Assembly: GCA_039594975.1 (NCBI GenBank) | Contig: JBCNMJ010000001.1 | Span: 20,402 to 84,401 of the forward strand | Source: Chryseobacterium sp. | GTDB taxonomy: Bacteria > Bacteroidota > Bacteroidia > Flavobacteriales > Weeksellaceae | Direction: 5' to 3' | DNA length: 64,000 nt | Shown here: piece after piece, positions 1-64,000 of the stretch | Layout: every line of letters starts with the position of its first letter | How positions within the stretch are numbered: position 1 is the first letter of the stretch | The notes under the pieces: generated by a model | Told to the model about the DNA's origin: nothing | Databases searched by the model: none | Seen by the model: only the letters and a program-made list of their open reading frames with translations | Position numbers and translations under genes: made by a program

Positions 1-110
1 GGATTTATATTGATACTGCCTGCAATCCACTCAGAACTTAACCAATCCTGAGGAGATTTCGCTAATAAAGTCATAATATGTATTGCCGTGGCAAATCTTG
101 TATTGTTCAT
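1..110 (-). CDS. Rrf2-family transcriptional regulator, 5' part (runs off the window)
   Basis: Manual translation from ATG at 110: MNNTRFATAIHIMTLLAKSPQDWLSSEWIAGSININP, a typical Rrf2 N-terminus. Confidence 0.75.
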   Translation of the reverse strand, partial: MNNTRFATAIHIMTLLAKSPQDWLSSEWIAGSININ

Positions 111-167
111 TTTACTTATGCAAAGATAAACAAATTTTTAATTGTAACAAATTTTATTACATTTAAA

Positions 168-1118
168 TTATAAAATTAATTTATCCAGATCTAAAAGCAG
201 GTAATTAATATTCTGATTAATGGTCCGTGTTGCCGATTGCATCTGGTTAAGCATTGCTGCTCTGTTATGAAGATCATTGGCTCTGTAATATCCTCCGTCA
301 CTGAAAATCACCGAATGATCCGCTGCGTTTTTATCGTTATCAAACTGATAATGAAGCCATCTCTCTTTCATGCTGCTGATAATAGAATGCTGTTCTTTAT
401 TCGAAAACTTCTTTTCTGTATACATATACCAAATGAATGGGGGAAAATTAGGAGACTCCAGTTTTCCATTCCATATATCTCGTAAAAGGTTCCTCTGATG
501 GATAAATTCTACTTTTCTCCCTTTAGGATTAAGAGTAGCCAAACCTAAACCTGCACCTACAGCACCTCCGCTAATATCTATTGCGCTGCTCCACGCATCA
601 CTTTTAACAATTCCGCCTGCAATAGATGCCGCTGCACCAGTAATAATAGAATATAAGATCATCTTGTTATTTCGCGAATCGTTCAGATTATCCACGTAAT
701 TTCCAATTTGTGCTACTCTTTCTCCTTCACAGTCAAATTCTGCGGCAACCGCATCCAATTCCGTTAACGCTATGGTTATTTTACTATTAATCACACTTTT
801 CAGCTGCAATACTTTTACCTGAGCACTCAATGATGAATCTTTTTTAAGATCAATGATTTTATGAACCTCATCAAGATTATTTAATGCATTCAAGATTAAA
901 ATACTCTGATCAGAAAATATTCCTTTTAATTCCTTATTCACAAGGAGAATAGAGTCCGAATTGTATGACGGCAGTTTATTGACATAATTATATTTAAAAG
1001 GAGCCTTGCAATAGCTGTCTCTCAGGGTAAGAATATTTTGTTTGATTGCCTGATTTTTCTTGGAAACACAAGACGTTAAAAAACTAAAAATGGTCAAAAC
1101 GTAAAACAGCTTTCTCAT
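168..1118 (-). CDS. Hypothetical lipoprotein
   Basis: 316 aa ORF; signal peptide II ending LTSC; glycine-rich hydrophobic hairpin mid-protein. Confidence 0.7.
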   Translation of the reverse strand: MRKLFYVLTIFSFLTSCVSKKNQAIKQNILTLRDSYCKAPFKYNYVNKLPSYNSDSILLVNKELKGIFSDQSILILNALNNLDEVHKIIDLKKDSSLSAQVKVLQLKSVINSKITIALTELDAVAAEFDCEGERVAQIGNYVDNLNDSRNNKMILYSIITGAAASIAGGIVKSDAWSSAIDISGGAVGAGLGLATLNPKGRKVEFIHQRNLLRDIWNGKLESPNFPPFIWYMYTEKKFSNKEQHSIISSMKERWLHYQFDNDKNAADHSVIFSDGGYYRANDLHNRAAMLNQMQSATRTINQNINYLLLDLDKLIL

Positions 1119-1184
1119 ATCGTTGTATTTATGTTTTAGTAAGCTATAAAAGCGGAAACAAACTTACACTAATATACTATAAAT

Positions 1185-1216
1185 AAAAAAATTCACCCGG
1201 GTTCAGGTGAATTTTT
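1185..1216 (-). terminator. Intrinsic terminator after the FKBP gene
   Basis: aaaaattcacc-N8-ggtgaattttt inverted repeat with A/T tails. Confidence 0.7.
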
Positions 1217-1236
1217 AAGTTATTTTTAAGAACAGA

Positions 1237-1671
1237 CTATTTAATTCCTAATAATTCCACTTCAAAAACAAGTGTGCTGTTCGGACCTATTTCTTTGCTG
1301 ATTTCCTGATCTCCATATGCCAAATGCGGAGGAATGATCAGTCTCCATTTACTACCTACAGACATAAGCTGAAGCGCTTCTGTCCATCCTGAAATTACTC
1401 TGTTTAGCGGAAAAGAAGCTGGTGTCCCCCTTTTTACAGAACTGTCGAAAACCTTCCCGGTAATTGTCGTTCCGTGATAATGGCATTTTACGGTAGATCT
1501 GGGACCAGGTTTTGCACCTTCGCCTTCTGTAATGATTTCATACTGCAATCCACTTGGCAAAGTAACAACACTTTCTCTCTTTCCGTATTCTTCCATATAT
1601 TCTTTACCGTCTTTCAGGTTTTTCTCTGCCAGTTCTTTTTTACGTTTAAATAACAAATCTGCTACTCCCAT
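1237..1671 (-). CDS. FKBP-type peptidyl-prolyl isomerase
   Basis: VTLPSGLQY, HYHGT, FDSS, VISGWTEAL, LIIPPHLAYG motifs. Confidence 0.95.
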   Translation of the reverse strand: MGVADLLFKRKKELAEKNLKDGKEYMEEYGKRESVVTLPSGLQYEIITEGEGAKPGPRSTVKCHYHGTTITGKVFDSSVKRGTPASFPLNRVISGWTEALQLMSVGSKWRLIIPPHLAYGDQEISKEIGPNSTLVFEVELLGIK

Positions 1672-1904
1672 AATTAAATATTTTTACAAAGATAAGATTT
1701 TAAGACGGGAAGAAAGAAGTTGAAAAAGAATAAGTTATTTTGAATTTACTATTCAGAAACACATTAATTAATCAATTTACTTTCAATCTATTATAACTGA
1801 ATTACTTTAAAATTATTTCCCCTCCTTCAAAAAGTTCAAATATCTTTAATACTGCGTTAACAGCATTTCAGAAACTTGGCGTTATAATTGGATTTAAAAA
1901 CTGA

Positions 1905-2906
1905 ATGCCAGATCCACTAAAATATAATAAGAACTTCGACAAACTCTCGTATGAAGAAAAACAACTTCTGGAAGAAACGAAGAAAAGTATCGCTGATTTT
2001 GTAGAACAGTCTCCTTCTATAAGTGATGTCAACTATGCTACCAGAAATGCTCATGCAAAAGCCTATGCTGTTTTGTCAGGATATTTTATTATTGATCCTC
2101 ATCTTCCGCAAGATTTAAAGTATCTTTTTGATAAGGAAAAATATGAAATTGTTGCCAGACTTTCCAATGCCAACCTGAAAATTAAAAAGAATAAAAAAGA
2201 TATTCCGGCTTATGGTTTTTCAATCAAAATAAAAGATGATGCCGGACGTACAATCTCCAATTATCCATTGGTAAATTTCCCGTTGTTTCCCACCAATTCT
2301 GTTTCTGCATTTTTAAAAATGTTTACAGCTATCAATAAGTTTTATGCTAAAAAATGGGGCAACTGGACATCGTTTATAAGGAATGTATGGAAAATAGTTC
2401 CTTCTTTACTGACCTTCTCTTTTATAAAGCATAGCATTGGTCTCTTCCTGAAAAGAAATGACTTTATCTTATCCTTTGATTATTATTCTGTGGGCGCATA
2501 CAGACTAGATGATAAAATGATAAAAATAAAAATAAGCCCCCAAAATATCCAGAAAAAATCCGGGACGAGAAGGGAGGTAAAGAAGTCTGTTAAAAAATAT
2601 TTTGAAAATAATGATTATGAGGCAGAAGTTTTTATTCAGCTCTGCTATGATCTAAAATACCAACCGATTAATCAATTAAATATTGAATGGAAAAACTCTC
2701 CTTTCATAAAGTTAGGAAAAATAAGATTTGAAAAGAATGCATTTCAAAATTCAGATAGCTGCGACAATGAATTATTGTCTTTTAATCCGTTTGAAAGTGC
2801 AGAGATCTTTCAGCCGGTCGGAAAAATTCAGAAATTGAGGGATGAAGCCTATAAAGTTTCTCTGCAAACGAGAAAAAAGATCAATAAGCTTTTAAAGTAT
2901 AAATAA
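1905..2906 (+). CDS. Catalase-related heme protein
   Basis: TRNAHAK proximal motif, ARLSN, LSFNP; 333 aa. Confidence 0.7.
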   Translation: MPDPLKYNKNFDKLSYEEKQLLEETKKSIADFVEQSPSISDVNYATRNAHAKAYAVLSGYFIIDPHLPQDLKYLFDKEKYEIVARLSNANLKIKKNKKDIPAYGFSIKIKDDAGRTISNYPLVNFPLFPTNSVSAFLKMFTAINKFYAKKWGNWTSFIRNVWKIVPSLLTFSFIKHSIGLFLKRNDFILSFDYYSVGAYRLDDKMIKIKISPQNIQKKSGTRREVKKSVKKYFENNDYEAEVFIQLCYDLKYQPINQLNIEWKNSPFIKLGKIRFEKNAFQNSDSCDNELLSFNPFESAEIFQPVGKIQKLRDEAYKVSLQTRKKINKLLKYK

Positions 2907-2930
2907 AAAAGGCTTTACTCAATGTAAAGC

Positions 2931-3965
2931 CTAGATATTTTCATTTTCCTCCAGTTGTTTTTTCATTTTATTATCCGGGAATAGCATCGAAACGATTACG
3001 GAAATCAGTAAAACCCCTCCCACAATTCCTAAAGAAACCGGAGACGGGATATGAATCCACGGAGCAATCAGCATTTTTACCCCGATGAAGGATAAAATAA
3101 TTGCTAAACCATACGACAGCTTACTAAACATATAAATAAAATTGGCCAATAAGAAATACAGGGATCTCAATCCTAAAATGGCAAAAATGTTTGATGTATA
3201 AAGGATAAAAGGATCATTTGAAATCGCAAATATGGCCGGAATGGAATCCACCGCAAAAAGGACATCCGTAAATTCGATTACGGCAACCACCACCAAAAGC
3301 GGAGTCGCCATTTTTATCCCGTTTTGGACAGTAAAGAATTTATCCCCGTCATAGGTAGAAGAGACCTTCCAAAAACTTTTTACCAGCTTTGCACCGGCAG
3401 AATCGCTATAATCTTCATCCTCCTGATCATCATGCCCTCCCCATGATTTTATCCCTGCATAAACAAGGAATAAACCGAATAAGGTCATTACGACATTAAT
3501 CTTTACAGGATCTCCAAAAACTTCCATTTCCGGAAGGTACGTCAGATTAATAATTCCGATTCCGGCAAAAATAAATATAGCCCTGAATATCAAAGCACCG
3601 ATAATTCCCCAGAATAGCACTTTATGATGGAGATTTTTAGGAACTTTAAAAAAACCGAATACTAGAATAAAAACAAACAGATTATCTACAGAAAGTGCTT
3701 TTTCTATCCAATACGCCGCCTGATATTGGGTAAATTTTTCGACAGCCAGTTTGTGTCCTTCAGCTTCATTGAAAACCCAATACACAACGCCCGAAAAAAT
3801 CATAGACAAAGAAATCCAAACTACCGACCAGATCGTAGCTTCTTTTGAGGAAACTTCATGACTTTTCTTATTGAAAATCCCTAAGTCTAAAAGCAACATA
3901 ACCAATACCGTTATGGCAAATCCCCACACCAACGCCGGGTGCAGATCTAAAATATTTTGTCTCAC
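2931..3965 (-). CDS. TerC/Alx family membrane protein
   Basis: EKALSVDNLFVF, DVLFAVDSIPA, TSNIFAILGLRSLY. Start moved to GTG 3965 because a TATCTTTG -7 box lies at 4002-4009, inside the longer ORF-track call. Confidence 0.9.
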   Translation of the reverse strand: MRQNILDLHPALVWGFAITVLVMLLLDLGIFNKKSHEVSSKEATIWSVVWISLSMIFSGVVYWVFNEAEGHKLAVEKFTQYQAAYWIEKALSVDNLFVFILVFGFFKVPKNLHHKVLFWGIIGALIFRAIFIFAGIGIINLTYLPEMEVFGDPVKINVVMTLFGLFLVYAGIKSWGGHDDQEDEDYSDSAGAKLVKSFWKVSSTYDGDKFFTVQNGIKMATPLLVVVAVIEFTDVLFAVDSIPAIFAISNDPFILYTSNIFAILGLRSLYFLLANFIYMFSKLSYGLAIILSFIGVKMLIAPWIHIPSPVSLGIVGGVLLISVIVSMLFPDNKMKKQLEENENI

Positions 3966-4073
3966 TATGTTTATATTAAAATATTGTGAATAGCTTACTG
4001 CCAAAGATACCATTTAAATCTAAGACTGCCTATTTATCTTCCATGACTCCTATCCAAAAATAGATGAAAAAAA

Positions 4074-5612
4074 TCACTTCTCAGGCATTACTTTATAAGT
4101 AGGATCATCCTGAATATTTACTTCGATAACTGCTTCAGCATTTTTCAGCATTTTCCGGCAGTCTTCACTCAGATGTTTTAAATGCAATTTTTTATTTTGC
4201 TGGGCATATCTTTTTGATAATTTGTCTAAAGTATCAATAGCGCTCATATCAACAATCCGGCTTTCTTTGAAGTCAATTACCACCTGTTCGGGATCATTCA
4301 TCGGATCAAATTTATCTGTAAATGTACTAACTGAGCCAAAGAATAACGGTCCTAAAATTTCGTAGTACTTAATTCCGCTTTCATCAGTATACTTTCGGGC
4401 ACGAATTCTTGTGGCGTTATCCCAGGCAAAAACCAATGCAGAAATAATTACCCCTACTAAAACCGCCAATGCCAGATTGTGAAGAACAATAGTAATTAAA
4501 GCTACTGTCATTCCTACAAAAATATCAGACTTTGGCATTTTGTTGACGATCCTGATAGATACCCATTGAAATGTACTGATTGCCACCATCATCATTACTC
4601 CCACCAAAGCAGCCATCGGAATTTTTTCGATAAATGGCGCACCTACTAAAATGATAATCAAAATCATTATGGATGCTATAATTCCTGAAAGTCTGGCTCT
4701 TGAACCTGCATTTAAATTTACCAGCGTCTGCGCAACCATTGCACAACCTCCCATTCCACCGAAAAATCCGTTTGTAATATTGGCTAAACCCTGTGCGACT
4801 GATTCTTTATTAGTATTTCCTTTAGAGTTTGTGATTTCGTCAACCATTGATAACGTCAGCAATGATTCAATCAGACCAACTCCTGCCATAATCAAAGCGT
4901 ATGGAAAAATGATCTGTAAAGTCTCCAATGAAAAGGGAATGCTTGGAATATGAAAACTCGGTAAGTTTCCGCTAATGTGAGCAATATCTGCAACTGTTTT
5001 GGTATGAATATCAAATCCTACAACAATACCAAAAACAATCAAAATAGCCACCAGAGATGCCGGAACCACCTTTGTGATTTTTGGAAAGAAGTAAACAATT
5101 GCAATCGTTAAAGCTGTTAAACCAGCCATAATATATAATGGAGTTCCCTGAAGCCAGCTTACCACTCCATTGGCATCAGTAATTTTAAACTGTTCGATCT
5201 GTGCCATAAAAATAATCACCGCCAAACCATTTAAAAAGCCATACATTACCGGTTGCGGAATTAATCTCACGAATTTTCCGAGTTTCAGAACACCCACCAA
5301 CAGCTGAAAAATTCCGGCAAGAGCAACAGTAGCAAAGAGATATTCTACCCCATGATTTTTGATTAAAGCAATTAAAACAACAATCGTTGCACCTGCTCCA
5401 CCAGAAACCATTCCGGGACGGCCGCCCAAAATTGCAGTAACCAATCCCATCATAAAAGCAGCATACAAACCTGTAAGAGGGGAAAGCCCGGCAAGAATGG
5501 CAAACGACAACGATTCGGGAATCATAGTCATCGCCACCGTAAATCCTGCTAAAATTTCATTTTTATAATTAATTTTTTGCGAAAAGTCGAAAAGTTTAAG
5601 AGTATTTCCCAT
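4074..5612 (-). CDS. SulP family anion transporter with STAS domain
   Basis: EILAGFTVAMTMIPESLSFA, GGMGGCAM, C-terminal STAS (GPLFFG, VIDF). Confidence 0.93.
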   Translation of the reverse strand: MGNTLKLFDFSQKINYKNEILAGFTVAMTMIPESLSFAILAGLSPLTGLYAAFMMGLVTAILGGRPGMVSGGAGATIVVLIALIKNHGVEYLFATVALAGIFQLLVGVLKLGKFVRLIPQPVMYGFLNGLAVIIFMAQIEQFKITDANGVVSWLQGTPLYIMAGLTALTIAIVYFFPKITKVVPASLVAILIVFGIVVGFDIHTKTVADIAHISGNLPSFHIPSIPFSLETLQIIFPYALIMAGVGLIESLLTLSMVDEITNSKGNTNKESVAQGLANITNGFFGGMGGCAMVAQTLVNLNAGSRARLSGIIASIMILIIILVGAPFIEKIPMAALVGVMMMVAISTFQWVSIRIVNKMPKSDIFVGMTVALITIVLHNLALAVLVGVIISALVFAWDNATRIRARKYTDESGIKYYEILGPLFFGSVSTFTDKFDPMNDPEQVVIDFKESRIVDMSAIDTLDKLSKRYAQQNKKLHLKHLSEDCRKMLKNAEAVIEVNIQDDPTYKVMPEK

Positions 5613-5706
5613 TGGAAAAAATAAATTTAAGGATGTAAATTATGATTTTTTAAACACCCAAATCCCGCTTTTCGGAAACTGGAAAAACAGGTTGGCAAAA
5701 CAATCC

Positions 5707-5751
5707 TTAAGCCGTTATAACTTCAGAAGAAATTTTGTTTTTTGCCCTCAT
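5707..5751 (-). other. Possible 14-aa leader ORF (MRAKNKISSEVITA) in the SulP 5' UTR
   Basis: ATG just downstream of a TATCTTTG -7 box (5760-5767); stop about 95 nt before the SulP start. Confidence 0.3.
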
Positions 5752-5816
5752 AATTTCTGCAAAGATAAAAACTTGAAGGTGATTGCACAATTTCAGACTT
5801 TTCAATTGCTGAAGAG

Positions 5817-6860
5817 TTATCTGCTATGAGTCACTTTATCAATCTCTTTGACAATGATTCGAGAGGCTACTGGAGACCAGTGAGTATCATCATAAAAATA
5901 AATATCCTGCTCATGATTCATATGACTTTTCAGGATTTCTTTAGAATTTATATATAAATAATTTTTTTTAAGAGGTTTAAGATGCTCGAAGAACAGCGGT
6001 TTCTCCAGATTATTTTTATCAGCTATGTAATCATAATACATATCGTATTTATCCGGAGCAGGTAATACGATGAGTTCTACATTTTTTTCCTGAAGTTTTT
6101 GGGATATTTTATTGAGTATATTATTTAGTAAAACAACGTTTGAGAGCTTATTACTTTCGGCAAGAGAGATGATATCGTATTTGTAAAAAAGCAATTTATC
6201 AGATTGATTACTGAATAATTTTATTGAATTTAAATTATAATTATAAATTAAATCGTTGGAGAGATAGTCTTTACAAATAAAAAACTTAGGCATATAGTAA
6301 AGCGGAAACTGAATGGTCGATCTGGAAAAAAATTCAGAATCTGTTTTATTTTCTTTTAATTCCTCATGATGATTTAAAATCAAAGAATCTATTTGCTTTT
6401 GCTCTATTTTTGTGTTAAAGTTTATCCATGTAATATTATCGATGAAATGACGCTCCACATTTTGAAGAACAACATATTTAACGGCATAATGATCAAAAAA
6501 ATCACCGTTGATAAGGTTAATTAAGGTCTGAATCTGATTATTTGAGATAAATTCATCAACATGTAAGGTTGTGTATTTTTCTGCTAAGAAATGATTATAT
6601 CCGTATCCTTTCTGCTCTGAAAAAGAATCTCCCATTGTCAGAAAATCAAATTTCCTCTTTTTTGTTTTCGATAATCTTTCAAAATTTTCTTTTTCAGACA
6701 AATCAAAACGATCTCTGTAATGTTTATAAATATTAGGGATCATTCCCATTCTTAAAACATCCGGACTTTCTGTTCTGATCAGCCCAATTAATGAAACCCC
6801 GAACAGAAATACTGCTGGAAGGATAAAATATGCCGTTTTAAGTATAAATTTCTTTATCAT
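5817..6860 (-). CDS. AlgJ/AlgX-like SGNH O-acetyltransferase partner
   Basis: GDSFS block I and DTHWS catalytic motif; directly follows an MBOAT gene. Confidence 0.75.
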   Translation of the reverse strand: MIKKFILKTAYFILPAVFLFGVSLIGLIRTESPDVLRMGMIPNIYKHYRDRFDLSEKENFERLSKTKKRKFDFLTMGDSFSEQKGYGYNHFLAEKYTTLHVDEFISNNQIQTLINLINGDFFDHYAVKYVVLQNVERHFIDNITWINFNTKIEQKQIDSLILNHHEELKENKTDSEFFSRSTIQFPLYYMPKFFICKDYLSNDLIYNYNLNSIKLFSNQSDKLLFYKYDIISLAESNKLSNVVLLNNILNKISQKLQEKNVELIVLPAPDKYDMYYDYIADKNNLEKPLFFEHLKPLKKNYLYINSKEILKSHMNHEQDIYFYDDTHWSPVASRIIVKEIDKVTHSR

Positions 6861-6863
6861 TTA

Positions 6864-8312
6864 TCAAAATTGAAAGTAAATGAACTGTTCCGTATTTCCT
6901 CCAAACCAAAAAACAGAGATAATAATAGCATAATACATGGCATATCTCAGAGGTTTCCTCCAATGCAAACCTAGTTTTTCAATCGCATACTGACTTTCTC
7001 GGCCTTTCCATTCTACCAGAATAAAAATGATCACAAGAAGAATTGTTATGATCGCTTTCTTCTTCTCTTCAAATTCAGGAACTGTAAAAAGTGAGCCGGA
7101 AAACATTTCGGTGATGTATTGATAGGCATGAGTCATATTTTCAGCTCTGAAAAATATCCATGCGAAAACAGTCAGTCCAAAAGTTATGAGTATTTGTAAA
7201 AATTCGCGGATAGTCGGCCATTGTCTACCTTTAGAAACAATTTCCAAATTTTTCCTATTGGTTTTCATAAGAATGGAAGGCATAATGAATATGGCATTTA
7301 ATAATCCCCATACAATAAATGTCCAGTTCGCTCCATGCCAGAATCCACTCACTATAAAAATGATAAATGTATTTCTTATCCGCATCCATTTTCCTCCTTT
7401 ACTTCCTCCTAAAGGAATGTATAGGTAATCTTTGAACCATGAAGAAAGTGAAATATGCCAACGTCTCCAAAATTCTGCAAAATCTCTTGAAAAATAGGGA
7501 AAGGCAAAATTACGCAACAGATCAAATCCGAATAATCTGGCAGTACCTAAAGCAATATCGGAATATCCTGAAAAATCTCCATAAATCTGAAAGGCAAAAA
7601 ACACAGCTCCCAGAGCCAATGTACTTCCGTTCATATCTGCAGAGTGATTAAATATCTGATTAGCAAATTCTGCACAATTATCAGCAATCACTATTTTTTT
7701 GAATAGTCCCCACAACACCTGCCGCAAACCGTCTACGGCTTTATTATAATCAAAAACTCTTTTCTCTTTGATCTGTGGAAGAAGATGGGTAGCTCTTTCT
7801 ATAGGACCGGCAACTAAAAGAGGAAAAAAGCTTACAAACAGGGCATAATCCACAAAATTACTTTCTGCTTTAATTTTACCTTTATATACGTCTATCACAT
7901 AAGAAAGACCGTGAAAAGTATAAAAAGAGATTCCCAGAGGAAGAATTACATTAAGTAACACCGAACTGGATTTCCACCCTATTTGAGAAGAAAAATCAGC
8001 AAAAGATTCAGCAAAAAAGTTATAATATTTAAATATCCCTAAGAATCCGAGATTGATAATAATGCTCGACCAAAACCAAATCCTCTTGATTTTTAAACTT
8101 CCTGCCTTTTGCATTTTCAGACCTGTAAAATAATCCAGTAAAGTGGAAAACATCAGCAGAAAAAGGAAGCGCCAATCCCAACAGGCATAAAAAAAATAAC
8201 TTGCTAAAAATAATAATCTGTTTTGAAATTTAAGATTTTTATTGGCAAGATACCAGTATATTATAAAAACTGTTGGTAAGAAAATTAAAAATTCTATAGA
8301 GTTAAAGAGCAT
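6864..8312 (-). CDS. MBOAT family O-acyltransferase (AlgI/DltB-like)
   Basis: LPLGISFYTF, FFPLLVAGPI, DFSGYSDIA, FWRRWHISLS, SGFWHGA. Confidence 0.95.
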   Translation of the reverse strand: MLFNSIEFLIFLPTVFIIYWYLANKNLKFQNRLLFLASYFFYACWDWRFLFLLMFSTLLDYFTGLKMQKAGSLKIKRIWFWSSIIINLGFLGIFKYYNFFAESFADFSSQIGWKSSSVLLNVILPLGISFYTFHGLSYVIDVYKGKIKAESNFVDYALFVSFFPLLVAGPIERATHLLPQIKEKRVFDYNKAVDGLRQVLWGLFKKIVIADNCAEFANQIFNHSADMNGSTLALGAVFFAFQIYGDFSGYSDIALGTARLFGFDLLRNFAFPYFSRDFAEFWRRWHISLSSWFKDYLYIPLGGSKGGKWMRIRNTFIIFIVSGFWHGANWTFIVWGLLNAIFIMPSILMKTNRKNLEIVSKGRQWPTIREFLQILITFGLTVFAWIFFRAENMTHAYQYITEMFSGSLFTVPEFEEKKKAIITILLVIIFILVEWKGRESQYAIEKLGLHWRKPLRYAMYYAIIISVFWFGGNTEQFIYFQF

Positions 8313-8441
8313 TCTTTTTGTTTGTTTTAACGAATTCTTTTCATAGTGTCACTCTCAGTTTCCAAATATACAAACTTCATGTAAGGAATTGAAAGAATCA
8401 GATATTCATTTGTATCTTAAGTAATAAAATAATTACGAAAT

Positions 8442-8471
8442 AAAAAAGACTACAGATTCCTGTAGCCTTTT
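8442..8471 (-). terminator. Terminator of the PspA-flotillin-ATPase operon
   Basis: aaaagactacag-attc-ctgtagcctttt hairpin just past the ATPase stop. Confidence 0.65.
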
Positions 8472-8479
8472 CATGGTTA

Positions 8480-11400
8480 TTAGTTTTTAAGAACATCTTT
8501 TATCCCTTCCAGTCCTTCACTGAACTGGGCAAGCAAAGCAACCACCTGCGCCATTCTGTCGTTCTCTCCCAGACCTTTCAGCGTTTTATTTTTAACAAAA
8601 GTTTTTTTAATATCTTCCCAACGTTCCATCTCACTTTCATTCATCATTCCCATCAGTTCTTTCAACTTCAGCATATTGGCTTCTGCTCCTGTGGTTAAAG
8701 TCTGAGATTCATTCTGATAATGATTCAGTACAATTTGTATTACTTCATCTTCTTTCAAAATCGGTTGGATCTGGGCAATCAGCTTATTCATATTTCGGTA
8801 AGATCCCTGTAATTTAAAAGTTGGTTCATTTCTGTATTCATCTGCCATTGCCGCAGAAGAGATATACTGAGCGTTGACTTTCAGAACAGTTTCTCTAACT
8901 TTTAAAGTGTTTTCCAGTACTTTTCTGAAATCTGAAATTTCGTTGGAACTGAAGTTTCCGGTCAAATCTACATTCGAATTATCTGAAACGATGCTATCAT
9001 ATAGTTCATATAAGTTTTGCATGCCTGGATTCGTCAGTCTTGTAAGATATTCATTAGACATCAAAGCGTTTTCAATTAGACTTAAATCAAACAAATCTGT
9101 TTTACTGCCTGAAATCTCACCCAAATTATAGGTATCTGAACGGTTGGCCAACATATCCGGAATTCTGAATTTCTCCCCGCTTTCCGTATATGGGTTTCCT
9201 GCCATTACCAGACAAAAACGTTTTGATCTTAAGTCATACGTTTTGCTTTCGCCATTATAGATTCCTTCAATTTTTCTCTGCCCGTCTGCTAAAGAGATAA
9301 ATTTTTGCAAAAATTCAGGATTGCAATGCTGAATATCATCCAAATACAGCATCACATTATCTCCCATTTCCAATGCCAGATTCAGCTTTTCAAGTTCCTG
9401 TCTTGCCCCTGCATTTTTAGCTTCGTTCGGATCTGTGGAAACAATATCGTGACCAATGGACGGACCATTAATTTTCATAAAAACCAATCCCATTCGGTCT
9501 GCCATGTATTCCATCAAGGTCGTTTTACCATAACCAGGTGGCGAAACCAGAAGCAGCATTCCCATTCTGTCGGTACGCTTATCATTTCCTACGGTTCCTA
9601 ACTGTTTTGCCAGATTGGCTCCGATCAAAGGAAAATAGACTTCGCTGATCAATTTATTTCTTACAAAAGAACTCAAAACCTGAGACTGAAACGTCTCTAT
9701 TTTCAGGGCTTTCTTTTTTTCATTTACCCATTTTGCCTTTAATTCATTCAGATGTCTGAATTTCGGAACAGTGATTTCACTGTAATGTTTTAAACGTGAT
9801 GTAAATTCATAATAATTCAAAATATATTCAGCATCCTTCTCCAGAGAGCGTAATTCTTTTAAGCTTACTTCATAAGTTGTGTAGCGAATATTTTTCTCTT
9901 CAAAATTCTGAGAAATTAAAAACACAGCGACCTCATTAATGATTCCTTTTTCAATAGGTAATCCTGTATAACCAACAAATGCTTCCAAAGCACTTTCCGC
10001 CATCGAAAAACATGCAGAAGGATAAAGATGCAGCATTTTCAGCTGATCAATCAGTTCCATTTCTTTTCCTTTTTCTTTCAGATCTTTTAAAAATGTCTGA
10101 TATAAAGCCGATGCTTTTTCGGAGATTATGAAATGCAGTCGGTCCTCTGTTTTTAAATATTCTGCTGTATTCGAAAAATCTGCATCCGTAAAAAACTGAT
10201 ATTGTTCTGCAAAGGCTTTAATTTCTTTTGACAGTTCTGTATTTAATCTTTCAAATCCACTTTTTGAAGTAAATGATGATGAAATCAGCGAAATGATTTC
10301 AAACTGTTTTTGATAATATTCTTTTCTTGCATCTTCCAAAAAGTTCCAGAACAACTGCGCTAAAGCCCTTTCTTCTGAAGTAAACCTCATCAGTCCTAAT
10401 TCATTATGAATCTGCTGAAGTTTTGATACAATCGTTAAAGCATCTTCATCATGAATTCCTTTTACTAAACCTTCTCCAAAATGCTGTGACATAAAATCCT
10501 GTATAAATTCCCGATTCTGATGTTCAGTGTGGATATTCTGATGTTTTGAAAAAATGTTCCAGGCCAAATATTCAAAACGTTTTACAGTATTATTTTCAGA
10601 GATAAATTCCTGATTCCAGACTTCTTTATAATCTGAAAGAGCATCAAATTGTAACGGCTCATAAAATGCCGTTCCAGTTAAATGATAATAGTACTGAGCA
10701 TTTCGCATCACCAATGTAAGATCCAGCTTCTGCTGATTGACTGCAAATTTATAGTCCCCCAAAGCAATCACATGATCCCCATCTGCATAAATCTCTTTTT
10801 TGTCTTTTAATTTTCTGACTGATTCCTGCTGAGAAGTTTTTAACAAAGTCTGAATTTCCTCCGACTTCGCAGAGTCTTCCATTTCACTGAGCTGTCTTGA
10901 AAGATCCCGTACTTTTTCCACCATCAAATCTGTCGCAAAATACCCGTTGATCTCGTTTTCAGAATCAAAAGATTCTGCTTTGGTCTGCACAGATTTTAAA
11001 ATTCTCTTTGCTGAATCATACAAACTTTGAGTACGCTTGTTTCTTGATTCTGTAAGCTGAACTCTTTTATTTTGAAAATGCCCGTAAACCTCTTCTCTCT
11101 TCTCTCCGATTTTCTGAATAAATTCATCAAAATCAACAAACTTCGTTTCCATTTCTTCCAGCTGAATGGAAAGTTTGGTGAGATATTCATCACATTTCTC
11201 AGGAGTCTGCGAAAGTTCCAGAAAGTTAATCACCGACTGATCAAATAGTGTCATCTGTGCCTGAAAATCTGCAGACAGCTCTTTTCCTGAAATTTCTCTT
11301 TTACGTTTTGTTAATTCCAGTCTTTCCTGATTCAATCTTGCAAAAATCACGGAGATATTCTCAATGATTTGAGTTGAATGAGAGGTATCTTCAATTTTTA

Positions 11401-13288
11401 AATTATTGACGATATCTACCAAAAGCTCAAGCTGCCCGGAAAGGTTCGTAATTTCTTCATCAATCGTTTTTGCATCGATCGCTTTCTGAAGATTGATGAT
11501 ATTTTCAGAAATGGTCTGGGCTCTTTGCTGATAGGGAGCTAATGAATTTTCCTGCAAAAGAAAATTCACACAGGCATTCGACAATTCGTCCGAACGCTCT
11601 GCCAAAGATTTTTCAAGCTGATCCAACAAAGGGACTTCCACATATTTTAATTCTCTTGCGCCGGTAATTTCTCCACGTAACGCACGAATCTGTGAAAGCA
11701 TATCAATATAATCGGTAAGCTGGGAATAATTGATCCTTTTGGTATCGTCTAGAATTTTCTCGCAAGCTGCTTTGATTTTTTCAACTGCTTCTGCGGTACT
11801 TTTCTTCTGCTCTACCACTTTTTCATATTCGTTGATCGCAGAATGCGCGATATTTCTGATTTCTTTTAAAGGAAGATCAAGATTCTGAACTTCATCATCA
11901 TTTAAAAAATAATAAGAGTCTAAAATGGCCGTCGAAAGTTTTACAATATCATCATACAATCCACTGTAAGAATCTTTCTTGTTCAAAAGAGTGATAAGCT
12001 CCTGGCTTTCGGCCATTACCCGGACAATATCTTTATTGCCAATTTTATATAAAAGGCTGTCAGATTTTTCCAGATTTGGCTGTAATTCCTTAGAGTACGG
12101 AGTTTGCCAGATTTGAGCCAAATGATGCTTGGTAGTTTCTACACTTTCACGAAGATAAATGAGTTCACCATTATTTAAAATCGTATATCCACTGCAACGA
12201 ATCGGTGTTTCAATGGTCTGTGTGATGATATTGTATGAAATCAGCTGATAGTTATTGGTTTTATCATCATAGAAAACATACATAAAGTTCTCGCCATTCG
12301 GTTCCTGAATGGTTTTCAGATAATGAAGTCTGTTAATATCCTGAGAAATCACTTTTAAACCTCCGGTCTGCAAAGCATATCCGTTGGAAAATAGAACCCC
12401 CTGACTTTCCGGAAGCAAGACTCCAGAATGTTTTAAGGTATCAACTCTGGAAACGGTTTTTTCTTTATGATTATAAATGAAATAACGTTCTGTTTCCTGA
12501 TAAGGCCTGATTTTGAAAATCACCAGATTATCTAGGTCACAGAAATGGATTTCAGCATCATCCAGATTCTGGTCTTTGTGAATGACATCTTCCGAGTAAA
12601 TTCCTTTTCCTGTTTCGGTATTGTCTTCAATTTTAATGGTAATATCACCTCCGATGGATTCTACAAATACTTTATCTGCTAAAGAAACGTGAGGAAACTT
12701 TCCGTTTCGCTGCATATCTCTCGTTGCCTTCGTCCATACAAAACCATGTTGTGGCGGATACGTGACTTCTGAAGCACTTCTTGAATCAACATAAACTAAC
12801 TGATCTTCTTTGATCAGCCATTTAAATGCTTTGATATCGGTTGTACTTTCAGACAGCTGAAAAACCATATATAAATAGTTTTCGGTGAAGTGAAAACGTG
12901 CGAAGAAAGTATTCCTATAATATTTATATAGATTTTTAAATTCATCAATAAATACTTCATCATTAATTAATGAAGAATCCTGAGGTTCAAAACGGTTGTT
13001 ATTAATTTTATAAACTGAAAAAACATCGGTGATATTAATTTCCGTTTGCAACCCGAGATGCGCATTCGACCCGAAGATCAAATTATCTTTTAATGAATAA
13101 ATATCTTTTGCGACACAATTGTGATCGGTGGAAATTCTTTCATTGGCAATTAAAGAGAAATCTACTCCGCCAAAAATATCTTTCCGTTTTTCATTAAGCC
13201 GCTGCAATCGCTGAATCAGATCACTTTTCTGATCATTCAGACGGTTCTGTATAATTTCGTATGTCCCTGAATTTAATTTTTCTGACAT
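8480..13288 (-). CDS. Large coiled-coil AAA+ ATPase (so-called DNA repair ATPase family)
   Basis: 1602 aa; Walker A SPPGYGKT, Walker B LYLDD, sensor VMAGNP; long helical middle region. Confidence 0.85.
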   Translation of the reverse strand: MSEKLNSGTYEIIQNRLNDQKSDLIQRLQRLNEKRKDIFGGVDFSLIANERISTDHNCVAKDIYSLKDNLIFGSNAHLGLQTEINITDVFSVYKINNNRFEPQDSSLINDEVFIDEFKNLYKYYRNTFFARFHFTENYLYMVFQLSESTTDIKAFKWLIKEDQLVYVDSRSASEVTYPPQHGFVWTKATRDMQRNGKFPHVSLADKVFVESIGGDITIKIEDNTETGKGIYSEDVIHKDQNLDDAEIHFCDLDNLVIFKIRPYQETERYFIYNHKEKTVSRVDTLKHSGVLLPESQGVLFSNGYALQTGGLKVISQDINRLHYLKTIQEPNGENFMYVFYDDKTNNYQLISYNIITQTIETPIRCSGYTILNNGELIYLRESVETTKHHLAQIWQTPYSKELQPNLEKSDSLLYKIGNKDIVRVMAESQELITLLNKKDSYSGLYDDIVKLSTAILDSYYFLNDDEVQNLDLPLKEIRNIAHSAINEYEKVVEQKKSTAEAVEKIKAACEKILDDTKRINYSQLTDYIDMLSQIRALRGEITGARELKYVEVPLLDQLEKSLAERSDELSNACVNFLLQENSLAPYQQRAQTISENIINLQKAIDAKTIDEEITNLSGQLELLVDIVNNLKIEDTSHSTQIIENISVIFARLNQERLELTKRKREISGKELSADFQAQMTLFDQSVINFLELSQTPEKCDEYLTKLSIQLEEMETKFVDFDEFIQKIGEKREEVYGHFQNKRVQLTESRNKRTQSLYDSAKRILKSVQTKAESFDSENEINGYFATDLMVEKVRDLSRQLSEMEDSAKSEEIQTLLKTSQQESVRKLKDKKEIYADGDHVIALGDYKFAVNQQKLDLTLVMRNAQYYYHLTGTAFYEPLQFDALSDYKEVWNQEFISENNTVKRFEYLAWNIFSKHQNIHTEHQNREFIQDFMSQHFGEGLVKGIHDEDALTIVSKLQQIHNELGLMRFTSEERALAQLFWNFLEDARKEYYQKQFEIISLISSSFTSKSGFERLNTELSKEIKAFAEQYQFFTDADFSNTAEYLKTEDRLHFIISEKASALYQTFLKDLKEKGKEMELIDQLKMLHLYPSACFSMAESALEAFVGYTGLPIEKGIINEVAVFLISQNFEEKNIRYTTYEVSLKELRSLEKDAEYILNYYEFTSRLKHYSEITVPKFRHLNELKAKWVNEKKKALKIETFQSQVLSSFVRNKLISEVYFPLIGANLAKQLGTVGNDKRTDRMGMLLLVSPPGYGKTTLMEYMADRMGLVFMKINGPSIGHDIVSTDPNEAKNAGARQELEKLNLALEMGDNVMLYLDDIQHCNPEFLQKFISLADGQRKIEGIYNGESKTYDLRSKRFCLVMAGNPYTESGEKFRIPDMLANRSDTYNLGEISGSKTDLFDLSLIENALMSNEYLTRLTNPGMQNLYELYDSIVSDNSNVDLTGNFSSNEISDFRKVLENTLKVRETVLKVNAQYISSAAMADEYRNEPTFKLQGSYRNMNKLIAQIQPILKEDEVIQIVLNHYQNESQTLTTGAEANMLKLKELMGMMNESEMERWEDIKKTFVKNKTLKGLGENDRMAQVVALLAQFSEGLEGIKDVLKN

Positions 13289-13442
13289 AGTAATGAGATA
13301 TTTGATGTTAGATACAAGATATTGAGCCTGTATCTCTTATGTTAAGAAGATGTTTTTTAGAAAAACATTTATTTTAGAAAAACTCCCAAAGTATGATTAA
13401 AAAGTATACAATGAGAGTTTTACAATATAATTTAGTTGTGTT

Positions 13443-15452
13443 TTATCTGATTGGTTTTTGGTCTATTCCCAAATGTTTCGCCATATCCATTGCTCTGTCC
13501 AGAAATCCTCTTTCCTGCTGATTGGCCATGCCGTTCAGTTTGAAGATAAGACTTGCAATGCTCATGTTTTTGATATCTTCAGAAGAAATATTGTATTTAT
13601 CAACCATTCCCATCACTTTGGAAATTAAGTTTTCTCCATCTCCCAAAAGATTTTCCTTCACTAACTGAGCATTTTCACTGTGGCTGATGAATTTATCCAA
13701 TCCTTTTCCTGCAGAAACCTGACGAACCACATTGTCGAAGAAGGTATTATCTCCACCCACAATATCGATTTTTGCAGATTTGAACGCTTCAGCCAGAACA
13801 CCAGCCTGAGCCTGTGCAATATCTTTCTGGATTGAAATCTGAGCCAGCTCCACTTCTTTTTCTTTTGCTAAGGTCAGACGGAATTCTTCGTGATCTTTTC
13901 CGGCATCGTTCAGCTTCTTCATAGCTTCCGCTTTTTCGGTAATTCCTGCCGCTTCTGCCAATGCTTTTTCTTTGATGACTTCAGCCTGAGCAATTCCTTC
14001 TTTTTTGATGGCATCCGCTTTTTTCTCGATCACGACAGCTTCTACAATTCCCTGTCTTTCTAAAGCTTCTGCTTTTGCCTGCATTACCTGAGCTTCAGAT
14101 AAACCTACCGTAGCTTCTTCTTTTGCTTTTGCATCAGCAATGATCTTACGAGCTTCTGCTTCTTTTTCTGCAGCATCTCTTTTTGCCTGTGCTTCAATTA
14201 CATATTTCTGAGCATCTTTTTCTGCTGCTAATTTTCTTGCTTCGGCAGCTCTTGTTTCTCCGATCAATTTCTTTTCCGCTTCCTGAGTTGCTACGGTTAT
14301 TTCAACCTGCTTATTTCTTTCTGCAGTTTTGAAAGCTTCAAGATCTTTGATTCCCTGCTGTTCCTCCACCACAGTTTTCTCCATTGTCAAACGCCCACGG
14401 ATTGCATCCTGAATACTTTTCTTCTCCAGCTCGATTGCTTTATCTTTTTCGATCTGTGCCAAAGAAACAATTCGCTCTCTTTCTGTTGCTTCCAACATTT
14501 TGTCTTTCTGCACTCTTTCCGTTTCTACCAAATCGGCACGTTCTTTATTTTTAGCAGCAATAACCACCTGTCTCTGTTTATTTTCTTCGGCTATCTGAAG
14601 CTTTTCTTCTGTGGCAATACGAACGGTTTCATATTTCAACCTTTCTTCTTCATCCACTTTTAAAATTTCTGCATTTTCACGTGCTTTGATATTAGCTACT
14701 TCTCTTTTCTGAGATTCTTCTTTTTCAGCCAATTGCTTTTCCAGTTCTAAAATCGCTTCACGGGCTTCAACATTTTGCTTCGTAATGGTTTTCTCCTCAT
14801 CTCTGCGAACCTGATTGGCTTTAATATTCTGAGTTGCTGTTAATTCAGTAATTTTTTTAATCCCTTCAGAATCAAGGATATTGTCTTTATCTAAGTTTTC
14901 AATTGAGGTCTGTTCCAGGTAATCGATAGCACAGTCATCTAACACATACCCGTTCAAATCTGTCCCGATAATATCTAAAATTTCCTGACGGAATTCGCTT
15001 CTTGCTTCGTACAGTTCAATGAATTCAAATTTTTTACCTACTGTTTTTAAGGCTTCTGAGAATTTGGCTTCAAATAATTCCCTAAGAGTATTGATATCTG
15101 AAGCTCTCTGACAACCGATCGTCTGACCAACGTTTACAATATCATCTACAGATTTATTGACTCTGATGAAGAAAGCCACCTGAATATCGGCTCTCATATT
15201 ATCTTTACAGATCAACCCCGCTCTTCCCTCTCTCGAAATTTCCAGCTTTTTCACTGAAATATCCATAGATTCCATTCTGTGAATGATCGGGATTACAATT
15301 CCCGCGTTGAAAAAGACTTTTGTTCCTCCATATCCCGTTCTTAAAATAACGATTCCCTGTACTGTTTTTTTATACATTGAAAGAATCCAGAAAATTAATC
15401 CCACGGACGCGATTACCGCAACAACAATTCCTACAATTAAAGGCATATTCAT
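13443..15452 (-). CDS. Flotillin/SPFH protein (YqiK-like)
   Basis: N-terminal TM, SPFH domain (GLICKDNMRADI), AE-rich coiled coil. Confidence 0.9.
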   Translation of the reverse strand: MNMPLIVGIVVAVIASVGLIFWILSMYKKTVQGIVILRTGYGGTKVFFNAGIVIPIIHRMESMDISVKKLEISREGRAGLICKDNMRADIQVAFFIRVNKSVDDIVNVGQTIGCQRASDINTLRELFEAKFSEALKTVGKKFEFIELYEARSEFRQEILDIIGTDLNGYVLDDCAIDYLEQTSIENLDKDNILDSEGIKKITELTATQNIKANQVRRDEEKTITKQNVEAREAILELEKQLAEKEESQKREVANIKARENAEILKVDEEERLKYETVRIATEEKLQIAEENKQRQVVIAAKNKERADLVETERVQKDKMLEATERERIVSLAQIEKDKAIELEKKSIQDAIRGRLTMEKTVVEEQQGIKDLEAFKTAERNKQVEITVATQEAEKKLIGETRAAEARKLAAEKDAQKYVIEAQAKRDAAEKEAEARKIIADAKAKEEATVGLSEAQVMQAKAEALERQGIVEAVVIEKKADAIKKEGIAQAEVIKEKALAEAAGITEKAEAMKKLNDAGKDHEEFRLTLAKEKEVELAQISIQKDIAQAQAGVLAEAFKSAKIDIVGGDNTFFDNVVRQVSAGKGLDKFISHSENAQLVKENLLGDGENLISKVMGMVDKYNISSEDIKNMSIASLIFKLNGMANQQERGFLDRAMDMAKHLGIDQKPIR

Positions 15453-15558
15453 AATGTTATAGTTTATATATTTTAATGTGTTTTTTATTTAAATTTTAAA
15501 GAAATAAATCAAGGATAAAATTCAAAATTTCCATGAAAATCATTAGCATTTTATTTTT

Positions 15559-16206
15559 TTAAAGGTGTAATTCTTTAGCTACATAGTATATTCTTTTATC
15601 CGGATCTTCATCTACAATGACTACACGGTCTCCATGTTCTATCATTTCGCCATTTTTACTTTTCACCATAAGCGTCATAGGATCACTTCCGATAAAAACT
15701 TCCAGTATTCCTGTTTTTGTTCCGTTGATACTGGATTTCATTCTTCCCTCCCGCCCAAAAAAATCATGCGGACGCTCTCCTTTATGATTAATTTCTTTAA
15801 AGAAAGGATTTAACGGTTTGAGAATAATTTTTGTCAATAATATACTTCCAATCAACAAAGGTAATATGATAACGATTCCCAACCAGGTAGGCATTGGCAG
15901 AAACATCGTAAGATAAATCGAGCCCAACCATGTAAAAAGTAATGTCAGCGTCAGAAAATAAGTCATCGGAACGACATCCAGATTCAAAAACTTCAGAAAC
16001 TGAACCCACGCCGAAGGATCTTCAGGAACATGAACATGACCATCCGGTGCATCAAAATCTGTATCAATATCGGCATCTATCCCCACATCAATATCCAATC
16101 CTGTAACAATCGTAAACACCCAGTACAATGCCGAAAGAATCAGCAAGACACTAAGAACCGTATTTACCGGAGAAAAAGCTACATTCAAAAATTCCTGAAA
16201 ATTCAT
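15559..16206 (-). CDS. YqiJ/DUF1449-like NfeD-type membrane protein
   Basis: TM helices, acidic D-repeat loop, C-terminal OB-like region; adjacent to flotillin. Confidence 0.75.
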   Translation of the reverse strand: MNFQEFLNVAFSPVNTVLSVLLILSALYWVFTIVTGLDIDVGIDADIDTDFDAPDGHVHVPEDPSAWVQFLKFLNLDVVPMTYFLTLTLLFTWLGSIYLTMFLPMPTWLGIVIILPLLIGSILLTKIILKPLNPFFKEINHKGERPHDFFGREGRMKSSINGTKTGILEVFIGSDPMTLMVKSKNGEMIEHGDRVVIVDEDPDKRIYYVAKELHL

Positions 16207-16208
16207 CG

Positions 16209-16910
16209 TTATTCTTTTTTAAGGGATTCCTTTAATTTTTTCAAAGCATCCTCAGCTTGTGTATCATCATTTTTTACTACGGCATCAATTTCATCATCAA
16301 TCGATTTCCCTGCATTTGATATATCTAAATATGCTTCCGCTAAAGCTTCCTGTTGGACAACTCTCTCTTTTAACTTTTCGAGCATATTGACTGTAGAATG
16401 CGTATCGATCTGAGTCATTTGCTTATTAATATCCTTTGTCGCTTCACTCACCTGAACTCTAGCTTTTAAGGTTTTAAGCTCATTTTCCCATTTAGAAATA
16501 TTCGATTTCAGCGTATTGATATTGGTCTGCATCTTTTCACATTCTGCATGAAGCTTTTCATGTTCTTTATTAAGATGTACTGCATTTTCTTGAGCCGCGG
16601 TCTGTTTTTTTAGCGCTTCTTTTGCCAGTCGATCTGCCTCTTCTGCAGAAACTTCTCCTTTTTCAGCTTTTTGAACCAAAACAACAGCTTTACCATAATA
16701 ATCTTTCGCAGTCTGATCTTCCCTCTCCGATTCATTTTTTTTACGGATCGACAGTGCTTTCAGTTGAGCCAAAGCCTCAACGCTTTTTGTCAACTGCTCT
16801 TTCATATCTCTTATTCCTTGTTCTGTAAGTTTAATCGGATCTTCAAATCCGTCGATTGCTGAGTGAATTTCAGCCTTTCCTATATTAAACAGTCTTTTAA
16901 AAATATTCAT
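16209..16910 (-). CDS. pspA: PspA/IM30 family protein
   Basis: MNIFKRLFNIGKAEIHSAIDGFEDPIKL...QGIRDM pattern; coiled coil; 233 aa. Confidence 0.9.
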   Translation of the reverse strand: MNIFKRLFNIGKAEIHSAIDGFEDPIKLTEQGIRDMKEQLTKSVEALAQLKALSIRKKNESEREDQTAKDYYGKAVVLVQKAEKGEVSAEEADRLAKEALKKQTAAQENAVHLNKEHEKLHAECEKMQTNINTLKSNISKWENELKTLKARVQVSEATKDINKQMTQIDTHSTVNMLEKLKERVVQQEALAEAYLDISNAGKSIDDEIDAVVKNDDTQAEDALKKLKESLKKE

Positions 16911-16925
16911 TTCAATATTTTTTAT

Positions 16926-17321
16926 TTATTTACTCATATTAATCATTTCCGTACTGAATTCTCCTACAAGAATCCCCAGAGAATTGATGGAAGCCATCAC
17001 TTCATTCTGTGCCATATTATCTGTTGGAAGTGTATCCCTGAAGATTACCCTTTTTCCCGATCCGTCCAATACAAAAGCTCCGTGCACAATATCCCTGTTT
17101 TTCTGCAACAAAGTTCTGTAGATCGACTCTGACGGATTTTTAATTTCAAAAAGGAACTGCTCCATGATTAATATAGAATCCGAAATAATCAGAATCATAT
17201 TCTTAATCCCATGCGATTCTTTTTCAATCATTAAAATCGACTGACTTTCATCTTCAAAGGTTACATTAAACTCATAATCCAACAGCCACTCCTTTACTTT
17301 TTCAAAGTTTTTATTCTTCAT
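16926..17321 (-). CDS. YjfI/YbjN (CesT-like) family protein
   Basis: LLQKNRDIVHGAFVLD motif; first gene of the pspA operon; likely start MKNK at 17321 (a -7 box overlaps the ORF-track start). Confidence 0.7.
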   Translation of the reverse strand: MKNKNFEKVKEWLLDYEFNVTFEDESQSILMIEKESHGIKNMILIISDSILIMEQFLFEIKNPSESIYRTLLQKNRDIVHGAFVLDGSGKRVIFRDTLPTDNMAQNEVMASINSLGILVGEFSTEMINMSK

Positions 17322-17441
17322 ATTTGATTTTTTATTCACGATTGTATGATACAAATATAGAATTAAATTTTATGATTGCAAATATTTTTAGCAATTATTT
17401 TTAACATTTTCTCTTATATTTGCAAAAAGGATTAGATAGTT

Positions 17442-18047
17442 ATGAGTTTTTTCGGCGTAAATATCAAAAAAATAAGACAGGTTAAAGGTCTGAGTCAGAA
17501 AGCATTTGCAGATCTCTTCGAACTAAATCGAGGCGTAATAAGCGCCTACGAAGAAGGACGTGCAGAGCCAAAGATAGAGACTGTTCTGAAAGTTGCTCAT
17601 TATTTTAGCCTTGATCTCGACGACTTTCTTACCAAAACCCTTCAGGTAAATCATTTAGCCAGTCCATCCAATATAGACAGCCTGATGTTTGTAAATGAAG
17701 CTCAGAACCCTTCAGAACCTGCTCTTCAGAAACAGGAGATTTCCGCAGAAGAAAAAATAATGCAAAAAATTTTAGCAAATTCAGATTCCGTCTATGAATT
17801 CACCGCAGCCAGCCCAACTTTTTCACATTATCAGACTGGCGATATTCTTTTTTTAAAGCTGGCCAATCCTCAAAATGAAATATCCCAGACTCTTTATACT
17901 TTAAAAAACGGAAATCTGAAAATGGTTACAGATATAAACTCCAAAAACAAAGAATTGTATTATAAGATAATCGGTTACTTTTCGTTTGAACAAAAAAATA
18001 TCCTCGCCAGTATTTTGGAAAGGATAGAAAATTTAGAGAGGAAATAA
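17442..18047 (+). CDS. XRE-family HTH transcriptional regulator
   Basis: NIKKIRQVKGLSQKAFA...AYEEGRAEP; divergent from the pspA operon. Confidence 0.85.
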   Translation: MSFFGVNIKKIRQVKGLSQKAFADLFELNRGVISAYEEGRAEPKIETVLKVAHYFSLDLDDFLTKTLQVNHLASPSNIDSLMFVNEAQNPSEPALQKQEISAEEKIMQKILANSDSVYEFTAASPTFSHYQTGDILFLKLANPQNEISQTLYTLKNGNLKMVTDINSKNKELYYKIIGYFSFEQKNILASILERIENLERK

Positions 18048-18177
18048 AAGGTAATTATCGAAAAAAGTAATGGGGCTGCGTTATGCCGGAGTCGAACCGG
18101 ATAATCTTGCCGGAGTAACCGACTACATTATTCCTCCCCTTCCAATGGTAACGAAGTAACTTTTTTCTACGACACTT
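18048..18177 (-). ncRNA. Y-RNA-like unit A (T-arm-containing insert)
   Basis: 5' AAGUGUCGUAGAAAAAAGUUACUUCG; 3' ACUUUUUUCGAUAAUUACCUU; internal CCGG-UUCGACU-CCGG. Confidence 0.7.
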
Positions 18178-18190
18178 CTATTATTTTTAA

Positions 18191-18329
18191 ACAAGGCAAC
18201 AATCAAAAAGCGTAATGTCGTGCTCTAACCAACTGAGCTACTTTTCCTATATCATTTTGTGTTTTATGGTGGAAAAGACGGGAATCGAACCCGTGACTCC
18301 GTCGTGATGAGCGAAGTAACACTATTTTA
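18191..18329 (-). ncRNA. Y-RNA-like unit B (YrlA-type circularly permuted tRNA)
   Basis: ACAAG/CUUGU closing stem; order T arm (ACGGG UUCGAUU CCCGU), loop-closed acceptor stem (CUUUUCC/GGAAAAG), D arm (GCUCAGUUGGUUAGAGC). Confidence 0.85.
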
Positions 18330-18348
18330 CGGCACTTGTTTCTATCTT

Positions 18349-19188
18349 TTAAATTTCTTCTTCAGCAATAAATGTTTTTACAATCGGACTTACCGTTGTT
18401 CCTTTTGGATGATAATTCATACCGAAACTTGACCAGCCCGAAGACCAATAGAGCATCATTTCTTTAAGATAGGGAACATCCTTAGTTTCATCATATTTAA
18501 AATTCTTATCAAATATTTGTTGGATTTCTGGTAATACCTCAGGATAAAACATCTGATCTTCTTCATCAAAAACGTATTCATAAATATCAAGATGATTCCT
18601 AATTTCATTCAGCAAATAAGTTCTGAAATCCCAACCCACCACAATAATATCTGAACCCCAACTGGAAATTATCGGTTTCCATTTTAAATTATCGTCACCT
18701 ACCACGAAGCGGTGGTTGTAAATTGGCAAAAGTTGTGGAATTTTAGAAAACCATTCTTGAAAAATTTTTTCCCTTTCTTCTTTGGATGATGGTTTTTTCC
18801 CCCATGATTTCAGCCAAACCTTATTAAGCCCTTCAACATCCGAATAAAACCAGTCCGAAAGACCATGAAGCCTTTCCACGATTTCCTGTTCATCTACCAA
18901 CCAATTATAAAACCATGTGCTTTCTTCAAAAATCACCACATCATTTTCACCATTATACTCTATGATTTCTTTCTTATCAATGGCATGAAGGATTTTTAAG
19001 AATTCTTTGTGTTCATTATTAAATTTTACGCCATACTTCTGTTCAACTTCATCAATCTGTGGCTCTGTAAGAGGCTGCCATTTTGCACTATAAAATTCAT
19101 GCTCGCGCCAGTCTTCACTCGCCCACAGGTTTTCTGTACGTTCTCTTACCCAATATAAGAAATCAGTTAAATTTTCAGGTATAATCAT
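18349..19188 (-). CDS. SMI1/KNR4 (SUKH)-like protein
   Basis: PLTEPQIDEVEQKYGVKFNNEHKEFL N-terminal SUKH-like signature; LLPIYNHRF. Confidence 0.65.
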   Translation of the reverse strand: MIIPENLTDFLYWVRERTENLWASEDWREHEFYSAKWQPLTEPQIDEVEQKYGVKFNNEHKEFLKILHAIDKKEIIEYNGENDVVIFEESTWFYNWLVDEQEIVERLHGLSDWFYSDVEGLNKVWLKSWGKKPSSKEEREKIFQEWFSKIPQLLPIYNHRFVVGDDNLKWKPIISSWGSDIIVVGWDFRTYLLNEIRNHLDIYEYVFDEEDQMFYPEVLPEIQQIFDKNFKYDETKDVPYLKEMMLYWSSGWSSFGMNYHPKGTTVSPIVKTFIAEEEI

Positions 19189-19226
19189 TGTATTACAGGA
19201 TTTCTAATTTTTTATATATAAAACAG

Positions 19227-19446
<220 letters not shown>

Positions 19447-19462
19447 GCAAATTTTTAAATAA

Positions 19463-19576
19463 AAAAGAGGCAATAGACGAAAAAACTCTTTATATAAACC
19501 ATTTTCAGATCTATTCTGGAGTCGAACCAACATCATAAGATTAACCGAAGTAAGCTTTCTCTAACGGCACTCTTTT
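19463..19576 (-). ncRNA. Y-RNA-like unit D (T arm plus closed acceptor-like stem, no clear D arm)
   Basis: AAAGAG/CUCUUU closing stem; GUGCCGU...UUACUUCG; UGG-UUCGACU-CCA. Confidence 0.75.
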
Positions 19577-19584
19577 ATTGTTCA

Positions 19585-19726
19585 ATCAAGGTAATAATTA
19601 TGGAATCTTCCGTGCATTTGCTCTACCGTCTGAGCTACTTCTCCTTTCCGAGGGAAAAGGCAGGAATCGAACCTGCGACCCAATGTTTACTCAATCTCGA
19701 AGTATGATTCTAAAACGACACTTGAT
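19585..19726 (-). ncRNA. Y-RNA-like unit E (YrlA-type circularly permuted tRNA)
   Basis: AUCAAG/CUUGAU closing stem; GCAGG UUCGAUU CCUGC, CUUUUCC/GGAGAAG, GCUCAGACGGUAGAGC in permuted order. Confidence 0.85.
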
Positions 19727-19751
19727 TTTTATTTTTAATTAATTATTTTAA

Positions 19752-19823
19752 AATCGAGCAATTTTTAAAAAGAGATTTAAATTCAATGTAAAGTAGAAGT
19801 AACTCTTTTTTACGGCATCGATT
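19752..19823 (-). ncRNA. Y-RNA-like unit F (minimal)
   Basis: AAUCGA/UCGAUU closing stem; UGCCGU, AAAAAGAG/CUCUUUUU stem, UUACUUC; short AU-rich loop. Confidence 0.7.
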
Positions 19824-19830
19824 AATTTTA

Positions 19831-19957
19831 AGTAAGGTAAAAAATCAAACAGAACTTGTGTACAGCACGTTGCCGATTACGCCATCCAAATTTTGGAACA
19901 GGATTCGAACCTGTATAACTGCCCCTAACGAAGTAACTCTATTTTACGACACTTACT
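19831..19957 (-). ncRNA. Y-RNA-like unit G (permuted tRNA with short acceptor stem)
   Basis: AGUAAG/CUUACU closing stem; ACAGG UUCGAAU CCUGU; UCCA/UGGA; GCGU-AAUCGGCA-ACGU. Confidence 0.8.
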
Positions 19958-19993
19958 TTTTTAAGTTTTTATGGTTATTGTTTTTTATTGAAG

Positions 19994-20029
19994 CAAAATT
20001 ATTACTCTAGTACGCATTCTTTTTACGCA
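19994..20029 (-). promoter_or_regulatory. Direct-repeat operator plus -7 box, internal promoter of the Y-RNA array
   Basis: TGCGTA-N7-TGCGTA-N9-TAATTTTG on the minus strand. Confidence 0.75.
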
Positions 20030-20047
20030 GTTGAAATTTATTTTAAA

Positions 20048-20131
20048 AACCAAGTAACAATTTTTAAGAGTTTTTGAATGTTTTCAAATTGGAAGTTTGA
20101 CGATGAAACTCTTATGATAACGACATTGGTT
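20048..20131 (-). ncRNA. Y-RNA-like unit H (minimal)
   Basis: AACCAA/UUGGUU closing stem; UGUCGU; UAAGAGU/ACUCUUA stem; variant UUUCAUCG. Confidence 0.65.
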
Positions 20132-20137
20132 AGTTTA

Positions 20138-20209
20138 AACCGAGCGATATAGCGAAAAGACTCTTATTCAAGTGGAAATCGAAGGAATTCTTTTCTTACG
20201 GCATCGGTT
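20138..20209 (-). ncRNA. Y-RNA-like unit I (minimal)
   Basis: AACCGA/UCGGUU closing stem; UGCCGU; GAAAAGA/UCUUUUC stem; variant UUCCUUCG. Confidence 0.65.
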
Positions 20210-20217
20210 GTTTTTCT

Positions 20218-20249
20218 TGTCATTGCGAGGAATGTAGCGATGAAGCAAT
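20218..20249. repeat. Partial flavobacterial REP-like repeat
   Basis: tgtcattgcgagg...gatgaagcaat resembles the gtcatt-type repeats elsewhere in this window. Confidence 0.45.
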
Positions 20250-20251
20250 AT

Positions 20252-20944
20252 TTAGTATTTAAATAGCATTTCATTAAAGTTTGGAATTATTTTTTTAGCT
20301 AAATTTAATACTTCTTGATTTTGCTCTCGAATATAAATTTGCTTTAATATATCTGTTAAAAAGTTATTTAAATCATCCGTTATTTTAAAGAATTCAATAA
20401 TCATTTCTCCAGTTTTATCTCCATCGAATTTAATTATTGTATTATAGTATAAATCTACATTATCACTAATATGACCACTAATATTGTTTCTAATCGTTTT
20501 CATATCCGTCTCATATCTATACTCTTTCTTAAAAGTCTTAATTGAACTGTTAATATTTACAAAATTTTCTTTGAGATGAGGAAGAGCTTTTTCGGAAAGT
20601 ATATTCAAGAATTCTTTATATTTATTAAATGTTTTAAAACTTTCAAAAATAGTTAAGTAAACATTCTTAATTATATAAATCTTTTCCCAATTATTTGAAG
20701 CATTATAAAGCATTTTACTAGATACGGCCAAATCTAGAGCCGCAATAGCAAACAATGAAACCACATCATTTATTTTTCTAACTAAATCAAAACCACCTAA
20801 ATACAAATCAATATTATTCGTATCAAAATGTGTTTTTACACAATCAATTACTTTATTTACCTTCATTGCTGTATCTAACACAACTGTAAAAACAGTAACT
20901 GTGGAATCTGCAGAATCATTAAAGCTTTTACCTATGATTTTCAT
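20252..20944 (-). CDS. Hypothetical protein, possible HEPN RNase
   Basis: 230 aa, helical, very AT-rich; IRNNISGH fits Rx4-6H. Confidence 0.5.
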   Translation of the reverse strand: MKIIGKSFNDSADSTVTVFTVVLDTAMKVNKVIDCVKTHFDTNNIDLYLGGFDLVRKINDVVSLFAIAALDLAVSSKMLYNASNNWEKIYIIKNVYLTIFESFKTFNKYKEFLNILSEKALPHLKENFVNINSSIKTFKKEYRYETDMKTIRNNISGHISDNVDLYYNTIIKFDGDKTGEMIIEFFKITDDLNNFLTDILKQIYIREQNQEVLNLAKKIIPNFNEMLFKY

Positions 20945-20975
20945 ACTAACTATTTTTATTTAACTTTCTTTATTA

Positions 20976-21060
20976 GCCCCGATTGCAACGGCATCCTTTT
21001 TCTAAAATGGTTTGAAAAAAGCGCTGGCGAAAAAGATATAGTGGAAAGCGGGAAATAGCT
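20976..21060. repeat. Bacteroidota intergenic repeat element
   Basis: agccccgattgcaacggcatcctttt...aaaaagatatagtggaaagcggga with partly self-complementary ends; recognised from memory. Confidence 0.5.
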
Positions 21061-21106
21061 CCTAAAAAAAATGTTTATTAGTTTTCTATTTTAAAAGCAG
21101 TGCCTT

Positions 21107-22624
21107 TTACAGCACTACTTTTTTAATTATCTCTATTGCAGATTTTCTGTCTTCCAAAGCATTCAGTACGTCGAAAATTTTGTCGGACCAACCTGCGATG
21201 AGGTATACATCATTTTTTCTGACATCCAACGGTTGTCTTCCATAACCTGCCAAATCAAAAATATACAATTTTGCATTCGGATTGATACTTTTATATCGAT
21301 TCCATGAATCTTCAAAAGAATTTCGGGTTCCGTTGCTGTTCCACATTTGCGTATCGGTGAATAACATTACTTTATCCACTTTTTCACGTCTGTTCAACAA
21401 ATCTTCAATCACCAAATAACCGTTTGTGGAATAACCTACCTCACCTTCTCTTTTATAGAAAGCATCTACGTTGGTCAAAATACCACTTTTCGGCATTGGA
21501 ACTCGTTTCCAAGTGTCACCGAACATACCTGTAATCACGTTTTTGCATTGTGACTGCAGCATCATCGACATCAGCAAACCGATATCATACAACAATACCT
21601 TGGATTTTGGGGAAACCGGCTGTTGCATCGAACCGGATACGTCTGCCGCGATCACAACCGAAGTATCAAAACCAAAACCTTTGATATTTTTCGCACTGAT
21701 CATCACTGCATTTTCCAATGCTTCCATGATGGATGAAGTATATTTTGAATCGATATTTTTCAATTCCCTATACGCTGCCAAAAATCTGAATGGTAATTGC
21801 TTTGAATTTCTCACCGCTTTTTCATCCGATAAATAACTGCATACTTTGTTCATTGCTTCCGGAGAAACGTTGGCTTCTAAAATATTTCTAAGATTTCGCA
21901 AAGTGGCCATATATCCCAATTTATTGCTGAAAATCAATTCTTCCCATTTGTTTTTGAAAGCTGATTTTCTTTCTGCTTCATTCGCAAATTTGGTCTGACC
22001 CAACACTGAAAGTTCAACTTCCCAGGTATATGGAGTTTCCAACGAATCGTTAACGATTTTGTTGAAAATGGCCTGTTGATTTTCATCTTTTGCTTTCGGG
22101 TGAACCAAAAACAAGGCATCTTTCAAGGTAACTTCTGCTTTTCTGTTGTATTTTGCGAACTGGTATTCATCAAATTTATTGAATGATTTTACCAAACCTT
22201 TCTGAATTTGTTTTGAAAGTTTGTTCAATTTTTTCAAATCCGTTCTTTCGTTGGCTAATTGGTAGTAAGCCAGCAATTCGGTGATTTCGTCCGCTCTTTG
22301 GATCACTCCATCAACGGTTCTGCTTACCAAATGTGTACCCGAAGCTCGTTTCGCCAATTCGGTTGTTAAAACCAATGGAATAGAGCGCAAATACATATCT
22401 TTTCTTGCATAAACCGCCAATTTTGCAACAAACTCAGGATCGTTTTTCTGAATCAGAGACTGGATTCTCGCCAATCTGTCATTTCCTTTTTCATAAGTTG
22501 TGTTCGATAATCCTGTTGTAACAACAGCACTGTACAATTCTTCTGCGGGCGTCATTGTGTAAGCCTTTGCACCTTCGTAGTTTGTTACTACTTTATTCTC
22601 TTTTCTTAAAAAATTAAATTTCAT
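21107..22624 (-). CDS. rsr: Ro60/TROVE domain RNA-binding protein with vWA domain
   Basis: TNYEGAKAY, KLAVYAR, RADE, AKYNRK, YMATLRNLRN, QLPFRFLAAY; vWA MIDAS DVSGSM; FTDTQ. Confidence 0.95.
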   Translation of the reverse strand: MKFNFLRKENKVVTNYEGAKAYTMTPAEELYSAVVTTGLSNTTYEKGNDRLARIQSLIQKNDPEFVAKLAVYARKDMYLRSIPLVLTTELAKRASGTHLVSRTVDGVIQRADEITELLAYYQLANERTDLKKLNKLSKQIQKGLVKSFNKFDEYQFAKYNRKAEVTLKDALFLVHPKAKDENQQAIFNKIVNDSLETPYTWEVELSVLGQTKFANEAERKSAFKNKWEELIFSNKLGYMATLRNLRNILEANVSPEAMNKVCSYLSDEKAVRNSKQLPFRFLAAYRELKNIDSKYTSSIMEALENAVMISAKNIKGFGFDTSVVIAADVSGSMQQPVSPKSKVLLYDIGLLMSMMLQSQCKNVITGMFGDTWKRVPMPKSGILTNVDAFYKREGEVGYSTNGYLVIEDLLNRREKVDKVMLFTDTQMWNSNGTRNSFEDSWNRYKSINPNAKLYIFDLAGYGRQPLDVRKNDVYLIAGWSDKIFDVLNALEDRKSAIEIIKKVVL

Positions 22625-22683
22625 GGTTACTGTTTTTTAGTTAAACATTTTTGAGGATTATCATTCCTCTCTGATTTCTGATG

Positions 22684-22719
22684 CAAAATAAGGATGATTT
22701 TGCGCAATGTTTTTGCGTA
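22684..22719 (-). promoter_or_regulatory. Direct-repeat operator plus -7-like box upstream of Ro60
   Basis: TACGCA-N7-TGCGCA-N9-TTATTTTG on the minus strand. Confidence 0.7.
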
Positions 22720-22920
22720 GTGAAAATTTTTGTGAAAAATTCTTATTTTTTTGTTGGAAAATCGCAAAGGCGCTAAGTTTTCTTTTTATTTATGCTGTTT
22801 TTAAGGCGCAAGGATTTTTATCTGAGATGAAAATTTTGTTGTGTATATTATAAATATAGTTCAATGGTATTGACCTTTTATGGTAAAGTAATCTTTCAAA
22901 CGAAATATTTATCCGCAAAG

Positions 22921-23019
22921 TTTGTCATTCTGACACAGCCTGAAGGGATGCGAACGTAATTCAAAGAATCTCATTTTGTTCTGAGAGATTCTTCATTTCA
23001 CTTCATTCAGAATGACAAA
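22921..23019. repeat. REP-like palindromic repeat
   Basis: tttgtcattctga...agaatctc...gagattct...tcagaatgacaaa. Confidence 0.7.
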
Positions 23020-23143
23020 CGAACTGCTGAACCAACAACAGTCAAATATAAACCACCAACCAAAAGAAGAAATTTATCATTCATTTTAAGTAAAGGAATT
23101 GGAAGTGTAAAGTTTTTTGGAGAACTCTTTTTAGCTTTGCTTT

Positions 23144-23570
23144 AAAGGATTATATGAAACTCATGTTCAGGTAAGTGATTTGGAAAAGCAATAGAGTTTA
23201 CACCAACGTGTTGGAATTGAAATTGGCTCATAGAGATGAAAACCGTCCGATTGCTTTTTTATAGATCGGGGAAAATAAGGAATCGATGTAGTTATGGGGG
23301 CAGAAGGAAATTTACAGACCAGACATTTTGCTTTTACAGCCGACAAGAAGATATTCTGAATTATTCTGTTGAGTTTTTGGAAAACAAAAACCTGAAGCCA
23401 TACAATTTTCTGAAGAACGGAAGCACTCAACCCATGGTTTTCTCCTGGATGCCAGCTTTAGCAATTTATTTTAATGATCTGATGGAAATCAGCTGGAGTT
23501 TATCTCAATTCTCAGAGGTAATGGAAAGCCGGAACTGGGTGTGCTTTGTTATGAAGAATGGAGTTCAGTT
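23144..23570 (+). pseudogene. VOC/glyoxalase-family pseudogene
   Basis: Reconstructs across frames as KGLYETHVQVSDLEK..IEFYTNVLELKLAHRD..RHFAF..QPMVFSWMPALAIYFND; several 1-nt deletions and TAG stops. Confidence 0.75.
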
Positions 23571-23575
23571 ATCTT

Positions 23576-24301
23576 TTATTTACTAATAATTCTTTTGATT
23601 ACAAATTCATTGAAGAAAAAATCCCTGTAAATATTTCCGATAGGAATTTCATTTTTTCCGATATATACCGTATTATTATCAACTGATTCAATATGCTTTG
23701 TGTTAATGATATAGGATTTGCTTACTCTTACAAAGATATCTTTGGGCAACTGGTCATAAATTGTTTTGATATTCATTCCTGTGATAATTTTTTGGTTTTC
23801 GGTATGCATTACCACATAATCTTTTAGCCCTTCAATAAAAAGAATATTGTTGAATTGTACTTTAAACATTTTACGATCTGCCTTTACAAAAAAATAATCG
23901 GCAGTAATACTTTCAATATTGTGATCGGAATAATCTCCTTTCAGTAAATTAAAATAATTGTAAGCTTTTTCAACGGCTTTTCGGAAACGCCCAATCTTTA
24001 TGGGCTTTATTAAATAATCAATAGCATCAACTTCGTAGCTGTCTATCGCAAATTCAGAAAAAGCTGTCGTAAAAATGACAAAAGTTTCTTTGGAAATTGT
24101 CCTTGCAAAATCAATTCCGTTAGTTCCCGGCATTTGGATGTCGAGAAAAATCAAATCTACAGGGTTATTTTTCAAAAATTCCGATGCTGAATCCGAACTG
24201 TTAAAAGACCCACTCAAGTGTATATGCTCCGTCTGATCAATCAAAAGCTGGATGGCTTCTCTTGCCAATGGTTCGTCGTCTACAATAATACTCTTTATCA
24301 T
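23576..24301 (-). CDS. LytTR-family response regulator
   Basis: VDDEPLA, DLIFLDIQMP, FTTAF, DYLIKP, FVRVSKSYII. Confidence 0.95.
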   Translation of the reverse strand: MIKSIIVDDEPLAREAIQLLIDQTEHIHLSGSFNSSDSASEFLKNNPVDLIFLDIQMPGTNGIDFARTISKETFVIFTTAFSEFAIDSYEVDAIDYLIKPIKIGRFRKAVEKAYNYFNLLKGDYSDHNIESITADYFFVKADRKMFKVQFNNILFIEGLKDYVVMHTENQKIITGMNIKTIYDQLPKDIFVRVSKSYIINTKHIESVDNNTVYIGKNEIPIGNIYRDFFFNEFVIKRIISK

Positions 24302-24317
24302 TTGAGATGTTTTATAT

Positions 24318-24725
24318 TTAAATGATAAAATAATCTTCCTGAATAGATTTTACATTACTCAGATATTTCTTTTTCTGCAGTTTAGAATAAAGACTTGCTT
24401 TTTCCAATGCTTGCTGAAAGCGCTCCGGCTTAACGGATAATCTATTTCCATCTATCATATCAAATGTATTATTTTTAAACATAAATTCGGAAATAAATAT
24501 TACAAATGTTTCTTCCGGGATAAATTTTAAGAATTCAATCTCATTAGCTTCCAACGTCTGAACGTCGAAAAAAATAACGTTCACCATATTGGTCATCATA
24601 AAATCAGTGGCTTCCCTGGTGTCATCAAATATAGCCAGCAGTTTCAAGTTTTCGGTTTTACCAATGAGTTTTTTAAATGCATTTCTCACCATAGGCTCTT
24701 CGTATACAATAATACAGTCCATCAT
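24318..24725 (-). CDS. Degenerate stand-alone receiver domain
   Basis: Paralogous to the LytTR N-terminus (IVYEE, FFDVQ, VKPERF); acidic pocket altered. Confidence 0.7.
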   Translation of the reverse strand: MMDCIIVYEEPMVRNAFKKLIGKTENLKLLAIFDDTREATDFMMTNMVNVIFFDVQTLEANEIEFLKFIPEETFVIFISEFMFKNNTFDMIDGNRLSVKPERFQQALEKASLYSKLQKKKYLSNVKSIQEDYFII

Positions 24726-24773
24726 AATTTCTAAAGTTATTAATTGGATGAATAGCTTATTCTGAGGCTCAGA

Positions 24774-25781
24774 TTAAAGCTCAAAAGTCAAGTTTATACA
24801 ATACGTTTCAGGATTATTTTCAATAATTAAAGTATGGGAAGAAGGAAAAAGCAGATCCAGCCTACGCTTAATGTTGGCAAGCCCTAATCCGCCGGAAGCT
24901 GTATGTACAGCTTTTGTATTGGGCTTTGAATTGATACATTTGAAGTGAAGCTCATTATTTTTAACCTCAAAAAACAGATTTACGTAAGACAGTTTTGAGG
25001 AATCATTATTATGTTTCACTGCATTTTCTACAAATGAAATAAAGAGCAATGGCGGAATCTGAACACCACTTAAGTTTCCTTCTTTGGAAATCAGGAAATC
25101 AAAATTATCACGCCTTACCTGTTCCAGATTCAGAAAATCTTCAAGAAAATGAATATCTGAAGTCAGAAAAACAAATTCCCTGGAACTGTCATACAGTTGA
25201 TAACGCAGAAGATCGCTGAGTTTCATCAATACTTGTGATGCCTTTTCAGGATCCTTTCTGGTAAGAACATTCGCATTGTTGAGCATATTAAAAAGAAAGT
25301 GCGGATTAATCTGATTTTTCAGCTGATCAAGCTCGGTTGTCATTTTCGATTTTTCCAATTCATAGATAACCTGTTTATCAACAACCCATTTTTGAAAAAA
25401 TTTTATTGATGCCGAAGCGGAAATAAGGATCAGAATAAGCGCTACGAAAAGAGGAATATTGAGTCCGTCAGCTCCGGATTTAGAAAAAGAAGTTCCTGAA
25501 AAAACAGAAATTGCAACAATTCCCAGAATTGACAGAATATATAAAACATACTTGTTATTAAACAAAAGTTTCGGCACCAGTACATACATATTGATATAAA
25601 ACAAAAGCAGTACAAAAAGTAAAACCAGAGTAGGCTCAGCAATTTCTGAAGAGCTGTTGTATAAAACCGTACTGATCATAAAAATGAGCAGCAGATGCCT
25701 GAAAATTCTGTATCTGGAAGAAATCAGGAACTGGATAGCCCAGGATTCGTTTGCAAATTGCTTATCTAAAACTTTATTCAT
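24774..25781 (-). CDS. LytS-type sensor histidine kinase
   Basis: LKNQINPHFLFNMLN, FVENAVKH, GGLGLANI. Confidence 0.93.
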   Translation of the reverse strand: MNKVLDKQFANESWAIQFLISSRYRIFRHLLLIFMISTVLYNSSSEIAEPTLVLLFVLLLFYINMYVLVPKLLFNNKYVLYILSILGIVAISVFSGTSFSKSGADGLNIPLFVALILILISASASIKFFQKWVVDKQVIYELEKSKMTTELDQLKNQINPHFLFNMLNNANVLTRKDPEKASQVLMKLSDLLRYQLYDSSREFVFLTSDIHFLEDFLNLEQVRRDNFDFLISKEGNLSGVQIPPLLFISFVENAVKHNNDSSKLSYVNLFFEVKNNELHFKCINSKPNTKAVHTASGGLGLANIKRRLDLLFPSSHTLIIENNPETYCINLTFEL

Positions 25782-26043
25782 TTTCTCAATAATAGTAAGA
25801 CAAATGTATAACGTAAAAATATATGTGAATGGTAATTTTATACAAAAACAGATTATTTATAGACCAAATTAAAAAGCAGCTGAAATTTTCTCATTTTCTT
25901 ATAAAATAAGTCAGTTTTACTTTAGTAGTAATCAAACATACTTTTATCTATCAGCTTTTTCATTTGGTATAATTCATCGAATTATGGTCTTTTAAAACCA
26001 TAGCTTCGTTCGGAAATAGCAGTAATTATTTAAAATTTAATCG

Positions 26044-28443
26044 ATGAAATACAAAATCCAGAGCACCCTGTTTTTTTTCCTTGCTTTTTCATTAAAGACC
26101 TATTCGCAAGAAAGGGGAAATGATCAGGTGAAGCAGAAATTCACCTTAAGCGGGACCGTTGCCAACATTCTTAATAATGAAACACTGATCGGCGCCAATA
26201 TTACCATTCCCGAAATTAATACAACCATTACTACCAATTCTTATGGATTTTATTCTGTCACTTTACCAAAGGGAGATTATACCATCATCATCAGTAATAC
26301 AGGTTTTGATAATATTGAAGAAAAAATATCGCTCTCGGAAAACATAAAGAAAAATTTCGTTATGTCTGAAAAAAGCAAGGCCATAGAAGAAGTTGTCATA
26401 AAAGCAAACAGTACAAAAACAAACATTCAGAAGCCTGAGATGAGTGTAAACAAGCTATCTATTGAAACCATAAAAAAAATGCCTGCAGTAATGGGTGAGG
26501 TAGATGTATTGAAATCCATTTCACAGCTTCCCGGTGTCTCCAATGCACAGGAAGGTTCATCCGGATTTAATGTAAGAGGAGGCTCCGTAGACGGAAATCT
26601 GGTTTTACTCGATGAGGCTATTGTTTACAATACTTCTCATTTATTCGGATTCTTTTCCGTTTTTAATGCCGATGTCATTAAAGATTTAAAATTATACAAA
26701 GGAGGAATTCCTGCCAATTTCGGAGGGCGTATTTCTTCCGTTCTGGATATTTATCAAAAAGAAGGAAATAATAAAGAATATCACGCAAGCGGCGGAATTG
26801 GAGCCATCTCCAGCAGGTTATTGGTTGAAGGCCCCCTTGTGAAAGAAAAAAGCTCGTTTGTGGTAGCCGGCCGCGCTTCCTACGCACATCTCATTATGAA
26901 ACTTGCCAATGAACCAAACTCTGCGTACTTCTATGACCTGAATGCCAAATTAAACTATAAGCTGAATGATAAAAATAATCTTTTCCTGTCCGGATATTTG
27001 GGTAATGATAATATGAATTTCAATGACGGCTTTATCAATACCTACGGCAATTCTATTCTGAATCTGAGATGGAATCACATTTTTTCTGATAAGTTATTTT
27101 CCAATGCTTCGGTAATTTATAGTGATTACAATTATGGATTGCAGCTGAGATTTGTAGGTATCGACTGGAAATCAGATATTAAAAATTACAACTTTAAGTA
27201 TGATTTCAAACATTATTTGTCTAATAAACTCAATCTAAGTTATGGTCTCAACTCCATTTATTATCAATTCAATCCAGGAACGATAAAGCCATTTGGCGAA
27301 ACTTCGAGCATCAATCCTGATCAGATCGCAAAAAAGTATGCTTTTGAGAACGCTTTATACATCAGTGCAGAGCAAAAAATCTCCGAGAAACTGGCTATCA
27401 ATTATGGTCTTAGATACAGTTATTTTCAAAGGCTCGGTAAGGAATCTATTAGTACATATGAAAATAACCAACCTGTGATTTTTAACCCGGAATTGCAGAT
27501 TTACGAAGAAGCAAAACCTACAGGAACAGTCACTTATGGTAAAAACAAAAAAATTATTGATTTTGGAAATCTTGAACCCCGCTTTTCCGCCGCCTACTCT
27601 TTCAATGAAAATCAATCTTTGAAAGCAAGCTATAACCGGATGAGTCAGTATGTTCATCTTATCTCCAATACGGCTTCCGTTTCCCCGCTTGATATCTGGG
27701 CGCCGAGTGATCAATATCTAAAGCCTGAAATTCTGGATCAGGTGGCACTGGGCTATTTTCAAAACTTTAAAAACGGAAAATATTCTTTGGAAGTGGAAAC
27801 TTTTTATAAAAAAATAAAAAATAAGGCAGATTACATAGACGGAGCCGAGCTTATTGCCAACAAAGCCATTGAGAGAGTCCTTCTAAATGGCGAAGGAAGA
27901 GCCTACGGTCTGGAAATTATGGCTAAAAAAAATACAGGAAAATTAACAGGCTGGTTGTCTTATACCCTTTCCAGGGCAGAGCAAAGAACTCCGGGAAGAA
28001 ATGCAAGTGAACCGGGGATCAATAACGGAGAATGGTATCGTGCCAATTATGATAAAATGCACAATTTTTCCATTACGGCAGCATATCAGTTCAGTAAAAA
28101 ATGGTCATTTGGAGGGATTTTCACTTTTCAGTCCGGAAAAGCCGCTACATTTCCCAACGGAAAATATCAGTACCAGGATATTACCATTGCCAGCTATGGC
28201 TTAAGAAACAAAAACTCACTTTCAGCTTATCATCATTTGGATCTGTCCGCGACATATACTCCAAAGCCGGATAAAGCCAGGAGATGGAAAAGCGAATGGG
28301 TTTTCAGCATCTATAATATTTACGGAAGAAACAATGCTGCGGCTTTCACTTTCGGACAAAATACAGACACCGGAGCCAGTGAAGTGAAAAGGATGTCCAT
28401 TTTTGGGATTATTCCGAGTGTGACCTATAATTTCAAATTTTAA
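26044..28443 (+). CDS. TonB-dependent receptor
   Basis: CarboxypepD-like N-terminus, plug (NVRGGSVDGN), C-terminal TYNFKF. Confidence 0.93.
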   Translation: MKYKIQSTLFFFLAFSLKTYSQERGNDQVKQKFTLSGTVANILNNETLIGANITIPEINTTITTNSYGFYSVTLPKGDYTIIISNTGFDNIEEKISLSENIKKNFVMSEKSKAIEEVVIKANSTKTNIQKPEMSVNKLSIETIKKMPAVMGEVDVLKSISQLPGVSNAQEGSSGFNVRGGSVDGNLVLLDEAIVYNTSHLFGFFSVFNADVIKDLKLYKGGIPANFGGRISSVLDIYQKEGNNKEYHASGGIGAISSRLLVEGPLVKEKSSFVVAGRASYAHLIMKLANEPNSAYFYDLNAKLNYKLNDKNNLFLSGYLGNDNMNFNDGFINTYGNSILNLRWNHIFSDKLFSNASVIYSDYNYGLQLRFVGIDWKSDIKNYNFKYDFKHYLSNKLNLSYGLNSIYYQFNPGTIKPFGETSSINPDQIAKKYAFENALYISAEQKISEKLAINYGLRYSYFQRLGKESISTYENNQPVIFNPELQIYEEAKPTGTVTYGKNKKIIDFGNLEPRFSAAYSFNENQSLKASYNRMSQYVHLISNTASVSPLDIWAPSDQYLKPEILDQVALGYFQNFKNGKYSLEVETFYKKIKNKADYIDGAELIANKAIERVLLNGEGRAYGLEIMAKKNTGKLTGWLSYTLSRAEQRTPGRNASEPGINNGEWYRANYDKMHNFSITAAYQFSKKWSFGGIFTFQSGKAATFPNGKYQYQDITIASYGLRNKNSLSAYHHLDLSATYTPKPDKARRWKSEWVFSIYNIYGRNNAAAFTFGQNTDTGASEVKRMSIFGIIPSVTYNFKF

Positions 28444-28461
28444 CCTTAAAGACAATATAAC

Positions 28462-29283
28462 ATGAAAATATTTAAAAAATTTCTGATCATCATAACCGGT
28501 TTTATCCTTGTCTCATGTGAAAAAGTAATTGAAGTGGATCTGGAAACAGCAGAGCCAAAACTTGTTATTGATGCTTCTATCGATTGGGTAAAAAACACTT
28601 CGGGAAATATCCAAAAAATTAAATTATCTACCACGACAGCCTATTACAACAATGAATTCCCACCGGTTTCCGGGGCGGATATTACAGTAAGTAATTCTTC
28701 CAATACCATTTTTAATTTCATTGAAAATCCGGGAACGGGAAAATATATCTGTAACAACTTCCAGCCTGTAATTGGTGAAACTTATACTTTAAAGGTTGTT
28801 GTAAACGGCGAAACCTATACTGCTACGGAAAAGCTGATTAACGTTCCGAATATTGAAGATAATATAGAGCAAAATAACGAAGGAGGACTAACTGGAGATG
28901 AAGTCGAAATTGTTTATTACTATTACGATGATGGAGCACAGGAAAATTATTATCTGAACCGTGTAACCATTCCTGAAATAACATTTCCTCAATACCGTGT
29001 GGAAAACGACGAAAATAACCAAGGTAACCTCACTCCCATATTTTTTTCAAACAAAGACCTAAAAGCAGGAGATGCTGTAGATATCAAACTCTATGGAATA
29101 TCCAAAAGATATTATGACTATTTCAAAAAAATACTTTCCGCATCTGGTAATAATAGCAACCCGTTTTCTACCATACCGACTGCTGTACGCGGAAATATTA
29201 TTAACCAGACCAATGGCAATAATTTTCCTTTCGGATATTTCAGATTATCTGAAGTGGCTGTTAAAAATTATACGATTCAATAA
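28462..29283 (+). CDS. DUF4249-family lipoprotein
   Basis: LVSCEKVIEVDL lipobox; RGNIINQT..FPFGYF C-terminus; follows the TonB receptor. Confidence 0.8.
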   Translation: MKIFKKFLIIITGFILVSCEKVIEVDLETAEPKLVIDASIDWVKNTSGNIQKIKLSTTTAYYNNEFPPVSGADITVSNSSNTIFNFIENPGTGKYICNNFQPVIGETYTLKVVVNGETYTATEKLINVPNIEDNIEQNNEGGLTGDEVEIVYYYYDDGAQENYYLNRVTIPEITFPQYRVENDENNQGNLTPIFFSNKDLKAGDAVDIKLYGISKRYYDYFKKILSASGNNSNPFSTIPTAVRGNIINQTNGNNFPFGYFRLSEVAVKNYTIQ

Positions 29284-29295
29284 TATTAAATAACT

Positions 29296-29323
29296 AAAAA
29301 CTCCCTTTTTGCAAGGGAGTTCT
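29296..29323. terminator. Bidirectional terminator
   Basis: aaaaactccctt-tttgc-aagggagttctt between convergent genes. Confidence 0.65.
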
Positions 29324-29353
29324 TGTTATAGATTGTACTATTCAATTGTTGCA

Positions 29354-29902
29354 TTACTGCTGCAGGCACCAATGCAAAATTTTCGCGATATTTTTAGCAT
29401 CATCCACACCTCTGTGATGCGTACCTTCAAGCTTGAGATTCAGTTCACCCAAAGCTCTTGCCATACCTACACTTTTGCGAACCGTCGGATGCAATTCTCC
29501 GAATAAGGTTTTCACGTTGATATGGTCATCACTCAAAGGATAATCCACATGAAATCTTCTTGCCTGATTTTGAAGCATGTTCAGATCGTAGTTTCCGTAA
29601 CTCGCCCAGGTCAGTTCTTCAGAATCGTATTCTGCTCTCAGAATATCTAATGCATCTTCCAGTAAAATGCCTTCATCATCAAGCATTTTCTGGGTAATGG
29701 AAGTCAGTTCCGTACAAAAAGGACTTACTTTTGAATATTGAGGTTTTACTAAAATCCCTTCATTTTTGGAAATCTTACCGGTTTTTGCATCCATAATACA
29801 AACTCCGATTTCAATGATTTCACTTTCCTGGCCTCTCGGCGGCCGGTCTTCCCAACATGTGGCTTCGAGGTCTATAATTAATATATTGTCTGTTGTTTTC
29901 AC
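29354..29902 (-). CDS. DEDDh 3'-5' exonuclease (ERI-1/KapD-like), copy 2
   Basis: IIDLEATCWE, WASYGNYD, HHRGVDDA. Confidence 0.9.
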   Translation of the reverse strand: MKTTDNILIIDLEATCWEDRPPRGQESEIIEIGVCIMDAKTGKISKNEGILVKPQYSKVSPFCTELTSITQKMLDDEGILLEDALDILRAEYDSEELTWASYGNYDLNMLQNQARRFHVDYPLSDDHINVKTLFGELHPTVRKSVGMARALGELNLKLEGTHHRGVDDAKNIAKILHWCLQQ

Positions 29903-29927
29903 TTTTTTAATTATTTGTTGTTAAAAT

Positions 29928-30473
29928 TTACCGCAAAATTTCTCTTAAAATCTTAGCGGCATTGTAAGCATCGTCTGCTCCACTGTGATGATTGCCTTCA
30001 AAGTTCATATTCAGAAACTTTAAAGCTCTTTTCAGGCCCATCATTTTATGAAGTCCGTTATAATTTTTAAACTGATGCATCACGTTGATATAATTTTCTG
30101 AAAAAGGATTTTCGATACCAAGATAATCACACTGCTCCATGATCTGTTCCTGATCAAAACTTCCGAAACCAGCCCAGGTAAGCCGCGAAGAATGGTATTC
30201 ATTCTTTATTTTCTCACAGGCTTCTTCGAAATAGATTCCTTTTTCTTCGATAAGTTGTGGAGTAATCCCGGTAAGATCTGTACAAAATCTACTGATCTTA
30301 GATCTTTCGGGAATTACATAGATACTTTGTTTCTTAGAAATTGCTTTTGTTGTTCTGTTTAATTCGCAAATTCCTATTTCTATGATATCGACTTTTTGCC
30401 CAACCGGAATCCTGTCGTTTTCCCAACATGTGGCTTCTAAATCGATGATTATTATTTCATTAGTTGTTTTCAT
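29928..30473 (-). CDS. DEDDh 3'-5' exonuclease (ERI-1/KapD-like), copy 1
   Basis: IIDLEATCWE, WAGFGSFD, HHSGADDA; likely start MKTTNE at 30473. Confidence 0.9.
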   Translation of the reverse strand: MKTTNEIIIIDLEATCWENDRIPVGQKVDIIEIGICELNRTTKAISKKQSIYVIPERSKISRFCTDLTGITPQLIEEKGIYFEEACEKIKNEYHSSRLTWAGFGSFDQEQIMEQCDYLGIENPFSENYINVMHQFKNYNGLHKMMGLKRALKFLNMNFEGNHHSGADDAYNAAKILREILR

Positions 30474-30586
30474 TTTGATTAATTTAATTCTACTTGTTTT
30501 CACTCATTGCATTGGGTTATTTTTGGTTGAAGGAGAATTAGGAAGAAGTTCTCTGAAGAAGAATTGACGTTGCTGATAAAGCTTTG

Positions 30587-30622
30587 CAAAGGTAAATCAG
30601 TAGTACGCATTCTATTTACACA
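30587..30622 (-). promoter_or_regulatory. Direct-repeat operator plus -7 box upstream of the exonuclease pair
   Basis: TGTGTA-N7-TGCGTA-N9-TACCTTTG on the minus strand. Confidence 0.75.
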
Positions 30623-30676
30623 GTTAAAATAATTTTCAAAATTTCTGTAATTTTTATTTTAATTCCATGCTAAAAC

Positions 30677-30754
30677 TGTCATTATGAATGTAACGAAGTG
30701 GAGTGAAGAATCTCTAATACCTAACGCCGAGATTCTTCCTTCGTCAGAATGACA
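30677..30754. repeat. REP-like palindromic repeat
   Basis: tgtcattatga...agaatctc...gagattct...cagaatgaca; same family as 22921-23019. Confidence 0.7.
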
Positions 30755-30830
30755 AACTTTCTGCACATTAAATCAAGAAATTTATGGTTCAATTTAACAT
30801 GTAAAAAAGTTTCGATAATAATTACCGAAA

Positions 30831-31847
30831 CTATACTTTTACTGTCATTAATTCTTCTTTTACCAGATCAATGACCAAAGAATTCAACTTTTTGTTGATC
30901 CTTTTATGTTCTTCTTTTTCTATGGTTGTGAAAACCTCAGGAAAATCTTTTTCAAAATCTTCTAAAATATCCTGTGCAAAAAGACCGATCACTTTTCCAA
31001 TCATTTTGGGTTCAAATTCCCCAATTTTGCTTACCACATTATTCAATCTGTTTATGGTTGCATATCTTTGAATTTCGTTCCAAATATCCTGAGCTTTTTC
31101 ACTAAAATTGATTTGCTTTTGAACCGGCTTATTCTGTTTTCTTACCACTTTAGATTTTTCAACCCATTTTTCATTTTTGTTTTTCAAAATGACTCTTGAG
31201 CCGTTTCCAAAATATTTGGTTTTCAAAGTTTTCACGATGGTTCCTTCGCACATATTGTTCTCGACTTCCGGTAATCCCAACCAATCCGGAATTTTAGAAT
31301 CGAAAACATTCGGAAACTTCAAAGCTTCTTCTAAAGTTCCCTGAAATAAGATCTTTGCATAGAAAAAACCGGTTTCCTCAAAAATTTGATTCACTAAATC
31401 CGTATCCAAATAAGTAATTCCGTTCAATTTGATGTCGAATGCGTAAAACTCGTTGTAAGGTGCATATTCAATACCTTTCTGCACCTTCACTGCATCTTTT
31501 ACAGCTTCGACTTCTTTGTGTTTGTAACCGCCACCGAATAATTCACCGTAAATTACCACAGTTTCAACATTGGGATACATTGTTTTCACTCTTCCGAAAA
31601 CTTCCATTACATTTTTTCTGTAACGTTCTAAAATCTGATGTGCATTGAAGAACTTTTCATTTTTTTCAATGAAAGCGGTCCTTTTTCCGATTTTAATTTC
31701 CTTTCCGTCAGTAAAGAAAGAGAAATTTGCCCCGTGAACCTTCTCCTGTACGATGAAAACCTCATTCCAAAAACCCTGCATCCTGATCTGATCGATCACG
31801 CGGGTCTGGTAAGCATTTTCTATAGAGTTATATGTTTTGAAAATCAT
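30831..31847 (-). CDS. RNA ligase, Rnl2 family
   Basis: FKTYNSIEN, EKVHGANFS (motif I), YGELFG, EGTIVK, ILKNKN. Confidence 0.92.
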   Translation of the reverse strand: MIFKTYNSIENAYQTRVIDQIRMQGFWNEVFIVQEKVHGANFSFFTDGKEIKIGKRTAFIEKNEKFFNAHQILERYRKNVMEVFGRVKTMYPNVETVVIYGELFGGGYKHKEVEAVKDAVKVQKGIEYAPYNEFYAFDIKLNGITYLDTDLVNQIFEETGFFYAKILFQGTLEEALKFPNVFDSKIPDWLGLPEVENNMCEGTIVKTLKTKYFGNGSRVILKNKNEKWVEKSKVVRKQNKPVQKQINFSEKAQDIWNEIQRYATINRLNNVVSKIGEFEPKMIGKVIGLFAQDILEDFEKDFPEVFTTIEKEEHKRINKKLNSLVIDLVKEELMTVKV

Positions 31848-31851
31848 TTCT

Positions 31852-32415
31852 TTAATTTTTAATAGTTTCTAATTCATTATTTTTCATCTGAGTAACGTGT
31901 CTCTGAGCATGGAGTGAAAGGAAATAAATGTATTCGTACACATTGATTTTCCCCAGTTCATTTACCGTCATGGTTGTTTTGCAGAGAAGACCTTCGCCAT
32001 TTTTCATCAAGTCTAAATAATTTAAACATTGATGATATTGTTGAGAGATTAAACTTCTGATTTCAGCTAAATTCAATTCTCCTTTCGGCTCCATATGTTC
32101 CGGTCTTATCCATTCGAAAGCTCCATATTCACCTACTTTTTCAAACTTTCCTTGATCGAAACTGTAATTTTCTATTTCAAGATGTAGATCAAGATTAAGA
32201 TAATTTCGCATTGCTTTTTTTGAGCCTTTTTCAATGAGAATCAACAAATAAAAGTTTGTGAGATAGATATGTTCTAAAATCTGCCGAATCGTCCAGCCTC
32301 CGTTTGAAGGCTGAAAATTCAATATTTCATTATCTTTATCAAACCATCTGTTGACCTCATCAAAACTGATTTTCAAATGCGTTTTTATATCCTGAATTAA
32401 TCTAAAAATGTCCAT
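31852..32415 (-). CDS. DinB-family protein
   Basis: GGWTIRQILEHI, LHAQRHVTQM. Confidence 0.85.
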   Translation of the reverse strand: MDIFRLIQDIKTHLKISFDEVNRWFDKDNEILNFQPSNGGWTIRQILEHIYLTNFYLLILIEKGSKKAMRNYLNLDLHLEIENYSFDQGKFEKVGEYGAFEWIRPEHMEPKGELNLAEIRSLISQQYHQCLNYLDLMKNGEGLLCKTTMTVNELGKINVYEYIYFLSLHAQRHVTQMKNNELETIKN

Positions 32416-32785
32416 TACAAATTTTTAAAGTTGTTTAAAAGTCCTTCAATATTCTCCTTTCCAACAGGATTCATGGAGTGGCAATAGAATTTTGGTAAGT
32501 CTAAGTAATTATCCATACAATATTCTACCAGCCATTTTGCGCAATCGTAGCCTGTCTTTTCAATAAATTCCTGAGAATTTGGTTTCAAATAGTGCTCATC
32601 AGCAAGGTCGTGGTCAAAAGAGATCATTTCCGGAAGTCCTTTTTCCAAAATCCTGTTGACAAACTGTTCGTAATTTCGAACGATATGCCAGTCTTTTCTG
32701 AGGAAAATATCCTGTTGGGTATAATGATACGCCTCAATCGGATATCTTATATCGTCCAGAAACAGTAATCTTTTGTGAGTTCCAT
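32415..32785 (-). pseudogene. Cyclic-phosphate-processing receiver-domain protein, frameshifted near the start
   Basis: LFLDDIRYP...ISFDHDL...HSMNPVG; ATG at 32785 is out of frame; restoring one A in the 32771-32774 run gives MELTKRLLFLDD. Confidence 0.7.
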
Positions 32786-32887
32786 TGCTTTAATTTATTT
32801 TTTTGGATAGAAATTGGAAGCTGGATGATGAAGTTAAATTCATACTGTAAAAAACTTCCATTTCCCATCGTTTTGCTTCCAGCTATT

Positions 32888-33373
32888 TTACACCATCATA
32901 TCAGCACAATTTGAACTTGCGAATGCATACGGTTTTGCTTTAAATACATATCCCATTCCCAGAATATATCCCATGGCATCTTTCAAAGCAACATTGGATT
33001 TGAAATCCGGGTCTGTGTTAATGTCTGCGTGCACCTCCATTTCCACCCCGTAAGCATCCAGAACAGAGCAGATAGCGTATGCAATTTCTACGGATTTGTT
33101 CACCTCGTTCAGCATTCGTTCTTTGATACTGATAGTCTGTATTTCTCTTTCTTTTCTGATAAAGGTAAACGCTCCTTTTCCCTCACGAATAAAGACAACT
33201 GCCGTTGCATAATTGATAGCATCCCCATACACATGGGAATCTGATCCCACACATACTTTCAGTCGGTGGCCGTTTGCCTGTTCGCGGATGATGGCTTCTT
33301 CTACCAATTGTGTGATAGATTGTTGGAAAATTTTTCCGGTCATGTTCTGCCATGTTTGCTGTTGCGTTTCCAT
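32888..33373 (-). CDS. RNase H-like YkuK/DUF458 protein
   Basis: VCVGSDSHV, RMLNEV, EVHADIN, YAFASS..AD. Confidence 0.85.
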   Translation of the reverse strand: METQQQTWQNMTGKIFQQSITQLVEEAIIREQANGHRLKVCVGSDSHVYGDAINYATAVVFIREGKGAFTFIRKEREIQTISIKERMLNEVNKSVEIAYAICSVLDAYGVEMEVHADINTDPDFKSNVALKDAMGYILGMGYVFKAKPYAFASSNCADMMV

Positions 33374-33394
33374 TTTTTTAAGTTTTTTGTAAAC

Positions 33395-33697
33395 CTATTT
33401 TCTCATTTTTTTAATAGTGTTTACAGGTTTTACATTTGTTTTCAAACTATCTTTCTTTGTCAATTTTTCAGTGAATTCCACAACATCTGCCACATCTTTA
33501 GTGGATTTTATTGCTTTTACGACACTGAAGCTATTTTCACCTTCTTTTTCTAATGCATTCGCATTTTTCAGGTATCTTGTTTCCATCAGCATAGGTTCAG
33601 AAATATGAGCAACCCGTGTACTTGTTTTTATACAGCTTCTGGCTATAGCGATGAAGGACATCATACCTACCAGAATCATTTTTATTGTATCTTTCAT
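33395..33697 (-). CDS. Small hypothetical protein with hydrophobic N-terminus
   Basis: 100 aa from MKDTIK; the longer ORF-track start lies inside tRNA-Gln. Confidence 0.5.
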   Translation of the reverse strand: MKDTIKMILVGMMSFIAIARSCIKTSTRVAHISEPMLMETRYLKNANALEKEGENSFSVVKAIKSTKDVADVVEFTEKLTKKDSLKTNVKPVNTIKKMRK

Positions 33698-33733
33698 GGT
33701 TATTGTTTTTTGGTTATTAGTATGATTTACGTG

Positions 33734-33806
33734 TTGATTCATCAGGATTCGAACCTGAACAACAAGAGTCAAAGTCTTGCGTGCTGACCAGTTACACTAT
33801 GAATCA
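33734..33806 (-). tRNA. tRNA-Gln(TTG)
   Basis: TGATTCA/TGAATCA acceptor; CAAGA-CTTTGAC-TCTTG; TTCGAAT T loop. Confidence 0.9.
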
Positions 33807-33810
33807 ATTT

Positions 33811-33890
33811 ATGAGTAATGAGTAATAGGTAATTAGTAATATTTTTTGCGCATAGTTTATTTCTTATTGCACATTACTTATTGCTCATAT
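33811..33890. repeat. agtaat/attact spacer hairpin (further copies about 33977-34064 and 34231-34340)
   Basis: Tandem agtaat(g) units facing inverted attact units between tRNA genes. Confidence 0.6.
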
Positions 33891-33894
33891 TCTG

Positions 33895-33967
33895 TGGAAC
33901 AGACAGGAATCGAACCTGTACCTTTAGTTTTTCAGACTAACGTGCAGACCTGCTACACCACTCTTCC
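33895..33967 (-). tRNA. tRNA-Phe(GAA)
   Basis: TTAGT-CTGAAAA-ACTAA; ACAGG-TTCGATT-CCTGT; one G-G mismatch in the acceptor stem. Confidence 0.88.
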
Positions 33968-34068
33968 AAGTTTTATAGGTAATGGGTAATTAGTAATATT
34001 AGAATCATACTTCATTATCTGCGTTCGCAACAATTACTCATTGCTGATTACTCATTACCCATATTTTG

Positions 34069-34142
34069 TACCTCTCCCCAGATTCGAACTGGGACTTTAC
34101 GGGGTTTAAAGCCGTTTTCTCTGCCAATTGGAATAGAGAGGC
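34069..34142 (-). tRNA. tRNA-Leu(TAA), short variable loop
   Basis: Leu-type D arm TTC-CAATTGGCAGA-GAA; ACGGC-TTTAAAC-CCCGT; 5-nt variable loop. Confidence 0.75.
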
Positions 34143-34149
34143 ATTGTTG

Positions 34150-34223
34150 TACGGAAAGAGGGATTCGAACCCCCAAAACCTTGAGCCTAAATCAAGTGTG
34201 TCTGCCATTTCCACCATTCCCGC
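34150..34223 (-). tRNA. tRNA-Leu(TAG), short variable loop
   Basis: GTG-GAAATGGCAGA-CAC; CTTGA-TTTAGGC-TCAAG; 5-nt variable loop. Confidence 0.88.
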
Positions 34224-34442
34224 AAGTTTTATAAGTAATGAGTAATTGGTAATCAGTAATAAAAAAGCATGCTTTATAAATTCATAATTGATTATAACCA
34301 TCACAATAATTACTCATTGCACATTACTTATTACTCATATTTTAGGTCTGAGAAGGCTTGTCTGATTATAAACTATGCCTGTAATGTTTTTTTGTAAAGA
34401 TCTTCTGCGCTCGACAAAACCTTCTCTTTCCCTTTTAATCTG

Positions 34443-34515
34443 TACTCTATAAGGGAATCGAACCCTTATTTTCTGCTCGAAAGGCAGACGTCCTGAACCG
34501 TTAGACGAATAGAGC
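34443..34515 (-). tRNA. tRNA-Glu(TTC)
   Basis: TCTGC-CTTTCGA-GCAGA; AAGGG-TTCGATT-CCCTT. Confidence 0.92.
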
Positions 34516-34608
34516 ATTATTTTCGTGAATTCTGAATTCTCAATTTGCTTTGCAGTCAATCTTTAAATTTTTAAATTAATAATTGACTTATTCCCCATTC
34601 ACTTTTTG

Positions 34609-34680
34609 ACCATCTGACCAGGAGTCGAACCTGAACAACAAGAGTACATTTCCTGCATGCTGCCATTACATTATCAGCGG
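34609..34680 (-). pseudogene. Degenerate tRNA, Gln-like body with TGT at the anticodon position
   Basis: 20 nt identical to tRNA-Gln 33734-33806; loop AATGTAC lacks U33; bulged acceptor stem. Confidence 0.65.
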
Positions 34681-34685
34681 TGTGG

Positions 34686-34769
34686 TGGAAGCAGTAGGAT
34701 TCGAACCTACTCAGCAATAAAGCAACAGATTTACAGTCTGCCCCGGCTCTCCAACTCCGGCGTACTTTC
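34686..34769 (-). tRNA. tRNA-Tyr(GTA)
   Basis: GCAGA-CTGTAAA-TCTGT; long variable arm; encoded CCA. Confidence 0.92.
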
Positions 34770-34951
34770 GGTTTTCATGAGTGATAAGTAATTGGTAATG
34801 AGTAATATTTTTAATAATCTTCCAATTCTTAATTTTTAATTTCTTGTGAAGAAAAACAAAGCCTGTCTTTAATTTTTTATTTGATGTAAGAACTTCTGCG
34901 CTCGACAGACTTTTTCTTTTTCTTCGGAACTCATCTCATTTTAGTTCTTTG

Positions 34952-35084
34952 AGATGGTTATGGGATTATTCATAACCATTTTATTTTTTTATTTGAATTC
35001 ACGAATGTTTCACATTTCAAAACCCACTCAGCTTATGCAACGGTTTTGCAGGCCGCCCCGACTCTTCCACTTCGGCGAACCATC
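34952..35084 (-). tRNA. tRNA-Cys(GCA) interrupted in the T loop
   Basis: GATGGTT/AACCATC acceptor, U73, GCGGC-CTGCAAA-ACCGT, long variable arm; 58 nt instead of 7 between the T-stem strands. Confidence 0.7.
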
Positions 35085-35290
35085 GTTTTTTTATTGGTTG
35101 TTGGTTGATCGTTTTTAGATAAAATCACATTTCTAATTTCTAATTAAAAAATAAAGCCTATCTTAATTTCTATCATTTATCTCAAATTGAGTTAAGAAAA
35201 AGTTTGTCTATATTATATCGTGTTTTTGGCGTAAAGATCTTCTGCTCTTGACAAACCTTCTTTTTCTCTTTTGAAACAATTAACTTAGTA

Positions 35291-35375
35291 TGAATAGTGA
35301 ATTGTCAATTCGCTTCGCTGGTCAATTTTTAAATTCACTTGTAAAACAAAATTCACAATTGACTATTCACATTTT
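35291..35375. repeat. About 85-bp palindromic spacer element (further copies 35676-35760 and 35848-35924)
   Basis: tgaat(a/g)gtgaattgtcaat...attcac(a/t)attgac(t/c)attca with terminal inverted repeats. Confidence 0.8.
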
Positions 35376-35377
35376 CG

Positions 35378-35449
35378 TCTGGAAAGCAAGATTCGAACTT
35401 GCGACCTCCCGCGTCCAAGACGGGTAAACAACCACCGTTATCTTTCCAG
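35378..35449 (-). tRNA. tRNA-Pro(TGG)
   Basis: CCCGT-CTTGGAC-GCGGG; GCAAG-TTCGAAT-CTTGC; atypical D arm. Confidence 0.85.
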
Positions 35450-35517
35450 TTTTGCAGATTCACTTCAATTTTCTTTTCCGAGAGACAGTCGGATTCGAAA
35501 TTTTCCGTAAATCTTTG

Positions 35518-35589
35518 CGGTCTATGCGAGAATCGAACTCGCAGTGCCCGAGAGACAGTCGGGAAGGTTAACCATTACCTCAATAGACC
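35518..35589 (-). tRNA. tRNA-Asp(GTC)
   Basis: GGTCTAT/ATAGACC, G73; CCCGA-CTGTCTC-TCGGG. Confidence 0.92.
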
Positions 35590-35594
35590 TTTTG

Positions 35595-35668
35595 TGATTC
35601 CGACAGGGATCGAACCTGTAACCCTGGATTTAGAAAACCCATGCTCTATCCAATTGAACTACGGAACC
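35595..35668 (-). tRNA. tRNA-Arg(TCT)
   Basis: TGGGT-TTTCTAA-ATCCA; ACAGG-TTCGATC-CCTGT. Confidence 0.92.
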
Positions 35669-35761
35669 TTTTACGTGAATGGTGAATTGTCAATCCGCTT
35701 TGCTGGTCAATTTTTAAACTCACTTGTGAAGCAAAATTCACTATTGACCATTCACATTTTG

Positions 35762-35835
35762 TAATCCCAGAAGGACTCGAACCTTCAACCTTCGACGTAT
35801 CAGGTCGACGCTCCAACCAATTGAGCTATGAGATT
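35762..35835 (-). tRNA. tRNA-Ile(GAT)
   Basis: TCGAC-CTGATAC-GTCGA; GAAGG-TTCGAGT-CCTTC. Confidence 0.92.
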
Positions 35836-35925
35836 GTATTTTTGTTGTGAACGGTCAATTGTCAATTCGCTTTGCTTGTCAATTTACTTGTGAAACAAAA
35901 TTCACTATTGACCATTCATATTTTG

Positions 35926-35997
35926 GGTATCTCCGGGGATCGAACCCTGTTCTTCGGTTCCACAGACCGACGCTTTACCAAATAAGCTAGAGAAACC
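35926..35997 (-). tRNA. tRNA-His(GTG)
   Basis: G-1 and C73; TCGGT-CTGTGGA-ACCGA; T arm appears one nt short. Confidence 0.85.
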
Positions 35998-35999
35998 AT

Positions 36000-36030
36000 A
36001 AAAAAAGCGCCTCTTTTCGGGAGGCGCTTT
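36000..36030 (-). terminator. Attenuator terminator immediately upstream of the tRNA array
   Basis: aaagcgcctc-ccgaaaa-gaggcgcttt followed by a U tract ending 2 nt before tRNA-His. Confidence 0.85.
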
Positions 36031-36053
36031 ATATTTTTAGACGTGTCAGTTCA

Positions 36054-36191
36054 TTAGCTGACCCATGTATATAAGCACCTTTTTTCCCAAAATTCACTAT
36101 CAAGAAGAATAATATAAGCATATCCCTGCCCCTTCGGCTCTTGCCCATGTAATCTTGAATGTGGATTAGATATGTTATTAAATTGTTTCAT
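36054..36191 (-). CDS. 45-aa leader peptide of the tRNA/RNA-repair operon
   Basis: MKQFNNISNPHSRLHGQEPKGQGYAYIILLDSEFWEKRCLYTWVS; its 3' codons are complementary to the terminator 5' arm. Confidence 0.65.
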   Translation of the reverse strand: MKQFNNISNPHSRLHGQEPKGQGYAYIILLDSEFWEKRCLYTWVS

Positions 36192-36516
36192 TTTATTTCT
36201 TGTTTTAAAAAGTTCTTTTGAAAGGCTTGAAAACTTGTTGCTTTCAATTTTCGGTTGCAAAGTAAGGATGAAATTTTTTAACTCGCAAATTTATTTTTCA
36301 ATTAACTATTTGATAATCAATAAATTAAATCTAATTTTCAGAATAGAAAATTTCTGTCCGCAATACTTTGCAGATACCTTAAATACCTAAATGACTGTCT
36401 CTCATCGGGTTATTGATCACGCTCTATTTCTTTATTAATTGTTCATTTGTTATTAAATAATTTTCATTTTTATGGTTATTTTTTTTCATTCTAAATAATT
36501 TCTGCTCTAAAAACAC

Positions 36517-36546
36517 AAAAAACGCCCCGAAAATCGAGGCGTTCTT
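36517..36546 (-). terminator. Intrinsic terminator after the second leader ORF
   Basis: aagaacgcctcg-atttt-cggggcgtttttt on the minus strand. Confidence 0.75.
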
Positions 36547-36574
36547 ACTATATTTTGATAAAATTCTTACGGGT

Positions 36575-36703
36575 TTATTGTAAATAATTTCCAAAGCAAG
36601 CACATTCCGCCTCATCTGATATCATGTATTCATATCCGAACGATCCCTTTAGTACAGGGCGATCGCATAGATTTAAACTGATATGTGCTCTTTGTATTGT
36701 CAT
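36575..36703 (-). CDS. 42-aa putative leader peptide
   Basis: MTIQRAHISLNLCDRPVLKGSFGYEYMISDEAECACFGNYLQ; TATCTTTG -7 box at 36717-36724. Confidence 0.5.
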   Translation of the reverse strand: MTIQRAHISLNLCDRPVLKGSFGYEYMISDEAECACFGNYLQ

Positions 36704-36775
36704 AATTTTTCTGGGGCAAAGATAAATCTTTTTCTTTATTTGATAAAGAGTTCTATTGTTTGATATCCTATCAAA

Positions 36776-36867
36776 AGATGCTTCGACTTCGCTCAGCATG
36801 ACATTTTTTCTAATACTAAATGAATTAATTTTGTAACGGTGTCATGCTGAACGAAGCTGAAGCATCT
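36776..36867. repeat. REP-like inverted repeat
   Basis: agatgcttcg..ttcgctcagcatgaca ... tgtcatgctgaacgaa..gaagcatct. Confidence 0.7.
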
Positions 36868-36900
36868 ATGTATTAAATTTTATCTTATCTTTTTAGAGAA

Positions 36901-37920
36901 TCAATTCCTAAACATCTTATTTCTTCCTGTCTTATACCTCGAAATATCTTTCAAAATAATCTCATCATCGGGATTGAAATGTTTCAGTTCATTTACAATT
37001 TCGGAACGGCTGTTGATGTTTTCAGCAATAATGCTGTAAGCAATCTCCCTTGTAGATTTCCGTAGCCGCTGATCTTTTTTAAATTCAATTTTCATCACTT
37101 CCAGATAGATCAGTTTTTTATCCAAAGGAGTTTCTATATACAAATGCTGAATCTCTTTTTCCAGTGTATTGATTTCAGAAATATTTGAAAAATAAGTATT
37201 AAGGCTATTAAGAGCTTCTTTATTTTCTCTCCAGCCTTGAAGCAAAACCTTTTGAGCCTTTTCCGGGGATTCCATTTTGTTTCGGTATATCAAAGATGCT
37301 TTTACCATCTGATGACTCTGTATATAATCATCAACTACCATCTGATAAAATACAAGCGCATTCTCAAGATCGTTGATCTCTTTATATAAGTCTCCGACTT
37401 TTTCTTTTTGCTGAAGCTCCTTATATAGTGTAATGGCTTTATCATATTGTTTTGCTTTCACATAACAATTGGCAGCATCTACTTTACTTTGTACTTTTTT
37501 AAGAAAAACAACGGCGGCTTCATTATAAAATCCTCCTTGCTCCAGCGTTGAAGCAGCACGATAATTATCTTTTAAGAGGTTCATATAAACGATAGCAGCT
37601 TTTTTATATTCACCATCCTCTATATGCTTTCTGGCAATGTCTTCATACATGCTTCTAAGTTTATCAAACAAAGAAGTATCTATATAAGAACCACTTCCTC
37701 CATAATTTTTTCTTGCCGGCGGTTGCGGATCTTTTTCCTGATTCTGAAGAATAACAATAAGCACGATGGCAATGGCGGCAAAGAATATAAACTTGAATAC
37801 ACTTCCCAAAATATTTTCCAGATTCATTCTGGATGATTGGGCAATAATAGCAATTACCTTAAAAATCACGAGAATAAAAAAGGCCGTCAGAAACTTTTCT
37901 AAGAACTTTTGCTTTCTCAT
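36901..37920 (-). CDS. TPR-containing component of the MoxR-vWA (bpX-type) system
   Basis: Two N-terminal TM segments; TPR-like repeats (YKKAAIVY, AANCY, KVGDLY). Confidence 0.7.
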   Translation of the reverse strand: MRKQKFLEKFLTAFFILVIFKVIAIIAQSSRMNLENILGSVFKFIFFAAIAIVLIVILQNQEKDPQPPARKNYGGSGSYIDTSLFDKLRSMYEDIARKHIEDGEYKKAAIVYMNLLKDNYRAASTLEQGGFYNEAAVVFLKKVQSKVDAANCYVKAKQYDKAITLYKELQQKEKVGDLYKEINDLENALVFYQMVVDDYIQSHQMVKASLIYRNKMESPEKAQKVLLQGWRENKEALNSLNTYFSNISEINTLEKEIQHLYIETPLDKKLIYLEVMKIEFKKDQRLRKSTREIAYSIIAENINSRSEIVNELKHFNPDDEIILKDISRYKTGRNKMFRN

Positions 37921-39602
37921 TTTTTCCCTGGTTTTAAAATGTTGTCATCTTCACTAAATAAACGGTACAGGAGAATGACCACTCCTATTATCAACAGCCA
38001 TACCAGCCAATTGTATCCGAAAGAATTGATAAGCGGATAGAAAATATACAGTAAGGTAACAACTAAAATGGCGATCAAAATCAGTTTGATTCCGTCTGAC
38101 ACATATTTCCCTCCCATGTATAAAGGCTTTTTTCGCACAAAATATGAATAGAATGCCATTATTCCGACAGCAGCAAGTAATAACCAAACCACTTCTGAAA
38201 TTGAAATCTCCTTTTTCACACGGATATCCTGTGCAGCATTCAAAGCATCTTTTCCTGCATTTTCATTAAACATGATTTGAGGATCTGTTTCATGGGAAGT
38301 TCCATAAATTCTGGCCAGGGAATCTCTGAGTAGTCTTTTCCTGATTTCCAGAACATCATCTGCATACAACATCTTTGATCCTTCGGACATTTTGCTTGAA
38401 GAATCTTTCATGATAGAATCCAGGATTTTTTTATGATAATTCTTTGTCTTGATCTCTACGACCTGATCTATTTTTTTCAGGTACATTTTTTTCAATGAGT
38501 CCCGGAACTTTTTCTCTTTGACCCTATACTTTTCAATCTGCCACAGCATTTCCGCTTTTCCCTCTTTGGTGTTGGCAGCCCGCTTGTAATCACTGATCAG
38601 CCAACTTCTCTCATTTCCAAATAAAGAGTCTACTTTTCTGTCGATATCCGTAAATCCGGATTCGAACACCAAGCCTTCTTCGTTTTCTGTATGAGAGTTT
38701 TTTCCAATGGTATTTTCACTGTACGAATCTGCAGAGAGTTCCTGTTCTTGTCTTGCCTGATTTCTCCCAAAATCAATTGCAAAAATAATAATCACGATAA
38801 TGGCTAGAAAAAGAGCAAAGCCCTTCTGTTTACCAGTCATTTTACCTATTGGATTAGTTTCTCCCGAAGTGTTTTCATTGTTTCCTCCTAAACTTCCAAA
38901 CATTCCCCAATCAAAATTTCCGAAACCGCCTCGTAAAGCAGAATGAATATCTAACGGAATTCCCAGATAAACGGCACGTTCAGGATATTTTTTTAAATAT
39001 TCGATGTATTTCAAAATTTCATTCTGATCTCCTGCTTTTAATTTTTCCATATCAAATGGTAGATTTTTCATCCATTCTTCATCGGTTATAGGATTCAGAA
39101 GATCATTCAGTAGTTCATCATCATTCATATCCACTTTATAACTTCGGATCTTTTGCGGAATGAAAACTCCGTTTGAAGGCTTTTTGACTTTGGCTTCTGT
39201 TTGAGGAGATTCCTGTAACAATAAGACCCAATCTATTGCTTCATTTAATTTCACCAAACCGAAATCAGGATGCATAATGATATATTTTGCATCTATATTT
39301 TTCCAGTCATCAGAAGTTATTTTAGGATAAAAATCTGTATTTTCAGGAATAAACAATTTACTGTCAAAGTATTGAAAATATGAGTTCTTACCGATTTGTT
39401 CCGGCGCATATCCTTCAAAAACAATGAAACAACCGTAAAGAAGATTCGGCTCAAGAGAAGGAATGGCAAATGACTGTACTGCATTAAGATCTATTTCCAG
39501 CAATTCTATTTCGCGAAACCATACCAAAGGTGAAGCGCCTCTAATGAGAAGCCCTCTTTTGGGATAACTATTTTTCGGAAACGGCCTAATCTTCAACTCC
39601 AT
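37917..39602 (-). CDS. bpX-type domain plus membrane-anchored component
   Basis: Overlapping start/stop with neighbours; one central and three C-terminal TM segments. Confidence 0.6.
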   Translation of the reverse strand: MELKIRPFPKNSYPKRGLLIRGASPLVWFREIELLEIDLNAVQSFAIPSLEPNLLYGCFIVFEGYAPEQIGKNSYFQYFDSKLFIPENTDFYPKITSDDWKNIDAKYIIMHPDFGLVKLNEAIDWVLLLQESPQTEAKVKKPSNGVFIPQKIRSYKVDMNDDELLNDLLNPITDEEWMKNLPFDMEKLKAGDQNEILKYIEYLKKYPERAVYLGIPLDIHSALRGGFGNFDWGMFGSLGGNNENTSGETNPIGKMTGKQKGFALFLAIIVIIIFAIDFGRNQARQEQELSADSYSENTIGKNSHTENEEGLVFESGFTDIDRKVDSLFGNERSWLISDYKRAANTKEGKAEMLWQIEKYRVKEKKFRDSLKKMYLKKIDQVVEIKTKNYHKKILDSIMKDSSSKMSEGSKMLYADDVLEIRKRLLRDSLARIYGTSHETDPQIMFNENAGKDALNAAQDIRVKKEISISEVVWLLLAAVGIMAFYSYFVRKKPLYMGGKYVSDGIKLILIAILVVTLLYIFYPLINSFGYNWLVWLLIIGVVILLYRLFSEDDNILKPGKK

Positions 39603-41982
39603 ATTCCAATACTTGATCTATAAAAGGTTGTAAGTAATCTTCACACATTTCTTTAAGCGTTCTCACTTTAAGCAAAGTATGATCCGGTAAAAAATATTCT
39701 GCTCCCCCAAATTCTGTCTCTGTAGCCAATGCCATGACAGTATTTACAGTAGTCGACATATAAAATTCCGGAATATGACCATTCATACTTCTGAAAGTGA
39801 GCATTCCACGGGAATCCGCAATGATTTCGCTTCCGTCTGAAAATGTAAATTTATTTTTATTCTGATGTGCCACTACAAAGAACGGAGATTGGTTTTTAAA
39901 TAAATAAATAGTGGCGCCCCAGATACTCAGTTCATTTTTAGAAACGACCAGATTACGATTTTCATTAATGCCGATATGGATAAAATTACTGATAAATTTA
40001 TAACTGTTATGCTGGAGTTTCTCGACCTCAATTTTTACTTTTTCTATATTTTTAGCAATTTCAGGATCATTTTTCACAATTTCTAAAGAAACCTCACCTT
40101 CCAGATTGATCTCAAAAATGGTTGGTAAACTACTTTGATGCAGGTAAAAATGTCTGTTAAAATATACCAGCTCCATATTCAGCGGGACCTCAAAACCGGA
40201 TACATTCAGTTCAGAATATTCTTTTGTTTCAATATTAAGTTTTGAAACCAGGCTTTTATCCGGCCGATACTGGCACAGAATAAATTGTTGCTGCTTATTT
40301 TTAGCTAGGGCAAATATTCCTTTATCCTTTACAGAAATCCCTTCAAACAAAACTTCACAGCCCCTCAAGGTACTGTATATGCTATAGTAATTCTTGTTAT
40401 AATAATTATCCGAGAGATAAGTTCTCAACAATTGTTTTTTACTGCTTAGAATAAAAAATTCCCCTTCATACATAAACTTCGCAATTTTCTGCTGCGGAGT
40501 TGGAAAAAGCAAAGGATAATTGAGAGGAACATCTGTTTTCCCGCCTTTAGTACTCTGGCTGATTGTTCTTTTAGCTTTTCTATACGGAGGATCCTCCCAA
40601 AGTTCTTTCAACGGAAGCAGAATTTTTTGGATATGTTTTCTTGCTCCTAAATGATGTTTATAAAAATTAAGTTCTCCATCGGCAGAGGTGGTTACTAAAA
40701 ATTTTAACCGGTTTCTGTTTTCATGAATGACTTTCTGAAGATTTTCATTGGCTAAATTTTCATGATTGGTGATAAAGAACACTTCTATATCTTTTTCTGA
40801 ACGTTCTTTTTTGAAAAATAAATCTAAAGTTTCCGAAACATCCAATGTTCCGCTTACCAGATTCAGGTTTTCAATGACATCTTCCACCCGATCCAGTGTC
40901 ATCACAATACTGGATTGTCCTAAAGCATAGACTTTACACTCAGAGTGCGCTTTCGGGTGTTTGATAACGGCTAGTGCTGAAGCAAAAGACAAGACTTTGG
41001 GAGTTCCCCAGTTTTTCAGGGAAGTATCTATAAGGATAATTCTTTCGAAAACATTTTCTTCCGGCGGTATTTCCCTTTGGATATATAAAGCTTCATTATT
41101 GGCTACCCGGTTCATAAAAACCTCATCTTCATTCGCAAATTCCGACAGCAGCATTCTGTGGAGATCTCCTTTATTCGCAATATCTGAAACTCCACCAATC
41201 GGCTGTTCTCCTGGAGAAAGATGCCGCATCGGGATTTTAAGTCCGCTCCAGATCCTTTTAATTAAACTTCCTACCTGAAATGTTTTAGGTTCTTCAATTA
41301 GCTCCTGAATAAAATCTTTTTCAGGTTCTGTATTAGTTTTTTCTTCAGTTATTTCTTCTTTTATTTCCAGCTCACCCACCCAACCCTGCATGGCTTTTAT
41401 AATGGATTCAGTAGTTGGAAATTTATTGTAAACCCTTGATAATGCCTCAATATCTTTATAGAACACATCATGGGTAAGCAATAATTTATGGGCTGCATCG
41501 CCAATTTTTTGTGGACCTCTGTAATAGGTGGTCAAAATATATTCAGATTCTTCTGCAGAAAGCGAGTAAACCGAATCTTTAAAAAGAGTCTGAAAAAGAT
41601 TGATCCTGTTTTGTCCTTTCTTCATTGAGACACCAACTTTACTAAGATTTTCCAGCAGCTGACAGGCGTTTGCAATATCAAGATTGAAGGTACTTGTTTC
41701 CTCTGTTCTTAATTTTCTCAAAAAGTAGAAAATACCGTCAAGATTGAGATAGCCTTCCTGAGTTGCATACATTGTAAGAAGAAAAGCACCGAAAGGTGGG
41801 AAACCCTCCGGCTGAAGTTCTTTCAAAACTTCAATGATATAAGGTCTGTAAGCAATTACCCCTACATTCGGAACGGAGACTAGATTATTCTCAAGATATC
41901 CGGAAGGATCACGAACATCCTTATCTGTGATCCATTCCCAGAAATAATTTTCGTACGATTGAAAATAACTTACTAAATCCAT
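39586..41982 (-). CDS. bpX0-like plus vWA plus beta-rich C-terminal component
   Basis: GFPPFGAFLL; GDLHRMLLSEFA...EALY typical of MoxR-associated vWA; IILIDTS. Confidence 0.7.
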   Translation of the reverse strand: MDLVSYFQSYENYFWEWITDKDVRDPSGYLENNLVSVPNVGVIAYRPYIIEVLKELQPEGFPPFGAFLLTMYATQEGYLNLDGIFYFLRKLRTEETSTFNLDIANACQLLENLSKVGVSMKKGQNRINLFQTLFKDSVYSLSAEESEYILTTYYRGPQKIGDAAHKLLLTHDVFYKDIEALSRVYNKFPTTESIIKAMQGWVGELEIKEEITEEKTNTEPEKDFIQELIEEPKTFQVGSLIKRIWSGLKIPMRHLSPGEQPIGGVSDIANKGDLHRMLLSEFANEDEVFMNRVANNEALYIQREIPPEENVFERIILIDTSLKNWGTPKVLSFASALAVIKHPKAHSECKVYALGQSSIVMTLDRVEDVIENLNLVSGTLDVSETLDLFFKKERSEKDIEVFFITNHENLANENLQKVIHENRNRLKFLVTTSADGELNFYKHHLGARKHIQKILLPLKELWEDPPYRKAKRTISQSTKGGKTDVPLNYPLLFPTPQQKIAKFMYEGEFFILSSKKQLLRTYLSDNYYNKNYYSIYSTLRGCEVLFEGISVKDKGIFALAKNKQQQFILCQYRPDKSLVSKLNIETKEYSELNVSGFEVPLNMELVYFNRHFYLHQSSLPTIFEINLEGEVSLEIVKNDPEIAKNIEKVKIEVEKLQHNSYKFISNFIHIGINENRNLVVSKNELSIWGATIYLFKNQSPFFVVAHQNKNKFTFSDGSEIIADSRGMLTFRSMNGHIPEFYMSTTVNTVMALATETEFGGAEYFLPDHTLLKVRTLKEMCEDYLQPFIDQVLEYGVED

Positions 41983-42716
41983 TCTCTAGCTTTTTGAGTC
42001 AGACGGAAAGAGCTTACGGATAAGATTCTGAAATCATCTTTATTTATAGGTAAATAACTTCCGTTTTCATCCCATAGCAACCATTTATCGGACTCTATGT
42101 TATATTTTTTCTGTAGTAATGAGCTTACGTTTTTAAATTCAAAATCATATCCGCTCGGCAAAAGATGATGATCCTTTATCCAAAAAGTTTTTCCAGGAAA
42201 GCTTAATAAAGGAGTGCCAAGAAATAAAGCCTTATCATCCACAGTCATCCATTGTAATTTTTCCAGTTTAAATTTCGGAATCTCTATGATCTTATCTTTA
42301 ATATCATCAATGGAACATAAAAGTGCAGCAGCAGGAAATTCATGCTCTCCTTTTTTAAGATGCACTTCAATCTTTTCATCAACTCCAAAAAAATTATGAT
42401 TGGACGGAGGAAGGGATAATTTCAATGCCTTATCAATGGGTGACCAAAGTAAAGCCGTTCTTACTTTCTTACTTGGAACCAAAGCATTCCTTCTGAATAA
42501 AAGCCCGTTCTTTAGTTCATATATGATAAAATTAGGGAGTTTCTTAACTTCTGATGAAACTGCCTGTTCAAGACTAAAGCCTTTTAACCAAATACGATCA
42601 TCATCTGCCGCGATCTGAATATTTTTCCAGTCGCGGACAGCTCCTAAAGCGTATTCATCTTTTCGAGGAATTTCTGCCCAAAATTCTTTTAAGCGCTCTG
42701 AAGAATCTTCTGCCAT
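41973..42716 (-). CDS. bpX2-like component
   Basis: LGAVRDW..IWLKG and LFLGTPLLSFPG; position next to MoxR. Confidence 0.6.
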   Translation of the reverse strand: MAEDSSERLKEFWAEIPRKDEYALGAVRDWKNIQIAADDDRIWLKGFSLEQAVSSEVKKLPNFIIYELKNGLLFRRNALVPSKKVRTALLWSPIDKALKLSLPPSNHNFFGVDEKIEVHLKKGEHEFPAAALLCSIDDIKDKIIEIPKFKLEKLQWMTVDDKALFLGTPLLSFPGKTFWIKDHHLLPSGYDFEFKNVSSLLQKKYNIESDKWLLWDENGSYLPINKDDFRILSVSSFRLTQKAREWI

Positions 42717-43822
42717 AAGCTTTCAATTTCTTTTTGAATAAACTGTTTCTGCTCTGCGTTGGCAATCCAGTCGCAACGGGTTTGAAGATATCTCAGCTTA
42801 TCCTTAATCACGTTTTGTTCCTCAAAGCTGAGTCCTCCTGTTTCCCACTGATCAATCAGAATTTTCACATCCTTCATTACTTCTTCGGGATTTGGAGTTT
42901 TATTCTGTAAGGATTGTGGATGAGACTTCGGATTAGTGTCTTTTTCAATAGTCCGATTGATAATTCCTTCCAGAATTTCAATTTGTTCCTCTGTATCCCA
43001 AATATGTTTCAGTACCCACAAATCTGATAGTATAGCTTCGTTTCTTCCGCAAATCAAAGCACTTGCAGCAATAAGGTTCTGCATTTTAACAGCTCTACGG
43101 TCTGAAATGGTAATTCCTGTATTCCGGAGACTAATGATCGTATTAAGATATACCTCATAGATCGGCTTTAGATCAACCGTTTTACATAACGCCTGAAGAT
43201 CTTTGATTTCATGGGCTAAAATCACAGGAATATCTGAATCTGTTGTTGTTTCAAGTTTTCTTCCGGCCAAAAGAACCTGCTGAAGAAGATTGGGATTGAC
43301 ATAACCTACATTAATTCTTACTAAAAAGCGATCGAAAAGAGCATTCAGTGCTTCATCTTCAGGAAGAACATTACTTGCACCTACGAACATCAGTGCGGGA
43401 AGATGTTTGGTTTCTTTACCTCTTTTGAAAATCTTTTCATTTAAAGCCATCAATAGGGAATTCAGAATTGCAGAATTGGCATTGAAAATTTCATCTAGAA
43501 ATACCATTGAAGCTTCCGGCATCATCCCTTCTGTATTCGTTAATAGCTCACCTTCTTTTAATTTTCTGATATCAAAAGGACCAAAAATTTCAGTCGGTTC
43601 TGTAAATCTGGTGAGAAGATATTCGAAATTTTTCCCGTCTTTTACGGTTTTTGCCAGTGTTCTTACGAGAGCTGATTTTGCGGTTCCGGGAGGGCCGTAT
43701 AAAAATGCATTTTCTCTTGCCAGCAAACAGATTCCCAATAAATCCACTACATCGTTTTTACCGACAAATGTATTTTTTACGTAGTTAAGAACATTATTTA
43801 ATTTATCAATATTTTGAGTCAT
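42689..43822 (-). CDS. MoxR/RavA-type AAA+ ATPase
   Basis: GPPGTAKS, YLLTRFTEP.EIFGP, FLDEIF, GASN, ALFDRF. Confidence 0.93.
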   Translation of the reverse strand: MTQNIDKLNNVLNYVKNTFVGKNDVVDLLGICLLARENAFLYGPPGTAKSALVRTLAKTVKDGKNFEYLLTRFTEPTEIFGPFDIRKLKEGELLTNTEGMMPEASMVFLDEIFNANSAILNSLLMALNEKIFKRGKETKHLPALMFVGASNVLPEDEALNALFDRFLVRINVGYVNPNLLQQVLLAGRKLETTTDSDIPVILAHEIKDLQALCKTVDLKPIYEVYLNTIISLRNTGITISDRRAVKMQNLIAASALICGRNEAILSDLWVLKHIWDTEEQIEILEGIINRTIEKDTNPKSHPQSLQNKTPNPEEVMKDVKILIDQWETGGLSFEEQNVIKDKLRYLQTRCDWIANAEQKQFIQKEIESLWQKILQSA

Positions 43823-44474
43823 TATGATCCGTATTATTTATTTTTAATTCTTTCCAGAAAGCATTTTTATACCATCCGAATTCTGCAGTCAATAATTTAT
43901 GGATATAAGGAATTTCCGCCAATCTGTATATTTTATTGTCTACAATTCTTTCAAGATAAAGTTTTCTGTAGGTTGTATCTTTCAGCTCTTCCTCCCATTT
44001 CAGATGTTCCAATTCTATATCTGCTTCAATTCCGGAATAGTGGAATTGTTTTAAAATCGTTTCAAGTAATACAATCAAAGGGTCATCTGCATCTACATTT
44101 TTCAAAGCGACCACAATCTGTGGTAAAAACCTCAATGAAAGATCTGCGGATAGCTTTGCAGAAAGGTCAAACTTTCCTTTAAACTCAGGAATCAGTTTTG
44201 CAAGATCTTTTTCCGTATTTTCCCGAACAAGATAAAGCTGAACACTATGATAAAGGATTTTTGCCGCCCAAACTGCTGCTGCTTTATCAAACGGAATCTG
44301 ATCAGATAAGAACTCCAGTCTTTCTTTTTCAAATTCGGTTTCAAAATATTCTGCCGCTTCCTGTTCCTCTTTTAATGAAATTTGTTTTACATCCGCAAAA
44401 ATGGTGATGCATTCTTCTTGCCGGAGCAGAAATAAAGTAGCTAAAAATGGTGATCTGGTTTCCATCATAAACAA
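43806..44474 (-). CDS. bpX4-like component
   Basis: SADLSLRFLP motif, YLERI; first gene of the operon. Confidence 0.65.
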   Translation of the reverse strand: MFMMETRSPFLATLFLLRQEECITIFADVKQISLKEEQEAAEYFETEFEKERLEFLSDQIPFDKAAAVWAAKILYHSVQLYLVRENTEKDLAKLIPEFKGKFDLSAKLSADLSLRFLPQIVVALKNVDADDPLIVLLETILKQFHYSGIEADIELEHLKWEEELKDTTYRKLYLERIVDNKIYRLAEIPYIHKLLTAEFGWYKNAFWKELKINNTDHNDSKY

Positions 44475-44583
44475 AAATATAATTATTTCTCTGAGAATAA
44501 AATTTTTAATTCAATGATTAAGAATTAAATACTATTTTTCTTTATAAATATTAAAACAACAGAAAATGAATACAATCAATAAA

Positions 44584-44614
44584 GCTCGGCTCAGATCTTC
44601 GATCTGAGCCGAGC
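44584..44614. repeat. Perfect 14-bp GC-rich hairpin
   Basis: gctcggctcagatc-ttc-gatctgagccgagc; terminator or REP. Confidence 0.7.
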
Positions 44615-44645
44615 CAAAGTAATAAGCCGACTTAAGAACTTAGAA

Positions 44646-45035
44646 CTATTTTATAATCTCAATGATGTTGTTTTCAGGGTCGAGAATTACGCTTTCGTAG
44701 TATCCGTCTCCTGAAGTTCTGGGTTCTCCTGCCACTTTGTAGCCGTCATTTCTAAGTATTTCAGTTAATTCATCTACCTTTTCCTTGCTTCCTGTAGAAA
44801 ATGCAAGATGAATAATTCCGAACTTCTGAGCTTCAAAAGAATTGTTCCCTTCCTGAATATCAGGTCTTGTCATAATTTCCAGTCGGCTTCCGTTTTCAAA
44901 GCTTAAGAAATAAGATTCAAAGTTTTTTACAGAATTACGATATTTTTCATTGGAAATTGCGCCAAAATATTTTTCATAAAAGCTTCTCATCTTCTCTAAA
45001 TCCTTTACCCAAAACGCAACGTGTTCTATTTTCAT
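44646..45035 (-). CDS. VOC/glyoxalase family protein
   Basis: MKIEHVAFW, GIIHLAFS, DGYYESVILDPENNIIEI. Confidence 0.9.
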   Translation of the reverse strand: MKIEHVAFWVKDLEKMRSFYEKYFGAISNEKYRNSVKNFESYFLSFENGSRLEIMTRPDIQEGNNSFEAQKFGIIHLAFSTGSKEKVDELTEILRNDGYKVAGEPRTSGDGYYESVILDPENNIIEIIK

Positions 45036-45278
45036 GTAATCTTTTATTTTTATTAATTTTTTGAGTAATCCTTGTTTCAATAAACAAAACTATTGAAATA
45101 AATATTGTGAATAAATTTAAATTCGCGTTTACAGCTCTTCCTAAATACTTGTAAAAAAGAAGGCTTCATTAATAAATTTTACCTAAAAAGTATTATCAAT
45201 TAAAAAAAATTCATGAAACACTAAATTAACAATTCTCTATTCACATATTTGTTATATTTGCAGCTTCAAAATAAAATT

Positions 45279-45989
45279 ATGAGTATTCACATTAGTGCAA
45301 AAAAAGGAGAAATTGCTAAAGTCGTGTTGCAGCCGGGAGATCCGCTTCGCGCACAATATATTGCTGAAAACTATCTGGAAAATGCAAAATTAGTAAGTAA
45401 AACGAGAGGCATTTTTTATTATACAGGACTTTATAAGGGAAAGGAAATCACTGTAGGTGCTAGTGGAATGGGATTCCCAAGTATCGGAATCTATTCTTTT
45501 GAATTGTTTACGGAATATGAGGTGGATACAATCATCAGAATCGGAACCTGTGGTGCTTACACAACAGATCTGAAAACTTTTGATATCTTAAACGTTGAAA
45601 AGGCAGCGAGTGAAAGTACTTACGCCAAATTTGCCTGGGAAATTGAAGATGAAATCCTTTCTCACCAGGGAAGTATTTTTGGTACCATCAATACAACTGC
45701 TAAAGAACTATCTTTAACTCCAAAAGCAATCAACGTCCACAGTAGTGATATTTTTTACAGAAAAGATCCTGCTGTTCCTGCCATTGCTACAAAATACAAC
45801 TGTCCTGCTGTAGAGATGGAAGCGTTCGGATTGTTCGCCAATGCCCAACATTTAGGAAAAAACGCAGCAACCATTCTTACGGTAACCGATATTATCCCGA
45901 CTCATGAAAAAATCTCTGCTGATGAAAGGGAAACAGCTTTGAAACCAATGATGGAGCTGGCTTTGGAATCTGCCATTAAAAGTTTATAA
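45279..45989 (+). CDS. deoD: Purine-nucleoside phosphorylase
   Basis: PGDPLRAQYIA, GMGFPSIGIY, IRIGTCG, VEMEA; start MSIHI at 45279. Confidence 0.95.
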   Translation: MSIHISAKKGEIAKVVLQPGDPLRAQYIAENYLENAKLVSKTRGIFYYTGLYKGKEITVGASGMGFPSIGIYSFELFTEYEVDTIIRIGTCGAYTTDLKTFDILNVEKAASESTYAKFAWEIEDEILSHQGSIFGTINTTAKELSLTPKAINVHSSDIFYRKDPAVPAIATKYNCPAVEMEAFGLFANAQHLGKNAATILTVTDIIPTHEKISADERETALKPMMELALESAIKSL

Positions 45990-46058
45990 AAGTAAGATTA
46001 CTAAAAAATCTTACAAAATAAGCAAGTCGATAAACAAATAAATTGATGGCTTGAAAAT

Positions 46059-46096
46059 AAAAAAAGAGTTTTACTTCATCTGTAAAACTCTTTTTT
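46059..46096. terminator. Bidirectional terminator between deoD and tatD
   Basis: aaaaagagttttac-ttcatct-gtaaaactcttttt. Confidence 0.8.
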
Positions 46097-46880
46097 ATAT
46101 CCTGAAAAAATCTCCGGTAACTTCTGTCGTTTCTCTGGCGACTTCTGAAATACTGATTTTCTTTAGATTCGCAACTGTCTGAGCTACGTAAGGTAAAAAG
46201 GCCGGCTCATTTCTGCGGTTCTGCATTCTCGGCATATTTTTCGGCAGCATGAATGGCGCATCGGTTTCAATCATCATTCGATCGAGAGGAACATATTTAA
46301 TAACTTCTTCCAGATGTTTAAATCTGTTCTGATCACTGATTGCCCCGGTAAATCCTAAATAAAATCCTTTATCCAAATACATTTTTGCTTCATTTAAAGT
46401 TCCCGTGAAACAATGAACGACTGCTTTTGGAAGTTTAGGAAGATATTCGTCTGTAATCTCATTAAACCTTTTGAAAGCCGATCTTTCATGAAGAAAAAGA
46501 GGTTTATTTACTTCTATGGCCAATTCCAATTGAGCACGATAGCATTTTTCCTGAACAGGTCTTGGAGAAAAATCTCTGTCAAAATCCAGTCCACATTCCC
46601 CGACGGAAACAACATGATCTTGTTTTAATAAATTCCTGAGCTCGTTGATACTTTCATGAGTAAAAGATTTTGCATCATGAGGATGAATTCCCGCTGTTGA
46701 AAATAAAATTTCGGGATAATCTTCTGCAATCGCCGTAGATTCTTTACTGCCACGAACACTTGTTCCTGTGAGAATCATTTGCTCTACTCCGTTGTCAAGA
46801 GCTCTATTGACAATTTCTTCGTGTTCATTGTAAAACTGTTTATTGGTAAGATTTATACCAATGTCGATAAATGTGTTCAT
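46095..46880 (-). CDS. tatD: TatD family nuclease
   Basis: IDIGINL, TAGIHPH, VGECGLD, FLHER, VHCFTG, IETDAPF. Confidence 0.95.
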   Translation of the reverse strand: MNTFIDIGINLTNKQFYNEHEEIVNRALDNGVEQMILTGTSVRGSKESTAIAEDYPEILFSTAGIHPHDAKSFTHESINELRNLLKQDHVVSVGECGLDFDRDFSPRPVQEKCYRAQLELAIEVNKPLFLHERSAFKRFNEITDEYLPKLPKAVVHCFTGTLNEAKMYLDKGFYLGFTGAISDQNRFKHLEEVIKYVPLDRMMIETDAPFMLPKNMPRMQNRRNEPAFLPYVAQTVANLKKISISEVARETTEVTGDFFRI

Positions 46881-46899
46881 TTTTTAACTTTTTAAACCG

Positions 46900-46935
46900 C
46901 AAATATTCACAACAGGTACGCAATCTTTCTTCGTA
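46900..46935 (-). promoter_or_regulatory. Direct-repeat operator plus -7-like box upstream of tatD
   Basis: TACGAA-N7-TGCGTA-N9-AATATTTG on the minus strand. Confidence 0.6.
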
Positions 46936-46941
46936 CTTTAT

Positions 46942-47592
46942 TTATTCATTAATAAAAACTTCAAGAAAACCAATTAAATGCTTTCCTCCATGACTCCATC
47001 GGATTCCGTGTCCGCCTTTTTCCCGAACTTCAAACACCAGCTCATGTTTGTAATGAAAGAAGACATTCCACCAGGTTTTGTTATCTAAGATGAAATTAAT
47101 TTTTGCCATTACCTTTTCCTTTTTCTGCCGGTTGTTTCCTTTTACTTCGCCCCAAAACTGATCTTCCATTCTCCCCACATGTTTTTCCCAGGCTCTCTGA
47201 GCGATGGTTATTTCTTCATTAAACGATTTTTGGCAGGCTTCAATCAGCACTTTTCTCGGAGGAGGAATTGCTTTTTCATTGCGAATACTTGCAGAAGTTA
47301 CTCTTTGCCCTAAAATATTCAGCCAGTGTCCGAAACATATTTTTTCCAATTTTTGAACTTTAATTTCATCCGGTTCTTCACTGTTCAAAATGCTTACAAA
47401 CAAATCAAAGCTTTTCTCTCTGTCGTTTTTTATTTCTTCATTAAAATAAGGAAATTTCCAATCTGAAATTTTATGTTGAAAGTTCTGAATATTGTCATGC
47501 AAAGCATTTAAATGTTCAGCTTCAAAAATGGCGTGATATTTTTCTTTCCATGCCTTAGAAAACAAAGGGATATATTTTTCAAAAAGATTCAT
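46942..47592 (-). CDS. Hypothetical protein
   Basis: 216 aa; RAWEKHVGR and GHGIRW motifs; overlaps the upstream gene by 4 nt. Confidence 0.7.
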   Translation of the reverse strand: MNLFEKYIPLFSKAWKEKYHAIFEAEHLNALHDNIQNFQHKISDWKFPYFNEEIKNDREKSFDLFVSILNSEEPDEIKVQKLEKICFGHWLNILGQRVTSASIRNEKAIPPPRKVLIEACQKSFNEEITIAQRAWEKHVGRMEDQFWGEVKGNNRQKKEKVMAKINFILDNKTWWNVFFHYKHELVFEVREKGGHGIRWSHGGKHLIGFLEVFINE

Positions 47593-48308
47593 TCTTCAAG
47601 CATTTTTACAAGATTAACGGAAAGCTTTTCTTTATCAATTAGGTATTCAATAAGATTGAACCAATTTTTACAATGATCTAAAATCCACGCATCAGAAGAA
47701 ACAAGGATTTCAGCATTCTCCGCTAAAAACTTATCCGGATTAAATTCTAAATCTATTTCCCAGTTCATATTATTTTCCAGACTAAAGTCCAGCATCATTT
47801 GTCTAATTCTGCCACTGTTGGAAACCGGCTTATCAAATATCCAGATCAGCTTTTGAACTGCTGAATGGTGATAAAATTTAGCAACTAATTCTATTGCAGC
47901 GAGAGTTTGATTTACTCTCTTATAAGTTCCGTGAACTTCAGAAAGGTCGCGAAAACAACCGTCTAAACCTTCAAAAATATATGCCTCTGAAAGCAAACTT
48001 TCAAGTAAGATCAAAACATTGAAACCATCCAGGTAAACGACTTTATCCTGAAGATCTGAAACATTCAGCCGTTTTGATTTTCTGTTTTGAATTTGAGCAG
48101 CGGAAGCGGAAGCTCCACGAACTGACTGAATCTGACGGGTTTTCAGTCTATATCTGTTCCCTACCAATTCAACAGAGGCTTTTTCAGCATAACCACGGCT
48201 CAATAGATAGTACATATCCTGGACTGCCGATGTTAATTTTTCCCTCTGCTTTTGTGGACCGAATAATGTATCATCTCCTGTGTTCTTTCCTCGATTTCTG
48301 TTGTTCAT
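47589..48308 (-). CDS. DUF434-family protein with PIN/NYN-like C-terminus
   Basis: YLLSRGY..LVGNRYRL; YLDGFN, DGCFRD, SSDAWIL. Confidence 0.75.
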   Translation of the reverse strand: MNNRNRGKNTGDDTLFGPQKQREKLTSAVQDMYYLLSRGYAEKASVELVGNRYRLKTRQIQSVRGASASAAQIQNRKSKRLNVSDLQDKVVYLDGFNVLILLESLLSEAYIFEGLDGCFRDLSEVHGTYKRVNQTLAAIELVAKFYHHSAVQKLIWIFDKPVSNSGRIRQMMLDFSLENNMNWEIDLEFNPDKFLAENAEILVSSDAWILDHCKNWFNLIEYLIDKEKLSVNLVKMLEE

Positions 48309-48563
48309 ACTTTATGTGAAGTTATTTTCCGGCGTATGTATGCTTTTAGAATTGAAAATAACAAACGTATTTACTTTTCCCTGCAATTTCATGGTCATAA
48401 AAACATTTTTATACATAACAAAACTATTTAAATATTCTATACAAAGTTGAATGAGAAGTACTAAAAATCTGATGTCATTTTTTATTAATTTCTCAAATTA
48501 TTTCTCAAATTTTTAAAAGAAAATTCTTAAACTTGAAGATTATTTAAAACAGACCATTAGCAT

Positions 48564-48911
48564 ATGAAAAAAACACTACTTTTTTGCCTTCTTGTGTTTT
48601 CAGTTTTCAGCTCCAATCTCCTATTCTCACAAACAAAAGAATTTAAGCCCGGTAAATATTGTACAAAAACTGAAAAATACTGTTTACACATTTTGGAGGG
48701 GAACAAGTTTAAAGAAACCTTCTCATTTGATATTTCGACATTTACTACAGGCAGCTACCAAATCAGTAATGATGTTCTAACCCTTTTATATGAAGGTACT
48801 GAAAAGGAAAACACACCTGACAGGTTATTTAAAATTGCAACCATCAAAGATGACAAGCTGGTTTTAAAAACTGAATATCCTGAGAGAAAGATTGCTCTTT
48901 ATAAAAAATAA
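48564..48911 (+). CDS. Small secreted hypothetical protein
   Basis: Signal peptide; beta-rich 115 aa. Confidence 0.65.
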   Translation: MKKTLLFCLLVFSVFSSNLLFSQTKEFKPGKYCTKTEKYCLHILEGNKFKETFSFDISTFTTGSYQISNDVLTLLYEGTEKENTPDRLFKIATIKDDKLVLKTEYPERKIALYKK

Positions 48912-49014
48912 GAAAAAAGCAGGTTTTCGGCTATCGGTATCATTAATTTGATTAAATTTACGTCTATTCTGAAAGGAGTATGGAAGGAAAATTTAACGTT
49001 AGTCCAGAATATCT

Positions 49015-50043
49015 ATGACAAAAAAAAATGCCACTATTTATGACATCTCAAAAAAGCTAAACATAAGTGTAGCAACCGTTTCAAGGGCATTGAACAATCA
49101 TCCGAGAATCAGCCAGGCAACGAAAGAGCTTGTAGTGAAAACCGCAAAGGAAATGAACTACAAGCAGAATAATCTTGCCAAGGCATTAAAAAGTGGGGAA
49201 ACCAAAAATGTAGGAATCATTGTTCCGTTTGTAAACACCAATTTTTTCTCATCAGTTATTCGTGGGATCGAAGAAGAACTTTCCACCTACGGCTATCATG
49301 TTATTATCTGTCAGAGCCATGAAGATGTCAATATTGAAAAAAGGCATTTGAATACCTTGCTCAATGCTCAGGTTGACGGAATTTTCATGTCTGTTTCCAG
49401 AACCACCGTGGATACAGAGCATATTCAGCATATTTTAAATACTTCCAACACTCCGATCATATTTTTTGACCGTAAGAAAGATATTCCCGGAATCAGTACG
49501 GTAACTATAGATGATTACAGAGGAGGTTATATGGCCACTGAACATCTGATTAAGGAAGGCTACAAAAACATCTGCCATTTTTCAGGGGATCTCAACCTGG
49601 AAATTTATCAAAACCGTTTAAATGGCTACAAACAGGCTTTACTTGATCATCATTTACCCGTAAACGAAGATAACATCATATCTACCGGAAGTTCTATTGA
49701 TGCCGGTATTGAAGCGATAAAGAAACTCTGGAGCAAAAAATCGGTTCCGGATGCTATTTTTTCTTCAAGTGACTTTGCCGCATTAGGCGCCTGTCAGGAA
49801 TTGAAAAAGCGTAAGATAAAAATCCCGGAAGAAGTAGCTGTTATCGGTTTTTCTAATGAACCTTTCACCCAGTTTATGGAGCTTCCGATAAGCTCTGTTG
49901 ACCAAACTCCCGTTACGATGGGACAAATGGCAGGACAAGTCTTTTTAGACCATATTAAAGACAATTCTTCTGGTGTTTCTATCGAGAAAAAAGTGGTTTT
50001 AAAACCGCAGATTTATATTAGAAAGTCTTCGAAAAGAAAATAA
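49015..50043 (+). CDS. LacI-family regulator of the uronate locus
   Basis: TIYDISKKLNISVATVSRAL; sugar-binding domain. Confidence 0.93.
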   Translation: MTKKNATIYDISKKLNISVATVSRALNNHPRISQATKELVVKTAKEMNYKQNNLAKALKSGETKNVGIIVPFVNTNFFSSVIRGIEEELSTYGYHVIICQSHEDVNIEKRHLNTLLNAQVDGIFMSVSRTTVDTEHIQHILNTSNTPIIFFDRKKDIPGISTVTIDDYRGGYMATEHLIKEGYKNICHFSGDLNLEIYQNRLNGYKQALLDHHLPVNEDNIISTGSSIDAGIEAIKKLWSKKSVPDAIFSSSDFAALGACQELKKRKIKIPEEVAVIGFSNEPFTQFMELPISSVDQTPVTMGQMAGQVFLDHIKDNSSGVSIEKKVVLKPQIYIRKSSKRK

Positions 50044-50284
50044 TGTTCCCTATACAGAAAAACAATTTATATTTATTGAAAAAGATGTACTAAAAAGATA
50101 TTCTTGATAAAGAAATATTTCGAATTTGTTTGCCCCTTAATTAGCTTGGAGCACACCATTATTTATATATTCTTTTAATTTTCTCTTTTTTGAATATTAT
50201 ATGTATATAATGAAATTATAATTTCTCTAAAGGATAATCCGTGACTGTATTATTTTAAGAAGTACACACTGACTTTATAAAATT

Positions 50285-50755
50285 CTATTTATAACTTTCT
50301 AATGAGTAATGCAATTCACTTTTCAAATCAATAATTATTTTTTTTAATTCATTAGTATTCATTCGGCATTCTACAAAGTCCTTTAATAAAGATTCATCTA
50401 TATAGCCAGATCTTCCTCCTATTCCAGGAACAGGTATTGTTCCATCATAGGTTATTCTAACAATATTAAAACCGGAATTAGCCTGGACCAAATCAAACGA
50501 CAATTGGCTATGAAGAACTAAAAGTTTTGGTTCAACTAATTTATTCAACAGTAAACTATCGAACCAATCTATCATTTTTTTCACATCAGAAATGAATATA
50601 CTTGTAATTACTTCTAGGTTTCCGATCTCTAACTTAAGACCAATATTATAATATGGTTCGCTTATAGTCCTAAAACCCGTCATAAGCTCCCATTCATCTT
50701 TATCAAAAAGTAATAATTGAAATTCGATTGCTTGGCTAATTCCATTAAATATCAT
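50285..50755 (-). CDS. AT-rich hypothetical protein, weak WapI-like resemblance
   Basis: 156 aa ORF; family call uncertain. Confidence 0.5.
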   Translation of the reverse strand: MIFNGISQAIEFQLLLFDKDEWELMTGFRTISEPYYNIGLKLEIGNLEVITSIFISDVKKMIDWFDSLLLNKLVEPKLLVLHSQLSFDLVQANSGFNIVRITYDGTIPVPGIGGRSGYIDESLLKDFVECRMNTNELKKIIIDLKSELHYSLESYK

Positions 50756-50806
50756 ATAAATTAATTTTTGTGAAAATTACAAATTTAAAGAGCTCATCAT
50801 CTAATC

Positions 50807-50845
50807 AAAAAGAAAATGCTCCCTACCGAAGCAGGAAGCATTTTC
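50807..50845 (-). terminator. Terminator after uxaA
   Basis: gaaaatgct...agcattttc with A tract. Confidence 0.6.
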
Positions 50846-50872
50846 AACCCTAATATTTAATATAATAATCCA

Positions 50873-52492
50873 CTACAGTGAGACACCTCGTCTCCATGGA
50901 ATGAAGTCATTCTGATTAAGTTGGTCGGCTTTGGTTTTTACCTCACCACTTGCTACTTTAATGATCAATTCAAGAAGTTCGTCTGCAGCTTCCGGAATTG
51001 TTTTTTCTCCGGTGATTACAGTACCTGCATTAAAATCTATAATATCCGGCATTCTTTCTGCCAAAACAGAATTGGAAGAAATTTTAACTACCGGAGAAAT
51101 CGGATTTCCCATCGGCGTTCCAAGACCGGTTGTAAAAAGTACAATGGTAGCACCTGATCCTGCTAAAGCTGTTGTACATTCGGCATCATTTCCTGGTGTA
51201 CACAAAAGATTAAGTCCAGGTTTTGTAGCATATTCTGTAAAATCAAGAACTTCCACAATCGGTGCAGCCCCACCTTTTTTAGCAGCTCCTGCAGATTTCA
51301 TCGCATCGGTAATTAAACCGTCTTTGATATTTCCGGGCGATGGATTCATATCAAAACCTGATCCTGCCGCTACAACAGATTTTTCAAAATCTTTCATTAG
51401 CTTAAGGAACTTTATTCCATCTTCATCATTAACACAACGGTTAACCAGCTCCTGTTCTACCCCGCAAAGCTCCGGAAATTCAGCAAGCATAGTTGTTCCT
51501 CCTACTGCAGACATAATATCGGAAACTTCACCTAAAACAGGATTTGCCGAAATTCCGGAAAAACCATCCGAACCTCCACATTCCAAACCTATATTCAGTT
51601 TAGTGATGGATGCAGGTTTTCTTTCTATTTCGTTAGCTTTCTTAATGCCCTCATAAGAATCTTTAATAACCCCGGTAAGCATTTCATCTATGGTACCTGA
51701 CTTTTGCTGCTCGTAAACAACAATCGGTTTTTTATTATTTGGAGCCAGCGCGTGAAGCGCATCCATAAAAATCTGCACCTGAAGATTCTGACAGCCTAAG
51801 CTGAGAACCGTAGCACCAGCAACATTCGGATTGTTCACATATCCTGCAAATAATCTTCCCAATGCTTCTGCATCCTGACGAATTCCGCCACAACCGCCTT
51901 GATGGGTAATAAATCTTACATCGATATTTTTAAATATTCTTGTATCCTGTTCTTCTTCTTCCACTGCAACATCAGCATCGGTTCCACCATTTAATAACGA
52001 CCTTAATAACAGTTGATGTTTGCTTGCTTTATCATGCAGTAATTCTTTTTCAAAAATATCTTTCAGGGTTTCAATATTCTTGTTTTCACAGAATACCAAA
52101 GGAAAAAACAGCCATACGTTTTCAGTACCCACTTGTCCGTCTTCACGGTGATACCCCATAAAAGTACGGTCTTTCCATTTCTCTACATTAGGAGCAGTCC
52201 AGCCTAAAGTAGCCGTTTTTCCTTCTACTTTTGCGCTTTGGTGCTTTACATTTTCGGTAGTGATTACTTCGCCTTTTTTGATAGGCTGATTCGCTTTTCC
52301 TACAATTACTCCATACATAATGATATGGTCACCATCTTTAAAATCTAAAGCAGCGAATTTATGTTTGGCTTTTATATCTTTGAGAATCGTGTAATCTGCA
52401 CCGTCAAGATGTACCGATTCTCCTGCATGCAAATCCTGCAATGCTACGATAACATTGTCTTTAGGATTTACTTTCAGTACTTTCTTTTGCAT
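50873..52492 (-). CDS. uxaA: Altronate dehydratase
   Basis: SAF N-terminus, HQGGCG, GLECGGSDGFSG. Confidence 0.93.
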   Translation of the reverse strand: MQKKVLKVNPKDNVIVALQDLHAGESVHLDGADYTILKDIKAKHKFAALDFKDGDHIIMYGVIVGKANQPIKKGEVITTENVKHQSAKVEGKTATLGWTAPNVEKWKDRTFMGYHREDGQVGTENVWLFFPLVFCENKNIETLKDIFEKELLHDKASKHQLLLRSLLNGGTDADVAVEEEEQDTRIFKNIDVRFITHQGGCGGIRQDAEALGRLFAGYVNNPNVAGATVLSLGCQNLQVQIFMDALHALAPNNKKPIVVYEQQKSGTIDEMLTGVIKDSYEGIKKANEIERKPASITKLNIGLECGGSDGFSGISANPVLGEVSDIMSAVGGTTMLAEFPELCGVEQELVNRCVNDEDGIKFLKLMKDFEKSVVAAGSGFDMNPSPGNIKDGLITDAMKSAGAAKKGGAAPIVEVLDFTEYATKPGLNLLCTPGNDAECTTALAGSGATIVLFTTGLGTPMGNPISPVVKISSNSVLAERMPDIIDFNAGTVITGEKTIPEAADELLELIIKVASGEVKTKADQLNQNDFIPWRRGVSL

Positions 52493-52498
52493 GATTTC

Positions 52499-53962
52499 CT
52501 AAGAATAAAATTGTATAAAGTTGTTATATGCAGTTTCCACGCCATTACGGTCTATTTCACATAAAGCTTTTACTACTGCGTCTTTCAGACCTTCAACCTG
52601 AGTGAGGTCTGTTTCCCAAAAAGCTGTTTCGCTTAATGACAATTCCACCACCTTTTCGTAATCTTCGTTCGCCCAGATCTCTTTGAATTTGGCAACAATG
52701 GTTTCTTCATCATTAATCGGTAAAGATCTCTCACCAAAACTTCCCTGATAAAACCTGATTAAACTCGCCAAAGAGAACGTCAGATTCAGCGGTAATTTTT
52801 TATTAATTTCAACATATCCCAACAAGCTTGGAAGAACTCTCACTTTAAATTTTGAAACAAAATACAAAGCGATGCTTGCCTGATAATGTTTAATAAAAGG
52901 ATTTCTGAATCTGTCAAAAACTTCTTCCGCAAACTCTTTCAATTCGTTTATATCTAACCCTAAAGTTGGATTGACTTCATTGAAAATGGTTTCACTTAAA
53001 AATTTACCGATAAAAGCATCATCGATGGATTCTTTTACCGTTTCTTTACCTGATAAAACTGCCGGAGCCAACATCAAGGTGTGGCCTCCATTCAGAATTC
53101 TTACTTTCCTCAAACGATACGGCTGAATATCATCAACCACTAAAATCTGTTCGTTAATCTGATCAAAAGGAATTCTTGCCTTTAAATTACCGGCATCCTG
53201 AATCACCCAAAGCAGGAATGTTTCAGAAACAACCATCATTTGGTCTTCATAATCAAGCTGATTTTCATAAGATTCAACATCATCTTTCGGATAACCCGGT
53301 ACAATTCTATCAACCAGCGTATTATGGAAATAGTTATTTTGTGTAATCCATTGCACAAAACTATCTTCCAAATCCCAAAGCTGTGCATATTTAATAATGA
53401 TATCTCTTAGAACAAATGCATTCTCTTCAATAAGTTCACAAGGAATAATTCTTAAGCCTTTGTCAGCAGCTCCATTGAATTGCTTAAATCTTTCGTACAA
53501 TAAAACCGTCAGTTTCGCAGGGAAATTCTTGTGTGGTCCCTGATAATTATTTTCAATTTCATCATAGGCAATTCCTGTTTCTGTTGTATTGGAAAAGATA
53601 AATTCTAATTCTTCTTCTTTTGCCAGCGTTAAGAACTCATCATAGTTCGTATAAGGATTAATCGATTTCTGTATAGCAGAAATCACTTGCTTTTCATCGA
53701 CGATCTCTCCTTTTTTAATTCCTCTTGTGAAGAGGGTATATAAATTATCCTGCTCTTCCAGTTTGTGAACCGAACCTCCTTGTGTAGGCTGTACATTGAC
53801 AATTCCCGCATTGAATCCTACTTCTTTGTTTAATTTATCAATCACATAATCTGTGAATCCTCTCATAAAATTTCCACCACCAAACTGTACAATTTTGATT
53901 GTGAGTTTTTTTTGAGAACCGTTTAATTCACGATTTAATTTTTGCTTTATCTGATTTTCCAT
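52499..53962 (-). CDS. uxaB: Tagaturonate reductase
   Basis: VQFGGGNFMRG, SNTTETGI, TLVDRIVPG, KVRILNGGH; start MENQ. Confidence 0.93.
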   Translation of the reverse strand: MENQIKQKLNRELNGSQKKLTIKIVQFGGGNFMRGFTDYVIDKLNKEVGFNAGIVNVQPTQGGSVHKLEEQDNLYTLFTRGIKKGEIVDEKQVISAIQKSINPYTNYDEFLTLAKEEELEFIFSNTTETGIAYDEIENNYQGPHKNFPAKLTVLLYERFKQFNGAADKGLRIIPCELIEENAFVLRDIIIKYAQLWDLEDSFVQWITQNNYFHNTLVDRIVPGYPKDDVESYENQLDYEDQMMVVSETFLLWVIQDAGNLKARIPFDQINEQILVVDDIQPYRLRKVRILNGGHTLMLAPAVLSGKETVKESIDDAFIGKFLSETIFNEVNPTLGLDINELKEFAEEVFDRFRNPFIKHYQASIALYFVSKFKVRVLPSLLGYVEINKKLPLNLTFSLASLIRFYQGSFGERSLPINDEETIVAKFKEIWANEDYEKVVELSLSETAFWETDLTQVEGLKDAVVKALCEIDRNGVETAYNNFIQFYS

Positions 53963-54234
53963 CTTTTCTAATATTGTTGCGTTGTTTTTTAAACGCAAAG
54001 AACGCTAAGATTTTCTTTTTAAAACCTGATGTATATTTTTAAGTTCGCAAAGGCATTTCCACTTAAATAAGATCACAAGTTTTAATTCAATTTTACTTTC
54101 TATATTAATCTAAACAGATTTTTATGAAGGAATTAAGATGATTAAGGAAAATAAATTCCCTAAGCTTATGCCTTTAATTTGCTTGCAAATTCTTAATAGT
54201 TCTTAAATCCTCAAATGTTCTTAATGATTTAAAA

Positions 54235-55767
54235 TTATTTAATTACTTTATATTTTGGAACCAATGTTTTCATTACGCTCCATGCAATAAGGTATGCTAC
54301 GGCACAGATTGAGAAAATAATCATATACCCTTTATCAATTCCATCTACAACTACTGTTCCGGATTTTTCCAATTGCTCGAAAAATCCATCAGGTAATCTT
54401 TCGTTAATATATTGCGGATATTTTTCCAGTAAAGGTATTCCATCTACCGTTGACCAAGCCTTGTGAGCGTGATCGAATAGCACACCTGAAGATTTATTGA
54501 TAATAAATGAGCCAATTCCACCTGCCATACCTCCGATTCCTGTAATGGTTGCAATCGCTTTTTTCGGGAACATATCGCCAACTGTCGAGAAAATGTTTGC
54601 CGACCAGGCCTGATGCGCGGCACCTGCGATACCGATAATTAAAACCGGAATCCAGTACGTTGTTGAACCTAAAGGCTGTGCCAATAAAGCCAATAACGGG
54701 AAAAACGCGAAGATTAACATCGCTTTCATTCTTCCTGAATAGGCATTCATTCCCTTCTTTTCCACAAAATATTTTGGAAGCCATCCTCCGATGATTGACA
54801 ATAAGGTGATCATGTAAAGAACGAATAGCGGGAATGCACTTTGTGTGGAATCCATTTTATAAACCGAACTTAAATAGGCAGGAGTCCAGAACAAAAAGAA
54901 CCACCAAACTCCATCTGTCATGAATTTACCGAAGGCAAATGCCCAAGTCTGTCTGTGACTGAAGCATTCTTTGAAAGAGAATTTTCTTTCTTCAGCCGAT
55001 ACAGCATTTTCTTCAACTGAAACTTCTTCATGATCCTGCTGAATGTAGGTTAATTCATGTTCGTTAACTTTATGGTGCTCGTGAGGTTTTTTATAATAAA
55101 ATACCCAAAGTCCCATCCAAATAAATCCCAGTGCTCCGATAATGATAAAGGCCCATTCCCATCCCATTGATTTTGCAATGAAAGGAATTGTAATCGGTGC
55201 AGCCAACGCTCCGACTGTTGCTCCTGCGTTCCAGATACTCGTAGATAATGCCCTATCTTTTTTGGGAAAATATTCTGCCGTAGTTTTAATCGCTGCCGGG
55301 AAATTTCCAGCTTCGCCAATGGCCAATACAAAACGTGCGAAAATAAATAATGATACACTTGTACTGATGATGGCAGACGTATCGGAAACTGTTGCGATTA
55401 ATTCTTTAGATCCGTGGAAACCCGCAAACCAATTCCCCGTAAGAAATCCTGAGGTTGCAATTCCGCAGAAAGCGTGTAAAACAGCGCCAATAGACCAGAT
55501 CCCGATCGCCCAAAGGAAACCTTTCTTAGTGTCCATCCAGTCCACAAATTTTCCTGCGAAAAGCATTCCTATCGCATAAAAAATCGAGAATAAAGCGGTA
55601 ATATTTCCGTAGTCGTTGTTATTCCAATGAAATTCCGGAGCGATAAAATCTTTCCATGTTAACGATAAAACCTGGCGATCCAGATAATTAATCGTTGTTG
55701 CAATGAACAGCAATACGCAAATTGTCCATCTGAAGTTCGTTGGCTTAGTAGATTTAACTGAACTCAT
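54235..55767 (-). CDS. exuT: Hexuronate MFS transporter
   Basis: RWTICVLLFIATTINYLDRQ, GEAGNFPAA. Confidence 0.88.
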   Translation of the reverse strand: MSSVKSTKPTNFRWTICVLLFIATTINYLDRQVLSLTWKDFIAPEFHWNNNDYGNITALFSIFYAIGMLFAGKFVDWMDTKKGFLWAIGIWSIGAVLHAFCGIATSGFLTGNWFAGFHGSKELIATVSDTSAIISTSVSLFIFARFVLAIGEAGNFPAAIKTTAEYFPKKDRALSTSIWNAGATVGALAAPITIPFIAKSMGWEWAFIIIGALGFIWMGLWVFYYKKPHEHHKVNEHELTYIQQDHEEVSVEENAVSAEERKFSFKECFSHRQTWAFAFGKFMTDGVWWFFLFWTPAYLSSVYKMDSTQSAFPLFVLYMITLLSIIGGWLPKYFVEKKGMNAYSGRMKAMLIFAFFPLLALLAQPLGSTTYWIPVLIIGIAGAAHQAWSANIFSTVGDMFPKKAIATITGIGGMAGGIGSFIINKSSGVLFDHAHKAWSTVDGIPLLEKYPQYINERLPDGFFEQLEKSGTVVVDGIDKGYMIIFSICAVAYLIAWSVMKTLVPKYKVIK

Positions 55768-55789
55768 ATTAATCTTTTGAATTGAGTTG

Positions 55790-56449
55790 TTATTTTAAAG
55801 TCTGAATAATTTCCAGCACTTTTTTAGTTTCATTTTCAATAGTCACATAATCTTTAGAAAGCATCAGCTCTTTGCTTACCAGCTTACTTCCCATTCCTAC
55901 AGCAGAAACACCTGCCTTGAACCAGCTTTCAATACTTTCTTTTGTAGTATCTACTCCGCCAGTCGGCATAAATTTCAGATTGGGAAAAACATCTTTGATT
56001 GCACTCATGAATCCTGTTCCTAAAGCATTTCCAGGGAATAATTTAACGAAAGTTACTCCTGAGTTTTCTGCTTCGATAATCTCAGTCGGAGTCATACAGC
56101 CCGGACTGTACAATAGATCTTTAGGAATCAGGAATTCTGCCACTTCCGCAACAAAACCCGGACTAATGAAAAAATCTGCCCCTGACTTATAATATTCTTC
56201 AGCCTGTGCTACATTTTTAATGGTTCCGATCCCAAGCAACATATCCGGCATTTCCGCATTACGGACTTCTACCATTTTGGTGAAATTATTCAATGCAGCT
56301 TCACCACGACTCGTATATTCTACAGCACGGATTCCGGCTTTGTAAAGAACCTTCAGTATTTCTAAAGTTACCGTCTCATCAGCATTATAATAAAGAGGCA
56401 GAACCCCCTGATTAATAATAGCATCTGTAACTAATTGAATCTTTGTCAT
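55790..56449 (-). CDS. eda: KDPG aldolase
   Basis: GIGTI, FISPG, PGCMTPTE, KLFPG, MPTGGV. Confidence 0.9.
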   Translation of the reverse strand: MTKIQLVTDAIINQGVLPLYYNADETVTLEILKVLYKAGIRAVEYTSRGEAALNNFTKMVEVRNAEMPDMLLGIGTIKNVAQAEEYYKSGADFFISPGFVAEVAEFLIPKDLLYSPGCMTPTEIIEAENSGVTFVKLFPGNALGTGFMSAIKDVFPNLKFMPTGGVDTTKESIESWFKAGVSAVGMGSKLVSKELMLSKDYVTIENETKKVLEIIQTLK

Positions 56450-56503
56450 TGTATCAATTTTTGAGCGTTGTATACATAAAAAAACATGACAACGCTTTTT
56501 TCT

Positions 56504-57508
56504 TTATCTTTTTATTCTCCCTCCCGAATTTCCCTGCATTACTTCCAGAATATCTTCTGCACTGCAGTAATTGATATCCCCTAAAATGGTATGTTTTATT
56601 GCACAGGCCGCGTTGGCAAAATTCAATGCCTTTTCGTCATCGAAATTGATTAAACCATAGATTAATCCTGCTGCAAAAGCATCCCCTGTCCCGATTCTGT
56701 CAACTACAGGATTTACTTCTAAAAGTTCAGTTTCAAAATAAGTATCATTGCTAAAAGCTCTCCCTTGCGTTTGCTGGGAGCTTGCCGTAACTCCGATTCT
56801 TATTTTATCGAAAATTTTATGAATGGAAGGACATTGTTGTTTTAATTCTTGGCAAGCTTTCAAGAAGCCTTCTTTATCTGATGAAAACTGAGTTCCTAAA
56901 ATCTCATTAATTTCATTTACTCCTCCGATGAAAATAGTGGAATAAGAAACCAGTTCTTTTAAAACTTCGTTTCCATTTTTACCATATTTCCAAAGATTGG
57001 AACGGTAAGCAGGATCGGTTGTCACTTCAATTCCTAATTCACGAGCCGTTTGCAAACCTTCTTTTAAGGTTTCATAAACCGTTCTGGAAATTCCGGGACT
57101 AATGCCTGTCCAATGGAAATACGTACAGCCTTCAAGAGCTTTTTTCCAGTCAATATTTTCAGACTGAATATTCGAAAAAGAACCATTCAATCTGTTATAA
57201 GCAATCCTGCTTGCACGAACTGATGAGCCCACCTCCAAAAAGTATAATCCTAAAGGATGTTCGTTTTTGCCGATGAAAGAAGTATCAATCCCAAAACTTT
57301 TGATGAAAGACACTGCTGATTCGCCCACAAAATCATCAGAAACACTGCTGATATGTCGTACATCACAGCCCATTATTGCCAATGAAGACGCTACATTAAG
57401 CTCTGTTCCTCCGAAAAAGAATTCCATCTCATGGCTTTGCTTCATCGTTCTGTTTCCGGGTGGCGAAAGTCGCATGATAACTTCTCCAAATGTGACTATT
57501 TTGCTCAT
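56504..57508 (-). CDS. kdgK: 2-keto-3-deoxygluconate kinase
   Basis: FGEVIMRL, GGTELNVA, DRIGTGDAF (PfkB). Confidence 0.9.
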   Translation of the reverse strand: MSKIVTFGEVIMRLSPPGNRTMKQSHEMEFFFGGTELNVASSLAIMGCDVRHISSVSDDFVGESAVSFIKSFGIDTSFIGKNEHPLGLYFLEVGSSVRASRIAYNRLNGSFSNIQSENIDWKKALEGCTYFHWTGISPGISRTVYETLKEGLQTARELGIEVTTDPAYRSNLWKYGKNGNEVLKELVSYSTIFIGGVNEINEILGTQFSSDKEGFLKACQELKQQCPSIHKIFDKIRIGVTASSQQTQGRAFSNDTYFETELLEVNPVVDRIGTGDAFAAGLIYGLINFDDEKALNFANAACAIKHTILGDINYCSAEDILEVMQGNSGGRIKR

Positions 57509-57518
57509 ATTTTTTTAC

Positions 57519-58916
57519 TTAAAAATCAAAATAATTTTTGGCATTGTAATAACAAATATCAGAAATTATTTTTCCAACATGTTCAATATCATCCGGTAAT
57601 TCTCCATTTTTCATTTCTTCCCCGAAAAGATTACACAATACTCTTCTGAAATATTCATGTCTTGGGAAAGAAAGGAAACTTCTGGAGTCTGTGAGCATTC
57701 CGACGAAACAGCTGATTAATCCCATATTTGAAAGGGCATTCATCTGCTTAATCATCCCGTCTTTCTGATCGAGGAACCACCATCCTGAACCGAACTGTAC
57801 TTTTCCTTTGATACTTCCGTCATTGAAATTCCCGATCATCGTCGCAAAAATCTCGTTGTCGGCAGGATTTAAGTTATATAAAATAGTTTTCGTTAATTTA
57901 TCTTTTCCGTCTAACGTATTCAGCAATTTAGACAATGTTTCAGCCTGAACGAAGTCACCGATAGAATCCCATCCTGTATCGGGACCAAGAATCCTGTGCA
58001 TTCTTTCGTTATTATTCCTCAAAGCTCCCAAGTGGAATTGCTGAACCCAGCCATATGTATGGTAAGCTTCACCCAGAAATAATAAAATGGCTGTTTTGAA
58101 TTGGTTAACCTGTTTTTCAGCAATAACTTTTCCATCCAACTTATCCGTGAAAATTGCATTTACTTCTGCTTCTGAAGCTTCTTCGAAAGAAATATTATTC
58201 AATCCGTGATCACACAGTCTGCATCCGTTTTCGTGGAAGTATTCAATTCTTTTAAGTAAAGCATCACACAGGGTCTGGTAAGAATTGATTTCAATTCCTG
58301 CAGATTCGCCCAATTTTGCTATATAATCTGCAAAGTTGTGGTTTTCAATTAAAATCGCTTTATCAGGGCGGAAAGCCGTACTTACTTTAATAGAGAAGTC
58401 ACTTTTCGCCAAATCCTGATGGTAGTTCAAAATATCTGTAGGATCTTCCGTTGTGCACAGAGATTCTACGTTCATCATTTTTAATAAGCCTCTTGTTGAT
58501 TTTTCAGAAGTCTGAAGCTGAGATGAAATGTTATCGTAAATTTCTGATGCATTGTCTCCATTCAGCAATTCATCGATTCCGAAATATCTTTTCAATTCCA
58601 AATGTGTCCAGTGATATAAGGGGTTTCTTAAGGTATACGGAACTGTTTTTGCCCATGCTTCAAATTTTTCTTTGTCTGAAGCATCTCCTGTGATGAATTT
58701 TTCGTTCACGCCCATCGTACGCATTGCTCTCCATTTGTAATGATCTCCGGCAATCCAAACCTTTGAAATATTTTCAAAAACAGTGTCTTCAGCAATATCT
58801 TTAGGAATCAAGTGATTGTGATAATCAATAATCGGTTGTTTTTCTGCGTATTTGAAGTATAATTCTTCAGCGTATTTATTTTGTAATAAAAAATTATCGG
58901 TAATAAAAGGTTTCAT
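57519..58916 (-). CDS. uxaC: Uronate isomerase
   Basis: IIDYHNH, GDHYKWRAMR, GSGWWFLDQ, TDSRSFLS. Confidence 0.96.
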   Translation of the reverse strand: MKPFITDNFLLQNKYAEELYFKYAEKQPIIDYHNHLIPKDIAEDTVFENISKVWIAGDHYKWRAMRTMGVNEKFITGDASDKEKFEAWAKTVPYTLRNPLYHWTHLELKRYFGIDELLNGDNASEIYDNISSQLQTSEKSTRGLLKMMNVESLCTTEDPTDILNYHQDLAKSDFSIKVSTAFRPDKAILIENHNFADYIAKLGESAGIEINSYQTLCDALLKRIEYFHENGCRLCDHGLNNISFEEASEAEVNAIFTDKLDGKVIAEKQVNQFKTAILLFLGEAYHTYGWVQQFHLGALRNNNERMHRILGPDTGWDSIGDFVQAETLSKLLNTLDGKDKLTKTILYNLNPADNEIFATMIGNFNDGSIKGKVQFGSGWWFLDQKDGMIKQMNALSNMGLISCFVGMLTDSRSFLSFPRHEYFRRVLCNLFGEEMKNGELPDDIEHVGKIISDICYYNAKNYFDF

Positions 58917-58934
58917 TCTAGTCTAATTCTGTTG

Positions 58935-59717
58935 TTATTCATTAGCAGGTTTTCCGATGGTCGCCAAAATTCCTCCATCAACGTAAATAATCTGTCCGTT
59001 GATGAATTTACTTGCATCTGAAGCTAAAAAAATAGCTGTTCCTGCAAGATCTTCCGGATTTCCCCATCTTCCTTCCGGAGTTCTGCTGATGATAAAATCG
59101 TTAAAAGGATTTCCATCCACTCGAATAGGTTCTGTCTGAGAAGTAGCAAAATATCCGGGACCAATTCCGTTCACCTGAATATTGTGTTTTGCCCACTCTG
59201 TCGCCAGGTTTTTGGTAAGCATTTTCAAGCCGCCTTTTGCAGAAGCATATGCCACTACATTATCACGACCCAGCTCACTCATCATCGAGCAGATGTTAAT
59301 GATCTTTCCTGATTTTCTTTTAATCATATATTTTCCAACTAATTTGGACATGATAAAAGGTCCGGTAAGATCTACATCGATTACTTTTCTAAAGTCTTCG
59401 ACTTCCATATCAATGGCCGGAATACGTTTAATGATTCCTGCATTGTTGACAAGTATGTCTATTTTTCCATGGGTAGCTTCCATTAAAGCTACTTTCTGAG
59501 CGGCTTCAAGTTCATCCGTTACATCAAAAATATACCCGGTTGCTTTATATCCTTTGGAATGATAATAGTGTAAAGCTTCCTCTAATTTTGACGGTGTAGT
59601 ACTTGTGATCGCCAATTCAGCACCTGCAGCGGCAAGACCTTCTGCCATTGCCATTCCTAATCCGTGAGTGCCGCCTGTAACGACAGCTACTTTGCCGGAT
59701 AAATCAAATAAATTCAT
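58935..59717 (-). CDS. kduD: Gluconate 5-dehydrogenase / KduD SDR
   Basis: TGGTHGLG, NNAG, YASAK, GPGYFAT. Confidence 0.85.
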   Translation of the reverse strand: MNLFDLSGKVAVVTGGTHGLGMAMAEGLAAAGAELAITSTTPSKLEEALHYYHSKGYKATGYIFDVTDELEAAQKVALMEATHGKIDILVNNAGIIKRIPAIDMEVEDFRKVIDVDLTGPFIMSKLVGKYMIKRKSGKIINICSMMSELGRDNVVAYASAKGGLKMLTKNLATEWAKHNIQVNGIGPGYFATSQTEPIRVDGNPFNDFIISRTPEGRWGNPEDLAGTAIFLASDASKFINGQIIYVDGGILATIGKPANE

Positions 59718-59725
59718 TAGAAAAA

Positions 59726-60562
59726 TTACTTTAGTTCGTTAGTTTTGATACCATCCATATCACCGTAGTCCATATTTTCTCCGGCCATACCCCAGATAAA
59801 AGTATAATTAGAAGTTCCTACTCCTGAGTGGATCGACCATTCCGGAGACAACACCGCCTGTCTGTTGGTCATAAAAATATGACGTGTTTCATGAGGTTGC
59901 CCCATAAAGTGACTCACTGTCTGTCCCTCTTCCAGATCAAAATAGAAATACGCTTCCATTCTTCTTGTGTGAGTATGAGCAGGCATTGTGTTCCAAACGC
60001 TTCCCGAGTGAAGTTCTGTCATTCCCATTTGAAGCTGACATGTTTCTAAGACAGAGTTTACAATCAGTTTGTTAATTGTACGCTTGTTTGCATATTTTTC
60101 CTCGCCTAATTCTACAATTTCGGCTTCGTTTTTTGTGATCTTTTTGGTAGGATAAGCGTGATGTGCAGGAGCTGAATTAATGTAAAAATAAGGTTGTGCA
60201 TCACCTGTTTTTTCAAAAAACACTTCTTTTGCTCCTTTACCAATATATAAAGCCTCTTTGTTTCCAAGCTCATATACTTCTCCATCTACTGTCACTTTTC
60301 CTGCACCCCCAACGTTGATGATCCCCAATTCTCTTCTGTCAAGGAAATACTGAGCTTTCAAGTCGTCCGTAGGTTCCAGTTTTAAAGCCTGTGTTGAAGG
60401 CATAATACCTCCTACAATCAGCCTGTCGTACATGGAGTAAACTAATTTTACCTTATCTTCATTAAATAAATCATGGATTAGAAACTCCCTCCTAAGATCC
60501 TCAGTGGTATATTTTTTTACATCTTCAGGATGATGGGCGTAACGAAATTCTGATTGTGACAT
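59726..60562 (-). CDS. kduI: 5-dehydro-4-deoxy-D-glucuronate isomerase
   Basis: DRLIVGG, RRELGIIN, WNTMPAHTH.RRMEAY, WGMAGEN. Confidence 0.95.
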   Translation of the reverse strand: MSQSEFRYAHHPEDVKKYTTEDLRREFLIHDLFNEDKVKLVYSMYDRLIVGGIMPSTQALKLEPTDDLKAQYFLDRRELGIINVGGAGKVTVDGEVYELGNKEALYIGKGAKEVFFEKTGDAQPYFYINSAPAHHAYPTKKITKNEAEIVELGEEKYANKRTINKLIVNSVLETCQLQMGMTELHSGSVWNTMPAHTHTRRMEAYFYFDLEEGQTVSHFMGQPHETRHIFMTNRQAVLSPEWSIHSGVGTSNYTFIWGMAGENMDYGDMDGIKTNELK

Positions 60563-60615
60563 ACTACTTTATACTTTTTCTTTTTGCGGTTTTATCAAAA
60601 CCTGTTAAACATTGC

Positions 60616-60627
60616 GTAATCGATTGC
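60616..60627. promoter_or_regulatory. Candidate LacI operator upstream of kduI
   Basis: gtaatcgattgc near-palindrome, matching 61301-61312. Confidence 0.6.
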
Positions 60628-61300
60628 ATAAAATTACACTAAAAAATAATAGGAATACTTGCTGTTAAATATATAATTATTCTTCAATTAGTTAACAAAA
60701 AATTAATTTAAAATTATAAATCAATGATTTACAAACAAATAAAGTTAAAAAGGAAAGGAAAATAAGAAATATTTTAAGAAAATTTTACACCTTAAATTAA
60801 CCAAAATTAATACTCAACATCTAGTTATATATAAAATCATGCCAAAAAAACGAATGACAATCTCATCTATTAATTTGATAAAAATAGTATTATTCAGTCA
60901 TTATATTATATATAATAAGTTTAATTTTTATAAAGTATAAAATAGGGCTTATCATAACCCTCTAAAAAGATGACAAAAATCAGGAAAATTGCTAAAATTT
61001 TCTTCCCGACTATCAATTTTGGGGAAATTTTTAAGATCAAAAAGATCAATTTTTTAAGCAAATTTTAAGTTTTTAAACATTAAACAGCAGAATTTTCACA
61101 TTTTTTTTGACAATAATTAAATATCAAAAACAAAAACATAAAGTATTAATTATTAATAACTTAAATAAAACTAACGAACAAATGTTTGCTCAATTTTAAG
61201 ATTTTAAACATCCGAATTAATGAAAAAATAATATTTTTTTCTTTGCATATTGGAAAATAATATTAGTTTAGAAGCCAAGATATTTATAATGAAAAATTAC

Positions 61301-61312
61301 GCAATCGATTGC
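61301..61312. promoter_or_regulatory. Candidate LacI operator upstream of susC
   Basis: Perfect palindrome gcaatcgattgc. Confidence 0.65.
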
Positions 61313-61444
61313 ACATTTAAATGCGTAAAAGTTTTTTAAAAATATTTACTACTAAACAATACAGGAAAATACTTATCAAATCCACTAAAAACACAAGGAT
61401 TGAAAAAAACTTTTCAACCAAAATTAAAACTATAAGGATACAAA

Positions 61445-64000
61445 ATGGATAAAAAAGTACAATCGATAAAATGGTTATATTTAACTGTTTTTCTACTTCC
61501 TGTCCTTGCAATGGCTCAACAAAAAGAACCAAAAAAGGAAAAAGAAACCACTATTGATGAAGTGGTTTTGGTAGGCTATACAAAAGTTTCCAAAAAAGAT
61601 GTAACGAATGCGGTTTCTTCTGTAAAGGCAGATGCGATCAAAGATATGCCTTCTACCAATGCTGCAGAAGCAATTCAGGGGAGAATGGCCGGAGTACAGG
61701 TTTCACTAAGTGAAGGTTCTCCCGGCGCAGATGTGGACATTGTGATCCGAGGAGGGAACTCTATTACAGGGAGTAATGCTCCTCTTTATATTGTAGACGG
61801 GGTTCAGATGGATAATGCACTCTCTATCTTATCTCCAAAAGAGATTGAATCTATTGAGGTTTTAAAGGACGCATCTTCCACTAATATCTACGGAGCCAGA
61901 GGAGCTAACGGGGTCGTTCTGATTACCACAAAAGGAGGACGCAAAAAAGCTAAAACATCCATTAATTATAATGGATTCTTAGGGGTAAGAAAAATTCAAA
62001 ACACGATTGATGTATTAGATCCTTACCAATATGTTCTATACCAGTACGAACTTTACAACAAAGGAGGTGTTCAGACCGATATTGATGCCTTTAAAGCAAG
62101 ATATGGCACTTATGATCAGTTGGGTAAATACAAGGATGTAAAAAAGCGAGACTGGCAGGATGAAGTTTTTGGAAGAGAAGCCTTCAACTTTACTCATAAT
62201 CTTTCTATTACAGGGGGATCTGACAATTCATCTTTCTCATTATCCTTAAATAATGTACAGGAGGACGGAATTATGATCGGTTCCGGATTTAAGAGAAACA
62301 TGGCCAATTTCAAATACGACTATGAATTATCTAAAAAGGTAAGTCTGACCTTAAATGCCCGATACAGCAGACAAACCATTTTCGGTGCCGGAACTTCTTC
62401 TACAGGTTCACAGGGAAACAACAGATTAAGAAATGCTGTAAGATATCAACCATTTGAAGGGGGATCTACTGTAAATGTAGATGATTTTGATCCTTTATTT
62501 GCCAATGAAACTAATCTTGTCAACCCTATTCTTTTAGCTAATAGTGAGATCAAAGAAAACGGGAGAAATGATTTATTGCTTAATGGAACTTTGGAATATA
62601 GAATCAATAAGGATTTTACATTCCGAGGTGTCATTGGATATGTACAAAGAGATGAATTTGTTAATCAGTTTTCCGGACCGGTAACTACTCTTGCAAGACA
62701 AAATAATGATCAACCGGTAGTATTTTTAAGTCAGGCTCAAACGAGAAGGATTACAAGTACCAATACTCTAAACTATAAAAAGACATTTGGCAATCATAAA
62801 CTCGATTTATTGGTTGGGCAAGAAATTGTGAAAACAGACGGAGAATCATTAGCTATGAATATAAAATGGTTTCCAAAGTCTATTAGTGCACAAGAAGCAT
62901 TTGCCAATATTCAAGCTGCATCGCCTCCTTCAGGTTTGGTACAGGATGCTCCAAAAGCGGGAAGAGTACCAGATCGCTTAGCTTCATTTTTTGGTAGAGC
63001 CAATTATATTTTCAAAAATAAATATATTCTGACTGCTTCCATGAGAGCTGACGGTTCAAGTGTTTTCGGACCTGGAAACCAATGGGGATATTTTCCAGCC
63101 GCTTCTGCTGCCTGGAAAATTGGTGAGGAAAAATTCTTAAAAGACAGTCAAACAATTACTGACTTAAAGCTACGTTTAGGATATGGTTTGTCTGGAAACA
63201 ATAGAATTGGGTCTTTTTTATATGATACATTCTTTATTACATCATCTGACTACGGATATGCATTTGGAACGAATGTAACGCCTGGAGCGACTACGGGTAA
63301 CATTATGGCGAATAAAAATGTAAAATGGGAGACAGCAACTTCTAAAAATATCGGTCTAGATTTCGGGTTATTTAAAAGTAAGGTATATGGTACGCTAGAT
63401 CTTTATCAAACAGATACTAAGGATCTACTTCTTTTGGCTAAAATTCCTCAGACTTCCGGATATGAGTATCAGTATCAGAACTCAGGAAGTACGACCAATA
63501 AAGGGATAGAATTCTCAGTAGGAAGTACCATCATCAACAACAAAAACTTTACCTGGAAGATTGATGCAAACATCTCTTCAAATAAAAACACGATTAAAAG
63601 TTTAGGAAACAGTGCTTCTGCAAGTGCAAACTATTACTACTATCCTTCCGGATGGCAGAATAATCTGAATGACTTCCTGGTACAGGTTGGAAAGCCTGTA
63701 GGAACTTACTGGGGATATGTGACAGCCGGGAGATATGAAATAAGTGATTTTAATTATGATCCGGCTACCCTTACCTATACCCTGAAGTCAGGGATTGCAA
63801 GTTCAGCTGCGGTGGCGAATGGAGCAAAAGCAGTACAGCCGGGAGATCTGAAGCTTCAGGACCTGAATGGTGATGGTGTTATCGACACTAAAGATATGAC
63901 CGATCTGGGAAATGCTCAGCCTAAATTCTACGGAGGCTTCAATCAGACGTTCCGTTACAAAAACTGGGATATGAGCTTATTGTTCAACTTTTCTGTAGGC
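61445..64000 (+). CDS. SusC/RagA TonB-dependent transporter (runs off the window; absent from the ORF track)
   Basis: Manual translation MDKKVQSIKW...IDEVVLVGY...IRGGNSITGSNAPLYIVDG...VLKDASSTNIYGARGANGVVLITTK. Confidence 0.93.
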   Translation, partial: MDKKVQSIKWLYLTVFLLPVLAMAQQKEPKKEKETTIDEVVLVGYTKVSKKDVTNAVSSVKADAIKDMPSTNAAEAIQGRMAGVQVSLSEGSPGADVDIVIRGGNSITGSNAPLYIVDGVQMDNALSILSPKEIESIEVLKDASSTNIYGARGANGVVLITTKGGRKKAKTSINYNGFLGVRKIQNTIDVLDPYQYVLYQYELYNKGGVQTDIDAFKARYGTYDQLGKYKDVKKRDWQDEVFGREAFNFTHNLSITGGSDNSSFSLSLNNVQEDGIMIGSGFKRNMANFKYDYELSKKVSLTLNARYSRQTIFGAGTSSTGSQGNNRLRNAVRYQPFEGGSTVNVDDFDPLFANETNLVNPILLANSEIKENGRNDLLLNGTLEYRINKDFTFRGVIGYVQRDEFVNQFSGPVTTLARQNNDQPVVFLSQAQTRRITSTNTLNYKKTFGNHKLDLLVGQEIVKTDGESLAMNIKWFPKSISAQEAFANIQAASPPSGLVQDAPKAGRVPDRLASFFGRANYIFKNKYILTASMRADGSSVFGPGNQWGYFPAASAAWKIGEEKFLKDSQTITDLKLRLGYGLSGNNRIGSFLYDTFFITSSDYGYAFGTNVTPGATTGNIMANKNVKWETATSKNIGLDFGLFKSKVYGTLDLYQTDTKDLLLLAKIPQTSGYEYQYQNSGSTTNKGIEFSVGSTIINNKNFTWKIDANISSNKNTIKSLGNSASASANYYYYPSGWQNNLNDFLVQVGKPVGTYWGYVTAGRYEISDFNYDPATLTYTLKSGIASSAAVANGAKAVQPGDLKLQDLNGDGVIDTKDMTDLGNAQPKFYGGFNQTFRYKNWDMSLLFNFSVG

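Follow-up and report, generated by a model that had tools for sequence, protein, structure and literature searches.

Caulobacter crescentus controls its SOS-independent DNA-damage response through the WYL activator DriD. The DriD site (ATACGAC-N7-GTCGTAT) covers the position of a -35 element that these promoters lack, and its distance from the -10 element is constant (PMC13004042). The mycobacterial WYL activator SiwR acts as a homodimer on a 19-bp imperfect palindrome between the -35 and -10 elements of a divergently transcribed operon, requires the -26 region for activation and has ssDNA as its ligand, with no binding of ssRNA (PMC10693628). Both of these characterised activators thus use pseudo-palindromes as sites, not direct repeats. 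Among RNA-repair genes, rsr-yrlBA-rtcBA of Salmonella and E. coli is controlled by RtcR, a sigma-54 enhancer-binding protein with a CARF domain. RtcR is described as a regulator of RtcB ligase, Ro60/Rsr and Y RNAs and as a likely sensor of damaged tRNA fragments (PMC7790460, PMC10159003).

We analysed a window of 64,000 nucleotides from Chryseobacterium sp., for which the original prediction had proposed four minus-strand promoters of identical geometry in front of Ro60, Y-RNA-like units, an exonuclease pair and tatD. All four sites (S1 to S4) were recovered where it had placed them, and the downstream genes are those it had named (Table 1).

Table 1. Sites and genes of the predicted system in the window, with neighbouring features discussed in the text
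Feature	Position	Strand	Details
S1, box and -7 element, promoter of Y-RNA-like units and orf279	20029-19994	-	TGCGTA-AAAAGAA-TGCGTA-CTAGAGTAA-TAATTTTG(C); N9 between hexamer 2 and TAATTTTG; 28.7 bits, independent matrix
S2, box and -7 element, Ro60 promoter	22719-22684	-	TACGCA-AAAACAT-TGCGCA-AAATCATCC-TTATTTTG(C); N9 before TTATTTTG; 31.9 bits, independent matrix
S3, box and -7 element, exonuclease-pair promoter	30622-30587	-	TGTGTA-AATAGAA-TGCGTA-CTACTGATT-TACCTTTG(C); N9 before TACCTTTG; 17.9 bits, independent matrix
S4, box and -7 element, tatD promoter	46935-46900	-	TACGAA-GAAAGAT-TGCGTA-CCTGTTGTG-AATATTTG(C); N9 before AATATTTG; 19.8 bits, independent matrix
Ro60/Rsr homolog, TROVE and Ro60 vWA domains	22624-21107	-	first gene behind S2
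orf230, no family match	20252-20944	-	between Ro60 and S1
Y-RNA-like unit 5' of S1	20090-20215 (3' end approximate)	-	head ATGCCGTAAG..CCTTCG at 20204
Y-RNA-like/tRNA-like array	19230-19952	-	behind S1; heads 19952, ~19825, 19721, 19570, 19440
orf279, only a faint SUKH-like match	18349-19188	-	3' of unit array
Two more Y-RNA-like heads (18335, 18175)	18060-18335 (3' end approximate)	-	past orf279
Two tandem DEDD 3'-5' exonucleases (RNase_T, KapD-like)	30503-29354	-	operon behind S3
TatD-family 3'-5' ssDNA/RNA exonuclease	46880-46095	-	gene behind S4
DUF434/DUF5616 gene and orf216	46942-48308	-	no box of own in window
LytTR response regulator	24301-23576		with histidine kinase, just 5' of Ro60
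HTH_3 protein	17442-18047
Lone TGCGTA-N13-TTTGC match, outside system	16399-16422	+	within pspA; without upstream hexamer

The box contains the self-complementary hexamer TRCGYA in two copies, whose centres are 13 bp apart and between which lies an oriented, A-rich spacer (AAAAGAW). The proposal that these copies form a direct repeat holds for S1 and roughly for S3, but not for S2 (TACGCA/TGCGCA) and S4 (TACGAA/TGCGTA), in which the second hexamer is inverted relative to the first. The operator forms a 19-bp imperfect palindrome rather than a direct repeat. The -7 element of Bacteroidota promoters is TAnnTTTG, and the box lies 13-14 nt 5' of its TTTG, in the normal place of the -33 element; with the G of TAnnTTTG counted as position -7, it spans roughly -42 to -24.

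TGCGYA-N13-TTTGC occurs five times in the window against an expectation of 0.04, and five or more matches were reached in none of 100 shuffles. The hexamer on its own shows no enrichment (28 observed, 26.8 expected), so that the signal resides in the arrangement. An independent matrix, for which 70 sites in WYL-centred loci from other organisms were the only training set, placed only S1 to S4 above 10 bits among 128,000 positions, the top score over 20 shuffles being 8.5 bits. The fifth match was rejected as a regulon site and treated as chance, because it scores below 10 bits with this matrix, lacks an upstream hexamer and lies inside pspA.

The regulon in the window would comprise Ro60 together with orf230 and a single Y-RNA-like unit, the Y-RNA-like array with orf279, the two DEDD exonucleases and TatD. 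orf230 is probably co-transcribed with Ro60, and for the unit 5' of S1 the promoter would be S2 instead of S1. Downstream of S1, the unit heads at 19952, 19721, 19570, 19440, 18335 and 18175 read GTGYCGT..ACTTCG; the array contains T-arm-like GGTTCGAATCC segments and a sub-threshold match to YrlA (RF02553; 19616-19684, E = 1e-4). In 16 Chryseobacterium loci, a homolog of orf230 is located 5' of the box, and homologs of orf279 lie behind it in four loci (L008, L034, L078, L088). S4 begins directly past the stop codon of orf216. This gene and its DUF434/DUF5616 neighbour are linked to the system by context only; their homologs reside in Tenacibaculum WYL-RtcB-RlaP clusters (L107, L109).

The view that the window encodes no candidate regulator was upheld, with tblastn and Pfam searches detecting no WYL protein in it and the LytTR and HTH_3 neighbours being unfit for this role. 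Both of these genes adjoin the Ro60/Y-RNA locus, and LytTR proteins bind direct repeats. Nevertheless, we give scarcely any credence to the idea that one of them recognises the box: LytTR repeats are 9-mers spaced about 21 bp apart, as opposed to 13 bp in the box, the LytTR neighbour lacks conservation, with no more than four of 58 loci that bear the motif (most from Chryseobacterium, 23 with Ro60) having a gene of its size, and the HTH_3 gene has its own, distinct palindrome (ATTGCAAATATTTTTAGCAAT). Moreover, in other taxa the box occurs without either of these genes.

In a genome scan, the exact box proved nearly confined to Chryseobacterium, where it precedes genes for TatD, Y-RNA-like RNAs, an SDR and small proteins. 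More than half of the matches (57 of 105) stem from Chryseobacterium or Weeksellaceae, every one with the spacer AAAAGAW, and the remainder are dispersed over phyla in a number close to chance expectation. At least nine Chryseobacterium loci have TatD behind the exact box, and Ro60 promoters keep the box in about 20 species of the genus.

The motif is conserved across the phylum and tightly linked to a gene for an HTH-WYL-WCX protein. By comparative genomics, the four boxes belong to a single tight motif family that reaches from Chryseobacterium to Flavobacteriaceae and Bacteroidales, in keeping with the notion of one regulator, and the adjoining gene favours the suggestion that this regulator may be of the WYL type. 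Such a gene adjoins the box in four loci (L048, L044, L067 and L026; in L048 divergently from rtcB), a weaker WYL paralog is located near a box in L027, and the four Flavobacteriaceae genomes examined, from Winogradskyella, Polaribacter and two Tenacibaculum species, all have one to three boxes beside the WYL gene. Together, 85 WYL-centred loci (1.09 Mb) contain 162 occurrences of TRCGYA-N7-TRCGYA, compared with 0-6 for other spacings between N3 and N12, and 60 of these loci carry the strict box. Among their 89 sites, 82 point away from the WYL gene, 63 are situated at most 1.3 kb upstream of it and 40 lie 20-260 nt upstream of its start codon. The first downstream ORF encodes RtcB at 31 sites, followed by Band_7 (10), Ro60 (8), WYL (5) and RlaP (4). 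Elsewhere in relatives, the box precedes rtcB, rlaP and prfH operons, or tRNA-like RNAs and then Band_7, and often also the regulator's own divergent operon. In 11 metagenome loci, a Ro60 homolog (62-65% identical) and the WYL gene are arranged divergently, and in eight of these a strict box lies in front of the homolog.

It is conceivable that a different, undetected regulator binds the box and that the WYL gene is just a frequent neighbour or a regulon member. Binding by the WYL protein is a prediction, the Chryseobacterium WYL gene is often distant from the boxes (about 480 kb from the Ro60 locus in C. zhengzhouense), and the strict box is missing from 25 of the 85 loci. Many of these 25 loci are short, and boxes with one mismatch exist (C. 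zhengzhouense). We regard a different regulator as improbable, given that no other DNA-binding gene recurs among the clustered neighbours of the box, that in most loci the box lies within the divergent region that controls the WYL gene itself and that its architecture, a hexamer-N7-hexamer pseudo-palindrome with a TACG core, is that of the DriD site.

The WYL protein could also act on the box as a repressor similar to BrxR and CapW, occluding the core promoter until released by a ligand. The box overlaps the core promoter, the 40 sites close to the regulator's start codon show a typical autorepression layout, and known WYL repressors are among the matches to the structural model described below. 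A box over both the core promoter and the regulator's upstream region thus also resembles a repressor operator. However, TTTG follows hexamer 2 at an offset of 13 nt in 48 sites and 14 nt in 32 sites (80 of 89), across unrelated genes, and a -33 element is absent. Promoter-coupled activation is therefore favoured, as repressor operators usually float. Since, in addition, the nearest structural relatives, DriD and PafBC, are activators and the layout matches DriD and SiwR promoters, we consider repression rather unlikely. The rigid distance to the start region might likewise suggest an alternative (ECF-type) sigma element, with an AAC before hexamer 1 in most sites and a CGTA in hexamer 2, about 15 nt downstream, resembling ECF -35 and -10 cores. 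This explanation is very improbable: a TAnnTTTG element of the canonical sigma-A type comes next at an invariable distance, ECF promoters normally have a wider gap than the 15 between AAC and CGTA, the two hexamers are self-complementary and repeat one another, unlike sigma elements, and the linked gene encodes a WYL protein instead of a sigma or anti-sigma factor.

Chryseobacterium possesses a WYL ortholog that is 83-95% conserved across the named box-carrying species. Its HTH region is 60-75% identical to that of box-linked WYL proteins, and its putative recognition helix (VSKRTVQLDLQNMRS), positioned with the help of the model, is near-identical to theirs. In C. zhengzhouense, a box occupies the divergent region between hopJ-WYL on one side and a tRNA-like leader with rtcB on the other; no box was found near the WYL gene in C. 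populi or in L133. The regulator is usually unlinked from the four targets in Chryseobacterium. In metagenome run X1, the window has a depth of 7-9 and the matching WYL contig a depth of 9.4. When the Chryseobacterium protein was modelled with AlphaFold, DriD was the best structural match and aligned along the entire model (E = 4e-14), followed by PafBC, with the repressors BrxR and CapW more distant (about 1e-7), and the sequence profile agrees.

We consider it likely that a single DriD-like HTH-WYL-WCX factor, encoded elsewhere in the genome, recognises all four boxes. By inference, the box is bound by this protein, which would act as an activator and not as a repressor and whose WYL domain would sense damage-derived single-stranded nucleic acid. 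Most likely, it would bind as a homodimer, with one TRCGYA hexamer per winged-helix domain. The asymmetric, oriented spacer finds no explanation in a purely symmetric dimer, which counts against this reading. The bound regulator would occupy the missing -33 place and enable RNA polymerase to act at -33-less sigma-A promoters, as DriD has been shown to do and as has been suggested for PafBC and SiwR. The single-stranded nucleic acid sensed could originate from RNA or DNA damage; ssDNA, not RNA, is the known ligand of the closest WYL relatives. In combination, the box, its WYL linkage and the RNA-repair targets point to a so far undescribed, phylum-wide RNA-repair regulon of the Bacteroidota.

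Like DriD, the modelled Chryseobacterium protein appears to comprise a wHTH domain, a three-helix bundle, a WYL and a WCX domain. The box (TACGCA-N7-TGCGTA) shares with the DriD site two hexamer-like half-sites, 7 bp apart, with a TACG core and is fixed in place of a missing promoter element, as the DriD site is over the -35 region. However, sequence identity with DriD is only about 15%, the N-terminal domain lacks a sequence-profile match, the host promoters are of the Bacteroidota -33/-7 type and the box spacer is conserved, A-rich and oriented. Moreover, instead of didA, bapE, recJ and others, the box regulon contains genes for RNA repair and quality control (Ro60, Y RNA, RtcB, RlaP, PrfH and exonucleases). 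The WYL-WCX core of the box-linked protein is shared with the mycobacterial activators SiwR and PafBC, which involve a -26 element and sigma adaptation, and PafBC sites similarly stand in for the -35 element. Yet PafBC, a fused heterodimer, has a site that is asymmetric, both activators have ssDNA ligands and regulons of DNA-damage and DinB-like genes, and mycobacteria represent another phylum with another promoter type. BrxR and CapW, the WYL proteins of phage-defence operons, are also HTH-WYL-WCX dimers that are often divergent from their targets, but they are repressors and weaker structural matches. Paralogs of this type, about 32% identical to the box-linked Tenacibaculum member, are carried by Chryseobacterium plasmids beside helicase-type defence genes, without a box. 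Finally, RtcR controls the same kinds of genes, namely RtcB ligase, Ro60/Rsr and Y RNAs. It differs in being a CARF, AAA+ and HTH protein that uses another sigma factor and an upstream enhancer mechanism, and it governs one operon, whereas the box is found at several dispersed promoters, making the relationship one of analogy, not homology.

The four minus-strand sites predicted in the window were recovered with a single geometry, in which nine nucleotides separate the second hexamer from the -7 element TAnnTTTG in every case (S1-S4 in the table). In this sequence of 35% G+C, TGCGYA-N13-TTTGC occurs five times, compared with 0.04 expected matches, whereas the bare hexamer is found at background frequency (28 vs. 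26.8 expected); the fifth match falls within pspA. A matrix derived from the four sites returned no further position above 17 bits in the window, and an independent matrix, trained only on 70 box sites from the WYL-centred loci described below, exceeded 10 bits in the window solely at S2, S1, S4 and S3 (maximum in shuffled sequence, 8.5). The downstream genes are likewise those originally assigned, encoding the TROVE/Ro60 protein, two KapD-like DEDD exonucleases and the TatD exonuclease. Consecutive Y-RNA-like units that include tRNA-like segments follow S1, and orf279 comes after them; the unit heads (GTGYCGT..ACTTCG) all lie on the minus strand and are confined to the Y-RNA locus in the window.

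Positions and content of the features discussed, in the window and in other loci
Sequence	Feature	Positions	Strand	Content
Window	S1, Y-RNA-like units/orf279	20029-19994	minus	TGCGTA-AAAAGAA-TGCGTA-N9-TAATTTTGC
Window	S2, Ro60	22719-22684	minus	TACGCA-AAAACAT-TGCGCA-N9-TTATTTTGC
Window	S3, exonuclease pair	30622-30587	minus	TGTGTA-AATAGAA-TGCGTA-N9-TACCTTTGC
Window	S4, tatD	46935-46900	minus	TACGAA-GAAAGAT-TGCGTA-N9-AATATTTGC
Window	Fifth TGCGYA-N13-TTTGC match	16399-16422	plus	within pspA, without upstream hexamer
Window	YrlA match	19616-19684		sub-threshold
Window	Ro60 5' leader	22625-22683	minus	CAGAAATCAGAGAGGAA..TCCTC..ATGTTTAAC
Window	Flavo-1 RNA	20971-21059	plus	RF01705, 63.6 bits; between Ro60 and orf230, opposite strand to the operon
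Window	Genes beside the tRNA array	30831-33373		RNaseH-like PF04308 gene, DinB_2 gene, Rnl2-type RNA ligase
Window	tRNA array	33733-35997	minus	11 tRNA genes: Gln, Phe, Leu x2, Glu, Tyr, Pro, Asp, Arg, Ile, His
Window	Ternary conflict system	36901-44474	minus	complete MoxR-vWA-beta-propeller system (bpMoxR, bpX0-bpX4, TPR protein), between tRNA array and tatD
Window	HTH_3 protein (cI/RstR-like)	17442-18047	plus	201 aa, divergent from ybjN-pspA operon
Window	Intergenic region of the HTH_3 gene	17355-17441		87 bp, palindrome ATTGCAAATATTTTTAGCAAT
Window	DUF3686/DUF7902/AAA pair	8480-15452	minus	1602-aa protein, then 669-aa ORF without family match
L106 (Flavobacteriaceae)	Box, non-coding stretch, Band_7	5825-6736	minus	tRNA, tRNA-like and YrlA-like elements; Ro60 not nearby
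L108 (Flavobacteriaceae)	Box, non-coding stretch, Band_7	12845-13673		
L109 (Flavobacteriaceae)	Box, non-coding stretch, Band_7	4555-5284		
L191 (C. zhengzhouense)	RNA-repair cluster by WYL gene	1-9300		SMC_N-like gene of 597 aa; R2K ligase-like, AAA_33 kinase-like, Thg1-like 3'-5' polymerase, TROVE paralog
L193 (C. populi CF314)	WYL ortholog	1-5211		beside type II Cas9-Cas1-Cas2 locus, not rtcB
L133	Dispersed repeat	9762-9800		upstream of Chryseobacterium WYL gene

The original prediction described the motif as a direct repeat, a view that has to be revised. The hexamer varies at position 2 (R) and position 5 (Y), such that TRCGYA is its own reverse complement, and it is this variation that makes S1 and S3 read as direct, whereas S2 and S4 are of the inverted type. 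The operator is thus better described as an imperfect palindrome of TRCGYA hexamers, TRCGYA-N7-TRCGYA, with half-sites 7 bp apart, an extent in keeping with the ~19-21 bp of DriD/SiwR-type operators. If the G of TAnnTTTG is set at -7, the numbering that we take from the Bacteroidota promoter consensus, the place of the -33 TTTG/TTG element is taken up by the first hexamer and the spacer.

A strict scan for TGCGTA-N7-TGCGTA-N13-TTTGC across 185,579 species genomes returned 105 loci, 57 of them from Chryseobacterium/Weeksellaceae and every one of these with the spacer AAAAGAW; the remainder comprised a few other Bacteroidota and then scattered unrelated phyla, in about the number expected by chance (our own estimate, 50-70). 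Because the pattern required TGCGTA twice, the result consists mostly of Chryseobacterium, and the scan carries no information on the absence of the box elsewhere. Several positions left free by the search are retained in the non-redundant sites, namely the spacer A-A-A-A-G/C-A, an upstream AAC, the TAA of the -7 box and a C after TTTG, and the Ro60 promoters of ~20 Chryseobacterium species keep the form cTACGCA-AAAAGrT-TGCGyA-N9-TTACTTTGC. In this genus, the exact box precedes tatD and Y-RNA-like regions with orf279, as well as genes for a 454-aa SDR with a Cys-rich N-terminus, lysine-rich basic proteins of 105 and 73-75 aa, and DUF6584. The SDR, small lysine-rich and DUF6584 genes are missing from the window and were seen in L050, L030, L010, L005 and other Chryseobacterium loci.

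Among the strict-scan loci, no recurrent DNA-binding gene adjoins the Chryseobacterium box sites. In the non-Chryseobacterium loci, by contrast, the box adjoins a gene for a protein of 332-343 aa starting with MxxNKNALIRYKTID. In L048 this gene and rtcB point away from each other, and the box sits in the 189 bp between them; L044, L067 and L026 likewise encode the protein, and L027 has a weaker paralog. Pfam assigns a WYL domain (PF13280) followed by a WCX dimerisation domain (PF25583) to the box-linked proteins, and the precomputed matches show the same two domains on all Chryseobacterium orthologs. The contig of L048, labelled as an Oscillospiraceae MAG, is probably mis-binned, given that its -7 box is of the Bacteroidota type and occurs together with the WYL box, and that its WYL protein shares 46% identity with one from Bacteroidales.

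The WYL family is very large in the Flavobacteriaceae, the only group returned by the first protein search. In all four genomes fetched by means of the WYL protein (Winogradskyella undariae, Tenacibaculum sp. Bg11-29, Polaribacter cellanae and T. maritimum), one to three boxes lie within a few kb of the WYL gene, preceding rtcB, a prfH operon or a stretch of 0.6-1.3 kb ahead of Band_7, which in Winogradskyella contains tRNA and YrlA-like elements. The Tenacibaculum clusters include homologs of the DUF434/DUF5616 protein and orf216 of the window. Loci L106, L108 and L109 show this non-coding stretch of 0.6-1.3 kb between the box and Band_7.

A metagenome scan with the WYL alignment added 80 WYL-centred loci, giving 85 loci and 1.09 Mb in total. 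TRCGYA pairs are found 162 times at a spacing of 7 in these loci and 0-6 times at each of the other spacings from 3 to 12, with at least one site in 60 of the 85. The sites are oriented away from the WYL gene in 82 of 89 cases, 40 of them lying 20-260 nt upstream of its start codon and 23 more within 1.3 kb. TTTG follows at an offset of 13 in 48 sites and of 14 in 32 (80 of 89); the four window sites likewise keep a fixed distance to the core element and have no consensus element upstream of it. The first ORF after the box encodes RtcB (31), Band_7 (10), Ro60 (8), the WYL protein itself (5) or RlaP (4); in 11 loci, the WYL gene is arranged divergently with a Ro60 homolog that is 62-65% identical to that of the window. 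This comparative evidence of genomic linkage supports the original proposal of a single WYL-type regulator. The hexamer pairs were TACGCA/TGCGCA (29), TGCGCA/TGCGTA (21), TACGCA/TGCGTA (18) and TGCGCA/TGCGCA (10), with no case of TGCGTA/TGCGTA. Across the phylum, these sequences therefore describe an imperfect palindrome of 19 bp, and the direct-looking form is a habit of Chryseobacterium.

As regards ligand binding by the WYL domain of the proposed regulator, the signature LKE[YF][RN]NRW[FY] is nearly invariant. The 50%-cluster relatives closest to the Flavobacteriaceae regulator (P0121-P0131 and similar proteins) are longer (517-579 aa), and their extra C-terminal part of ~200 aa matched no Pfam family. 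NCBIfam contained no model for the regulator, orf216, orf230, orf279 or DUF434.

As predicted, the proposed regulator is not encoded in the window, whose 64 kb contain no WYL protein. The ORFs of 333 and 316 aa at its left end are not WYL-like, and the LytTR regulator and the HTH_3 protein of the window were rejected as box binders. The Chryseobacterium ortholog was found by ordering the metagenome WYL loci according to their tetranucleotide resemblance to the window; a protein search then named it. L133, L131 and L148 stood out with r = 0.92-0.94, values that known Chryseobacterium loci also reach. The L133 protein has matches of 83-95% identity in named Chryseobacterium species (C. populi, limigenitum, zhengzhouense, formosense, gambrini, sp. 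Tr-659, sp. JV558, indologenes and others) and of 78-80% in Elizabethkingia, and several of the species with such an ortholog are those in which the genome scan had found boxes. The L133 protein shares 60-75% identity with the box-linked WYL proteins in the HTH region, and its putative recognition helix, placed from a structure model, is nearly the same.

In C. zhengzhouense, hopJ and the WYL gene are divergent from a box with one mismatch (TACGCA-AAAACAT-TGCACA-N9-TTACTTTGC). Downstream of this box come a tRNA-like leader, rtcB, the SMC_N-like, RlaP, R2K, AAA_33 and Thg1 genes, and another TROVE gene that has its own box (L191); the cluster lies ~480 kb from the Ro60/Y-RNA boxes of this species. 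Similarly, the WYL gene adjoins box-preceded rtcB and rlaP in L131 and L156. No box was found near the WYL gene in C. populi and L133; in C. populi CF314 the gene has a CRISPR-Cas neighbourhood (L193). In three runs, the repeat upstream of the L133 gene attracts numerous unrelated contigs at high depth. In run X1, the metagenome that contains the window, the window is present without differences at a word depth of 7-9, and a contig of 6.5 kb (depth 9.4) runs collinear with the WYL locus of L133, to which it is ~85% identical, window and contig being assigned to the same genome by depth alone. This makes it likely, short of proof, that the regulator is present in the window's own organism. Among sequencing runs, only DNA metagenomes contained the window, and no RNA run was found for the window or for the C. 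populi locus. A tblastn search of plasmids returned only defence-type WYL paralogs of 32% identity, located beside helicase genes and without a box.

By its Pfam domains and modelled fold, the proposed regulator is a member of the HTH-WYL-WCX family. The AlphaFold model of the Chryseobacterium protein P0298 (mean pLDDT 78; pTM 0.46, leaving the domain arrangement uncertain) comprises three N-terminal helices and a beta hairpin, followed by helices and beta-rich domains. In Foldseek, the entire model aligns to DriD (E = 4e-14, 343 columns, TM ~0.47), the matches including DriD with ssDNA and target DNA and DriD-RNAP complexes, and also to RNAP-bound PafBC, with the repressors BrxR and CapW more distant (~1e-7). 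In agreement with the fold search, a sequence profile run against the PDB matches PafBC, DriD, BrxR and CapW. A DriD-like activator is favoured, because the architecture of the box equals the DriD/SiwR layout, with the mode of action argued by analogy. Such an activator would use a site that covers the place of the absent -33 element at a rigid distance from the -7 box. The A-rich spacer is conserved and oriented, a feature for which a symmetric dimer gives no explanation; it may serve DNA bending or contact RNA polymerase.

The composition of the regulon, with an RNA ligase, Ro60/Y RNA, tRNA-like RNAs, PrfH, RlaP, a Thg1-like protein and 3'-5' exonucleases, suggests RNA damage as the trigger. 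This does not settle the signal as RNA, since TatD and DEDD exonucleases act on DNA too and the relatives of the regulator sense ssDNA. It is tempting to speculate, if only tentatively and with the odds rather against it, that the WYL domain senses damaged RNA and not ssDNA, which would make the protein the first RNA-sensing WYL activator and the Bacteroidota counterpart of the CARF-based RtcR, acting via -33-less promoters. Candidate ligands would be tRNA halves, RNA ends with 2',3'-cyclic phosphates and the regulon's own tRNA-like Y RNAs. If true, one RNA-sensing WYL activator would switch on a dispersed regulon of Ro60/Y RNA, RtcB, RlaP, PrfH, Thg1-like and exonuclease genes.

Several further features of the window are worth recording. 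The tRNA array and the neighbouring ligase region look like a tRNA back-up and repair island, and the neighbourhood of the MoxR-vWA-beta-propeller system recurs in other Chryseobacterium loci. In the window, no box was found at the Flavo-1 RNA, the Rnl2-type ligase/DinB_2 genes, the tRNA array or the MoxR system. The Ro60 leader is kept in ~20 Chryseobacterium species, and the hairpins predicted in it do not exceed those of shuffled sequences in stability. The HTH_3 protein has its own palindrome, unrelated to the WYL box, and the DUF3686/DUF7902/AAA pair may be a defence or repair module.

To our knowledge, RNA-damage sensing and the switching of RtcB, Ro60 and Y RNA outside the Proteobacteria are largely unknown, with RtcR and sigma-54 as the sole worked-out case. 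Our analysis yields a precisely defined operator and names a candidate regulator family, which counts thousands of members in Flavobacteriia, Bacteroidia and Cytophagia-type lineages. The first regulon list takes in RlaP, PrfH, Band_7, DUF434/DUF5616, the SDR, small basic proteins and multi-copy Y-RNA-like genes, which are poorly understood. The box can moreover serve as a sequence tag in the search for new RNA-repair genes and non-coding RNAs, and the question is directly testable in tractable Bacteroidota. The literature searched contained no WYL link to RtcB, Ro60 or PrfH in Bacteroidota and did not print the motif, an earlier mention of the gene neighbourhood being possible. The regulator class is already known; new here are the operator, the phylum and promoter type, and the RNA-repair regulon.

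Among known systems, RtcR has the job that the proposed regulator would do but is an unrelated protein. In the rtc operon, a CARF-AAA+ activator acts with a sigma-54 -24/-12 promoter (TGGCAC-N5-TTGC). The box does not fit this arrangement, as its hexamer-to-TTGC distance is 20 nt instead of 11 and its core is a sigma-A -7 box; moreover, it is the WYL gene that adjoins rtcB or Ro60, and none of the loci has a CARF-AAA+ activator in this place. A LexA (SOS) box can be set aside as well, since the non-canonical LexA operators of Bacteroidota (GGA-N5-TCC, CTAA-N5-TTAG or a diverged dyad-N5-dyad; PMC8565304) differ from TRCGYA-N7-TRCGYA in sequence and spacing. Closer parallels come from WYL activators. 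The DriD homodimer binds the pseudo-palindrome ATACGAC-N7-GTCGTAT through its wHTH domains. In all DriD promoters, this site overlaps the place of the missing -35 element and keeps the same distance to the -10 element, and ssDNA on the WYL domain releases the autoinhibition of the protein (PMC13004042). SiwR recognizes a 19-bp imperfect palindrome between the -35 and -10 elements of a divergent operon, requires the -26 region and binds ssDNA but not ssRNA (PMC10693628). Like these sites, the Bacteroidota box consists of two hexamers with a TACG core, placed 7 bp apart over the absent -33 element and rigidly spaced to the -7 box, and would thus extend -35-less activation of the DriD/PafBC type to the -33/-7 promoters of Bacteroidota.

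Follow-up and report, generated by a model that had tools for sequence, protein, structure and literature searches.

The arrays of tRNA genes known as L-arrays have been described as horizontally transferred, supernumerary and mostly silent; that of Anabaena is induced by translational stress and co-regulated with rtcB, and 23 of its 26 tRNAs are charged in vivo (PMC8421152). How does an array in Chryseobacterium compare? In the 64,000-nt stretch of Chryseobacterium sp. DNA analysed here (the window), a tRNA array is followed by genes for YkuK, cRec, DinB, Rnl2 and two DEDD exonucleases, all on the minus strand (Table 1). The whole has the appearance of a built-in kit by which damaged tRNAs are replaced and repaired, and we think it reasonably likely that it represents one conserved Flavobacteriales operon, in which supplementary tRNAs are combined with enzymes for healing, trimming and sealing RNA ends, and which is probably induced when translation falters.

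Table 1. Features of the tRNA array locus and its surroundings (positions within the window)
Feature	Position	Strand	Basis or detail
MoxR-vWA-beta-propeller ternary system	36901-44474	-	bpX4, bpMoxR, bpX2, bpX0/bpX1, bpX3, TM+TPR third component
Promoter-like region	36258-36293	-	TAAATTTG (36286-36293) and TTACTTTG (36258-36265)
Leader ORF, 45 codons	36053-36190	-	MKQFNNISNPHSRLHGQEPKGQGYAYIILLDSEFWEKRCLYTWVS, then stop; conserved frame
Attenuator region 2 (proposed)	36069-36080	-	AGGTGCTTATA, K-R-C-L-Y codons; can pair with region 3
Region 3 (36022-36034) and intrinsic terminator (36004-36030)	36004-36034	-	hairpin AAAGCGCCTC-CCGAAAA-GAGGCGCTTT and T-run
tRNA-His-GTG	35925-35997	-	ARAGORN, Rfam
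tRNA-Ile-GAT	35761-35835	-	ARAGORN, Rfam
tRNA-Arg-TCT	35594-35668	-	ARAGORN, Rfam
tRNA-Asp-GTC	35517-35589	-	ARAGORN, Rfam
tRNA-Pro-TGG	35377-35449	-	ARAGORN, Rfam
tRNA-Cys(GCA) pseudogene, class-II shape	34951-35084	-	alignment to genus consensus
tRNA-Tyr-GTA	34683-34769	-	ARAGORN, Rfam
Thr-like gene (Thr-TGT), sub-threshold	34610-34680	-	Rfam tRNA model, ARAGORN at lowered threshold
tRNA-Glu-TTC	34442-34515	-	ARAGORN, Rfam
tRNA-Leu-TAG	34149-34223	-	ARAGORN, Rfam
tRNA-Leu-TAA	34068-34142	-	ARAGORN, Rfam
tRNA-Phe-GAA	33894-33967	-	ARAGORN, Rfam
tRNA-Gln-TTG	33733-33806	-	ARAGORN, Rfam
Spacer element C, copy 3	34360-34440	-	hairpin of ~80 nt, invariant apical motif GAGCGCAGAAGATCTTTAC
Spacer element C, two further copies	34850-34930 and 35195-35275		
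ORF, 100 codons, strain-specific	33395-33697	-	no Pfam match
YkuK/DUF458, RNase H-like	32888-33373	-	PF04308, E=3e-31
cRec (cREC_REC), frameshifted	32415-32785	-	PF20274, covering C-terminal two thirds only
DinB_2 superfamily	31852-32415	-	PF12867, E=2e-10
Rnl2-family ATP-dependent RNA ligase	30831-31847	-	TIGR02307, 209 bits (cutoff 197)
Terminator-like hairpin directly 3′ of Rnl2 stop	30808-30832	-	
Exo1, DEDDh (RNase T/KapD-like) 3′-5′ exonuclease	29928-30503	-	PF00929
Exo2, DEDDh (RNase T/KapD-like) 3′-5′ exonuclease	29354-29902	-	PF00929

ARAGORN and Rfam recover 11 minus-strand tRNAs, in exactly the order given by an earlier note made on this DNA, and positions 33733-35997 hold these good genes together with two decayed ones (in full: His, Ile, Arg, Asp, Pro, interrupted Cys, Tyr, Thr-like, Glu, Leu, Leu, Phe, Gln). 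The Cys gene is indeed interrupted: 65 nt at its 5′ end and 18 nt at its 3′ end agree with the genus-consensus tRNA-Cys, and between them lie 54 nt inserted in the T-loop (34966-35019) that are exactly absent from contigs of related strains. Rfam makes no tRNA call for it even at E≤1. The gene read earlier as a pseudogene is the Thr-like one, which begins 2 nt past the CCA of tRNA-Tyr, reaches 28.3 bits with the Rfam tRNA model, whose gathering score is 29, and has the anticodon loop AATGTAC, with A33; 30 other arrays yield a call for this odd gene too. As claimed, CCA is encoded by Tyr alone, and there are stem mismatches in several of the tRNAs. The spacers carry a hairpin, element C; 123 of 146 arrays have it, with 309 copies in all, always on the sense strand, and none was found outside arrays. 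Its stem co-varies.

Comparison of the array sequences indicates that these are functional RNAs under structural (purifying) selection. In every family 98.5% or more of the cloverleaf pairs are canonical, with between one and 14 compensatory pairs per family (Arg-TCT 14/23, Arg-ACG 13/21, Trp 10/20), T-loops are canonical in most families, and the discriminator bases fit bacterial identity rules (G73 in Asn, Asp, Trp and Ser, U73 in Cys, C73 in His). There are also peculiarities. The array tRNA-Leu lacks the long variable arm and the array tRNA-Cys has one (a switch of class), and most of the tRNAs have the trailer CAAA in place of CCA. Position 37 is unusual in Asp and one Glu copy (U37) and in Pro (A37), and Tyr and Cys have C8; these, like A33 of the Thr-like gene, could make for poor decoding.

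Among the protein genes, ykuK is the invariant partner of the array. Its product, 65-66% identical to marine orthologues, is a putative RNase H-like nuclease, with a confident AF2 model (pLDDT 93.6) and weak similarity to RNase H1, NurA and EndoV; more distant relatives do not adjoin tRNAs. The next gene, taken earlier for a receiver domain, instead determines cRec, a predicted 2′,3′-cyclic-phosphate phosphoesterase (PMC7824862), and is frameshifted in the window. Its stop codon overlaps the start of the DinB gene (TAATG), which is found in 64 of 145 loci and lies 4 nt from that for Rnl2. The ligase also matches PF09414 and PF18043, has motif I (EKVHGAN), and has orthologues across the genus at 83% identity or more. 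Exo1 and Exo2, whose nearest NCBIfam model is KapD (below cutoff), keep the same position in 119 of 145 loci and are members of the cluster that the earlier note missed; the genus-consensus order is Rnl2-MPE-Exo1-Exo2, MPE being a calcineurin-type metallophosphoesterase. The note was right that YkuK, DinB and Rnl2 follow on the same strand, but the small ORF that it placed with them is rare (matched in 2 of 79 reference-genome loci and one metagenome locus, L151), occupies the tRNA-Trp site of other species, and probably lies outside the system. It had also seen no kinase or phosphatase for healing ends: cRec and the genus-consensus phosphoesterase overturn the latter part, but no polynucleotide kinase was found in any locus examined, so that, unless some other kinase takes part, Rnl2 cannot seal the 5′-OH ends made by classical anticodon nucleases.

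Conservation gives strong support to the proposed link between the array and RNA-repair genes. At least four same-strand tRNAs lie upstream of ykuK in 142 of 145 loci, one of them ending no more than 450 nt from it, and this pairing extends from Chryseobacterium to distant marine Flavobacteriaceae in which Rnl2 is only 47-48% identical. Ligases and healing enzymes are exchanged between lineages: RtcB replaces Rnl2 in loci L148-L150, a metallophosphoesterase stands in place of cRec in marine Flavobacteriaceae, where genes for AlkB-like, PrfH and Band-7 proteins have also been added, and metallophosphoesterase, cRec, an AlkB-like oxygenase, PrfH, RlaP and Band-7 proteins vary between loci, an exchange of modules typical of RNA-repair systems. 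The arrays of the two lineages have the sub-orders Asn-Cys-Tyr and Leu-Leu..Gln..Phe in common, reflecting shared ancestry.

Strong terminators between the array and the protein genes would have spoken against a single transcription unit; from tRNA-His to the Rnl2 stop there is no minus-strand terminator-like site beyond one weak hairpin within the coding sequence of Rnl2 (31312-31341), which lacks a clean T-run. The last tRNA is 33-130 nt from ykuK in most loci, and only 33-34 nt in the marine ones, where co-transcription is close to forced. As for transcripts, runs labelled 'RNA?' include contigs of up to 110 kb and hence hold DNA, and in a soil metatranscriptome the contigs are all short and of low depth, with DNA carry-over possible. 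The MoxR-vWA ternary system, found upstream in the same orientation in 106 of 145 loci (every one from Chryseobacterium; it is missing from marine loci), is a separate transcription unit: two strong terminators lie in between, as does a separate promoter-like region. The earlier note had left the two unseparated.

What might control the operon? The best clue is a leader region, new here and missed by the earlier note, that combines a conserved ORF with a terminator and an alternative, antiterminator pairing. The promoter-like region, which lies downstream of the terminator of the TPR gene (36518-36546), resembles Bacteroidetes-type -33/-7 motifs, as a consensus match only; 73 of 122 loci have TAnnTTTG about 100 nt 5′ of the ATG of the leader, in a block that is conserved in aligned examples. 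In 122 Chryseobacterium loci the leader ORF always begins with ATG, is held at 38-45 codons by in-frame indels, and keeps its C-terminal DSEF..KRCLY.WVS; six of eight marine loci have analogous ORFs of 40-43 codons. The excess of variation at third positions is modest (summed entropies 14.7, 14.65 and 17.8), and the leader shows no enrichment in codons that array tRNAs read (54% against 50%). The terminator ends 5 nt before tRNA-His in the window, and 3-28 nt before the first tRNA across loci, which leaves no space for a promoter between them. Its hairpin is paired in 97.3% of cells, with one compensated pair (G-C 54, A-U 8, G-U 7), and the observed covariation score was reached by none of 500 shuffles. 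Region 2 is nearly invariant in nucleotides, with almost no synonymous change, and because of this the antiterminator shows no covariation within Chryseobacterium; regions 2 and 3 are paired in 97.5% of cells, and the antiterminator fold has -17.5 kcal/mol. Constrained folds in both lineages give region 2, then a hairpin at the stop codon, then region 3, and regions 2 and 3 change jointly between lineages (AGGTGC/GCGCCT, GGAAGG/CCTTCC, AAGGAGA/TCTCCTT). In a shuffle control marine leaders were not separated from shuffled ones, 46-83% of which reached the observed value, and in the 5′ arm of the terminator marine antiterminator folds sequester just 4-9 bases.

On this evidence the leader and terminator look like a ribosome-mediated attenuator, and the operon would apparently be switched on by a small leader-peptide sensor of failing translation. 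Transcription would start from the operon's own promoter, some 60-100 nt 5′ of the leader ORF; ribosomes that translated briskly to the stop would occupy region 2 together with the small hairpin at the stop codon, the terminator would form, and transcription would end before the first tRNA. Were they slowed or stalled (by loss of tRNA, ribosome damage or inhibitors), region 2 could pair with the terminator's 5′ arm, and RNA polymerase would read through the array into the genes for YkuK, cRec, DinB and Rnl2. The array tRNAs would then undergo processing, CCA addition and charging and serve as replacements; being altered in shape and in the anticodon loop, they may be attacked only poorly by the agent that damages the housekeeping tRNAs. 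Meanwhile cRec or a metallophosphoesterase would clear 2′,3′-cyclic or 3′-phosphate ends, the DEDD exonucleases would trim 3′ ends, Rnl2 (RtcB in some relatives) would reseal broken RNA, and YkuK might have as its target either the precursor of the array or damaged RNA.

In the present strain the repair kit is partly eroded. A -1 frameshift interrupts cRec in an A-run (A4 at 32771-32774; A5 in orthologues), and the same sequence is carried by contigs of run X1; all 17 orthologues checked read ATG..ACAAAAAGA. The metallophosphoesterase gene carried by relatives is lost from a 327-nt gap (30504-30830), and tRNA-Lys, Asn, Met/Ile and Trp are missing from the array, so the system may be dispensable here.

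This decay, the great fluidity of array content between species (gains, losses and pseudogenes), and the silence and horizontal transfer described for other L-arrays would all suit a cryptic acquisition that is merely tolerated, its repair neighbours reflecting inherited synteny without a functional link. We think this unlikely: the array-YkuK pairing has outlasted divergence of Rnl2 to 47% identity while other partners were replaced, the gaps are too short to hold independent promoters, the tRNAs are under purifying selection with compensatory changes, and both lineages have a conserved regulatory leader ahead of the array; moreover, array and flanks have the same GC content, and there are no integrase or phage genes among the annotated neighbours. 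Or might the array RNAs be cleaved by YkuK, as decoys, sponges or signal sources (baits for toxins, or precursors of repair-activating fragments)? The non-canonical U37, A37, A33 and C8, the class-switched Leu and Cys, the CAAA trailers and an invariant partner resembling RNase H would be in keeping with this, and damaged tRNA fragments reportedly regulate the rtcBA operon of Salmonella (Hughes et al. 2020). Decoys would need neither anticodons spanning many amino acids nor discriminators obeying aminoacylation identity rules, and conserved acceptor stems and T-loops also count against them, as does aminoacylation in vivo in the analogous Anabaena array (PMC8421152), making such a role improbable.

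The ternary system just upstream, enigmatic to its describers and without a conventional effector (PMC7159879), raises the idea of an abortive-infection-like arrangement, in which it would damage tRNAs and the array and repair genes would be the recovery (immunity) arm. Its adjacency is limited to one genus, marine loci keeping array, YkuK and repair genes without it; the intervening terminators and promoter-like region also argue against this, and its describers report no link to tRNA or RNA repair (PMC7159879), so that we consider the idea very unlikely. It is also highly improbable that the array is simply an adaptation to codon usage, unconnected with RNA damage, which would raise or re-balance the supply of tRNAs for A/U-rich split-box codons in certain conditions of growth. 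Chryseobacterium arrays do consist mainly of split-box tRNAs with G34 or U34, without Ala, Gly, Val or Thr, in a genome of about 35% GC, but marine arrays include Gly, Val, Ala and Ser, and such a role would leave unexplained both the structural oddities of the tRNAs and the presence of invariant YkuK with interchangeable ligases, phosphoesterases, AlkB-like, PrfH and Band-7 proteins.

We return to an operon that replaces and repairs tRNAs, as the earlier note proposed, a reading that is partly supported: its linkage of array and repair genes stands, and anticodon nucleases may conceivably be the threat. For such an operon the Anabaena L-array (PMC8421152) provides a precedent and analogue, being a set of stress-induced tRNAs co-regulated with rtcB.

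The tRNA array of the window and the RNA-repair genes that follow it very probably represent a conserved operon, in which functional supplementary tRNAs are joined to RNA-repair enzymes. Two sets of loci were compared, 79 around Rnl2 homologues in reference genomes and 80 around YkuK homologues in metagenomes. Where there was enough upstream sequence (145 loci), at least four same-strand tRNA genes lay within 4 kb upstream of the YkuK gene in 142, and in the same 142 a tRNA gene ended less than 450 nt from it. Two metagenomic loci (L156 and L157), with a YkuK 63% identical to that of the window and no tRNA gene within 8 kb, are exceptions to this pairing. The arrays of relatives comprise 6–21 tRNA genes, and the consensus for Chryseobacterium is tRNAs-YkuK-(ATP-grasp)-cRec-(DinB)-Rnl2-metallophosphoesterase-Exo1-Exo2-(Band-7).

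The pairing of array and YkuK is kept in marine Flavobacteriaceae outside Chryseobacterium (Rnl2 47–48% and YkuK 65–66% identical). In a Winogradskyella locus (L077), genes for RlaP, RtcB, a PrfH-like protein, a TPR protein and a phosphoesterase precede 14 tRNA genes, which are followed by YkuK, Rnl2, a tRNA-Tyr-like gene, Band-7 and RtcB; a Psychroserpens locus (L076) has an AlkB-like oxygenase between YkuK and Rnl2; and in metagenomic loci L148–L150 the tRNAs are followed by YkuK and RtcB. The sub-orders Asn-Cys-Tyr and Leu-Leu..Gln..Phe are common to the Chryseobacterium and marine arrays, which are therefore homologous. Within Chryseobacterium, the array has one and the same chromosomal position in virtually all species sampled, and the sporadic distribution typical of horizontal gene transfer, which is a criterion for the L-arrays of cyanobacteria, was not seen among the Chryseobacterium and marine Flavobacteriaceae loci. 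The GC content of the locus in the window (0.33–0.39) is the same as that of its flanks. From its distribution, the array looks to have been inherited vertically within Flavobacteriales, with an ancient transfer as a possible deeper origin. A phage source was considered and set aside: no match was obtained when the locus was compared with phage genomes by megablast, sensitive blastn gave similarities to single tRNAs only (75–85%) with no match at the level of the array, and relatives of YkuK were not found in viral contigs. Among known defence systems, PADLOC recognized none, save for one generic DEDDh match.

Some marine loci also contain long non-coding stretches with weak tRNA-like matches, together with a tRNA-Tyr-like gene, just upstream of Band-7/SPFH genes (the tRNA-like stretches are listed in the table), and about 0.8 kb of the stretch in L077 matched no Rfam family. 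In the abstract of their 2016 article, Burroughs and Aravind are reported to mention a Band-7-associated tRNA-like RNA, and the marine RNAs may be the same one.

In the window itself, the same 11 tRNA genes are called by both ARAGORN and Rfam, and these stand in the order given in an earlier note made by eye (His, Ile, Arg, Asp, Pro, Tyr, Glu, Leu, Leu, Phe, Gln). Two further genes that the note had listed, a 'pseudo' tRNA and an interrupted tRNA-Cys, proved to be real, and it was right that Tyr alone encodes CCA there. Together, the 11 genes and the two decayed ones make up a one-strand run of 2.3 kb, close enough for co-transcription. The tRNA-Cys carries a 54-nt insertion in its T-loop, and contigs from related strains skip exactly these 54 nt. 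With the threshold lowered, ARAGORN read the other decayed gene as Thr-TGT with A33. This 71-nt Thr-like gene, immediately 3′ of Tyr, is present in the window and 30 other arrays; its anticodon loop is AATGTAC (AATATAC in a variant), A33 replacing U33, and it has been kept in many species despite violating a near-universal rule for tRNAs. Its 3′ half resembles tRNA-Gln. The spacer after tRNA-Asp holds a stray copy of the anticodon stem-loop of that tRNA (CCGACTGTCTCTCGG), likely to be the remnant of a partial duplication.

Coordinates of features in the window and in four marine loci
Feature	Position	Strand	Remarks
Inverted repeat	36776-36867		28-nt arms, 89% complementary; 36-nt loop; TPR gene upstream, its terminator downstream
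Terminator at end of TPR gene	36518-36546		Strong
Leader ORF	36190-36053	-	45 codons
Second strong terminator	36030-36004	-	T-run ends 5 nt before tRNA-His
tRNA array	33733-35997	-	11 tRNA genes
Spacer element A	35291-35375, 35676-35760, 35847-35925		Palindrome of about 85 nt with TTGACA-like motifs
Stray Asp anticodon stem-loop	35470-35500	-	
Spacer element C	34360-34440, 34850-34930, 35195-35275	-	Hairpin of about 80 nt; no Rfam match
Interrupted tRNA-Cys	34951-35084	-	5′ 65 nt and 3′ 18 nt match genus-consensus tRNA-Cys
Spacer element B	33807-34343, 34770-34815		Run of GTAATNN heptads
Thr-like ('pseudo') tRNA gene	34610-34680	-	28.3 bits (Rfam tRNA gathering score 29)
A-run in cRec gene	32771-32774	-	
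Gap between Rnl2 and Exo1	30504-30830		327 nt
Flavo-1 RNA (RF01705)	20971-21059	+	63.6 bits; of use as taxonomic marker, unrelated to array
tRNA-like stretch, L077	11000-12840		Marine locus
tRNA-like stretch, L153	9281-9440		Marine locus
tRNA-like stretch, L154	10010-10073		Marine locus
tRNA-like stretch, L155	3388-3682		Marine locus

Are such unusual tRNAs functional? Among the 1016 array tRNAs examined, the cloverleaf is kept, with at least 98.5% canonical pairs in every family, and compensatory double changes were found at 1–14 pairs per family inside a single genus (Arg-TCT 14 of 23, Arg-ACG 13 of 21, Trp 10 of 20). T-loops are canonical in most families, and the discriminators match bacterial identity rules (G73 in Asn, Asp, Trp and Ser, U73 in Cys, C73 in His). 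Judged by this pattern of conservation, the array tRNAs are working RNAs, though odd ones. No housekeeping tRNA gene of these genomes lay in the window or in the collected loci. The tRNA-Leu species (TAG and TAA), of 74–76 nt, combine a Leu-type D-arm with a variable loop of only 4–5 nt; tRNA-Cys, at 83 nt, has a long variable arm, C8 and the T-loop TTTGAAT, and is a paralogue of the neighbouring tRNA-Tyr. U37 occurs in Asp and in one of the two Glu copies, and tRNA-Pro has A37 and a single nucleotide separating its acceptor and D stems. In most array genes the trailer at the 3′ end is N73-CAAA, an encoded CCA being found mainly in Tyr and some Leu-TAG genes. Across the collected loci (L001–L159), Ile-GAT, Lys-TTT, Arg-ACG, Met-CAT and Asn-GTT are close paralogues: an unusual acceptor stem with A1-U72 (AATCTCA...) is common to Ile, Lys and Arg-ACG, and Met and Asn start with G1. 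Their resemblance points to an origin by duplication and anticodon change, and the occurrence of either Ile-GAT or Met-CAT at one array position, depending on the species, indicates that anticodons have been switched within the array.

The spacers of Chryseobacterium arrays contain elements of their own. In element C the 5′ strand is rich in purines and the 3′ strand in pyrimidines, and the apex, GAGCGCAGAAGATCTTTAC, which includes the palindrome AAGATCTT, is invariant; the 309 copies of the element, all on the sense strand, are distributed over 123 of 146 Chryseobacterium arrays at fixed positions (ahead of Cys and of Tyr, and between Glu and Leu), and no copies were found outside arrays. Elements A and B are palindromic repeat families that, within the window, are confined to the array. 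Marine spacers, at 2–10 nt, have none of these elements, which are thus additions of the Chryseobacterium lineage. Rfam searches of the spacers, the leader and the marine islands revealed no family besides tRNA.

On the same strand downstream of the array come genes for YkuK, the cRec protein, DinB_2 and Rnl2, then a terminator-like hairpin and two genes for DEDDh exonucleases (Exo1 and Exo2). The ligase scores above the equivalog cutoff of TIGR02307 (209.2 bits; cutoff 197.15) and has both a nucleotidyltransferase domain and the C-terminal domain of Rnl2, with matches to PF09414 and PF18043; motif I (KxHGxN) reads EKVHGAN at residues 35–41, and orthologues at least 83% identical are present in more than 100 Chryseobacterium entries. 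YkuK matches PF04308 with 108.5 bits (cutoff 25). D45, H115 and D117 do not vary among 35 diverse members, and E90 hardly does; a PDB sequence search gave no match, and the best PDB neighbours of the AF2 model (pLDDT 93.6) are RNase H1, NurA and EndoV, all weak (TM no higher than 0.43). Linkage to tRNAs is not a property of the whole YkuK family, since distant members (40–46% identity) have no tRNA genes nearby, and it is therefore limited to one Flavobacteriales subfamily.

An RNA ligase is provided by Rnl2 in the window and 102 of the 145 loci, and by RtcB in five marine loci; phosphoesterases predicted to act on 3′ ends are encoded in many (cRec in 111 of 145, the calcineurin-like enzyme in 96 of 145). 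Rnl-type ligases need a 5′-end polynucleotide kinase after cleavage by metal-independent RNases, and Pfam scans of the window and of the genes of L076 and L077 detected no polynucleotide kinase domain. It may be speculated from the predicted RNase H-like fold of YkuK that it would, like other enzymes of that fold, make cuts giving 3′-OH/5′-P ends, which would suit Rnl2; speculatively, such ends could also be the reason for the absence of a kinase.

The window strain has an incomplete version of this equipment. The locus is intact in, for example, the Chryseobacterium strains KCF3-3 and HR92, represented by L015 and L026 from their complete genomes. Its cRec gene has A4 at a run that is A5 in all 17 orthologues checked, and the resulting −1 frameshift severs the in-frame KRLLFLDDIR segment from the ATG. 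The Pfam match is limited to profile positions 32–88, and the complete receiver-fold domain that orthologues encode in an intact ORF is not found in the window copy. Contigs from a public sequencing run (X1) have the identical A4 sequence. The gene is either a pseudogene or needs slippage for its expression. The gap between Rnl2 and Exo1 lies where most relatives have the calcineurin-like metallophosphoesterase gene, which, by this comparison, is lost from the window strain. Also missing, relative to the consensus of the genus, are tRNA-Lys, Asn, Met/Ile and Trp. The place of tRNA-Trp is occupied by the 'small ORF' that the earlier note had included in the run; as a component of the system this ORF was rejected, being matched in one metagenome locus and, among the 79 loci from reference genomes, in only two. 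With the metallophosphoesterase lost, cRec frameshifted, tRNAs missing, Cys interrupted and the Thr-like gene below threshold, the kit of the window must be regarded as eroded.

Immediately upstream of the array is an arrangement that had escaped the earlier note, a short leader ORF followed by a terminator. In 122 loci the ORF invariably starts with ATG and has 38–45 codons, its frame being kept through indels; its third-position excess is modest, and the C-terminus of the peptide is conserved (DSEF..KRCLY.WVS). A terminator about 20–26 nt after the leader stop codon was found in more than 93 of 110 loci. At one pair of its stem there is compensation (G-C in 54 cases, A-U in 8, G-U in 7), and the observed covariation was reached in none of 500 shuffles. 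The codons for K-R-C-L-Y (AGGTGCTTATA), which we call region 2, are almost unchanged across loci, synonymous sites included, and are complementary to the 5′ arm of the terminator (region 3), with 97.5% of cells paired; the leader stop codon falls within a small hairpin separating the two regions. For the window leader, the unconstrained minimum free energy fold already has the 2:3 pairing, and the fold obtained with the 3′ arm of the terminator blocked has −17.5 kcal/mol (terminator alone, −15.9).

The same layout recurs in six of eight marine loci (an ORF of 40–43 codons, a terminator 22–26 nt past its stop, and the first tRNA 12–28 nt further on), and the sequences proposed to pair differ between groups: AGGTGC with GCGCCT in Chryseobacterium, GGAAGG with CCTTCC in L076, L077, L152 and L154, and AAGGAGA with TCTCCTT in L153 and L155. 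Covariation of the proposed 2:3 antiterminator was not seen within Chryseobacterium, and for the marine pairing the shuffle control did not discriminate. The terminator lies too close to the first tRNA for a promoter to fit between them, and in marine loci the same holds for the 33–34 nt that separate the last tRNA from YkuK, so expression of the array and YkuK needs read-through. We infer from this organization that the leader is a ribosome-mediated attenuator, in which brisk translation would lead to termination and slow or stalled translation to read-through. The idea that the leader is tuned to the tRNAs of the array was rejected (array-readable codons make up 54% of it, against 50% in neighbouring genes); as its codons are not enriched in this way and form no single-codon run, the sensor, if there is one, would be of general translation speed.

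Beyond the leader lies a complete MoxR-vWA-β-propeller ternary system, whose description includes no conventional effector (Kaur et al., 2020). This makes it tempting to link the system to the array that adjoins it, and so to see the array and repair unit as its functional partner. Against this, the adjacency is confined to Chryseobacterium, the marine array loci having no ternary system; the paper describing the system reports no link to tRNA (Kaur et al., 2020); and the two are separated by terminators, including that at which the TPR gene of the system ends, and by a conserved promoter-like block downstream of it (TAAATTTG ... TTACTTTG). A functional link is thus very improbable, and the ternary system is probably an independent unit. 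Its long TM+TPR protein, once a candidate for membership of the tRNA module, is consistent with the third component of that system and has no similarity to the short TPR proteins encoded upstream of marine arrays.

Public contig-level data on expression are ambiguous. In a soil metatranscriptome, short, low-depth contigs nearly identical to the window strain cover Exo2, Exo1, Rnl2, YkuK, the intergenic stretch between tRNA and YkuK, and one inter-tRNA spacer. Other runs guessed to be RNA have contigs of up to 110 kb and hence include DNA. The metatranscriptome contigs are compatible with transcription through the junctions, carry-over of DNA being an alternative.

What might such an operon do? 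We lean slightly towards the view that it is under the control of the leader/terminator switch and is induced by translational stress; that it exists for the replacement and repair of tRNAs that phage or competitor nucleases have damaged is a suggestion for which we would put the case at a little less than even. A fuller scheme, to be taken as tentative and on balance doubtful, is that of a 'translation-apparatus emergency operon' of Flavobacteriales, in which an attenuator reading ribosome speed would release re-shaped backup tRNAs and a kinase-independent repair pathway. The trigger would be a collapse of translation, caused for example by tRNA- or rRNA-cleaving toxins of phages or competitors. 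The backup tRNAs would be deliberately re-shaped to escape the attackers, Leu by having no variable arm and Cys by having one, with altered positions 8, 37 and 73–76, and paralogues derived by anticodon switching, as further possible means of escape. YkuK, with its RNase H-like fold, would make or tidy 3′-OH/5′-P ends, with trimming by the DEDD exonucleases and sealing by Rnl2. Independently of this fuller scheme, cRec or the metallophosphoesterase is predicted to heal the 3′ end, the DEDD exonucleases to trim CAAA trailers or damaged ends, and Rnl2 or RtcB to seal the RNA.

Full-text literature searches, apart from Burroughs & Aravind (2016), yielded no array of tRNA genes joined to YkuK and RNA-repair genes, nor was leader-peptide attenuation of a tRNA operon, or class-switched Leu and Cys tRNAs, found described in such searches. 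If our interpretation is true, this would be, within the literature searched, the first case in cellular genomes of a tRNA operon and RNA-repair enzymes being physically joined. It would be a cellular counterpart of phage replace-and-repair tactics and would give physical form to the co-regulation known from cyanobacteria; its attenuator would report general translational health instead of the supply of one amino acid, and it could explain how 'cryptic' tRNA arrays stay silent yet useful. In that case the locus would also suggest a role for YkuK/DUF458, a family without known function, and could help to test the cRec domain, whose function is only predicted. Moreover, the arrays offer a naturally occurring set of tRNAs (Leu, Cys) whose shapes depart from the class I/class II rules while their identity nucleotides are kept, which is useful for studies of synthetase recognition and tRNase resistance.

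Among known systems, the L-arrays of cyanobacteria are induced by stress and co-regulated with rtcB (PMC8421152, PMC10272220). In the sense of Santamaria-Gomez et al. (2021), an L-array is also silent during normal growth, and its tRNAs are aminoacylated. That of Anabaena sp. PCC 7120 is likewise a long same-strand array with pseudogenes; its tRNAs are supernumerary, it responds to impaired translation, as is proposed for the present array, and rtcB is co-regulated with it and adjacent in some species (PMC8421152). The Anabaena array is, however, controlled by a repressor protein, TrcR, that acts at direct repeats (PMC10272220), in contrast to the apparent leader-peptide terminator/antiterminator described here, and it is linked to an HNH endonuclease and dpsA, whereas here YkuK is the constant partner, with Rnl2 or RtcB as the ligase. 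In Flavobacteriales, moreover, the repair genes themselves form part of the operon, and the array is inherited throughout a genus and not sporadically.

Phages provide a second parallel. T4 uses Pnkp with Rnl1 and Rnl2 to repair tRNA against PrrC, and the tRNA arrays of T5-like phages escape anticodon nucleases. Replacement of cleaved tRNAs by variant copies, healing and sealing, and a ligase of the Rnl2 family are common to these tactics and to our proposal, but the Flavobacteriales locus is chromosomal and cellular and has no kinase, healing being assigned to cRec and the calcineurin-like phosphoesterase. A 'syntax' of RNA-repair systems, in which analogous modules displace one another between relatives, was reportedly set out in the 2016 article by Burroughs and Aravind. 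Modular RNA-repair operons (RtcBA, Pnkp/Hen1, RtcB-PrfH, Band-7/Rot) indeed resemble ours in grouping a ligase with phosphoesterases and accessory proteins and in the swapping of modules; cRec beside an RNA ligase (PMC7824862) and RtcB-PrfH pairs (bioRxiv 10.1101/2025.01.09.632186) were already known. They differ in that the fixed core here is a tRNA array of the size range described, together with YkuK, with an attenuator in front, and in that there is no kinase or methylase, the nucleotidyltransferase RlaP being confined to some marine loci.

Finally, attenuators are familiar from amino-acid operons, as in the trp, his, leu and phe leaders. Like them, the Flavobacteriales leader has a short ORF followed by an intrinsic terminator, and the end of the ORF is proposed to take part in an upstream pairing that would exclude the terminator. 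It differs in lacking a run of regulatory codons, in having its stop codon inside the apical hairpin of the proposed antiterminator, and in what it would control, an operon for tRNAs and RNA repair in place of biosynthetic genes.

Follow-up and report, generated by a model that had tools for sequence, protein, structure and literature searches.

In the classical trp, his, leu, thr and pheA leaders of the Proteobacteria, a short leader ORF and an intrinsic terminator precede the regulated genes, RNA close to the ORF can form an alternative helix with the 5' arm of the terminator, and a ribosome terminating at the stop codon is positioned to mask the antiterminator strand. The regulated genes encode biosynthetic enzymes, and a single codon in such a leader responds poorly to mild starvation. 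To our knowledge, every well-studied leader-peptide attenuator reads one amino acid or one class of drug and controls enzymes or resistance genes. Among the Firmicutes, stalling shifts the folding between terminator and antiterminator and induces the downstream genes in the leaders of vmlR of B. subtilis (PMC9226507), bmrCD (PMC4191407) and mef/mel (PMC4335068), which control resistance factors and respond to particular drug classes; full amino-acid alphabets have not been reported there. The uORF toiL, a multipurpose element of the E. coli topAI-yjhQ toxin-antitoxin transcript, has been proposed to sense many translation stresses through stalls at different positions, and it gates a stress- or conflict-related locus by opening the topAI ribosome-binding site, which prevents Rho-dependent termination inside topAI (PMC12121999). 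T-box riboswitches, which need no ORF, report the state of the tRNA pool through a terminator/antiterminator decision upon binding one specific uncharged tRNA. A comparable set of genes is found in the trn operon of Anabaena, an accessory array of many tRNAs that is silent by default, is induced by translational stress, has been proposed to act in translation rescue and is linked to the RNA ligase RtcB (PMC8421152). That operon is under the control of the transcriptional repressor TrcR (PMC10272220), and PMC8421152 mentions no leader peptide, attenuator or terminator.

The leader considered here lies in a window of 64,000 nucleotides of Chryseobacterium sp. DNA. Like the classical leaders, it has a conserved open leader ORF, an intrinsic terminator before the genes that it would regulate (in this case tRNAs) and an antiterminator helix that is mutually exclusive with the terminator. 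It is probably a ribosome-dependent transcription attenuator heading a tRNA-array operon, which it would keep off as long as translation runs well and turn on once ribosomes stall or are missing. In the order of transcription, its elements are the following.

36518..36546, minus strand: intrinsic terminator of the upstream operon, which closes that operon and isolates the leader promoter
36258..36289, minus strand: predicted Bacteroidetes-type promoter, with TTTG at 36289-36286, a 20-nt spacer and TTACTTTG at 36265-36258
36227..36247, minus strand: P1, the 5' hairpin of the leader RNA (UUGAAAGC-loop-GUUUUCAA)
36191-36054, minus strand: leader ORF of 45 codons (ATG + 44) plus TAA, with the peptide MKQFNNISNPHSRLHGQEPKGQGYAYIILLDSEFWEKRCLYTWVS
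36068..36083, minus strand: 5' strand of the antiterminator, block AAAAGGTGCTTATATA, with its pairing core at 36080-36069
36045..36062, minus strand: P3, a small hairpin (GUCAG-CUAAUGAA-CUGAC) with the stop codon in its loop
36022..36034, minus strand: 3' strand of the antiterminator, doubling as the terminator 5' arm (AUAUAAAGCGCCU)
36000..36030, minus strand: intrinsic terminator with a 10-bp stem, a 7-nt loop (36030-36004) and a U7 tract at 36006-36000

The TTTG and TTACTTTG elements are what we take to be a promoter, on the basis of the published TTTG / TAnnTTTG consensus. TTACTTTG and its spacing are invariant across all aligned leaders, and the upstream TTTG was seen in every locus whose extract extends that far; transcription would start near 36253-36250. 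The P1 hairpin contains one compensatory pair (G-C in 23 sequences, A-U in 13), with 99% of cells paired in the RNAalifold consensus. The ORF opens with the first ATG of the transcript, and the sequence around this codon is rich in A. Flavobacteriia initiate translation largely without Shine-Dalgarno pairing. An earlier note, made from the sequence of this window, had claimed a 45-codon ORF in which every amino acid occurs, a U tract that stops 2 nt short of tRNA-His, and pairing of the R-C-L-Y codons with the 5' arm of the terminator, and all three are found at this locus. The ORF at 36191-36054 on the minus strand has 20 of 20 distinct residues. The terminator hairpin (36030-36004) reads AAAGCGCCUC-CCGAAAA-GAGGCGCUUU, with a GC-rich stem and a stability of -15.4 to -15.9 kcal/mol; its T7 run ends at 36000, followed by AT and then by the start of tRNA-His at 35997. 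Upstream, AGGUGCUUAUAU (36080-36069) and AUAUAAAGCGCCU (36034-36022) form a 12-bp duplex of -13.3 kcal/mol that includes one G-U pair and a single bulged A; 1.7% of dinucleotide shuffles of the 211-nt upstream leader equal it. The antiterminator fold, at -17.5 kcal/mol as against -15.9 kcal/mol for the terminator, is the centroid structure of the leader, and P3 may either cap the antiterminator or serve as a pause hairpin for RNA polymerase.

The genes on either side of the leader bear on what it might control. The earlier note had also placed a tRNA array followed by RNA-repair genes downstream, and 11 tRNAs, a YkuK-family gene, DinB_2, Rnl2 and two exonucleases are indeed present.

36901..44474, minus strand: MoxR-vWA-beta-propeller ternary conflict system upstream of the leader, recognized through Pfam, a separate transcription unit with its own terminator
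33733..35997, minus strand: array of 11 tRNA genes (His, Ile, Arg, Asp, Pro, Tyr, Glu, Leu, Leu, Phe, Gln)
32888..33694, minus strand: 99-aa ORF and RNase H-like YkuK-family gene (PF04308)
32415-31852, minus strand: DinB_2 gene
31847-30831, minus strand: Rnl2-type RNA ligase
30832-30808, minus strand: terminator after the RNA ligase
30503-29354, minus strand: two RNase T-type exonucleases
29324-29296, minus strand: terminator after the exonucleases

There is no intervening terminator between the array and the 99-aa ORF and YkuK-family gene, which are probably co-transcribed with it; the latter gene is 88-99% identical between Chryseobacterium species. DinB_2, the Rnl2 ligase and the exonucleases make up an RNA-repair module (29296..32415, minus strand), and co-transcription might extend past the RNase H-like gene to the ligase and exonucleases. 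Rnl2, RtcB, PrfH-like, AlkB-like and RNase T-like genes are the RNA-repair neighbors of such arrays here and in relatives. The conflict system consists of bpX4, bpMoxR, bpX2, bpX0/bpX1, bpX3 and a TPR-like gene of 339 aa.

In the switch that we propose, transcription would start at the conserved promoter, some 60 nt ahead of the first AUG, and ribosomes would then translate the 45-codon leader ORF, the last third of which (AGGUGCUUAUAU) should be able to pair with the 5' arm of the terminator, 2 nt before tRNA-His. A ribosome following close behind RNA polymerase would, on arriving at the end of the ORF, cover the antiterminator strand and melt the stop-codon hairpin; with that strand covered, the terminator would form and transcription would halt before the tRNAs. 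If the ribosome stalled earlier or never loaded, the antiterminator would form once the terminator 5' arm had been made, letting the polymerase run into the tRNA array and at least as far as the neighboring RNase H-like gene. The stop-codon hairpin, which is conserved, could be a pause element that synchronizes polymerase and ribosome. No conserved upstream partner for the antiterminator strand, of the 1:2 anti-antiterminator kind, was found in the aligned leaders, and the absence of translation should therefore give read-through rather than super-attenuation. Since the leader has almost every amino acid once or a few times and no run of a single residue, it would report general translation capacity, so that it may respond to translation inhibitors, to damaged ribosomes or to a lack of any one tRNA species, rather than to the supply of one amino acid. 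The proposal presumes that transcription and translation are coupled, and we know of no study of this coupling in Flavobacteriia.

The leader ORF is essentially unannotated (a homology search of its peptide against 5.8 billion proteins returned only two near-identical unnamed matches), so its conservation had to be shown at the level of DNA. Chryseobacterium loci were located through a neighboring protein, not through the leader, and 35 of the 38 have the promoter, an ORF from the first ATG and a terminator ahead of a tRNA array. In 32 of these 35, tRNA-His comes first in the array, and only 2-10 nt separate the U tract from tRNA-His in this genus. The ORF starts at the first ATG of the transcript in 36/36 leaders. 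Across these 36 orthologues there are no stops in the leader frame, as against 59 and 199 in the other two frames; indels of 12, 6, 9 and 3 nt are all in frame, and leaders L021, L022 and L032 carry a compensated +1/-1 frameshift. Minor-allele fractions are 0.134, 0.133 and 0.141 at codon positions 1, 2 and 3. Equal variation at the three positions of a frame that stays open indicates that translation is conserved and the peptide is not, and the ORF is thus likely to be translated. The RNA is under tighter constraint at the antiterminator strand, with AAAAGGTGCTTATATA invariant in 36/36, synonymous sites included, and also in three loci where the reading frame is shifted by +1. In the same 36 sequences, 98.8% of cells in the antiterminator helix are paired with the terminator arm, and the terminator stem has one compensatory pair (G-C in 30, G-U in 4, A-U in 2). 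No two-sided variation of the antiterminator helix was found within Chryseobacterium (36 sequences), and its covariation consequently rests on the comparison of lineages that cannot be aligned.

Leaders of Psychroserpens and of several metagenomic Flavobacteriia provide that comparison, being unalignable but equal in architecture. Of 26 further flavobacterial loci with an array, 24 have the arrangement, as against 3 of 45 homologous loci that have no array (P = 1.6e-13); one array (L057) has no leader, and another (L111) has a homologous frame without an ATG. In nine lineages, the last 32 nt of the ORF are complementary to the 5' arm of the terminator through sequences that differ from one lineage to the next (AGGUGCUU/AAGCGCCU, AGGACGUUUUGUAU/AUAUGAAGCGUCC, GGAAGGU/ACCUUCC, CGACCGG/CCGGUCG and GUUGCGGGGC/GCCCCGCAG among them), so that, to judge from these sequences, the complementary strands change together between lineages. 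The tests of single lineages are modest (P 0.002-0.12; 0.00-0.34 with shuffles of the whole leader), while Fisher's combined P is 5e-12 against shuffles and 1.4e-10 against other genomic windows. Mimicry of Shine-Dalgarno and anti-Shine-Dalgarno sequences, as might be read from the AGGUG strand and CCUCC arm, was rejected as an explanation of the pairing, because other lineages pair CGACCGG/CCGGUCG or AGGACGUUUU/AAGCGUCC. The stop codon lies 20-33 nt before the terminator hairpin in 28 units, a distance at which a terminating ribosome would mask the antiterminator strand and not the terminator. When the segment around it was folded, the stop codon fell inside a hairpin in 9 of 13 units from different lineages, and a hairpin started at or just after the stop in 3; the hairpin of L039a is weak and no better than those of shuffles. 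Some distant loci have 150-450 nt between the terminator and the first tRNA, or two units in tandem. Conservation in orthologous leaders had been suggested beforehand as a check on the idea of ribosome-dependent attenuation, and the ORF, its start, the position of its stop, the terminator and the complementarity are kept in some 60 divergent flavobacterial loci; every part of that idea that comparison could address came out in its favor.

The peptide is unusual in composition. Among the 61 ATG-initiated ORFs of 40-50 codons in the 64-kb window, only the leader ORF contains all 20 amino acids, and all 20 occur in 0.065% of 45-residue segments of the real proteins of this window, a frequency that rises to 0.31% with the proteins of all loci. 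The number of distinct residues in the leaders is mostly 18-20, with 17-20 in 36/36 from Chryseobacterium and 16-20, in 29-60 codons, in those of distant lineages. The combined P for this enrichment is 5.9e-9 against real-protein segments and 1.4e-7 against clean small ORFs, a null drawn from opposite-strand ORFs of the same genomes, from which leaders are thereby excluded. When only the codons upstream of the antiterminator footprint are counted, the combined P is 8e-8, and L040 has 18 distinct residues in 25 codons, L039b 19 in 30 and L058 17 in 24. The copy in this window fits less well, as its only Met is the initiator and C, T, V and W are confined to the last 13 codons. A ribosome stalled there would cover the antiterminator, placing these four residues in a non-sensing tail. 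The 32 codons of the sensing part encode 16 different residues (P = 0.25). The suggestion that a shortage of any amino acid would be sensed thus stands insofar as near-complete alphabets recur, but for this window's copy the sensing of all 20 is overstated. With at most four copies of any residue and no tandem runs, the leader has no cluster of regulatory codons, which is a departure from the classical subtype of attenuator and not from its mechanism; single codons sense severe tRNA loss or a global slowdown better than mild starvation. These data permit a broader reading, to which we give slightly less than an even chance: a generalist attenuator, with a peptide selected to hold essentially every amino acid, by which the catastrophic loss of any tRNA species, or another block of elongation or of ribosome supply, would call up reserve divergent tRNAs and RNA-repair enzymes, forming an immunity-coupled recovery circuit that is conserved across Flavobacteriia and so far undescribed. 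Such tRNA loss might stem from anticodon nucleases of phages, of competitors or of the cell's own adjacent MoxR-vWA conflict system.

Other explanations of the same data differ in how well they fit. The ORF and terminator could be an independent small gene, for a protein or an sRNA, with the array expressed by unregulated leakage or from internal promoters. The unit does carry a promoter and a terminator of its own, one homologue has been called as a gene and two proteins are in databases, and the 150-450 nt gaps and tandem units of some distant loci would suit a free-standing gene; such a gene is nonetheless improbable, given that codon positions vary equally and show no protein-like purifying selection, that the peptide cannot be aligned from one lineage to another and accepts a frameshift in its tail, and that the unit is tied to arrays (24/26 as against 3/45). 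The complementarity of ORF tail and terminator arm would have no role in a plain gene, and the 2-10 nt from U tract to tRNA-His leave no room for a promoter in Chryseobacterium. No promoter was found inside the tRNA array by a scan for TTTG-N17-22-TAnnTTTG, but this strict scan also misses the slightly off-consensus promoter of the leader itself, so its result is compatible with internal promoters. The switch might also be real but set by a trans-acting factor, such as the YkuK-family or a conflict-system protein, a small molecule or an uncharged tRNA (in the manner of a T-box); translation of the ORF would then be incidental. Long invariant blocks (P1, ORF codons 1-9 and AAAAGGTGCTTATATA) could be binding sites for it, and the YkuK-family gene is always adjacent and extremely conserved. 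If translation were irrelevant, the open frame in 36/36, the in-frame indels and the compensated frameshift would be unexpected, and distant lineages keep the geometry of ORF, stop hairpin and terminator with no common sequence block. Nor does the RNA match a known riboswitch, T-box or leader family: among 4227 Rfam models, none was found for it at the gathering threshold over the window or by a permissive scan of 35900-36600, the T-box (RF00230) did not match at the gathering threshold in the window or at E <= 1 in 35900-36600, and the best non-tRNA matches were terminator-driven (STnc370, 31.2 bits against a threshold of 54; Phe_leader, 20.5 against 55). We therefore consider a trans-acting factor quite unlikely.

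The two remaining alternatives accept that the leader is read by ribosomes. The logic could be reversed, with translation of the leader leading to read-through, stalling to termination, and expression of the array following high translational activity; a ribosome might, for instance, open the hairpin around the stop codon and so make way for a different fold. The direction of the switch is something that we infer, and the stop codon inside a hairpin in most lineages suggests that the ribosome does remodel this region. The layout of the RNA makes reversal very improbable, however. The complement of the terminator arm is part of the ORF, 4-35 nt short of the stop, so that a translating or terminating ribosome covers the antiterminator, whereas the terminator begins 20-33 nt past the stop, beyond the ribosome footprint. 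When no ribosome is present, the antiterminator equals or exceeds the terminator in stability, and the polymerase makes it earlier. More serious, though on balance we doubt it, is the possibility that the near-complete alphabet is a by-product and that the attenuator senses only the global availability or speed of ribosomes. In this copy, 4 of 20 residues occur only in a tail dictated by RNA pairing (KRCLY from AAAAGGUGCUUAUAU), the weakness of single codons as sensors of mild starvation in classical attenuators points the same way, and the counts from Chryseobacterium leaders are not independent, owing to common ancestry. Against a by-product, the enrichment is also seen in lineages whose leaders cannot be aligned and when only the pre-antiterminator codons are counted (P = 8e-8), and it holds against both real-protein segments and random small ORFs of the same genomes.

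Taken as a ribosome-dependent attenuator, the leader differs from each of the systems described above, and no publication describing the element was found. It has no sequence or Rfam relationship to the classical attenuators and, unlike them, carries nearly all 20 residues, each once to four times, instead of a run of codons for one, and precedes tRNAs and RNA-repair genes instead of biosynthetic enzymes. It shares with toiL the proposed breadth of sensing and a stress- or conflict-related setting, but its output is an intrinsic terminator and downstream tRNAs, and there is no sequence similarity. In contrast to the T-box, it has a conserved open frame. The array resembles that of the Anabaena trn operon in its 11 tRNAs and adjacent RNA-repair genes (with Rnl2 here, and RtcB in distant relatives, in the place of the Anabaena RtcB), and it would likewise lie silent by default and come to the rescue of translation, but the Anabaena operon is repressor-controlled. 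The sensor is seemingly built for the whole decoding system and would control tRNA genes themselves. RNA ligases and a predicted conflict system are its neighbors, and how translation is initiated and genes are regulated in its phylum is poorly understood. If the proposal is true, it would explain how accessory tRNA arrays stay silent and are deployed on demand, tie tRNA-targeting warfare to a dedicated recovery response, supply a natural reporter of translation health for Bacteroidota, and be evidence for transcription-translation coupling in this phylum.

Some further observations concern the array. A match between leader codons and array anticodons was considered and dropped, because arrays cover about 17 amino acids and the comparison does not discriminate. 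Among public sequencing runs, no transcriptome dedicated to Chryseobacterium was found. Two Logan contigs of low depth, assembled from RNA runs on hosts or metagenomes, run across the terminator and tRNA-His, and a metatranscriptome contig of 6.4 kb, at a depth of 162, covers the leader and array; they fit read-through RNA and contaminating DNA alike and are not taken as evidence. Repeated hairpin spacers of about 90 nt lie between many of the array tRNAs, and the homologous arrays in related loci have 2-19 tRNAs.

All features relevant to the leader lie on the minus strand of the window, which has a G+C content of 35% and whose genes have their closest relatives in Chryseobacterium species (90% protein identity). 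The order is conflict system, terminator, leader, tRNA array, and RNA-repair genes:

44474-36901, minus strand: MoxR-vWA-beta-propeller ternary conflict system (bpX4, bpMoxR, bpX2, bpX0/1, bpX3, and a TPR-like 339-aa gene)
36546-36518, minus strand: the conflict system's own terminator
35997-33733, minus strand: tRNA array of 11 genes
after the array, minus strand: 99-aa ORF, then an RNase H-like YkuK-family gene (PF04308)
after the YkuK-family gene, minus strand: DinB_2 gene, Rnl2-type RNA ligase, and two RNase T-type exonucleases

From 36004 as far as the end of the ligase gene (30832-30808), the minus strand has no predicted intrinsic terminator; the DinB gene is preceded by a 470-nt gap.

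The earlier note had described an ORF containing every amino acid, a terminator ending just before tRNA-His, and pairing between the two, and all three were found as described. The ORF (36191-36054) has 45 codons and 20 different residues; the terminator (36030-36004) combines a 10-bp stem with seven U's (36006-36000), and tRNA-His starts two bases on, at 35997; and AGGUGCUUAUAU in the ORF (36080-36069) pairs with AUAUAAAGCGCCU in the terminator arm (36034-36022) over 12 bp. Of the 45-residue windows taken from the window's own proteins, 0.065% contain all 20 residues, as do 0.31% of those from the proteins of all loci and only one of 61 comparable ORFs, the leader ORF itself. Dinucleotide shuffling of the upstream leader gave a duplex of equal or greater stability in 1.7% of cases. 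The predicted antiterminator fold, at -17.5 kcal/mol versus -15.9 for the terminator, is at least as stable as the latter and is the centroid of the predicted leader ensemble. Taken alone, these features are unusual but not overwhelming.

Comparison with orthologous leaders, proposed in the earlier note as a check, found the element widely kept. Thirty-eight Chryseobacterium loci were retrieved using the neighboring 339-aa protein, and not the leader itself, as the anchor. The leader element of about 250 nt was present in 35 of them; of the other three, one lies on a truncated contig, one at a contig end, and one has no array. Nearly all of the 38 had a downstream tRNA array, with tRNA-His first in 32. 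The anchor protein is just 57-62% identical in most Chryseobacterium species with the leader. The invariant blocks among 36 leader sequences are the promoter-like TTTG-N20-TTACTTTG, a 5′ hairpin with a compensatory G-C/A-U pair, the first ATG, the proposed antiterminator strand AAAAGGTGCTTATATA, and the terminator, also with one compensatory pair. Since the central part of the ORF is free to vary, there has been enough time for divergence, and the invariant blocks reflect constraint. The sole change in the terminator arm within Chryseobacterium, G to A in two loci (L018 and L019), converts an antiterminator G-U pair to A-U and is compensated in the terminator 3′ arm; no two-sided changes of the antiterminator helix were found among the 36 sequences.

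Several observations bear on translation of the ORF. Its frame is open in 36/36 Chryseobacterium leaders (38-45 codons), versus 59 and 199 stops in the two alternative frames, and every indel within it (12, 6, 9, and 3 nt) is in frame. Three leaders (L021, L022, and L032) carry a +1 insertion ahead of the antiterminator block and a -1 deletion behind it, leaving the end of the ORF nearly unchanged, and the nucleotides of the block are kept even where they are read in another frame. The three codon positions vary to the same extent (0.134, 0.133, and 0.141 at positions 1, 2, and 3). This pattern is the signature expected if translation itself and the RNA sequence are important and the peptide is not.

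Further loci were reached through the RNase H-like gene 3′ of the array. Arrays ahead of this gene were found in Psychroserpens luteolus, a Flavobacteriaceae MAG, and many metagenomic contigs. An automated search looked upstream of the first tRNA for an ATG-initiated ORF ending just before a hairpin and T-run. Of the array-bearing loci that offered enough sequence, 24 of 26 had this unit, against only 3 of 45 homologous loci lacking arrays (P = 1.6e-13, Fisher's exact test); those three units are of ordinary composition. The two exceptions were a locus whose array lies directly 3′ of a protein gene with no leader (L057) and one with a homologous frame lacking an ATG (L111). The leaders cannot be aligned between lineages (for example MQNTRHISSKTEWMQDPQCLEANFYGRKNFQRWLYLAFS, MQNYLQHIIQYMIWSLEPKRIEVIFSCDAGLNIYYRKVIDT, MRLSAIHTGDRPNQHKSFEINLCDENQFVREKTVFR, and MPEQRQHKRFTNLMRNDLLSLSICYWHTLINRNGIPSGNQYNSKNIRPCVLT) but share their geometry: the stop codon lies 20-33 nt (mean 24) before the hairpin, and a small hairpin holds the stop codon in 9 of 13 units and begins at or just after it in 3 more. 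Two Psychroserpens-type loci have tandem complete units before one array (L039, 4269-4449 and 4695-4873; L059, 3665-3846 and 4090-4265), each with its own complementary tail and arm.

Pairing of the last 32 nt of the ORF with the terminator 5′ arm was tested in each lineage against shuffles of the segment and against all other 35-nt windows of the same locus. In each of nine lineages the pairing scored in the tail of the null distributions (P = 0.0015-0.04 for shuffles and 0.002-0.12 for genomic windows), giving Fisher combined P values of 5e-12 and 1.4e-10, respectively; the lineage-level statistics, here and for residue content below, assume independent lineages, although a remote common origin is probable. 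The paired sequences differ: AGGUGCUUAUAU with AUAUAAAGCGCCU, AGGACGUUUUGUAU with AUAUGAAGCGUCC, GUUGCGGGGC with GCCCCGCAG, GGAAGGU with ACCUUCC, GAGGUG with CACCUC, and CGACCGG with CCGGUCG. This is lineage-level covariation of the putative helix and offsets the missing two-sided change within Chryseobacterium. The changed sequences argue that these features have been maintained, beyond plain inheritance.

Chryseobacterium leaders use 17-20 distinct residues (mean 18.9) in 38-45 codons, compared with 15.5-15.9 in real-protein windows of matching lengths, and the unalignable lineages use 16-20 (18-20 in all but one) in 29-60 codons. The combined P for this enrichment was 5.9e-9 against real-protein windows (3.5e-8 for seven conservative lineages) and 1.4e-7 against small ORFs on the strand opposite the leaders (7.8e-7 for the seven). 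Because pairing dictates part of the composition of the tail, the test was rerun on those codons whose A-site occupancy leaves the antiterminator free. The enrichment was kept in these sensing codons alone (combined P = 8e-8), most clearly in leaders where 25 such codons encode 18 distinct residues, 30 encode 19, and 24 encode 17. The sensing part of the window's own leader, however, is unremarkable, with 16 distinct residues in 32 codons (P = 0.25). This leader has C, T, V, and W solely in its last 13 codons, and its one Met is the initiator. Thus "all 20" is a family tendency that this copy reaches partly through its tail.

As the ORF itself contains the complement of the terminator arm, 4-35 nt ahead of the stop, and the terminator begins outside the ribosome footprint, a ribosome in the ORF tail or at the stop codon would block the antiterminator and permit termination. 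With an earlier stall, or no ribosomes, the antiterminator would form and, being transcribed first and at least as stable, would give read-through. An upstream anti-antiterminator was looked for in the leader and not found, so the default without translation should be ON, unlike in trp. The hairpin at the stop codon may either hold RNA polymerase in a pause while the ribosome catches up or cap the antiterminator. Since each residue occurs once or a few times, the leader would be a poor sensor of mild limitation for a single amino acid and a good one for complete loss of a tRNA species or a global slowdown. Sensing of such severe loss fits the reserve tRNAs, RNA ligase, and exonucleases downstream, as well as the upstream conflict system. 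We infer which way the switch works, what induces it, and how far the regulated operon extends. A 6.4-kb metatranscriptomic contig from a C. indologenes-like strain (L022, 7542-8700; run X47; depth 162) spans the leader, terminator, and whole array, and may reflect high expression with read-through or DNA carry-over.

No Rfam family matched the leader, and full-text literature searches returned no description of a leader-peptide attenuator ahead of tRNA arrays; the paper on the ternary system does not discuss tRNA arrays. In Anabaena, the trn operon, a tRNA array, is induced by translational stress and co-regulated with RtcB, with TrcR as repressor (PMC8421152, PMC10272220). The closest functional analogue is E. 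coli toiL, a general translation-stress uORF that acts via Rho and occlusion of a ribosome-binding site (PMC12121999). We rate the physics of the leader as already known, and its sensor logic, target, and phylum as new.

The tRNAs of the window's array (33733-35997) score low on the general tRNA covariance model (45-68 bits), and species differ greatly in the tRNAs that their arrays hold (2-19 genes). With rare exceptions (one tRNA-Ala, in L043), Chryseobacterium arrays lack Ala, Gly, and Val tRNAs, but L059 has them. Many of the tRNAs are separated by a repeat, roughly 90 nt in length, that contains long inverted repeats (GTGAATGGTCAAT...ATTGACAATTCACCATTCAC; 35924-35836, 35760-35669, and 35376-35290, minus strand), with similar spacers near 34600-34520. 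As the same tRNAs are merely 5-10 nt apart in other species, these spacers look like insertions that come and go, either MITE-like elements or processing hairpins. Three copies of the motif GAAGGTTTTGTCGAGCGCAGAAGATCTTTAC (35260-35231, 34910-34886, and 34424-34394, minus strand) occupy tRNA-free stretches of the array where tRNAs for Glu, Met, Asn, and Cys are present in other species. In two distant loci (L077, 442-626; L089, 591-787), the region from the leader terminator to the array encodes small peptides that are hydrophobic at the N-terminus and charged at the C-terminus (e.g., MKFLLGVLIIRFIVEAVAGKKK...); each has a terminator of its own after it and recalls type I toxins.

The YkuK-family gene (DUF458, PF04308; 32888-33373, minus strand, and in loci L001-L061) is 88-99% identical across Chryseobacterium species, compared with roughly 60% for the gene that flanks the leader on its opposite side, which points to very strong constraint or exchange. 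It also lies 3′ of tRNA arrays in distant Flavobacteriia and possibly has a role in processing of the array RNA. Distant array loci (L039, 7600-9652; L041, 1403-4269; L040, 7556-8876) carry other RNA-repair genes, encoding RtcB, an RF-1-family (PrfH-like) protein, an AlkB-like 2OG-Fe(II) oxygenase, an Rnl2 ligase, and a HIRAN protein; thus the pairing of array and repair genes is general, while the adjoining conflict system is not. Between the conflict operon and its terminator, a perfect 26-nt inverted repeat (GATGCTTCAGCTTCGTTCAGCATGAC / GTCATGCTGAGCGAAGTCGAAGCATC; 36863-36838 and 36802-36777, minus strand) resembles palindromic elements of the REP type. Elsewhere in the window, a Flavo-1 RNA (RF01705, 63.6 bits; 20971-21059, plus strand) adjoins a gene at 21107-22624.
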